Shown: one piece after another, positions 1 through 22,195 of the stretch
Layout of the letters: each line of letters begins with the position of its first letter
Numbering within the stretch: the stretch's first letter is position 1
Assembly: GCA_035387745.1 (NCBI GenBank)
Contig: DAOOON010000010.1
Span: 2,157-24,351, forward strand
DNA: 22,195 nt
Direction of reading: 5' to 3'
Source of the DNA: an archaeon
GTDB taxonomy: Archaea; Iainarchaeota; Iainarchaeia; Iainarchaeales; CSSED10-239
Translations under genes and position numbers: made by a program
The notes under the pieces: model-generated
Databases searched by the model: none
Seen by the model: only the letters and a program-made list of their open reading frames with translations
What the model was told of the DNA's origin: nothing

Positions 1-1
1 T

Positions 2-3000
2 AATCCTCAGACCACTAGCGATAAAACAGAAAAACCAAAGAAAGGTTTCCCAAAAATTGCATTTATTCTTATTGCAGCAATTGTTTTGATAATAATCTTA
101 ATATTATTATTTAGTGGTGGCAAAAAAACACTAGGAGTATATGTAGTAGATGAGCAAAACTATTCGCTTGGTGGCGTAAATGTGTCATTAAACAACGAAA
201 TAACCCAAAGCACAGATGCTTTTGGTTACACAGAGTTCAAAGACCTAAAATTTAAAGATGTAGAAATAAAAGCCACAAAAGAAAGCTACACTACTCAAAC
301 AAAACAAATAAAACTAAATAAAAAACTACAAGAAGAAACTATAACTCTTAAAGTGGATACAACATCTGCGGAATTTAGAGGAATCACTTCTGAGAGACGC
401 AGAGAAATAATTTTTAAAAGCTACGATGTAGTTGTAACAGACAGTCTAAATGTTACTTTTAAATGTTCTAATTCTGAAAAGATTCCAGAACCAAGAGCAA
501 CAACAGTAACAAATGGAAGAACAAATGTATTACAACCTAGTAATTGTGGTTCTTTATTAGTAAGTGTAACGTCTTCAAACTATGAATTAATAACAGATAG
601 AAATATTAACGAAAATAACATAGTTGAACTAACTAGAGTAAATACAAATACTGGAATGTTAGAAGTTACAGTTAAAGACATTAGCGGGCAAGCAGTGCCT
701 TATACTAATCTAAGACTAAATAATATAGATGATTTACAAACTTCAACAAACGAATCAGACATAACGTTTAGCACAGGAATAACAGATATTTATGGGAAGT
801 ATAAGTTTAATGTGCCACAATCAAATTATCTTTTGTCAATAGATAAAACAGGATATATAAGCCTTCCAAAACTAGGACCATATAATATTATTAATAATAA
901 TCTAACAACAGCAAGTATTACTTTAATTACTGCTTCTGATTTAGCAAATCTTAATTGTTCAAACCCAATATATGCGCCATTTTGTAAAGATGGAGAAATT
1001 GATTGTAATAGCCAATTATTAACAGGTTTAGTTACTCCTAATCCAAACGGAACGGGCTGTACAATAGGGAGACTAACTAATTTAATTGTTAAACTAAAGG
1101 ATCAAAATACAAGTGCGCCAGTTACAGGAAATATTTCAGTTTATAGAAGAGACCAAAACGTTTTAAGTTTAATTACAACAAGAAGAGATGTAAATCAAAC
1201 AACTTTTGTTCTTAATGCAAGTAATCATTACAAAATACTTGTATCTAACACAGAGGATAATGGTTATTTACCACCAACACCAATAGATGTCAATAATCTT
1301 TCAGCAGATACAAACACAACTATAGAGATTCCTTTAGAATATCTCTCTTCATTAAATAGCGGAAGCATAAATGTTAATGTAACAAAAAACGGTTATAAAA
1401 GAGCAAATGCATTAGTTTATTTGTTTTATGAGTTAGATGACGAATATGTGTTATACAATCCAGAAAATCCAAAAAGCACAAATTCAAATGGAGATGCAAA
1501 TTTTGAATTTATAAGAAGTAACAGAGAATATTATGCTTATGCAATATTAAGAAACGAAAGTGCAGACGGGGACTCTCTACCAACACAAGAACTTGATAAT
1601 AATGATATTTTAGAATTAGAGGTGTCTTTAAGTAATCAATCAAAAACTCTTAATCTTAAAATAACCCCAAGTCAAGACTATAATATTTCTTTTTTTGAAG
1701 TTTCAGGAGAACAAATTCCAACAGAAAGCGTAGTTTCTACTAATGTTACAGGAGATACAAACAAAACCTTTGTTTTTAATTGTGGAGAAGAGTGTTCAAG
1801 AATATATTTGATTATTGAAAAAGGAGACACATTATATCAAACAGACCTGATATCGCTATTTCCTGGACAAGTTGCATACAAAGAAATAGCCTTCCCTACA
1901 ACGTTATCAGAAATTCAAACAACCACTTCCTTTTTAGGCCTTTATGATTCAACAGGCACAATAGAGATAGACAATTTAACTTTTTCAGGTGATAATGATC
2001 TAACAAAAGAATACAAAATTAAATTTAAAACTGTATTTGGTTCAGACAGAACAGATGTAATAAAGAAAGCATTTATTAAAGCAGGGAGATATCTAACAGA
2101 GAATGCGGATTTTATTTATTTAACAAATACTGACCTGTTTGTACCAGAAGACACAGATATAATCACTGGCTGTAGATATCATGGGGATTTAGAATCTTGG
2201 GATAGCAATTATTTTATTACAAACTTTGAATCAGATTATTCTTTTAACAACTGTACTGCAGGAAAATATAAGTGGCTAGAGTTTGATTTTAGTGATATTA
2301 ATGCAAACATTATAGAATATTCAGTAAATATTAAATTCAAAAACGAGATTACCACAATTGACAATTACAAAATCTATTACAGATCAATAAATTCAAATTT
2401 AGAAACCTTCTCCTTTTCTCCAAATCTTTCAAACTGGAACGACTGGTCAATAAGACCAGAAGGATATTTCTATGCGCCAACACAAGTAGAAGCAATGCCT
2501 TTTGATAATTCTAATTATTCGCACGTAGTTAAGTTATATGACCAAAATGGAGAACTAACTAAATTCGGTTCAGATTATATACTTTATATTGATAACGACT
2601 ACAATTATAGTTTAAGTTTCATACAGTTTTCCGATACCAATAGAACAGGAGACATAATTACAGATAGTCAAAACACAAACGAAAACTATGTTTTTACAAA
2701 TAGTTATTTTAAAGACAAAACTTCAACAAATCCAATTATACAAACAATAGACAATAATATTTCTTTTAATATTTCTTCAAAAACCACAAGCATCGGTTAT
2801 TGCTTTATTAATTATTTAATAGGCAAACCAATAGATTTCTTTTCATTAACCGGTCAGCCAGCACTAAGAACACAGTTATTTAAAAACAATAGCTCATCTT
2901 TAGCAACTGCTTTAACAAATGTGTTATCTTATTCAGAAAGCGCATATGTTCCAGTTGTTACTTCCAAAGCAACAGATAGAGAAATCTATGTTGGTTCTAA

Positions 3001-5908
3001 TGATCTTAATATAAGTTTAAAGAACAGTACAGGCAACTTTGAGAATAATGTCTTAGTGAAATATATAATCTCTGGTCAAACAATTGCTACAGATCTAGGA
3101 GAAATTACTAATAACATATTAAATACAGAAATATTTATTCCTTTAGAAGAGTCAGGAAAAACCATAACTTTTATTTTTACAATCCTTAATTCTAATCTTC
3201 CAAACAACGAATTAACCTTATCAAAAATTATAGGAACCGGCATAGAAATCTATGATCTTAATAATAATTTAATAACAAACAATAATAGATTAGGATATGA
3301 TATTCTTTTAACAAATATTTCTGGGGAGAAAAAAGCATCAGAATCAGTTAAAGACTATATTATAAAGAATAATATAAATAGAGAAGTAAAATTAGAAAAC
3401 GTTTCTATTTCTGATAGCGAGGCATTTTTAGAAGAAGAAATTAATCAAAATTTAATATCAGTTAATGAGTTACCAAAAGACTTAAACCAAAGTAATGTGA
3501 TTTCTGCAGGATTATTTATTGATTCAAATACAAATATTCAAGATATTAATTTTAATTACAATAATTTATTAACCATAAAAAATACAGGAGATATGCCAGA
3601 CATAACACTTTACAAAGACACAAACTCTTATGCAAGAATTAAAATATTAAATATTCAAGACTTTTCTAAGTTTACAACAACTAATGTTAATGGTTTTTAT
3701 GAAGATACAAACGGTTCAGGAATAGAGCTAATAAAAGATGTTATTAGTAATATTTCAATAAGTTATGATCTTAATCTATTATTTACAAGCCCTGTAAACT
3801 ATGATATTTTAGACACACAGATTGTTGGAGAAGACATCTCTAATTATATTAATTTTACTCAAGCACACACAAATAATTTATCTCAAAATAGATTGCTTGG
3901 AAATTTCAATTTTACATTTGTTCTAAAAAATATTAATTTTACAGAAATTATAGAAAAAGACGCAAATATAAACATAAAGATTGGTAATCAAACAGAAAAT
4001 TTTAGTTATGAGATTCCTATAAAAATAACACTATATCCAAAAAATAAAAGTTATAACTTAGCCTCTCAAGGTACACATCTAGCTATTGCTTGTAAAGAAG
4101 AAAACGATTGTAATTCTACGCTAGTCTATACTCTTAAAAACAACACAAGAAGTTATGATTTAAATTTAACAGGAATACAACTACAAGACTCTAATCCGCT
4201 TACTTATAATGTGGCATCGGAAATTCAAATTCCTATAAGTATAACTCAAAATGAGATTCCAATAATAATTGATGGAAACTATATCAATCTAAGAACAATC
4301 CCGGAGTTACATAAAATCTTTACTAAACAAATGAATTTTTCTCTAAATATTAATAATGTGCCAATCACAGAAACAAAACCACTAACCATAATTGTAACAT
4401 ATATTCCAGAAGATCCAGAAACAGAATTAAGTAACACAGGAATTACAAGTAATTTCTGTATGGGCGTAGGCGGACAAGCACAAGGTAGAGATTATGTAAT
4501 TTTAGGTATTTGTGATAACGGAGAGCAAGAGATGTGCAGTGTTGGAGAATCTGCTCTTCCAAAAGTATTATATCAATGGAGAGACCACACACAGAATTGG
4601 CAAACCCTTTGTATAGATAATCAAGAAGAATATGATACAAACAAAATACACTGTGATTCTGTACAAGCACTGTATTCAATATTTACATTAATTAGTTCTT
4701 CAGATTATGATGTAGACCAGAATTATTTTATTTATTTAATGTATGATGGAATAGAATCAGAAGATTTATTAGAGGATTTTAGAGAGCATTACAATCAATT
4801 CATTACGCACAATATTTCATCAATATTTTCAGAAAGATATTTAGATTTATATCACGATAATGAAATTACAATAACAAAAAGAACGCCGAACGATACGCCT
4901 ACAAAAGAAGTTGGAAAATATAAGATAGTGATTAATAATTTCGATTCTTTATTTACAAATAATCTTAATATCAACTTAGAATTAGTTCAGAATATCCCAT
5001 TAAATAAGAATAATCTATTCTATTATATACCAATAGATGGAGACTTTGGAGTAACAAATAATAAGGCACATAGAATTGGTTATGGTTCAACTATTGTTGG
5101 AGATTATGATTATTCAGATTTATTAGTAACTGAACCCTCTCCAACAAACATTAAATTATATGAGAAGCAAGAAAATTGTACCGATGATTGTTCAGGAGTA
5201 ACAAACATTACTGCAAGCTATCCAAATAACTATCTAGTAAATTGGCAAGTTGAAGATGTTTTAAAATCTAATGGCAATTTATTAGATTTAGCAGTAGACA
5301 ACACAACAGATTTTGAAAAGAAAAACATAGTATTTAATTTCACGCCTTCAAAACCAGTACAAGTGTTTGCAAGAGTAAATGGTATAAATAGTAAGAACTT
5401 TAACTATAAACTAATGATTAATGATCAATTCTCAGTAAGCACAGCAAATCTGATTAAGTGGAAAGAGTTTTCAGATTCCAATTACGATAATACTATAGAT
5501 GATGCATCAGTTTTTGGGCAACATGCAAACTATTTAAGACACGAGCTTACAAAAGAGAAATTCAAAAGCAAATTTGGAAATAATTTAGCCGCGAAATATT
5601 TGTTAGAATCAATGATTTATTTGCCAGTAAATATAGAATATTCTAATATTAAATTAACATTATTAGATTTAGATAATAATCTAGAATCTAAACTATATGG
5701 AATAAATAGTTTAGAGGGAACTACAGAATTAGCCATAACCTCTAAGGTTTCAGATATCTATTCAATAAATCAAATATTAAACCAAGTAAAAGACGGAAAT
5801 GCTTGTATCTCAAATACCTTGTCTAGTTCAAAAATTAAATGGGTTACAAAAAAGATTGAAATCCCACAAGGTTATAGATACCAAATAGAAAGCAATTATA
5901 ATAATTAA
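2..5908 (+). CDS. Giant membrane-anchored surface protein, paralog A (5'-partial, at least 1968 aa visible); multi CarboxypepD_reg-like beta-sandwich repeats plus a conserved Cys-rich C-terminal module
   Basis: The frame is open from nt 2 (NPQTTSDKTEKPKKGFPKIAFILIAAIVLIIILILLFSGG...). The TTG at 86 in the ORF track therefore sits inside a TM helix, and the real start is upstream of the window. The protein is collinear with the 2191-aa ORF at 10293..16868 along its whole length, for example KESYTTQTKQIKL vs KESYNTQTKELKL, PEGYFYAP vs PEGYFYSP, FIYLMYDG vs FIYLMSDG and YYIPIDGDFG vs YYLPIDGDLG. Repeated V.V.D..G.P..GA.V...TD..G.Y.F units resemble carboxypeptidase-regulatory-like domains. TAA stop at 5906-5908. 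Confidence 0.9.
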   Translation, partial: NPQTTSDKTEKPKKGFPKIAFILIAAIVLIIILILLFSGGKKTLGVYVVDEQNYSLGGVNVSLNNEITQSTDAFGYTEFKDLKFKDVEIKATKESYTTQTKQIKLNKKLQEETITLKVDTTSAEFRGITSERRREIIFKSYDVVVTDSLNVTFKCSNSEKIPEPRATTVTNGRTNVLQPSNCGSLLVSVTSSNYELITDRNINENNIVELTRVNTNTGMLEVTVKDISGQAVPYTNLRLNNIDDLQTSTNESDITFSTGITDIYGKYKFNVPQSNYLLSIDKTGYISLPKLGPYNIINNNLTTASITLITASDLANLNCSNPIYAPFCKDGEIDCNSQLLTGLVTPNPNGTGCTIGRLTNLIVKLKDQNTSAPVTGNISVYRRDQNVLSLITTRRDVNQTTFVLNASNHYKILVSNTEDNGYLPPTPIDVNNLSADTNTTIEIPLEYLSSLNSGSINVNVTKNGYKRANALVYLFYELDDEYVLYNPENPKSTNSNGDANFEFIRSNREYYAYAILRNESADGDSLPTQELDNNDILELEVSLSNQSKTLNLKITPSQDYNISFFEVSGEQIPTESVVSTNVTGDTNKTFVFNCGEECSRIYLIIEKGDTLYQTDLISLFPGQVAYKEIAFPTTLSEIQTTTSFLGLYDSTGTIEIDNLTFSGDNDLTKEYKIKFKTVFGSDRTDVIKKAFIKAGRYLTENADFIYLTNTDLFVPEDTDIITGCRYHGDLESWDSNYFITNFESDYSFNNCTAGKYKWLEFDFSDINANIIEYSVNIKFKNEITTIDNYKIYYRSINSNLETFSFSPNLSNWNDWSIRPEGYFYAPTQVEAMPFDNSNYSHVVKLYDQNGELTKFGSDYILYIDNDYNYSLSFIQFSDTNRTGDIITDSQNTNENYVFTNSYFKDKTSTNPIIQTIDNNISFNISSKTTSIGYCFINYLIGKPIDFFSLTGQPALRTQLFKNNSSSLATALTNVLSYSESAYVPVVTSKATDREIYVGSNDLNISLKNSTGNFENNVLVKYIISGQTIATDLGEITNNILNTEIFIPLEESGKTITFIFTILNSNLPNNELTLSKIIGTGIEIYDLNNNLITNNNRLGYDILLTNISGEKKASESVKDYIIKNNINREVKLENVSISDSEAFLEEEINQNLISVNELPKDLNQSNVISAGLFIDSNTNIQDINFNYNNLLTIKNTGDMPDITLYKDTNSYARIKILNIQDFSKFTTTNVNGFYEDTNGSGIELIKDVISNISISYDLNLLFTSPVNYDILDTQIVGEDISNYINFTQAHTNNLSQNRLLGNFNFTFVLKNINFTEIIEKDANINIKIGNQTENFSYEIPIKITLYPKNKSYNLASQGTHLAIACKEENDCNSTLVYTLKNNTRSYDLNLTGIQLQDSNPLTYNVASEIQIPISITQNEIPIIIDGNYINLRTIPELHKIFTKQMNFSLNINNVPITETKPLTIIVTYIPEDPETELSNTGITSNFCMGVGGQAQGRDYVILGICDNGEQEMCSVGESALPKVLYQWRDHTQNWQTLCIDNQEEYDTNKIHCDSVQALYSIFTLISSSDYDVDQNYFIYLMYDGIESEDLLEDFREHYNQFITHNISSIFSERYLDLYHDNEITITKRTPNDTPTKEVGKYKIVINNFDSLFTNNLNINLELVQNIPLNKNNLFYYIPIDGDFGVTNNKAHRIGYGSTIVGDYDYSDLLVTEPSPTNIKLYEKQENCTDDCSGVTNITASYPNNYLVNWQVEDVLKSNGNLLDLAVDNTTDFEKKNIVFNFTPSKPVQVFARVNGINSKNFNYKLMINDQFSVSTANLIKWKEFSDSNYDNTIDDASVFGQHANYLRHELTKEKFKSKFGNNLAAKYLLESMIYLPVNIEYSNIKLTLLDLDNNLESKLYGINSLEGTTELAITSKVSDIYSINQILNQVKDGNACISNTLSSSKIKWVTKKIEIPQGYRYQIESNYNN

Positions 5909-5942
5909 GATTAAAAATTAAATTAACAACTGTGAGAAGGCA

Positions 5943-6479
5943 ATGAAAAAAGAAAAACTTACATTATTTATCTGGGGATTTATTATTTTCTTTTTAGGCC
6001 TTATTTTTGCTTTATCTTTTGTGCATACAACAACCAGCATATCAAGACAAAATCAAGAATATCTAAATTATAAGCTGTATTCGGCAAGAGAATTAAATCA
6101 TTTTAGAAATGACTTTAATCAATCTGCAGAAGAATTAATATTTTTTAGAGTTTCAACATATCCAAAAACAACAAAAAGCCAGATCTTTGCTTTTAAAAAA
6201 GAAGATTTTCAAAAATATACTGAAAAATTAAGTTTGCAGTCAGTAAATGGAGATCTTTTTATTGTGATTTCAAAAAACAGTTTAGAAGATAAAATAAAGA
6301 TTAAAGATCAAATAACCGATATTGAAATTCCGCTTATAGAATATTTAAAGACTGGTGCAAATTATACTGGTGGAAATATTACTACTAATTTTTGTCCATG
6401 TTTTGAATTTAGTTCAAAAGCCATTTATCATCTTTATGACTGTAAAGACTGGGGCTGTAGATTAAGCATAATTAAATGA
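5943..6479 (+). CDS. Hypothetical N-terminally membrane-anchored or secreted protein (178 aa), Cys-containing C-terminus
   Basis: ATG lies 34 nt after the giant gene and is preceded by GAGAAGG. The N-terminus MKKEKLTLFIWGFIIFFLGLIFALSF is basic then hydrophobic (signal anchor). The C-terminus has CPC...C...C. No family recognised. Confidence 0.7.
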   Translation: MKKEKLTLFIWGFIIFFLGLIFALSFVHTTTSISRQNQEYLNYKLYSARELNHFRNDFNQSAEELIFFRVSTYPKTTKSQIFAFKKEDFQKYTEKLSLQSVNGDLFIVISKNSLEDKIKIKDQITDIEIPLIEYLKTGANYTGGNITTNFCPCFEFSSKAIYHLYDCKDWGCRLSIIK

Positions 6480-6515
6480 TTTTATCTAAAATCCTCCTGT
6501 TTTATCCATGAGAAG

Positions 6516-6548
6516 TTATATAAATATATTTAAGTAATATATTATATA
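6516..6548 (+). promoter_or_regulatory. Candidate archaeal TATA-box region for the downstream operon (two TATA-like elements)
   Basis: This is the only sizeable intergenic gap (175 nt) in the surface locus. TTATATAAATATA lies at 6516-6528 and TATATTATATA at 6538-6548. The second element is centred about 30 nt upstream of the micro-ORF ATG at 6574. TATA-like strings are frequent in AT-rich DNA, so this is weak. Confidence 0.3.
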
Positions 6549-6573
6549 GTAAATAGGGGAAAAAAGAGAATAT

Positions 6574-6645
6574 ATGAAATTAACTCTAAAGGCAATTATA
6601 GTTATACTCATAATAGAATTTATTGTTTTATTATTATTTTGGTGA
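6574..6645 (+). CDS. Possible 23-aa hydrophobic micro-protein (MKLTLKAIIVILIIEFIVLLLFW)
   Basis: ATG..TGA micro-ORF, not in the ORF track. It forms a single TM-like helix. It is in the same frame as the 459-aa gene and separated from it by TGA plus 3 codons. Coding status is unproven. Confidence 0.25.
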   Translation: MKLTLKAIIVILIIEFIVLLLFW

Positions 6646-6654
6646 TTAATAAAA

Positions 6655-8034
6655 ATGTCAATTACAAATTGCAAAAACAGAGGATTATTATTAATAGTAG
6701 TAATAGTAATTGCAGTTTTCTTTGTAAACAATGTCTTTGCAATAAATCCAGAAATATTAGGATTAAAACAATCGCATCTTGAAAGTATAATCTGCAATTA
6801 CAGTTCTCAAACAAATAATTGTGTTCTTGAGGGCGGAGACTATAACATAACTGGAGAAATATCTCCTGAGACTTCGAATATAAATTTAGTAATTAATCAA
6901 GACACCAATTTTAATGTTTCTTGTGTAAGCTCAAATTCAGTAGATAATAATTGTTACATAATGGGAGACGAAAACAGAATAGACGTTGTTTTTTCTGATT
7001 TTAATTCTATTACTATCGATTCTAATGTTAAGATTAATATTAATAGAGAGCATCTAATAGACACAAAACTTGAATTTAAAAACCTTGATTTAATTATTAA
7101 TGGAAGATTAGATATAACCAAAGATAATAATGCTTGTTTAGGAGAGGCATATACTAACGGATATTTATACTCATATATCCCTAAAATAGAGGTTTTTTTT
7201 GATAAATTAGAGGTAGGTAATAACGGAATATTAAATACCCAAATTAAAAAAGATTATCAGGGATATGATGTTGGTTGTGGCAGTTATGATAGTTTAACTA
7301 ATCTGTTATCATCAATAGAGGATACCGATTGGCAAGCGGGAGAAGTAACTAATCTGTTTGTAGATAAGATTAGTTTTAATGATGTTATAAATAATGGCGT
7401 TATTAATTTAAACTGCCAAACAAAAGTGGATAATACAATATATAAATATGATAATTGTAATTTTTATTTTAATAATTTGGCAGTTAACTTGCCAAAAAAG
7501 GTAATTAATGCAAATAATTATGGCATATTATTTGTCTCGACTTGTGGGCCAATATATTTACCTGACAATGTAGATTATAATATTTGTAAATTAAATTATA
7601 TAAGACCAGATACAAATGTGATTGATTTAAATAATGCAAATACTGGTGTAGCAATAATAAATAAAGTAAACAAATTTTGTGTTAAAGGTAGTATCTCTGA
7701 TCAGATATCTGAATATCTTTTTACTAGCGATTCAAACATCGAATCAAGACCAGTAATCTTTGGGACAATTAATTCTGCAATTACCTCTCAACCACTTGAT
7801 GTTTCTTTAGCCTCTGATAATAATTCAGGACTATATAATACAAAAAATATAAATCAAAGAATTTCTCCAATATCCCAAACAGAAAATATTTTCTTTAAGT
7901 TGTTTTTACCAAACAACTATTCAACAGATACAAATCTATTAGATTCATATCTATTTAGATTTAAATTAAATAGTAATTCACAAGTTGGCTATCCAGAAAT
8001 TGGACTAGATTATCCATTTAAAATACACAAATAA
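6655..8034 (+). CDS. Secreted beta-solenoid-like protein (459 aa), glycine-poor paralog of the 745-aa protein
   Basis: Sec-type signal peptide MSITNCKNRGLLLIVVIVIAVFFVNNVFA|IN. Motifs shared with the next gene: FNDVINNGVINLN vs LYNFINGVININ, LNYIRPD vs INYLRPG, and C-terminal YLFRFKLNSNSQ vs YLLRFRLQSQAD. Asn/Ile-rich repeats of the xNIxIx type. Confidence 0.85.
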   Translation: MSITNCKNRGLLLIVVIVIAVFFVNNVFAINPEILGLKQSHLESIICNYSSQTNNCVLEGGDYNITGEISPETSNINLVINQDTNFNVSCVSSNSVDNNCYIMGDENRIDVVFSDFNSITIDSNVKININREHLIDTKLEFKNLDLIINGRLDITKDNNACLGEAYTNGYLYSYIPKIEVFFDKLEVGNNGILNTQIKKDYQGYDVGCGSYDSLTNLLSSIEDTDWQAGEVTNLFVDKISFNDVINNGVINLNCQTKVDNTIYKYDNCNFYFNNLAVNLPKKVINANNYGILFVSTCGPIYLPDNVDYNICKLNYIRPDTNVIDLNNANTGVAIINKVNKFCVKGSISDQISEYLFTSDSNIESRPVIFGTINSAITSQPLDVSLASDNNSGLYNTKNINQRISPISQTENIFFKLFLPNNYSTDTNLLDSYLFRFKLNSNSQVGYPEIGLDYPFKIHK

Positions 8035-8048
8035 TAGAAAGATAAAAA

Positions 8049-10286
8049 ATGTTAAAAATAAAAGCAATATCCAAAGTTTTAATGGTTTTAATATTTATAC
8101 AACTAGTGATTGTTTCAGTTTATGCAGAAAACTGTTTTAATCCAGTAACTGGAATTAGCCAAGATGTTTCTGACGATAATAGTTCAGAATATATTTTAAA
8201 ATTTAATTTTACTAACGAAAGTATAAATCAAAACTTTAATTTTGTTAGAAATTCAAATAATTCTTTAATCTGTAATAATAAAAGATTTGTGTTAGTAATA
8301 GATGATAACGAGAGCTTTAAAATTACTGGAACAAACAAAGAAATAAAGATAAGCGGAGCAATAGACGAAGTAAGATTTGATTCTAATTCTCAAAATCCAA
8401 TAACTTTAACTTTCTTAGTCGATAATAATGAATCACAATTAGTTGGAGATAATACTCCTGGCGTTTTTAATATTGATGTAAATGAAACAAGAGTATTAAC
8501 AAACACAAAAATAGTAATTACCGAAGGAGAACGCGATTTCATAGAAAGTAATGGAAACGCAAGTAGCCCAAATAGAGTGGGTCGTGGGGTAAGACTTAAT
8601 TTAAGAAATTTAATTGTAGAAAATAACGCAGACTTAAACATTTCTTTGCAGGCCATAACTCCAAATTCCGGAGGAACATACGGAACATATGAATATAATA
8701 ATAATATTTTTAGTACTCAACACGGAATGCACGGTGGCACAGCATTATTTGTAGCAGAAAATATATTAAATAATGGGAAATTAAATATTGATATTTTTTC
8801 AGCACCCGGTTCAAAAGGGAGAGTAATTGGAGATGATGATATTTTAAATATATTAGGCGCAAACGGCGGAGATGGCGGTAGAGCTACATTTTATGTAAAT
8901 AATATTTATAATTATAAAGATTTAAATATAAATGTGAGATCCGGTAATGGCGCAGATGGGTCAAATGGAACAGATGAGGGTAGTTTAGGTGGCGGGTTGC
9001 CAATGGATGGTGGCGTGGCCGGTTTTGGCGGCCAGAGTGATTTATATATTAATGATAATTTATATAATTTCATAAATGGAGTAATCAATATTAATGTACT
9101 TTCAGGATCTGGCGGTAATGGAGGAAATGCTGGAAGAAATACATTCTGGTCAGATAATGCTAATGGCGGTAATGGTGGCTTTGGCGGATTTGTTTTTTTT
9201 AATTATGGGACGGGATATAATATTAATATACACAATCAAGGACAATTAAATTATAATGTGATTACAGGAGATAGCGGATTTGGTGGAACTAAAACCAAAT
9301 CTGGAAGAAAAGGATCTAGCGGAGCTGGTGGAGATATCTTTGATTTTAATGTTTCTAGATTTGTTAATACTGGAGATTTTAACTATTATGCTTTAGGCGG
9401 GAAAGTAAATATTAATAATGATTACATAGGAACAGGAAGAGCAGGAAATATTGGCTCAATAAATATTGAAAACTTAAATAATTTTTCTCAAAACTTTAAC
9501 ATAAATATTGAATTAAATGAAAAAAATATAGAAAATATAAGTAGTATTACTTGCGCTTGTCAAGAAAATTGTTCAATAGTAGGAGATCCTAAAATTGGAA
9601 ATATCAATATTAATTATCTAAGACCAGGAAGTTTCTTACCAAGATCTTTAAAAATAATAAAACAAGTACCTATAAATGACACAACAATAAATATATCTGG
9701 CTGTTATGTTCTATCATCAGGGAATTCAAGTATATCATACGCTGCAGATAATTTAATATTAAAATTGTCAAATCTTGCTGATATACAATATGATTTTGAT
9801 GAATCAGAAAATATGACCGCAAATAATATCTTTGAAAAGATAGTTTGCCCAGTCTGTGACAGCCTTGAGCTTAATAACTTTGCATTGAGAACAGACATAG
9901 AATATACAATTTATACTGATCAAGGTACTGAAAATATTACAGACTTAAATATTTATTATGTTAATCCAGACGGTAGTTTGTTTAAACCACCAGGATATCC
10001 AAGTAATAAAGATTATGTTATTTATAGTCTAAAGACCGGAGAAACAATAACTCCAAAACAAAACCAATTTATAGGAACAAATATAAAAGAATACAAGATA
10101 GCAAAAGAAAAATTACATTATAATTCAGAAAACTTTGATTTAACAAATATTCCTATAAAGAAAGGATACGATACACAAGATGTAAGACTATTCTGCCAAG
10201 CACAAAGATATTTATTAAGATTTAGATTACAAAGTCAGGCAGATATAAAAGAAATATACTTTACACCATTATTTGATATTAAATGA
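8049..10286 (+). CDS. Secreted glycine-rich repeat protein (745 aa), Pmp/adhesin-like beta-solenoid
   Basis: Signal peptide MLKIKAISKVLMVLIFIQLVIVSVYA|EN, starting 14 nt after the previous gene. The centre holds about 6 repeats, each pairing a Gly-rich loop with a hydrophobic beta segment. Examples: GGDGGRATFYVNN..LNINVRSG, GGFGGQSDLYINDN..ININVLSG, GGNGGFGGFVFFNYG, GGAGGDIFDFNVS. The GG(A/x)/FxxN pattern is reminiscent of polymorphic-outer-membrane-protein-type repeats. Confidence 0.88.
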   Translation: MLKIKAISKVLMVLIFIQLVIVSVYAENCFNPVTGISQDVSDDNSSEYILKFNFTNESINQNFNFVRNSNNSLICNNKRFVLVIDDNESFKITGTNKEIKISGAIDEVRFDSNSQNPITLTFLVDNNESQLVGDNTPGVFNIDVNETRVLTNTKIVITEGERDFIESNGNASSPNRVGRGVRLNLRNLIVENNADLNISLQAITPNSGGTYGTYEYNNNIFSTQHGMHGGTALFVAENILNNGKLNIDIFSAPGSKGRVIGDDDILNILGANGGDGGRATFYVNNIYNYKDLNINVRSGNGADGSNGTDEGSLGGGLPMDGGVAGFGGQSDLYINDNLYNFINGVININVLSGSGGNGGNAGRNTFWSDNANGGNGGFGGFVFFNYGTGYNINIHNQGQLNYNVITGDSGFGGTKTKSGRKGSSGAGGDIFDFNVSRFVNTGDFNYYALGGKVNINNDYIGTGRAGNIGSINIENLNNFSQNFNINIELNEKNIENISSITCACQENCSIVGDPKIGNININYLRPGSFLPRSLKIIKQVPINDTTINISGCYVLSSGNSSISYAADNLILKLSNLADIQYDFDESENMTANNIFEKIVCPVCDSLELNNFALRTDIEYTIYTDQGTENITDLNIYYVNPDGSLFKPPGYPSNKDYVIYSLKTGETITPKQNQFIGTNIKEYKIAKEKLHYNSENFDLTNIPIKKGYDTQDVRLFCQAQRYLLRFRLQSQADIKEIYFTPLFDIK
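8575..9515 (+). repeat. Intragenic degenerate tandem repeat region (about 40-50 aa units) encoding Gly-rich loops; local GC spike
   Basis: GGY-codon clusters such as ggcggagatggcggt, ggtggcgtggccggttttggcggc, ggcggtaatggaggaaat and ggcggtaatggtggctttggcgg. The 11-mer ggcggtaatgg occurs at 9111-9121 and 9165-9175. Confidence 0.7.
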
Positions 10287-10292
10287 TAGATT

Positions 10293-13200
10293 ATGAATGA
10301 AAAAGAAGAACAAGTAGAGAAAGTCTACAATATGCTTAAAGGCAAAGAAAATCGATTTTCAAAAGATGAACTAGAAAGATTAATAGTCTTTGATGGCTAT
10401 GATAAAGATATCGCTAAAAGAGTAGTTAAAAAATTATATGATAATAAACCAAAAGAAGAAAAGCCAATAACAACAACGCCACAAGAAAAAGAAAAGATTC
10501 TAGCGGAGATTTCTAAATCTTTAAAGGGCGGTTCAGAAGAGAAGCCACCACTTGTGGCGCCAAAAAAAGACAACAAACGCATATTTTCAATAATAGGAAA
10601 TTTCTTTAAGAAGATATATTTCTTTTTTGAAGATATTTATTATTCAATGATTGATGGCATAAATAAATTTATACCGATAAGTAAACTAGTGGATGGAATA
10701 GACAAGGTATTTCCCAGTTTTATTTTATTTTTAATATTTATTATTGCTATAATTTGGTTAATATTTTTTTCTGGAGTTTTTGGCGGTCTACTGGGCTCTC
10801 CAGTATTAGAAATTACTGTAACAGACAGTTTAGATATGCCAATTTCGGGAGCTACAGCAATATTATCAATTGGGGACCTTAATAAAACCTCCCAAACAGA
10901 TGTTTTTGGAGAAACTATCTTTCAAGACTTTGGTAAGAAAAAGGACGTTAAATTAATTATACAAAAAGAATCATACAATACACAAACAAAAGAACTAAAA
11001 CTTAAAAATGGAAATAATTCCGTAGTAGTAAAATTAGATATAGATACAACTACACAATTACATCTACTAGCAGCAAGAACCAGAAATTTAGTTTTTAAAG
11101 AAAATGATATACTATTGGCTACAAGACCTATCTTAGTAAATTTACGCTGTGCAAATTCCGGTACAATTCCTGAACCAAACTCTACAAGCATAAATTCTGG
11201 CCAATTACCTGTTAATATTCCAACCGGTTGCGGAGATTTAAGAGTAGATGTTTCTTCTGAATATTATAATTCTATTCAGAATACATTGGTTCCAGAAAAT
11301 AATGTAATTATGTTAACCCCAATAGCACAAAACTACGGCACTTTAGAAATAACAGTAAGAGATCAAAATACACAAGCAGCAATTTCAGATGTGTTTTTAC
11401 AATTATATAAACCGGACGACCCAACAACACAGATTAATGAATCAAATCTAGTGGTTTCTTCAGGAACTACAACAGTTTATGGTACTTATGTATTTACTAA
11501 TTTAACGCCAGGGGCATATACGGTTTCTGCAAACAAGAGTGGGTACACCTCATCTTTAAATAGAGTTGGGCCATACCAAATATCGATTAATAATAACACG
11601 ATTGGAAACATAATATTATCAACTGGTGGGAAAACATTAAATGTAGTTTTAGTTGATATAAATGGAAATACGGAAAGAGAGATAAAAGGAGATATCACAG
11701 TTTATACAAAAAGAACAGATACTAATGTAGTTACAGCAATAGGCACAAGAGAAGACACAAATAGAGCAACATTTTCTTTACCAGTAAACTCTAGCGGAGT
11801 AACTTATAAATTAGCAGTACAAAATACTGAAAATTCAGGTTATTATGCTCCAGACATAATGGATTTAAATTATTTTGATAATAATACAACAATAACAATT
11901 CAATTAGAATATTCTTCAGCATTAAATACTGGAAAAATAGGAGTTAATGTTTCTAGAAGTACATACAAAGTAGTTGGAGCGAGCGTATATATTTTTAGAG
12001 AAAATCACGACGATATACCTATTGCAGGTCCGCATATCACAAATAATAGTGGCGATTGTAATTTCTCACTTATTAGATCGGGAAGGAAATATTTTGCTTA
12101 TGTTATTAAAAGTCCAGAACAAGGTGTATCTGAGGTTAAAAAATTAGATGCTAATGATTATATGGAACTAAATGTTGAATTAGAAGATCAAGCAACGATA
12201 TTAAATCTTAAAGTGATGCCCACAATTGATTATAATATTTTATTTTTTAAATCAAATGGCGATGAGGTTACTGAATTTGTAGTTACAAACACCTCTCAAG
12301 ATTCAAACAAAGAATATATTTTTAGAGATTCGGCATATAATATGTATGCAATAATTAGTGCAAACGGTAAAGCAACATATCAAACTAGTTTAATAACATT
12401 AATTCCTGGACAAAGAATTTATCGTTCAGTCTCTCTATCAAACACAAGAACCGAAGCATTTTCAAATATTGAATTATTAGGCATATATGATGAAAGTGGA
12501 AATATTGATAAAAATATAATTAATCTTGCAACAGATTATTCAAAGACCTTTAAATTAAAATTTAAATTAACAACAATAAATCAAGAGAATAGAGATAAAT
12601 CTTATGCTTATATTAGGGCAGGTAAAAGAGTGGCTTTACCATCAGATTATTTAAGATTAGAAAACGTAATAGCATTTGAAACCGAAAACGAATATGGTTG
12701 TAATTTCTCTGGAGAAACAACAGACTGGAATCAAGTTCATTTCTTAGCATATGACGATATTGATCATTCTCAAGCAAATTGTTCAGCATCACCTTCTGGC
12801 TTTAAGTGGGTAAAGATTGACTTTTCTGATTCTGACGCAGAACAGATAGAATTCTTCGTAGATTTTAAATTTCAAAATGGCATAACTAATTTATCAGATT
12901 ATATAATTTATTATAAAAGCTTAACTGAAACAGAAGACGAAGAATATAAATTAAGTCCTAATTTAAGTAATTCTTGGCAAGAATGCGATATGATTCCTGA
13001 AGGATATTTTTATAGTCCATATTACAATAGAGCACTAACATTTGATAATTCAGATTATGCATTCTTATATGATATTTATGATTACAATTCAGCAACAAAC
13101 ACAATTGGTCAAAGATTATCTCTACTTGGTAGCAAATACATTTTAGAAATAGGTAATAACTACAATTATGCTCAAAAAATGCTATATCTAAAGAATAGCT

Positions 13201-16200
13201 CAGCAAATGGATCTATATTGGCTACATCTTATAATACTTATAATCATTTACTATACAACGCATATAAATTAAAGATAAGAAATCAGTCTAGCAACACTCA
13301 AACAGATATTAATGTAACAGGAATTAATGTAGTGAATTATACAATATTCGATATAGATGCAAGTCTTGCAACTCAAATAGACCACAATTCTGTATTTACC
13401 CCAATCGATTTCTTTATTAATTATTCTACTGGCGGATCTAATCAAAATAGTAATTCTATTAATCAAAACAATAATTCTAATCAAGGAAATATTGCCGGAA
13501 TGGCAAGTGCCACATTAAACCCACAAGAAAATGGCACAAATTATGATTTAAATACTGATTCTAATTTAGCTACAAACTTATTAAATATCTCTGGATTAAA
13601 TCCTTATTCTGTTCCAGTTTTAGCATATTATCCTGCAGATGCCAATGTAATTATAGAAATTATTACTGGAGATGCAACAGGAAATAATGACATATATGCG
13701 GGAGATAATAATATTAGTTTTAGAGTTAGAAATATTTCTGGTAGTCCAATATCAGGAGTAAGAATATCGTCAACAGTTTATTCTCCACAAGCAATAATAT
13801 TTGGTACAACAAACTCTAATGGCCTACTATCAAATAAAAATTTGTCTTTACCACTATCAAAATTAGGGAGCAGCATTAATTTTAGTTTTTTGTTTCCTGC
13901 AAATTTTGGATTTTCGAATAATACTGTAGTAATATCTAAACAAATAAAATCAAGCTATAGATTATTCTTAGAAGATGGAACTGAAATTTCTCAAGGTAAC
14001 GCCATACAATACAATGTCGGGAGATATATGAATAATGGGCAATTGAAATTTACAAAAGCAGAAAAAAATTATTATATAAAAGGGACAAACCAAGTTTCCG
14101 GTAGGCTTATTGCAGCAGATCCATATCCTAATCCAACGCAATATTTAGATTTCCAGGATATAAATAATTATATTTATACAGAAAATAATGTTCCCTTATA
14201 TTTATCAGATTTAAATAAAGAAATAAAAACGAGAATTTCAATATTGAATTTTCCAAATTTAGATGACAACACAAATCCACTACAAGATCCAAAAGGACAA
14301 TCCCAAAACAATACAATACAAAATAAATTAGAAAATGCAGAGTATACTTCTGTAACTGGGGGCTATCATAACATAATTAATGCAGGAAATTATAATAATC
14401 TGCCAATAAGATTAGATCTTAATGCTCCTTTTAATACTAATCTATTCTTTAATCTAAATTTAGAAACCTCATTTGTGGGTTTACCAAAACCAGGAGTTAA
14501 AGAATCAACAGAAGGCGCTTATGATTTAATTATAGAACTAATAAAAAACAGACATTCAAATATTAACTTCAATATGGCAATAGCAAATGGTTCAGATAAT
14601 AGATTATTGGTTGATGCAATTCCAGTTATTGATTCATCATTAAATGGTTATATAACTGTGACAACAAATGATATAAATATTCCGTCAAGATCAGGAAATC
14701 AATTATCTATAGCAATTGATTTAAATAATAGTAAAATAATAACTTCTGATTTAAGAAATAAGCCATTAATTATTAATCTAAACTATACAATAAATGGCGT
14801 AACTTTTACAGAGCCAATTTCAATTAAGATTAATGTTTATGATAGTAATGATGCGTTTGTTATTAATCAACCAACCATAAAAACAATGGATTGTACAGCT
14901 AATGATTGTAATACAGAGATAGTAGTTTCTGCAACAAACAAAACTAGAACTTATGATTTTAATTTAAGTAGTATTAATGTATTGCAACCAGATAATAATC
15001 TTTCAATAACTGTTTCTCCACCACTGCCACCAATAATTATAAATTCACAACAGACAGATAATATAAAAGAGATAACATTAAAAGTATCTGGAAATTATAA
15101 TCTATTAAAAGGAAACACTAGTGGTTCAGAATATATGAGAGTAATACAAGAAGAAATAACTAAAACTATAAAATATAATTATAAGATAATTGGTTCAATG
15201 GAAGTTGGATTAACAAACCAAAATTTTGATATAAATAAAAATACAAATTTTAAGATATCTATTTGGTTACAAAACATTCAAGAATTATTAAGAGAAAACG
15301 GATTATACGGAAATATTTGTCTGGGTGTTGGCGGCATAAATATTAATCAACCAACAGGATTCTATATATTAGGTAATTGTGATACCGAAGGACAAAATGA
15401 TTGTAAGAACGGAGCAGACGCTAAACCAAAAATAATATATGATTGGTCAGACCAAACAGATTGGAAAACAGAATGTATAGAAAACACCAGCGAGGATTAC
15501 AATGAGCAAAAGACACATTGTGATTCTTTACAGATGTTATTTAGCGTATTTAAGTTAATTGAAAATAGTACGAGCAATGATATAAGTGGCAATAAATTCA
15601 TTTATCTAATGAGTGACGGAGTAACAAAAGATCTATTATCTGACTTTGTAAATAATACTGAATTTATGTATTCCGCATCTACAAATTGGGACAATCAGGA
15701 TTTACTATCTGATGCAAATATTGATGCTAATAGATTTAGTATATCAAAAACAGAAATAGATAGTGCAGGTAATGAAATAACTACTCTCAAACCAGGGAAA
15801 TATAAAATAACAATAGAAAATTTTATAAAAGGTCAACCAAAGCCGCTACACATAAAACTGGAACTAGTAAGAGAAATGCCATATACAATGAGAAATTTAT
15901 TATACTATTTACCAATAGATGGAGATTTAGGAATTATTGGTAATAATGAACAAAATAAAAGATCAGCAAGAGATGGTTATGGTTCTTCTTTAACACAAAG
16001 TTCAAAAAAAGGTTTGCCTGTTGAGATAGGGACGGGTGCCAGCCAAAAAGAATATTATATTTATCCAATAGTTAATGATGAAAATAAAAGTAGAGCAATT
16101 ATAAATTTACAAAATGACTCAAATAATTTCAAAAATACATTAAGATCTGAAGGTAAATTATTAGACCTGGCTCTTACAAATATAGATTCGAGTGATCAAT

Positions 16201-16868
16201 CCTTTAATATTAATATGACCTATTCTCCAAGCTATCCAATACCGCTTTATGCGAAAGTAGTAAATAGTGATGTTTCTGGTTTAAGTTATAAATTAAAGAA
16301 AGATGAAATAAATGATGTTGCAATAAATTTTACTAATTTCCTAGTGTGGCAAGATTATAGTAATGAAAATAGGATTTTATCAGATGGGCAATATTATAGT
16401 GGTGTAGGAGTTTATTATAAATCGATGATTGATGGTTTGAAATTTAAATCAGTTTATGGCGAAAATAATCAGATTAAATTATTAAAAACAATGATGTATT
16501 GGCCAATGAATTATTATGCGGGGGATATTCCAAATATAAATTTAGTATTAAGCGATAATGGTTCAAATTGTTGTGGCAACAATCCTGAATCAAAAATATA
16601 TTCTTTAGTAAATTTAAATGGTTCTTCAACTAATGTAGGAAACATAAAAAACATAACAAGAGCGAATTCAACCCTTGGGACAGTAGATTTAAAAGATCTT
16701 TTAGATTATATAGATAATAATGCATGTATTAGAAGTGGACTTACAGTTACAACAATAAAATGGATAGATGAAAATGTGGGCTTTACACCAGAACAAGCAA
16801 ACCAAATAATTGAAAATTCAGGGGTGTCTGGTATTAATGATAATCCCACAAACGAAATAATTAATTAA
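10293..16868 (+). CDS. Giant membrane-anchored surface protein, paralog B (2191 aa): cytoplasmic N-terminal ~140 aa, one TM helix, then extracellular beta-sandwich repeats and the conserved Cys-rich module
   Basis: ATG lies 6 nt after the TGA-TAG stop of the previous gene. The N-terminus is charged (MNEKEEQVEKVYNMLKGKENRF...KPKEEKP...) and is followed by the TM helix FPSFILFLIFIIAIIWLIFFSGVFGG. It is collinear with paralog A and has a unique N/Q/S-rich linker (GGSNQNSNSINQNNNSNQGNIAG). Confidence 0.92.
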   Translation: MNEKEEQVEKVYNMLKGKENRFSKDELERLIVFDGYDKDIAKRVVKKLYDNKPKEEKPITTTPQEKEKILAEISKSLKGGSEEKPPLVAPKKDNKRIFSIIGNFFKKIYFFFEDIYYSMIDGINKFIPISKLVDGIDKVFPSFILFLIFIIAIIWLIFFSGVFGGLLGSPVLEITVTDSLDMPISGATAILSIGDLNKTSQTDVFGETIFQDFGKKKDVKLIIQKESYNTQTKELKLKNGNNSVVVKLDIDTTTQLHLLAARTRNLVFKENDILLATRPILVNLRCANSGTIPEPNSTSINSGQLPVNIPTGCGDLRVDVSSEYYNSIQNTLVPENNVIMLTPIAQNYGTLEITVRDQNTQAAISDVFLQLYKPDDPTTQINESNLVVSSGTTTVYGTYVFTNLTPGAYTVSANKSGYTSSLNRVGPYQISINNNTIGNIILSTGGKTLNVVLVDINGNTEREIKGDITVYTKRTDTNVVTAIGTREDTNRATFSLPVNSSGVTYKLAVQNTENSGYYAPDIMDLNYFDNNTTITIQLEYSSALNTGKIGVNVSRSTYKVVGASVYIFRENHDDIPIAGPHITNNSGDCNFSLIRSGRKYFAYVIKSPEQGVSEVKKLDANDYMELNVELEDQATILNLKVMPTIDYNILFFKSNGDEVTEFVVTNTSQDSNKEYIFRDSAYNMYAIISANGKATYQTSLITLIPGQRIYRSVSLSNTRTEAFSNIELLGIYDESGNIDKNIINLATDYSKTFKLKFKLTTINQENRDKSYAYIRAGKRVALPSDYLRLENVIAFETENEYGCNFSGETTDWNQVHFLAYDDIDHSQANCSASPSGFKWVKIDFSDSDAEQIEFFVDFKFQNGITNLSDYIIYYKSLTETEDEEYKLSPNLSNSWQECDMIPEGYFYSPYYNRALTFDNSDYAFLYDIYDYNSATNTIGQRLSLLGSKYILEIGNNYNYAQKMLYLKNSSANGSILATSYNTYNHLLYNAYKLKIRNQSSNTQTDINVTGINVVNYTIFDIDASLATQIDHNSVFTPIDFFINYSTGGSNQNSNSINQNNNSNQGNIAGMASATLNPQENGTNYDLNTDSNLATNLLNISGLNPYSVPVLAYYPADANVIIEIITGDATGNNDIYAGDNNISFRVRNISGSPISGVRISSTVYSPQAIIFGTTNSNGLLSNKNLSLPLSKLGSSINFSFLFPANFGFSNNTVVISKQIKSSYRLFLEDGTEISQGNAIQYNVGRYMNNGQLKFTKAEKNYYIKGTNQVSGRLIAADPYPNPTQYLDFQDINNYIYTENNVPLYLSDLNKEIKTRISILNFPNLDDNTNPLQDPKGQSQNNTIQNKLENAEYTSVTGGYHNIINAGNYNNLPIRLDLNAPFNTNLFFNLNLETSFVGLPKPGVKESTEGAYDLIIELIKNRHSNINFNMAIANGSDNRLLVDAIPVIDSSLNGYITVTTNDINIPSRSGNQLSIAIDLNNSKIITSDLRNKPLIINLNYTINGVTFTEPISIKINVYDSNDAFVINQPTIKTMDCTANDCNTEIVVSATNKTRTYDFNLSSINVLQPDNNLSITVSPPLPPIIINSQQTDNIKEITLKVSGNYNLLKGNTSGSEYMRVIQEEITKTIKYNYKIIGSMEVGLTNQNFDINKNTNFKISIWLQNIQELLRENGLYGNICLGVGGININQPTGFYILGNCDTEGQNDCKNGADAKPKIIYDWSDQTDWKTECIENTSEDYNEQKTHCDSLQMLFSVFKLIENSTSNDISGNKFIYLMSDGVTKDLLSDFVNNTEFMYSASTNWDNQDLLSDANIDANRFSISKTEIDSAGNEITTLKPGKYKITIENFIKGQPKPLHIKLELVREMPYTMRNLLYYLPIDGDLGIIGNNEQNKRSARDGYGSSLTQSSKKGLPVEIGTGASQKEYYIYPIVNDENKSRAIINLQNDSNNFKNTLRSEGKLLDLALTNIDSSDQSFNINMTYSPSYPIPLYAKVVNSDVSGLSYKLKKDEINDVAINFTNFLVWQDYSNENRILSDGQYYSGVGVYYKSMIDGLKFKSVYGENNQIKLLKTMMYWPMNYYAGDIPNINLVLSDNGSNCCGNNPESKIYSLVNLNGSSTNVGNIKNITRANSTLGTVDLKDLLDYIDNNACIRSGLTVTTIKWIDENVGFTPEQANQIIENSGVSGINDNPTNEIIN

Positions 16869-16880
16869 GGCAGAATAAAA

Positions 16881-17264
16881 ATGGATTTAACAATATTAGG
16901 TTTTTTAAATGATATGTCGTTTTTACTAAAGCTGGCATTTATAGTATTTATAATTTTATTTGTAAAAGAGAGAATAACTAAAAACTGGCTTGCAATTACA
17001 GCAATTGTTATTGTTTGTATTGTCTTAATATTTTTCTACTGGCCAGTATTTGGGTCGATATATGTTGTATATATATTAATTACAATAGGTATTGGCTCAG
17101 TTCTTGTTGACACTTTCTTTGTAACAATGCAGGAAGGTGCCCCAAAACATAAAGGCGAAGGGCCAAGTCCTCAACAAATGCTTGGGGAGCAGGAACAAGG
17201 ATATGATATGGAACAAACTTTTGCTGCTAGGCAACAGGTAATGAATAGGATGGGTAGAAGATAA
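16881..17264 (+). CDS. Small polytopic membrane protein (127 aa, about 3 TM helices plus a hydrophilic Q/G-rich tail)
   Basis: Starts 12 nt after the giant gene stop. Hydrophobic segments: LLKLAFIVFIILFV, WLAITAIVIVCIVLIFFYW, IYVVYILITIGIGSVLV. No family recognised. Confidence 0.75.
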   Translation: MDLTILGFLNDMSFLLKLAFIVFIILFVKERITKNWLAITAIVIVCIVLIFFYWPVFGSIYVVYILITIGIGSVLVDTFFVTMQEGAPKHKGEGPSPQQMLGEQEQGYDMEQTFAARQQVMNRMGRR

Positions 17265-17608
17265 TGAATGCAAAAGGATTTCTAAATTTCATTCCGTTTT
17301 TAAAAAACGCATCACTAATTTGGAAGATATTAATTGTAATTTTATTAGTTATATTTACTGTGCCACTTGCAGTTTATGCAGTTCCTATACTTAAATATGT
17401 TATAATGATAATTATCGCATTTGTAGTTTACGGAATGGTTGCGCCAGCATTTGGTAATAGCCTATTAACCTTTATAGTTCTAGGGATAATGCTATATTTT
17501 ATATTTAAATATTTTTATGTTGCTACCGGGGCATTTTTATTATATTTCTTTTTAGTTTATGGATTTATGTCAGTACTTATCTGGGGTACTGCAAGGTTTG
17601 GGAGATAA
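17264..17608 (+). CDS. Small polytopic membrane protein (114 aa, about 4 TM helices)
   Basis: The ATG overlaps the upstream TAA (TAATG), which indicates translational coupling. The protein is almost entirely hydrophobic. No family recognised. Confidence 0.75.
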   Translation: MNAKGFLNFIPFLKNASLIWKILIVILLVIFTVPLAVYAVPILKYVIMIIIAFVVYGMVAPAFGNSLLTFIVLGIMLYFIFKYFYVATGAFLLYFFLVYGFMSVLIWGTARFGR

Positions 17609-17613
17609 TATTA

Positions 17614-17621
17614 TTTTTAAA
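17614..17621 (+). promoter_or_regulatory. Candidate TATA box for the tRNA gene
   Basis: TTTTTAAA lies about 26-33 nt upstream of the mature tRNA 5' end, consistent with archaeal TATA spacing. Confidence 0.35.
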
Positions 17622-17646
17622 CCATTTAGATTCATATTATTTATGT

Positions 17647-17720
17647 GGATCTATGGTGTAGCCTGGATAGCATGTAAGCTTGCGGAGCTTGCGACTTGGG
17701 TTCAAATCCCAATAGATCCA
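17647..17720 (+). tRNA. tRNA-Arg (anticodon GCG), 74 nt, no intron, CCA not encoded
   Basis: Manual cloverleaf fold. Acceptor GGATCTA/TAGATCC plus discriminator A. D-stem GTGT/GCAT. Anticodon stem TAAGC/GCTTG with loop TTGCGGA (anticodon GCG). T-stem TTGGG/CCCAA with loop TTCAAAT. Confidence 0.88.
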
Positions 17721-17741
17721 TTTTAAAATTTGTGAAAAAAT

Positions 17742-17996
17742 ATGCACTGGAAAAGAACAACTTTTGTATTGTTGATACTTGGCATACTATTCTTTGTAAT
17801 ATGGAACCAAATAGCTTGTCAAGGAATTTGTGGAGTATATCAAAAGAATATGTCTTTTATTATATTTCTTGTAATTCTAGTTTTTACTGCAATCTTTCTA
17901 TATTATTCTTTAAAACTGTGGGCCGGAGCAAAGAAAAAATACATAGAAAGAGAAGAAGATAAAAAAGAAAAAACTCCTGAAAAAGGCAGAAAATAA
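17742..17996 (+). CDS. Small membrane protein (84 aa, 2 TM helices, lysine/glutamate-rich C-tail)
   Basis: MHWKRTTFVLLILGILFFVIWNQ...FIIFLVILVFTAIFLYY then KKKYIEREEDKKEKTPEKGRK. Preferred over the overlapping 17696..17962 ORF, which starts inside the tRNA. Confidence 0.55.
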   Translation: MHWKRTTFVLLILGILFFVIWNQIACQGICGVYQKNMSFIIFLVILVFTAIFLYYSLKLWAGAKKKYIEREEDKKEKTPEKGRK

Positions 17997-18085
17997 GCGA
18001 TTTTAAAGCCCAAAATGCAGATATATTTAAAAAGAGTTAGTATCAAGATAATATATCTTTTATTATATAAAGGGGGTAAATAAAA

Positions 18086-18355
18086 ATGAATAAACAAACT
18101 TTAATAGAAGAAATAGGAAAGAAATCAGACCTTTCAAAATCAAAGATTGAGGAGACATTAAACCTTACACTTGATGCAGTAAAGGCAGTTGTTAAGAAAC
18201 ACAAGAAATTACAACTTGTAGGTTTTGGTACATTTGCAGTAAAGAATAGAGCAGCAAGAAAAGGAATTAATCCACAGACAGGTAAATCAATCCAGATTAA
18301 AGCAAGTAAAAGCGTTGGATTCAAAGTAAGTAAAGAATTCAAAAAGTCTTTATAA
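18086..18355 (+). CDS. hup: HU/IHF-family DNA-binding protein (89 aa)
   Basis: Clear similarity to bacterial HU: MNKQTLIEEI...LQLVGFGTFAVKNRAARKGINPQTGKSIQIKASK matches the HU pattern MNK..L......LVGFGTF.V..R..R.GRNPQTG..I.I. SD-like GGGGGT lies 8 nt upstream of the ATG. Confidence 0.93.
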   Translation: MNKQTLIEEIGKKSDLSKSKIEETLNLTLDAVKAVVKKHKKLQLVGFGTFAVKNRAARKGINPQTGKSIQIKASKSVGFKVSKEFKKSL

Positions 18356-18366
18356 GTTTAGCAAAC

Positions 18367-18409
18367 ACCCAGAAAAATCTAGTGATTTTTCTTGGGTTTC
18401 TATTTTTTT
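18367..18409 (+). terminator. Hairpin plus T-tract intrinsic-type terminator after the HU gene
   Basis: ACCCAGAAAAATC (18367-18379) pairs with GATTTTTCTTGGGT (18384-18397), giving 13 bp with one bulged T and loop TAGT. It is followed by TTCTATTTTTTT. Confidence 0.65.
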
Positions 18410-18473
18410 AATTTTAAATTAATTCTATTTTTAAATATTCTGTTTTAAGTATTGTCTATAATTGGAGATAGTT

Positions 18474-19046
18474 ATGGCTAAAATATTAAAGAAAATAAAA
18501 GAAATCACAAATAAAAAATTAGCAGATAAAAGATTAGAGAAGCAAAGACAAAAGAAAATAGAAGAACAAAACAGAAATGCAGAAGAAAACAGAAAAAAAC
18601 TAGCAGAATTTTCAAGACGTGCAGAAGAGATACAAAGAGTTGTTAAGAAAGTTTATGAAAACAGTTCTGGTTTAAGAGAGATATCAAGAACATTAAGAGA
18701 CCCAAAAATTACACAAAGAAGTTGTAAGAACGCATTTGATGTTGTTTCTGAAGGGATAAGACAAAAATATGGTTTAAGATTTGAATTTGCGGAGCCCGGC
18801 GTTGTTCAAGCATTAACGAATCAACCAGGTAATTATGCCACATATAACCTAAGAACCAAAACTTTTGTTATGGAAAAGATTCCTCATCCAGAAGACCCAA
18901 GGCAAATAAATCGGTATCATATGTTAAAAGAATTAAGACACGAATATGGTTATTTTCTGTTATTAAAAGAATATGGGAGTAGAGATAATATCCCATGGGT
19001 TGGAAATCTCGCAGCAACACACTTGTTAGATCAAATGCACGATTAA
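18474..19046 (+). CDS. Hypothetical protein (190 aa): basic coiled-coil-like N-terminus plus an unrecognised C-terminal domain
   Basis: The ORF track starts at TTG 18462, but the ATG at 18474 has GGAG (18464-18467) 6 nt upstream. The N-terminus is KILKKIKEITNKKLADKRLEKQRQKKIEEQNRNAEENRKKLAEF. The C-terminal half has no motif I recognise. Confidence 0.75.
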   Translation: MAKILKKIKEITNKKLADKRLEKQRQKKIEEQNRNAEENRKKLAEFSRRAEEIQRVVKKVYENSSGLREISRTLRDPKITQRSCKNAFDVVSEGIRQKYGLRFEFAEPGVVQALTNQPGNYATYNLRTKTFVMEKIPHPEDPRQINRYHMLKELRHEYGYFLLLKEYGSRDNIPWVGNLAATHLLDQMHD

Positions 19047-19099
19047 AGTTTAGATAGGCATTTTAAATTGTTTCGATTCAAATATTATATAGAAAATAC

Positions 19100-20392
19100 A
19101 TGGCTAAACTAATATTAGAAACAGCAAGAGGAACTAGAGATTTTCCTCCAAATGAAAAAATAATTAGAGACAAGGTTATTTATCAGATTAAAGAAATATT
19201 TGAAATATATGGTTTTTCTCCTTTGGAAACTCCAACTTTTGAAAAGCTAGAGATACTTGAAGCAAAGTTTGGAGCAGGAGAAAACTCAGATGCGATATCA
19301 GAAATATATAGATTTAAGGACCAAGGTAACAGAGACCTTGGCTTAAGATATGAATTTACTTTTGCACTTGCACGTTTTGTTGGACAGAACCCCCAGCTAA
19401 AACTTCCATTTAAAAGATACCAAATCGGCACAGTCTTTAGAGACGGACCAATAAAAGCAGGGAGATACAGAGAGTTCTATCAATGTGATATTGACATTAT
19501 AGGCGTGTCTTCGGTTCTTGCAGACGCAGAAAGCTTAGCTGTTGTTAGAGATGTTTTTAAGAAATTAAAACTTGATGTGATAATTGAAGTTAATGATAGA
19601 AAACTTTTAACTGAAATTATCAAGTATTCAGGAATTGAAGAAAAACAGGCAACATCAGTAATCATTTCTATAGACAAGCTAAAAAAGATTGGTATCAAAG
19701 GAGTTAAAGAAGAACTTCTTGAAAAGCAAATACCAAAAGACAAGATTGAAAAGCTTCTGAATCTCTTAACTGAAATAGAGAAAGGAACAAATGCAGAAAA
19801 ACAAAAATCCCTAAATAAACTTCTTGGTGAAACAGAGGGCTTAAAAGAAATTGAAGAACTTTTAGGTTATCTTAAGGACTTTTCTGTTGAGGTTGAGTTC
19901 TCTCCATCACTAGCAAGAGGGCTTGGTTATTATACTGGCCCAATCTATGAAGTGTTCTTAAAAGACCAATCAATAATGGGTGGTTCAATTGCTGGTGGCG
20001 GAAGATGGGACCAGATGATTGGAAAGTATATAGGTAATGAAAACCAGAATTATTCAGCAACAGGACTTTCCTTTGGAATAGAGCCAATTATGGATATTAT
20101 TCTTAAAAGAGACGGAACAACAAGGCAAACAGTAACAGACTTGTTAGTTATTCCAATAAAAACACAAAAAGAAGCAATAAAAGTGACTCAAGAGCTAAGG
20201 AAAAGAGGTCTAAAGGTGCAAGTTGATCTTTTAGAGCGGTCAGTATCTAAGAATATAGAGTATGCAGATAAGCAAGGTATTCCATACGTAGGATTCCTTG
20301 GCGAAGACGAAATCAAGCAAAACAAGATAAAGATAAGAAACCTAAAGTCTGGCAAAGAAGAACTGCTGGATATTGATAAAGTCAAATTATAA
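19100..20392 (+). CDS. hisS: Histidine--tRNA ligase (HisRS), eukaryote/archaeal-like class II aaRS
   Basis: N-terminal RGTRDF. Motif 2 region FRDGPIKAGRYREFYQCDIDIIG closely matches eukaryotic-type GRYREFYQCDFDI. Motif 3 is GGGRWDQMIGKY. C-terminal anticodon-binding-like domain (LLVIPI...EYADKQGIPYVGFLGEDE). Confidence 0.93.
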   Translation: MAKLILETARGTRDFPPNEKIIRDKVIYQIKEIFEIYGFSPLETPTFEKLEILEAKFGAGENSDAISEIYRFKDQGNRDLGLRYEFTFALARFVGQNPQLKLPFKRYQIGTVFRDGPIKAGRYREFYQCDIDIIGVSSVLADAESLAVVRDVFKKLKLDVIIEVNDRKLLTEIIKYSGIEEKQATSVIISIDKLKKIGIKGVKEELLEKQIPKDKIEKLLNLLTEIEKGTNAEKQKSLNKLLGETEGLKEIEELLGYLKDFSVEVEFSPSLARGLGYYTGPIYEVFLKDQSIMGGSIAGGGRWDQMIGKYIGNENQNYSATGLSFGIEPIMDIILKRDGTTRQTVTDLLVIPIKTQKEAIKVTQELRKRGLKVQVDLLERSVSKNIEYADKQGIPYVGFLGEDEIKQNKIKIRNLKSGKEELLDIDKVKL

Positions 20393-20410
20393 AATGTAGC
20401 CAAATAAAGC

Positions 20411-20424
20411 TATATATTTATAAA
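20411..20424 (+). promoter_or_regulatory. Candidate TATA box for a leaderless or near-leaderless fic transcript, bracketed by TGTAGCCA repeats
   Basis: TATATATTTATAAA is centred about 28 nt upstream of the ATG at 20447. TGTAGCCA occurs at 20395-20402 and 20426-20433. Confidence 0.45.
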
Positions 20425-20446
20425 TTGTAGCCACCTAATTATTTAT

Positions 20447-21385
20447 ATGTTTGTAGAAGAAAGAAAAACAGATTCTGGTAAAAAATACTACCTTGTCAAG
20501 TCTTACAGAGAGGGGACAAAAGTAAAGAAGTTTAGAGAATATCTTGGTTACAATCTAAGCAAAACTAAAATTCAAGTACTTAAAGAACCCGCAAAAGAAA
20601 GAATACAATATAAGATAGCAAACTTGAGAAAAATAAAAGACCCTTTAAAGAATCTATTATCTAAAGAAGAAATAGAGAGAATAAGAGAGCTACAAAAAGA
20701 AATACAAATTTTTCATTTATCAAAAGAACAATGGATTAAGTTTACAGAACAATTCACTTATAACACAAATGCAATTGAAGGTTCAACTCTTGAGGAAAAA
20801 GAAGTAAGAGAAATACTTGAAAAAAATAAATGGCCAATAGATAAAAGTAAAGAAGATATCTCAGAAGCTCAAGGAGTTAAAGAAGCAATTGATTATATAA
20901 GGGAAACTAAAGAACACTTGTCAGTTGAAATAATTAGAGAAATACATAGAATTGTTTTTAAAAACTCCAAACCCTTTGCAGGATTATTTAGACCAAGAGG
21001 TTTAGAGGTTGTTGTAAGTAATGGTTTTGGGGAAATTGCTCATAGAGGCGCTCCATCAACTCACGTTATTGAGCTTTTAGAGGAACTAACTGAATGGTAT
21101 AATAAATATAAAAGCAAATATCCTCCAATTCTTTTAGCAGCAGTTGTTCACAATCAATTTGAAAACATCCATCCTTTTCAAGATGGAAATGGAAGAGTTG
21201 GAAGAATACTAATAAACAACATTCTGTTAAAGCACAAAATACCACCAGTTGACATTACTCTTGAAAAAAGAATTGAATACTACCACACACTTCAAGAATA
21301 TGAAAATAATCAAAACATAAGACCAACAATAGAATTACTGCTAAAAGAATACAAAGCACTAAGAAAAAAACTAAATATCAAATAG
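20447..21385 (+). CDS. fic: Fic-domain protein (probable AMPylase), class II with an N-terminal inhibitory helix motif
   Basis: Canonical Fic motif HPFQDGNGRVGR (HxFx[D/E]GNGRxxR) at nt 21170-21205. Inhibitory motif [S/T]xxxE[G/N] = TNAIEG at nt 20765-20782. Confidence 0.92.
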   Translation: MFVEERKTDSGKKYYLVKSYREGTKVKKFREYLGYNLSKTKIQVLKEPAKERIQYKIANLRKIKDPLKNLLSKEEIERIRELQKEIQIFHLSKEQWIKFTEQFTYNTNAIEGSTLEEKEVREILEKNKWPIDKSKEDISEAQGVKEAIDYIRETKEHLSVEIIREIHRIVFKNSKPFAGLFRPRGLEVVVSNGFGEIAHRGAPSTHVIELLEELTEWYNKYKSKYPPILLAAVVHNQFENIHPFQDGNGRVGRILINNILLKHKIPPVDITLEKRIEYYHTLQEYENNQNIRPTIELLLKEYKALRKKLNIK

Positions 21386-21422
21386 GTGACCACAAAATAA
21401 GAAAATGTAGTCAAACAACAGA

Positions 21423-21430
21423 TTTATAAT
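21423..21430 (+). promoter_or_regulatory. Candidate TATA box for the toxin-antitoxin operon
   Basis: TTTATAAT, flanked by TGTAGTCA (21406-21413) and TGTATCA (21437-21443). This is the same arrangement as upstream of fic. Confidence 0.4.
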
Positions 21431-21476
21431 CACTTTGTATCACTAAATGTGTATGAAAGACACAAAAGGTGAGTTT

Positions 21477-21737
21477 ATGATAAATGCAAGAATACAATTA
21501 GATCCAGAGGCAAATAGAATACTTAATATGTTTAAGTCAAAATACGATTTAAAAGATAAAAGCGAAGCTATCAACAAATTTGTATTAGTACATAGCAAAG
21601 TTGATGAATACGATAATCTGGAAGTAAAAGACGAATATATCTATAAAATGGAAAAAGAAGTGTCTAAATTTTTAAAAAGCAATCCAAAATTTAAGAGTAT
21701 GACAAAAAAAGAATTCGATGACATATTCAAAAAGTGA
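21477..21737 (+). CDS. Putative type II antitoxin (small, DUF2683/RHH-like)
   Basis: The ORF is open from the ATG at 21447, but the ATG at 21477 has SD-like AAGGTGA 4-5 nt upstream. MINARIQLDPEANRILNMFKSKYDLKDKSEAINKFVL resembles small archaeal antitoxin-type proteins (family assignment from memory, unverified). It overlaps the downstream toxin gene by 20 nt. Confidence 0.55.
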   Translation: MINARIQLDPEANRILNMFKSKYDLKDKSEAINKFVLVHSKVDEYDNLEVKDEYIYKMEKEVSKFLKSNPKFKSMTKKEFDDIFKK

Positions 21738-22023
21738 TATTTTGACTTTTAAATGGCAATTCTCAGAAGCCCTAATTTCTAAAATAACGAAATTAGCAAA
21801 GAAAGATCCAGTTCTTCACGATATATTACGTAAAAAGATGGCCGAAATAATTAACCAAACTCCAGAAACAATAGAACATTATAAAAATCTAAAATATGGA
21901 TTATCGGATAGGATGAGAGTACATATCGGAAAGAGCCATGTACTTACTTTTGCTTATTTTAGACAAGAGAATTATATTTACTTCTTGGATTTTGCGCATC
22001 ACGATGAAATCTACAAAAAGTAA
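21718..22023 (+). CDS. RelE/ParE-superfamily type II toxin (101 aa)
   Basis: The size, the overlap with the upstream small gene, and the C-terminal pattern LKYGLSDRMRVHIGKSHVLTFAYFRQENYIYFLDFAHHDEIYKK match the RelE-like L.G....R.R.G.YR.I......I.I....H..EIY pattern. Confidence 0.7.
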   Translation: MTYSKSDILTFKWQFSEALISKITKLAKKDPVLHDILRKKMAEIINQTPETIEHYKNLKYGLSDRMRVHIGKSHVLTFAYFRQENYIYFLDFAHHDEIYKK

Positions 22024-22083
22024 CCATTGTCAAGTATTTTAAATTATTTCCATTCACCAAATATATATTAAGAGAGAAAAATT

Positions 22084-22195
22084 ATGATAACCACAATTGA
22101 ACTTAAACAAAAATACCTAGACTTTTTTAAAAGTAAAGACCACAAAGTAATTGAACAGGCATCGTTGATACCAGAAAACGACAATACCGTTCTTT
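22084..22195 (+). CDS. alaS: Alanine--tRNA ligase, 5' end only (3'-partial), bacterial-type N-terminus
   Basis: [38 protein letters not shown] matches the bacterial AlaRS start pattern (..E.R..FL.FF..KGH..V.S.SL.P.NDPTLLF). Only 37 codons are visible. Confidence 0.7.
   Translation, partial: [37 protein letters not shown]

What the first reader, a model, noticed from the sequence alone, without database searches (positions are those of the whole stretch)
2..17608. Surface cassette: two giant paralogs bracketing exported beta-solenoid proteins, followed by coupled small membrane proteins
About 80% of the window is one co-directional, tightly packed locus. Gaps are 34, 175, 14, 6 and 12 nt, then a TAATG overlap.

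Two N-in/C-out anchored proteins of roughly 2000 aa are collinear paralogs at moderate identity, judged by eye and not computed, so this is an old duplication. They flank three signal-peptide or anchor proteins and are followed by two tiny polytopic membrane proteins. None of the extracellular parts beyond the CarboxypepD_reg-like repeats matches a family I recognise.

In ultra-small episymbionts (DPANN/CPR), giant surface proteins are the leading candidates for host attachment. A conserved multi-gene cassette like this could be an undescribed adhesion or contact apparatus rather than isolated adhesins.
Basis: partly seen in the sequence, partly recalled or inferred. Interest (0 to 1): 0.78.

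Follow-up and report, generated by a model that had tools for sequence, protein, structure and literature searches.

The report
Giant stalk-and-head surface protein cassette
A tiny-genome DPANN archaeon (phylum Iainarchaeota) spends about 3% of its DNA on a conserved cluster of giant membrane-anchored surface proteins, each a long chain of Ig-like domains ending in a head domain that matches no solved structure; these are probably cell-contact fibres, but their function is untested.

Summary
Positions 2-17608 are one co-directional, tightly packed locus, with gaps of 34, 175, 14, 6 and 12 nt and a TAATG overlap. The two giants are collinear paralogs, 31% identical over about 2100 residues.

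The organism is an Iainarchaeota (Diapherotrites, DPANN) archaeon from anaerobic digesters. The cassette is conserved across the phylum, including the complete genome of Ca. Forterrea. It continues upstream of the window, where a third giant and another Gly-rich protein lie.

Each giant has these parts:
- a cytoplasmic N-terminus carrying a strongly conserved 35-residue motif next to the membrane
- one transmembrane helix
- an array of Ig-like or prealbumin-like domains
- a C-terminal module of about 500 aa

The module's AlphaFold model (pTM 0.77) matches nothing in PDB or BFVD, and no Pfam family covers it. In three other lineages the stalk and the head are separate adjacent genes.

The exported partners evolve fast and are mosaic between strains. 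The two small membrane proteins are the best-conserved parts of the cassette.

The most likely reading is a membrane-anchored stalk-and-head fibre for adhesion or cell contact. Function is inferred, not shown. The 'beta-solenoid' label is unverified. This is a new variant of a known kind.

The parts
2..5908 (+). Giant 1 (G1), cut at its 5' end by the window edge; full length 2016 aa. Lineage-specific paralog of G2.
   Evidence: ORF. Full-length copy in L001/L002. 31% identity to G2. The G1 clade is sister to the G2 clade in an NJ tree.
4361..5905 (+). C-terminal head module of G1 (about 515 aa)
   Evidence: Aligned with the G2 module in A3/A7.
5943..6479 (+). 178 aa protein with one N-terminal hydrophobic segment. 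Species-specific ORFan, not part of the conserved cassette.
   Evidence: Hydropathy. Found only in L001-L003, and absent from L010/L015 and all more distant loci.
6655..8034 (+). 459 aa exported protein (N-terminal signal-peptide-like segment), fast evolving, no known family
   Evidence: Orthologs at 57, 36 and 25% identity. Only a weak N-terminal profile match to the 745 aa family.
8049..10286 (+). 745 aa exported Gly/Asn-rich repeat protein, with a paralog (690 aa) upstream of G1 outside the window
   Evidence: No Pfam, NCBIfam or PDB match.
8733..9458 (+). Five Gly/Asn-rich repeats of about 49 residues in the 745 aa protein (residues 229-470), pattern GG..(A/D).F.V...N.G.LN
   Evidence: Regex and spacing analysis; repeat starts at 229, 276, 327, 376 and 425. 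Fold not modelled.
10293..16868 (+). Giant 2 (G2), 2191 aa. This is the phylum-wide conserved giant that always precedes the two small membrane proteins.
   Evidence: Alignment A1.
10605..10727 (+). Conserved cytoplasmic juxtamembrane motif of G2 (residues about 105-145: KKIYFFFEDxYYxxxDxIxKxIPIxKLxDxIDKVFPSF)
   Evidence: About 50% identical across otherwise 23-25% identical relatives. Motif alignment.
10710..10796 (+). Single transmembrane helix of G2 (residues about 140-168)
   Evidence: Hydropathy and positive-inside count.
10806..15221 (+). Extracellular stalk of G2: array of prealbumin-like / Ig-like beta-sandwich domains (residues about 172-1643)
   Evidence: Pfam CarboxypepD_reg, SpaA, SdrD_B and Big_1. 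In the AF2 model, residues 1100-1660 are confident tandem beta-sandwiches. Foldseek matches only Ig-domain arrays. Residues 172-1100 were not modelled.
15222..16865 (+). C-terminal head module of G2 (548 aa), an orphan fold
   Evidence: AF2 with 24 sequences gives pLDDT 73.7 and pTM 0.77. No PDB or BFVD structural match. No PDB profile match. No Pfam hit in 10 distant members. 276 relatives among 1.84 billion representatives.
16881..17264 (+). 127 aa membrane protein with about three hydrophobic segments and a charged C-terminal tail
   Evidence: Follows the giant within -4 to +47 nt in every locus.
17264..17608 (+). 114 aa polytopic membrane protein, translationally coupled (TAATG). The best-conserved gene of the cassette.
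   Evidence: 94/73/65/44% identity where G2 is 75/41/40/29%.
17646..17721 (+). tRNA-Arg(GCG), marking the downstream boundary of the cassette
   Evidence: ARAGORN and Rfam. Same position in 9 related loci.

Best explanation
The locus is the core of a cell-surface gene cassette found across the phylum Iainarchaeota.

Its main products are giant type-II membrane proteins. Each has a short cytoplasmic N-terminus with a conserved juxtamembrane motif, then one transmembrane helix. Outside the cell comes a stalk that I estimate at about 14 Ig-like/prealbumin-like beta-sandwich domains. By rule of thumb that is several tens of nanometres long. The stalk ends in a conserved C-terminal 'head' of about 500 aa.

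I infer that the stalk projects the head beyond the cell envelope, where the head binds a ligand on a partner cell or surface. The conserved residues are Trp, Tyr, Asp, Arg, Gln and Cys, and there is no catalytic-looking His, Ser or Glu set.

The exported 459 aa and Gly-rich 745 aa proteins are probably surface-exposed accessory or tip components under diversifying selection. The two small, slowly evolving membrane proteins are probably the membrane-embedded base or assembly partner of the giant.

Shown here: gene order, paralogy, conservation, domain content, the orphan status of the head, and gene fission/fusion of stalk and head. Inferred: extracellular location, fibre geometry, the binding function, and the roles of the accessory and small membrane proteins.
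For: - Architecture: a single N-terminal TM helix with positive-inside bias and modest sequon excess. CarboxypepD_reg hits in 11 of 11 family members, plus SpaA, SdrD_B and Big_1. Confident tandem beta-sandwiches in the AF2 model, with Foldseek hits only to Ig arrays such as RTX-adhesin extenders, pilins, cadherins and integrins.
- The head is an autonomous module. In L028, L029 and L030 an N-terminal anchor+stalk protein and a signal-peptide protein carrying the head are separate neighbouring genes. The head occurs at the C-end both of 2000-3090 aa giants and of shorter secreted proteins, mostly about 900-1400 aa.
- The cassette is conserved and tightly spaced across Iainarchaeota.
- Rates fit surface exposure. 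At 91% HisRS identity, G2 is 75% or 41%, the 459 aa protein 57% or 31%, and the 745 aa protein 56% or about 49% identical, while the 114 aa membrane protein stays at 94% or 73%.
- Strain-level mosaic: a sharp breakpoint just after the G2 TM helix, with a 745 aa allele only 52% identical in an otherwise near-identical strain.
- Investment: about 27 kb in a genome of roughly 0.8 Mb (arithmetic is mine).
Against: - There are no expression, localisation or binding data.
- The head matches no known lectin or adhesin fold, so 'binding' rests on residue composition alone.
- Residues 172-1100 of G2 were not modelled, and neither were the 459 and 745 aa proteins.
- The whole region is collinear with housekeeping genes, so conserved order does not prove functional linkage of the small membrane proteins. 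They are absent next to family members in L028-L030.
- Iainarchaeota were originally proposed to be free-living (statement in PMC5905446), so a host-contact role is not a given.
Confidence: 0.5

Rival explanations
1. The giants are the cell envelope itself, that is, S-layer or sheath proteins. They would be anchored by their N-terminal helix and tile the surface, with the head mediating lattice contacts rather than binding foreign ligands.
For: They are core-genome, phylum-wide and occupy a large share of the genome. They are Ig-like-domain rich, as many archaeal S-layer proteins are (10.1101/2024.05.28.596244). They carry many sequons. A strongly conserved head could be a self-association domain.
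Against: - No S-layer Pfam family, PGF-CTERM or SlaA/SlaB-like match.
- A different 1039 aa protein (A0A2G9N319) is listed as the predicted S-layer protein of a Diapherotrites archaeon. The same preprint assigns MSTP-like S-layer proteins to several other DPANN phyla.
- About 2000 aa, two or three divergent paralogs per genome, and rapid, mosaic evolution are unusual for a lattice protein.
- A linear array of about 14 domains suggests a fibre rather than a tile (inference).
Confidence: 0.2
2. The cassette is a surface shield or capture device rather than a partner-cell adhesin. Long glycosylated fibres would bind polymers or nutrients, or act as decoys or barriers against viruses. That would explain the fast-evolving, recombining exported parts.
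For: Accelerated divergence and allelic replacement of the exported proteins. Trp/Tyr/Asp-rich invariant positions in the head are compatible with carbohydrate binding.
Against: No carbohydrate-binding module, glycosidase or defence-system signature in Pfam, PADLOC or PHROGs. The same rate pattern is expected for host-recognition adhesins.
Confidence: 0.15
3. There is no multi-protein apparatus. The giants are independent surface proteins, and the two small membrane proteins (and perhaps the 459 and 745 aa proteins) are neighbours only because this genome region is collinear across the phylum.
For: HU, tRNA-Arg, tRNA-His, HisRS, Fic, AlaRS, ProRS and DNA ligase keep the same order in the same loci. 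The small membrane proteins are not found next to family members in L028-L030. The accessory proteins differ between lineages.
Against: The giant and the two membrane protein genes are separated by -4 to +47 nt, or overlap, in every locus across HisRS divergence down to 61%. A tRNA gene separates them from the housekeeping genes downstream.
Confidence: 0.15

Closest known systems
Bacterial giant repeat adhesins with Ig-like extenders (RTX/BIg adhesins such as LapA, SiiE, MpIBP)
   Same: An anchor at one end, a long extender of tandem Ig-like domains, and a distinct distal module. Foldseek places the G2 stalk next to an RTX-adhesin extender (6xi1) among other Ig arrays.
   Different: No RTX nonapeptide repeats and no type I secretion genes. 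The anchor is an N-terminal transmembrane helix in an archaeal membrane. The distal module is an orphan fold.
Gram-positive surface proteins with prealbumin-like B repeats (SpaA pilins, SdrD)
   Same: Pfam SpaA and SdrD_B models hit the stalk domains.
   Different: No LPXTG or sortase signal, no pilin polymerisation motifs, and a single-chain giant (sequence).
SPEARE and other giant surface proteins of DPANN (Nanohaloarchaeota)
   Same: Very large predicted surface proteins in an ultra-small DPANN archaeon, proposed to act in cell contact (from my own knowledge of the literature; PMC10266531 surfaced but I did not read it).
   Different: No serine protease, restriction endonuclease or other enzymatic domain detected. 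No sequence relationship found.
Predicted archaeal membrane complex around arCOG01314 (Makarova et al. 2015, PMC5898192)
   Same: Clusters of membrane or secreted proteins with Ig-like domains together with small 2-5 TM proteins, predicted from gene neighbourhoods.
   Different: Its defining MoxR-type AAA+ ATPase, vWA-domain proteins and DUF4350 protein are absent from this cassette.
Archaeal S-layer proteins (MSTP-like in DPANN)
   Same: Glycosylation-sequon-rich, beta-sandwich-rich envelope proteins.
   Different: No match to S-layer families. A separate 1039 aa S-layer protein is predicted for a Diapherotrites archaeon.
Parallel beta-helix surface proteins with GGA(I/L/V)/FxxN repeats (chlamydial Pmp type)
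   Same: The 745 aa protein has five repeats with GG..A.F.V...N.G.LN periodicity.
   Different: The Pfam and NCBIfam scans returned no hit at all for this protein, so no Pmp/POMP-repeat model matched. The repeat length is about 49 rather than about 25 residues. The fold was not modelled.

Membership tests
RTX / type I secreted giant adhesins | C-terminal GGxGxDxUx nonapeptide repeats and an adjacent ABC transporter / membrane-fusion protein | tested here: not met
   No RTX/HemolysinCabind Pfam hit in any of the seven proteins. No transporter genes in the window or in related loci.
RTX / type I secreted giant adhesins | Long extender of tandem Ig-like domains | tested here: met
   AF2 model of G2 1100-1660 and Foldseek hits to Ig arrays including 6xi1. 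Pfam beta-sandwich families.
Archaeal S-layer proteins | Match to an S-layer family (MSTP/DUF1608, SlaA/SlaB, halobacterial type) or a PGF-CTERM or C-terminal anchor | tested here: not met
   The Pfam and NCBIfam scans list no such family. The anchor is N-terminal.
Archaeal S-layer proteins | Forms the 2-D lattice and is among the most abundant proteins | not testable with these tools
   Needs proteomics or cryo-ET.
Archaeal type IV pilin-like (class III signal peptide) surface proteins | Short charged N-terminus, a [KR][GA] cleavage site directly before the hydrophobic segment, and a pilus ATPase / TadC nearby | tested here: not met
   G2 has a cytoplasmic N-terminus of about 140 residues, and ...DKVFPSF precedes the helix. 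No ATPase or TadC in the loci. A Peptidase_A24-like gene follows the giant in only one distant locus, L028.
SPEARE proteins of Nanohaloarchaeota | Serine protease, adhesion and restriction-endonuclease domains in one giant protein | tested here: not met
   No protease or endonuclease family detected.
arCOG01314-associated predicted secretion/membrane complex | DUF4350 membrane protein, MoxR AAA+ ATPase and vWA-domain proteins in the neighbourhood | tested here: not met
   None present in the window or in flanks of up to 10 kb in relatives. Definition taken from PMC5898192.
Pmp-type parallel beta-helix (beta-solenoid) proteins | Repeated GGA(I/L/V) and FxxN motifs recognised by the Pmp/POMP repeat models; a beta-helix fold | tested here: inconclusive
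   Five motif-like repeats, but no family model hit and no structure model.
Anti-phage defence systems / phage proteins | Match to PADLOC or PHROGs models | tested here: not met
   No hits for any of the seven proteins.

The most novel reading that the evidence does not exclude
The cassette encodes a previously undescribed, Iainarchaeota-specific cell-contact organelle. In this reading:
- A membrane base made of the two small proteins recognises a new cytoplasmic sorting/anchoring motif (YYFFEDxYY...IDKxFPSF).
- It holds long Ig-domain stalks.
- The stalks carry a head of new fold that can also be supplied as a separate secreted subunit.
- Rapidly recombining Gly-rich partners set partner specificity.

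If true, this would be the first genetic handle on the symbiont-side attachment machinery of a DPANN lineage.
Probability: 0.25. Interest if true: 0.75.

Novelty: new variant of a known kind. Interest (0 to 1): 0.55.

Why it matters
How DPANN archaea touch and recognise other cells is an open question. Cryo-ET studies describe attachment organelles, nanotubes and filaments. In the two papers I term-searched, I found no symbiont genes assigned to these structures (PMC11420986, PMC11329633).

This cassette gives a concrete, conserved and heavily invested gene set for one DPANN phylum, and it yields testable parts:
- an orphan-fold head module that can be expressed alone, and occurs naturally as a separate secreted protein in some lineages
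- a very conserved cytoplasmic motif
- two small membrane partners

The cassette also shows strain-level allelic replacement, of the kind expected for recognition molecules. If instead it proves to be a structural envelope layer, it would be a new type of archaeal cell-wall protein.

Tried and rejected
- Sequence and profile searches of the giants and the 745 aa protein against PDB. Result: nothing, apart from non-significant Obg Gly-rich domain matches at E about 0.1-0.6.
- Word-indexed homolog search with the 745 aa protein. It was swamped by Gly-rich words and returned 3 hits only. Repeating the giant search with a profile added one sequence.
- AF2 of the 745 aa protein with a 6-sequence alignment.
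- The first AF2 model (10 sequences) left the head at low confidence. Rebuilding with 24 sequences from the exhaustive search raised pTM to 0.77.
- Profile-profile tests:
  - 459 aa vs 745 aa family: only a weak N-terminal match that includes the signal peptide.
  - 127 vs 114 aa proteins: unrelated.
  - The roughly 570 aa proteins of L028/L029 vs the 459 and 745 aa families: unrelated.
- Search for homologs of the two small membrane proteins in L028/L029: none.
- Sigma-70 promoter/terminator scan: no better than shuffles, and not applicable to archaea.
- Considered and rejected: the arCOG01314 system, phage or defence origin, class III signal peptides, and the canonical DPANN S-layer protein.
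- The Forterrea genome paper does not discuss these genes.
Full report
**Observation.** The window (29% GC) carries seven co-directional ORFs between 2 and 17608. The two giants align collinearly at 31% identity over 2113 columns.

The first giant (G1) runs off the 5' end of the window. Identical contigs show it is 2016 aa.

Each giant has one N-terminal hydrophobic helix. Lys/Arg are more frequent on the N-terminal side, and N-x-S/T sequons are modestly enriched, about 2 sd over shuffles. The 178, 459 and 745 aa proteins each have one N-terminal hydrophobic segment. The 127 and 114 aa proteins are polytopic. A tRNA-Arg(GCG) gene at 17646-17721 follows immediately.

**Source and conservation.** The same DNA occurs in anaerobic-digester metagenomes. 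A scan of one genome per GTDB species found 11 related loci. Every locus whose record names a taxon belongs to Iainarchaeota/Diapherotrites (DPANN), and the rest are labelled only 'archaeon'. They include the complete genome of Ca. Forterrea multitransposorum and a Ca. Iainarchaeum MAG.

Every locus long enough to judge shows the same order:
1. a giant of 2350-2490 aa (G0 type)
2. a small exported protein
3. a Gly-rich protein of 690-816 aa
4. a giant of about 2150 aa (G type)
5. a 120-148 aa membrane protein
6. a 114-120 aa membrane protein
7. tRNA-Arg
8. HU

The window's lineage carries an extra tandem unit. Upstream of the window lie a 2493 aa G0, a 145 aa protein and a 690 aa Gly-rich paralog of the 745 aa protein; the paralogs share 29.5% identity over 325 residues. 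This organism therefore has three giants, and the cassette spans about 27 kb of a genome of roughly 0.8 Mb (contig sizes; arithmetic is mine).

A rough NJ tree, without support values, places the G1 clade as sister to the G2 clade, with the Forterrea-type giants outside. That fits an old but lineage-specific duplication.

The 178 aa gene is restricted to this species.

One caveat applies to all of this. The downstream housekeeping genes (HU, tRNA-His, HisRS, Fic, AlaRS, ProRS, DNA ligase) are collinear too. Conserved order is therefore only partial evidence of functional coupling. The consistently tiny or negative spacing between the giant and the two membrane protein genes is the stronger argument.

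**Anatomy of the giants.** Pfam finds only beta-sandwich families: CarboxypepD_reg in 11 of 11 members, plus SpaA, SdrD_B and Big_1. An AF2 model of G2 1100-2191 gives confident tandem beta-sandwich domains for residues 1100-1660. Foldseek matches only Ig-domain arrays: RTX-adhesin extender, pilins, cadherins, integrins, macroglobulins and hydin-like proteins.

The last 500 or so residues form a separate, evenly conserved module. Its invariant residues include Cys, Trp, Asp, Gln, Arg, Tyr and Gly, in motifs such as YCDSxQF, YLxxDGxSxDFxxDF, YYLPFDGxxG, RxGYG, SPSxPxP and a C-terminal VCI...WWN.

An exhaustive HMMER search of 1.84 billion representatives with a profile of the C-terminal half of G2 (residues 1100-2191) found 276 relatives (117 at E<1e-10). 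Beyond the close orthologs the matches fall in the head module. It sits either at the C-terminus of 2000-3090 aa giants or of shorter proteins, mostly about 900-1400 aa. Ten distant members have no Pfam domain over it. The named members are all 'hypothetical' proteins of Diapherotrites/Iainarchaeum or unclassified archaeal MAGs.

Rebuilt with 24 sequences, the module models at pLDDT 73.7 and pTM 0.77. It has no match in PDB (best E 0.16, TM 0.13 or lower), in BFVD or by profile against PDB sequences. AlphaFold DB was not available.

**Gene fission/fusion.** In three other archaeal loci the giant is split.
- L029: 1302 aa anchor+stalk, a 571 aa protein, then an 1122 aa signal-peptide protein carrying the head.
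- L028: 1491 aa, 576 aa, 934 aa, followed by a full-length 2272 aa giant and a Peptidase_A24-like gene.
- L030: 1470 aa stalk directly followed by a 669 aa head protein (head HMM E 2.5e-25).

This is Rosetta-stone evidence that stalk and head work together, and that the head is an autonomous, secreted-type domain.

**A conserved cytoplasmic motif.** Just before the TM helix, G2, G0 and all split stalk proteins share (K)KIYFFFEDxYYxxxDxIxKxIPIxKLxDxIDKVFPSFILF. It is about 50% identical where the rest of the protein is 23-25% identical. G1 has lost it and instead has a duplicated Lys-rich segment. Its function is unknown. By analogy with signal-peptide motifs of bacterial giant adhesins, I suggest sorting or docking, possibly to the small membrane proteins. 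This is inference only.

**Accessory proteins.** The 745 aa protein has five Gly/Asn-rich repeats of about 49 residues and a conserved Cys-containing C-terminal half shared with the 690 aa paralog. No family or PDB match exists. I could not model it, so 'beta-solenoid' remains a plausible guess.

The 459 aa protein has no such repeats and only a weak N-terminal profile similarity to the 745 aa family.

The 127 and 114 aa proteins are unrelated to each other and have no family match. They are the slowest-evolving genes of the cassette: the 114 aa protein is 94, 73, 65 and 44% identical where G2 is 75, 41, 40 and 29%. They were not found near family members outside Iainarchaeota.

**Evolutionary dynamics.** Against HisRS at 91% identity, the exported proteins are 31-75% identical. 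A strain that is otherwise near-identical (L004) carries a 745 aa allele only 52% identical. In its G2, 82 of the 89 differences fall in the first 200 residues, so there is a recombination breakpoint just after the TM helix. This pattern is typical of surface-exposed recognition or antigenic loci.

**Interpretation.** The best-supported reading is a membrane-anchored stalk-and-head fibre system for adhesion or cell contact. The exported partners would be fast-evolving accessory components, and the two small proteins a conserved membrane base.

The structural statement, that these are surface-exposed Ig-array giants with an orphan head, is well supported. The functional statement is inference, and I give it about 0.5.

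Rivals:
- An S-layer or sheath role. This is weakened by the lack of S-layer signatures and by a different predicted S-layer protein for a Diapherotrites archaeon in 10.1101/2024.05.28.596244.
- A shield or capture role.
- Mere neighbourhood of unrelated genes.

The arCOG01314 predicted complex (PMC5898192), phage and defence origins and pilin-type export do not fit.

**Novelty.** Giant Ig-repeat surface proteins in DPANN are a known kind of thing. What I found no description of:
- the phylum-wide cassette
- the head module, with no Pfam, PDB or BFVD relative
- the stalk/head fission variants
- the juxtamembrane motif
- the two conserved small membrane proteins

The Forterrea genome paper does not mention them. 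Term searches of two DPANN cryo-ET papers found no symbiont genes assigned to the contact structures. I rate it a new variant of a known kind, with interest 0.55.

Noticed in passing
window 17646-17721; L010, L012, L016, L017, L019, L020, L021, L023, L024: tRNA-Arg(GCG) sits directly after the 114 aa membrane protein gene in the window and in all nine related loci examined. It is a fixed boundary between the cassette and the 84 aa/HU genes.
   Followed up: yes
window 19047-19099 vs L010 18506-18579, L017 19031-19104, L023 18034-18106: In relatives a tRNA-His gene lies just upstream of HisRS and a tRNA-Pro just upstream of ProRS, so cognate tRNA and synthetase are adjacent. The window has only 53 nt between the 194 aa gene and HisRS, and no tRNA-His was detected.
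   Followed up: partly
window about 8049-10850 vs L004 1-1800: Strain-level mosaic. L004 is near-identical to the window from about residue 185 of G2 onward. Its 745 aa protein allele is only 52% identical, and 82 of the 89 G2 differences lie in the first 200 residues. This indicates a recombination breakpoint just after the TM helix.
   Followed up: partly
window 2-140 and L001 1191-1440: The N-terminus of G1 contains a tandem duplication of a Lys-rich segment (EKNNPQTTSDKTEKPKKGFPK, twice). It lacks the YYFFED...IDKVFPSF motif that all other family members keep.
   Followed up: partly
L028 16841-17890: In one distant locus a Peptidase_A24 (prepilin-peptidase-like) membrane protein follows the giant, in the position held here by the two small membrane proteins. 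No sequence relation to them was found.
   Followed up: partly
window 18086-18355: A bacterial-type HU DNA-binding protein (Pfam Bac_DNA_binding, E 6e-28) is encoded in this archaeon. It is 69-97% conserved at the same position across the phylum.
   Followed up: no
window 20447-22023: A Fic-domain protein is followed by two overlapping small ORFs (96 and 101 aa) with no Pfam match. The pair is present in some strains (L005, L006, L008, L009) but is replaced by a 33 aa ORF in L004 and is absent in L010. It looks like a small variable, toxin-antitoxin-like insert.
   Followed up: no
window 6574-6645: The 175 nt gap before the 459 aa gene holds a 23-codon ORF encoding a purely hydrophobic peptide (MKLTLKAIIVILIIEFIVLLLFW), preceded by a GGGG-rich stretch. 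I did not check whether it is conserved.
   Followed up: no
L017 vs L010 (both HisRS 91% identical to the window): Two lineages with the same HisRS identity to the window differ greatly in G2 identity (75% vs 41%). This suggests allele exchange of the giant between species-level lineages, or very uneven rates.
   Followed up: no
window 17742-17996: The 84 aa two-TM protein between tRNA-Arg and HU is conserved in the closer relatives (63-88% identity). It gives a weak, sub-threshold Pfam match to the octameric membrane protein family 8xMP (E 0.003).
   Followed up: no

Follow-up and report, generated by a model that had tools for sequence, protein, structure and literature searches.

What is the five-cysteine stretch that recurs in two otherwise diverged giant proteins of this locus, and does it form a functional unit of its own? 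To answer this question, we analyzed a stretch of 22,195 nucleotides from an archaeon of the Iainarchaeota, referred to below as the window, together with the relatives of its giant proteins in other genomes.

Two giant envelope proteins and their gene neighborhood

The window contains two very long open reading frames, P0001 and P0002 (Table 1). The first is truncated at its 5' end by the window edge; its true start lies 289 nt upstream, and the full open frame corresponds to about 2071 aa, an assembly gap of N included. P0002 possesses a cytoplasmic N-terminus of about 140 aa, followed by one transmembrane (TM) helix that starts at nt 10719 and by a giant ectodomain, and its N-terminal segment carries the motif KIYFFFEDIYYSMIDG...VDGIDKVFPSF, a motif type also seen in distant family members. 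P0001 has a shorter N-terminus that is unlike that of P0002 and a single TM helix from nt 56, the remainder being extracellular. When both whole giants were submitted to Pfam, CarboxypepD_reg, SpaA, and SdrD_B alone were retrieved, all near the N-terminus; CarboxypepD_reg scored above the cut-off in both giants as well as in distant members. The Pfam rows located after the TM helix are Ig-like and transthyretin-like (CarboxypepD_reg, SpaA, SdrD_B, and Big_1), and N-glycosylation sequons are frequent C-terminal of this helix. Since a single N-terminal TM helix is followed by such domains and by frequent sequons, the giants are placed outside the cell. They belong to the general kind of giant beta-sandwich-repeat surface proteins, with an N-terminal TM anchor and extracellular Ig-like and transthyretin-like domains.

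Three genes are located between the giants, and two genes for small polytopic membrane proteins follow P0002. The Gly-rich 745-aa protein is a paralog of the product of the gene 5' of the first giant, with a weak second match at G000:C10:233-1807. Searches of Pfam, NCBIfam, and PDB sequences with the five-Cys stretch, the head described below, and the neighboring genes returned nothing useful.

Table 1. Positions of the features discussed, in window coordinates
Feature	Position (nt)	Strand	Remarks
Giant paralog 1 (P0001)	2..5908	+	Pfam CarboxypepD_reg at aa 45-109
Whole C-terminal head, giant 1	4364..5905	+	Alignment unit
Five-Cys stretch, copy 1 (giant 1)	4451..5100	+	Cys-rich lobe and first alpha/beta part of the head
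Cys codons, copy 1	4457, 4511, 4535, 4610, 4652	+	
Motifs, copy 1	HCDSVQ 4649-4666; FIYLMYDG from 4727; YYIPIDGDFG 5021-5050; RIGYGS 5072-5089	+	
Putative sixth Cys, giant 1	5804-5806	+	aa 1935 in window numbering
178-aa protein	5943..6479	+	N-terminal hydrophobic helix; no family match
459-aa protein	6655..8034	+	Hydrophobic N-terminal stretch, signal-peptide-like by eye; no family match
745-aa Gly-rich protein, GGxGG tracts	8049..10286	+	Hydrophobic N-terminal stretch, signal-peptide-like by eye
Giant paralog 2 (P0002, 2191 aa)	10293..16868	+	
Whole C-terminal head, giant 2	15210..16865	+	aa 1640-2191; sequence used for folding
Five-Cys stretch, copy 2 (giant 2)	15312..15990	+	
Cys codons, copy 2	15318, 15378, 15402, 15474, 15519	+	
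Motifs, copy 2	HCDSLQ 15516-15533; FIYLMSDG from 15597; YYLPIDGDLG 15903-15932; RDGYGS 15969-15986	+	
Putative sixth Cys, giant 2	16725-16727	+	aa 2145
127-aa small polytopic membrane protein	16881..17264	+	
114-aa small polytopic membrane protein	17264..17608	+	Start overlaps the stop of the 127-aa gene

Conservation of the five-Cys stretch

A sequence-only reading of this DNA had aligned the two copies of the stretch through five conserved Cys residues, and this alignment was borne out: 94 of 231 positions are identical (41%, E = 4e-49), and the five Cys are all paired. Each of the 17 close family members retains the five Cys, and HCDSxQ, IYLMxDG, YYxPIDGxxG, and RxGYG show little or no variation among them. 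The same reading had called the stretch the most conserved part of the giants, which is not clear-cut even for the pair itself. The overall identity of the two giants is 35%, and the best 100-column window, with 48%, coincides with the stretch, but other blocks come close, namely, 46% at P0001 aa ~386-510 and 44% at aa ~755-855. When relatives are compared, conservation is higher in the membrane-proximal N-terminal third than in the five-Cys stretch. The following data bear on this comparison. (i) Among 11 non-redundant family members, the best block was P0002 aa ~790-900, with a mean BLOSUM62 score of 3.18 as compared to 2.49 for the five-Cys stretch. (ii) Among orthologs of the second giant, windows of the stretch ranged from the 30th to the 85th percentile of conservation. 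(iii) P0002 aa 100-800 could be aligned in 76-100% of the distant full-length relatives, the five-Cys region in 12-47%. The stretch thus does not exceed the rest of the protein once relatives are included, and this half of the claim fails by the refuting condition that the sequence-only reading had itself set.

The stretch is part of a larger C-terminal head

The five-Cys stretch is the N-terminal part of an extracellular C-terminal head of about 480-530 residues. We consider this head as one unit because it was modeled as a single confident body and because its profile matches relatives as one stretch reaching the C-terminal end of the protein. The AlphaFold2 (AF2) model of the head of giant 2, obtained with an alignment of 49 sequences, has a pLDDT of 81.2 and a pTM of 0.80; an earlier run with 13 sequences (pLDDT 63) was too weak, and its Foldseek search was uninformative. 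Residues 64-542 of the 552 modeled, corresponding to P0002 aa 1703-2181, folded mostly with confidence into one body, whereas the first 62 residues, which hold Cys 1 and Cys 2, are of low confidence.

Most relatives match the close-family profile from the IYLMxDG strand onward only, and the phylum-wide conserved part of the head of giant 2 begins at nt 15597. The five-Cys stretch was therefore rejected as a signature of the family. Distant members keep a recognizable Cys-rich segment with other spacing, often with an insert of ~110-150 residues that we guess to be Ig-like. In two ~2500-aa paralogs (L006 and L010), three Cys had aligned to Cys 1, 3, and 5; we judged this alignment spurious because those residues belong to the insert-type layout.

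The head gave no match to a known family, in agreement with the view of the stretch as a real, conserved, and unrecognized element. A Pfam scan of 13 head sequences at E <= 10 yielded stray single rows only (DUF7909, 0.054; COMM, 0.15), there was no NCBIfam match, and the head profile produced 0 matches at E <= 10 among 177,635 PDB sequences. Foldseek searches with the head model (pLDDT 81) returned nothing significant, either against PDB (best E 0.11, probability <= 0.16, TM <= 0.2) or against BFVD (best E 0.025, at a probability of 0.05). The weak Foldseek rows that recurred were calreticulin, GH16, ConM, and TSPN, all with E values of 0.2-1.5 and TM < 0.2.

Cysteine counts suggest a long-range disulfide

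Five is an odd number, and the five Cys probably do not pair among themselves alone; the counts across relatives suggest a sixth partner ~400 residues further on, in the C-terminal core. Among 78 full-length relatives, the Cys-rich segment has an odd number of Cys (5, 7, 3, or 9) in 71, the core has an odd number (3, 1, 5, and so forth) in 76, and the sum of both is even in 71; since related sequences are not independent observations, such figures look statistically stronger than they are. A core Cys occupies profile position 492 in 166 of 167 sequences. Seventeen of the 49 aligned sequences, each showing the five-Cys pattern, have exactly six head Cys, namely, the five and this core Cys, and the Cys count of the whole protein is even in 84 of 105 cases. 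Because both parts are usually odd and their sum is even, the counts suggest that one disulfide staple joins the Cys-rich segment to the core.

Distribution of the family

The head profile matched 446 protein clusters at E <= 1e-3 and 339 at E <= 1e-10, most of them 2000–3200 aa long with the head at the C-terminal end. Within the phylum, the head is present in 188 of 215 genomes, and in 55 of the 58 of high quality, usually with several matches each; in a genome of 0.8 Mb, the giants occupy a few percent. Named relatives stem from Diapherotrites/Iainarchaeum and Micrarchaeota MAGs; activated-sludge and other metagenomes are the source of many relatives. The middle of the giants, from anchor to head, is highly variable.

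The sequence-only reading had suggested a check for co-occurrence with proteins of the 459/745 type. For the 745-aa type, co-occurrence is limited to the window's own taxonomic family, with 16 of 21 genomes there and 0 elsewhere. Of the small membrane proteins, the 127-aa type is almost universal in the phylum. It occurs as a single copy in 174 of the 215 genomes and lies, as judged by eye, ~30-500 nt downstream of the head match of a giant in 25 genomes from many families; both the 127-aa and the 114-aa protein also follow the giant in distant loci, the latter in the same position. The giants are part of a conserved system with these small membrane proteins. The family is defined by the head profile, an N-terminal YYxLEDKYY...IDPIDKxxPSF-TM motif, and a downstream gene of the 127-aa type, and the locus shows all three, the N-terminus of P0001 being different.

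Proposed role of the head and alternative explanations

The explanation that we favor, with a probability of roughly 0.55, is that the stretch belongs to a disulfide-stapled, non-enzymatic docking or assembly head that ends the N-terminally anchored giant envelope proteins of Iainarchaeota/Diapherotrites-type DPANN archaea. In such a model, giants of ~2000-3200 aa, which carry many sequons, consist of one N-terminal membrane anchor, a variable middle, and the head at the C-terminus. The stretch would comprise a small Cys-rich lobe held by disulfides, provided that disulfides form extracellularly, and the strand and helices with which the conserved core begins (IYLMxDG, PGKY, YYxPxDGxxG, and RxGYG). 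One of the five Cys would bond the near-invariant Cys ~400 residues on, so that the lobe would be stapled to the C-terminal beta-rich core and the head would be one rigid body. This head may act in docking or assembly, without catalysis, as a surface at the C-terminus of the ectodomain, which would be membrane-distal if the protein is extended; its ligand may be a glycan or a further protein of the same envelope system.

A binding role is the default reading of a sequence that carries no catalytic signature rather than a positive finding. The density of sequons is 0.9-1.3 per 100 aa in the five-Cys stretch, 1.5-2.7 in the rest of the head, and 2.5-4.0 in the N-terminal and middle ectodomain; these counts are small, and the low load fits a buried or contact surface. 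Adhesin tips are normally variable. The phylum-wide conservation of the head would be unusual for such a tip, which favors a partner encoded by the organism itself.

A more far-reaching reading, which we put forward tentatively and with the odds against it, is that the head has a new fold and is the hallmark of an undescribed, phylum-wide envelope apparatus composed of tandem N-terminally anchored giants and small polytopic membrane proteins, in which the stapled head would be the outer docking element for lattice or cell-to-cell contact. It is doubtful that the giants are the main cell coat in place of an S-layer, with the head as the lattice contact between neighbors. Their near-universal presence, usually with several matches per genome, the share of the genome that they take up, their many sequons, and the array of small membrane proteins conserved alongside them agree with a coat. 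The S-layer domain PF05123 (S_layer_N) was found neither in the giants nor in the window's genome, but this genome is 82% complete and only this S-layer family was searched. In addition, an N-terminal anchor and a length of 2000 aa are unlike known archaeal S-layer proteins, and a coat would overlap with the favored docking or assembly head as one form of assembly surface.

An extracellular enzyme, such as a transferase or a hydrolase acting on glycans or peptides, is unlikely. Its active site would be built from the conserved Asp residues (IYLMxDG, DF, and PxDG), the Arg of RxGYG, and a Tyr cluster, and several acidic and aromatic residues are indeed invariant or nearly so across 49 diverse head sequences. 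However, invariant positions in these sequences are limited to Y, P, G, and R, and near-invariant ones to D, F, G, Y, P, W, and C; conserved His, Ser, Glu, or Lys residues are lacking, as is a nucleophile pair. A Cys-His catalytic pair at HCDS was ruled out, since distant members have YCDATQ or VCDSTQ instead, and the catalytic role considered in the sequence-only reading is left without support. Weak Foldseek rows repeatedly pointed to concanavalin-like sandwiches and GH16 glucanases (3pos, 5ocr, 7kr6, 4tzd, and 2ouh), but all had E >= 0.2, a probability <= 0.07, and TM <= 0.2, and the sequence searches of Pfam, NCBIfam, and PDB were empty. From this composition, the head appears to be non-catalytic.

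That the stretch is an autonomous binding or catalytic module of ~220 residues, folding and working alone, as its original description as a 5-Cys module implied, is quite improbable. In its favor, the block aligns well and carries five Cys and several motifs that do not vary, and no known family contradicts this reading. Nevertheless, its RxGYGS end is no domain edge, given that both the profile match and the confident model run on to the C-terminus; most relatives match from mid-block onward only; and the odd number of Cys has its counterpart in an odd number downstream.

Finally, the boldest reading, that the invariant Cys of CDxxQ is a reactive warhead for covalent attachment to a partner through an internal Cys-Gln thioester, as in complement, alpha-2-macroglobulin (A2M), or Gram-positive thioester adhesins, or through a metal, is very improbable: C-D-[SAG]-x-Q, in which Cys and Gln are both retained, occurs in 55 of the 86 distant members scanned upstream as well as in distant loci, it lies at the start of a confident helix (model residues 104-119), and its segment is odd in Cys, but the spacing is i to i+4 as opposed to the i to i+3 of CGEQ/CLEQ, Foldseek of the head model matched no thioester domain (TED), and the odd core with an even sum in 71 of 78 makes a disulfide the simpler account.

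Comparison with known systems

Our search of the literature on giant or large surface proteins in Iainarchaeota, Diapherotrites, and DPANN archaea found no description of this giant family, and we compared it with four known systems. (i) Ig-like-repeat adhesins, such as Gram-positive pilins and adhesins with SpaA or SdrD-B prealbumin-like domains, are likewise very long and extracellular, share transthyretin- and Ig-like beta-sandwich domains with the giants, and end their ectodomain C-terminally in a distinct domain. In contrast to them, the giants are anchored by one TM helix near the N-terminus, preceded by a conserved cytoplasmic motif, and lack a C-terminal sortase, PGF-CTERM, or TM anchor; their end domain is conserved phylum-wide instead of being the variable part, and the head matches no solved adhesin tip. 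(ii) The A2M/complement thioester proteins, including membrane-anchored bacterial A2M, share with the giants an N-terminal membrane attachment, a string of beta-sandwiches (faint Pfam macroglobulin rows, MG3 and MG4), and a Cys...Gln motif (CDxxQ). However, the MG rows of the giants are below the Pfam cut-off or overlap CarboxypepD_reg, their Cys and Gln are spaced differently, an alpha/alpha-toroid thioester domain and a corresponding Foldseek match are lacking, and the Cys counts favor a disulfide. (iii) The SPEARE giant proteins of Nanohaloarchaeota are reportedly defined by serine-protease, adhesion, and restriction-endonuclease domains. They are also giant, surface-associated DPANN proteins, thought to act at the cell surface, whereas Pfam detects none of these three domains in the giants described here. 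(iv) The SLP of Ca. Micrarchaeum harzensis is a 101 kDa protein with PF05123 (doi 10.1101/2021.04.28.441871). The giants are likewise sequon-rich DPANN envelope proteins conserved through their lineage, but they lack this domain, are at least twice the size, are N-terminally anchored, and usually give several matches per genome.

Significance

The cell surface of Iainarchaeota/Diapherotrites is uncharacterized so far, and genomes of less than 1 Mb in this group spend a few percent of their length on giants annotated just as "hypothetical" or "carboxypeptidase regulatory-like." Our data are a single-domain observation and do not amount to a new kind of system. They add that (i) one conserved head, without a match to any solved fold, ends all these giants; (ii) this head is seemingly held by a long-range disulfide, as judged from Cys counts; (iii) a single-copy small membrane protein accompanies the giants across the phylum; and (iv) the family has a concrete, searchable definition and a compact piece of ~500 residues. 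If the head is the contact surface of a cell coat or of a host-attachment structure, the way in which these archaea build their envelope or meet their partners would become testable.

Conservation of the five-Cys module along the giant proteins

Both giant surface proteins of the window, the paralogs P0001 (giant 1) and P0002 (giant 2), have a short cytoplasmic N terminus and a single transmembrane (TM) helix followed by a huge ectodomain, near the start of which Pfam matches the beta-sandwich families CarboxypepD_reg, SpaA, and SdrD_B. Their nearest named relatives are "archaeon" metagenome-assembled genomes (MAGs), and farther relatives are found in Candidatus Diapherotrites, Iainarchaeum, and Micrarchaeota MAGs. 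A cytoplasmic motif preceding the TM helix, YYxLEDKYYxxLDK...IPVYKxIDPIDKxxPSF, is conserved family-wide (distant relatives P0051-P0165) and reads KIYFFFEDIYYSMIDGINKFIPISKLVDGIDKVFPSF in P0002; the N terminus of giant 1 is different and shorter and bears a repeated NPQTTSDKTEKPKKG unit.

The sequence-only reading had singled out a five-Cys module as the most conserved part of both giants. Its two copies align with 94 identities over 231 positions (41%; E = 4e-49) and all five Cys paired, and across 17 close family members there is little or no variation in the five Cys or in the motifs HCDSxQ, IYLMxDG, YYxPIDGxxG, and RxGYG. The claim that it belongs to no recognized family also held, as Pfam, NCBIfam, and PDB sequence-profile searches of the module were all empty. 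Its rank was upheld marginally for the giant pair (overall identity, 35%), where its best 100-column window reaches 48% identity and two other blocks reach 46% and 44%, but not in wider comparisons. (i) Among 11 nonredundant family members, the mean BLOSUM62 score is 2.49 for the module versus 3.18 at P0002 amino acids (aa) ~790 to 900. (ii) Among giant 2 orthologs, module windows rank in the 30th to 85th percentile for conservation, the top windows lying at aa 101 to 900. (iii) In single-sequence searches, the module aligns in 12 to 47% of distant full-length relatives, aa 100 to 800 in 76 to 100%, and aa ~950 to 1650 in about 1 to 8%. The membrane-proximal third of the giants is thus conserved, the middle varies greatly, and conservation returns in an island at the C terminus. 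The module is a real, unrecognized element that had been given the wrong superlative and the wrong borders, its matches running on to the C-terminal end. The top-conserved block of the close family has the pattern GC..Y.G...W...NC...KW..DFSD...IE..V..KF.N.IT...Y.IYY.S...PNLSN.W...PEGYFY.P and contains a conserved Cys pair.

Features of the window
Feature	Position (nt)	Size	Remark
Giant 1 (P0001)	2..5908		First in cluster; 5' end outside the window
Top-conserved block, giant 1	2168-2480		P0001 aa ~723-827
Module, giant 1	4451-5100
178-aa protein		178 aa	Second in cluster, after giant 1
459-aa protein		459 aa	Third in cluster
745-aa protein, Gly-rich	8049-10286	745 aa	Fourth in cluster, before giant 2
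Giant 2 (P0002)	10293..16868	2191 aa	Fifth in cluster
Pre-TM motif, giant 2	10596-10718		P0002 aa ~102-142
Top-conserved block, giant 2	12650-13000		P0002 aa ~790-900
Module, giant 2	15312-15990
127-aa, then 114-aa membrane protein	16881-17608	127 and 114 aa	After giant 2
tRNA-Arg, then HU, HisRS, and Fic genes			Downstream of the 114-aa protein
HU gene, bacterial type (Bac_DNA_binding)	18086-18355
Fic-domain gene	20447-21385

Structure and spread of the head domain

An AlphaFold2 (AF2) model of 552 residues of the P0002 head, the ~500-residue C-terminal unit containing the module, was weak with an alignment of 13 sequences (pLDDT, 63). With 49 sequences from fetched loci (alignment A4), the same residues gave a pLDDT of 81.2 and a pTM of 0.80. 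Poorly defined were residues 1 to 62 (Cys 1, Cys 2, and the end of the preceding domain), the final ten residues, and a three-residue dip at 451 to 453. Since the pTM is high, the head is modeled as one compact body, not as a 220-residue module plus a separate part. In sequence order, the loops of Cys 3 to 5 lead through a helix (residues 106 to 119, beginning right after the Cys of HCDS) to the IYLM strand and several short helices; a PGKY-bearing beta sheet, the YYxPxDG and RxGYG loops, and a beta-rich half follow. Foldseek retrieved nothing significant from the PDB (best E, 0.11; TM score, ≤0.2) or BFVD; weak rows recur to concanavalin-like and GH16 sandwiches, below significance and a lead only. 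Profile searches with the head gave no match among PDB sequences, in Pfam, or in NCBIfam.

A profile of P0002 aa 1640 to 2191 plus 12 relatives from fetched loci (alignment A2) was searched against 1.84 billion representative proteins and matched 446 at E ≤ 1e-3 and 339 at E ≤ 1e-10. Among the matches listed, most are 2000 to 3200 aa long, the others being shorter proteins or contig fragments, and in almost all the head lies at the C-terminal end. Most cover only profile positions ~128 to 520, beginning at the IYLMxDG strand and running to the end; the Cys-rich part (positions 30 to 125) is aligned in about 20 to 45%. The head is present in 188 of 215 genomes of the phylum and in 55 of its 58 high-quality genomes, typically with several matches per genome, and a whole-genome search of two families from another order of the same class gave no match. 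The host genome carries at least three copies, the third partial (contig C53). In close relatives, a tandem array of four head-bearing paralogs (~2180, ~1985-2000, ~2500, and ~980 aa) lies at G037:C2:168546-200793, and similar arrays were seen in genomes G036, G041, G027, G031, and G033. The ~980-aa form was found again in many genomes, so the head occurs on much shorter proteins too. This phylum-wide domain, larger than the module and lacking a fold match, is the useful result.

Cysteine counts and probable pairing

Disulfides were assessed from Cys counts across the family. A Cys at profile position 492 (P0002 Cys 2145, P0001 Cys 1935) is present in 166 of 167 sequences, and in 17 A4 sequences, each with the five-Cys pattern, the entire head holds exactly six Cys, these five and that at position 492. 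The Cys-rich segment can still be made out in distant relatives, where it reads C.QG...ALP.IKL.W.W...CD...YCDATQF-helix-CP, later CW...YLxDG, often with an insert of ~110 to 150 residues between CP and CW...YLxDG. Neither these CP and CW cysteines nor the insert occurs in the window's clade, which has instead a local Cys 2-Cys 3 pair, seven residues apart. Among 78 full-length members with placeable landmarks, the Cys count was odd in the Cys-rich segment of 71 (5 in 42, 7 in 20, 3 in 7, and 9 in 2) and in the C-terminal core of 76 (3 in 54, 1 in 12, and others), and their sum was even in 71; whole-protein counts were even in 84 of 105. Read most simply, every Cys is paired and one of the disulfides ties the C-terminal core to the Cys-rich lobe in each lineage, irrespective of the local layout. 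This parity is strong circumstantial evidence and not a probability, because the relatives are nonindependent. Some members have 70 to 80 Cys (P0058/P0168, 2584 aa, from a Micrarchaeota MAG; P0089, 2823 aa); ~70 of those of P0058 lie after the head match, and a Cys-rich C-terminal extension therefore follows its head.

Gene neighborhood

The host genome (807 kb, 67 contigs, 82% complete, ~29% G+C) devotes ~80% of the window to a single codirectional gene cluster. The start codon of giant 1 lies 289 nt before the window; its open frame is ~2071 aa long and contains a run of N. This assembly gap (~2060 to 2160 of L003, the fetched locus, just before window position 1) falls in the 5' repeat region, so it is uncertain exactly how long giant 1 is and how many repeats its N terminus has. 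The gene 5' of giant 1 (L003 1-1852) encodes a protein of >616 aa that contains Gly-rich GGxGG tracts and is weakly paralogous to the 745-aa protein (E = 2e-12). With paralogous Gly-rich genes 5' of both giants, the locus resembles a duplicated pair of Gly-rich protein and giant. By single-sequence search, the 745-aa protein was detected in 16 of 21 genomes of the window's own family and in none elsewhere; its co-occurrence with the giants, a check suggested in the sequence-only reading, is therefore local. In all close relatives, the HU and Fic genes stay in the same order next to the surface cluster, together with genes for HisRS, AlaRS, and a PLD-like protein.

The two small membrane proteins, which match no known family, are conserved partners of the giants. 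Their homologs follow the giant even where heads are only 15 to 30% identical to those of the window (loci L026-L031, L042, L046, L047, and L056; phmmer E, 1e-14 to 1e-22 for the 127-aa and 1e-9 to 1e-17 for the 114-aa protein), and at a number of the most distant loci the pair is the start of a series of four or five small TM proteins. The 127-aa type occurs in 174 of the 215 genomes and 55 of the 58 high-quality ones, with one match in nearly all carriers. By visual comparison of coordinates, the distance from a giant's head match to the downstream 127-aa gene is ~30 to 500 nt in 25 genomes of 14 families (for example, G037, G014, G163, G010, G125, G189, G132, G176, G101, G159, G050, G057, G065, and G168).

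Possible function and relation to known systems

Predicted topology and sequons show the head to be extracellular. Invariant across the 49 A4 sequences are Tyr, Pro, Gly, and Arg residues, with Asp, Phe, Gly, Tyr, Pro, Trp, and Cys near-invariant. Sequon density in the module is one-half to one-third that of the N-terminal and middle ectodomain, from small counts. We infer, with a probability of about 0.55, that a stalk of beta-sandwich domains carries the head at its far end, as a rigid body stapled by a disulfide, and that the head acts as a docking or assembly surface. Its partner could be a protein, either the head of an adjacent molecule or a different component of the envelope, or a conserved glycan; a cell-made partner would be more likely than a variable host surface, because the head is conserved across the phylum and the middle varies freely.

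A coat or lattice role of the giants, which overlaps with docking or assembly, is unlikely as a separate reading. That the head is an enzyme is improbable: catalysis had been one suggestion for the module, but A4 conservation reveals no catalytic signature in the head, and the His of HCDS is lost in distant members. An autonomous five-Cys unit is doubtful to a similar degree, given a pTM that argues for one body across the head, and a reactive Cys in CDxxQ, the Cys...Gln motif of the module, is very improbable.

As identities, a Pfam or NCBIfam domain or PDB fold for the head, a thioester domain, a PF05123 (S_layer_N) S-layer protein, and a SPEARE protein (giant proteins of Nanohaloarchaeota) were rejected, each failing a defining feature. 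The S-layer protein of Micrarchaeum is a 101-kDa PF05123 protein (doi 10.1101/2021.04.28.441871); PF05123 was not found in the 82% complete host genome. Searches of the literature on large surface proteins of Iainarchaeota/Diapherotrites/DPANN yielded no description of the giant family. The giants are a variant of known giant surface proteins, and the docking or assembly head would resemble in its working the end domain of giant Ig-repeat surface proteins. The main result for this family is a head domain that lacks a fold match, probably contains a long-range disulfide, and belongs to proteins whose genes have small membrane protein genes as conserved partners.
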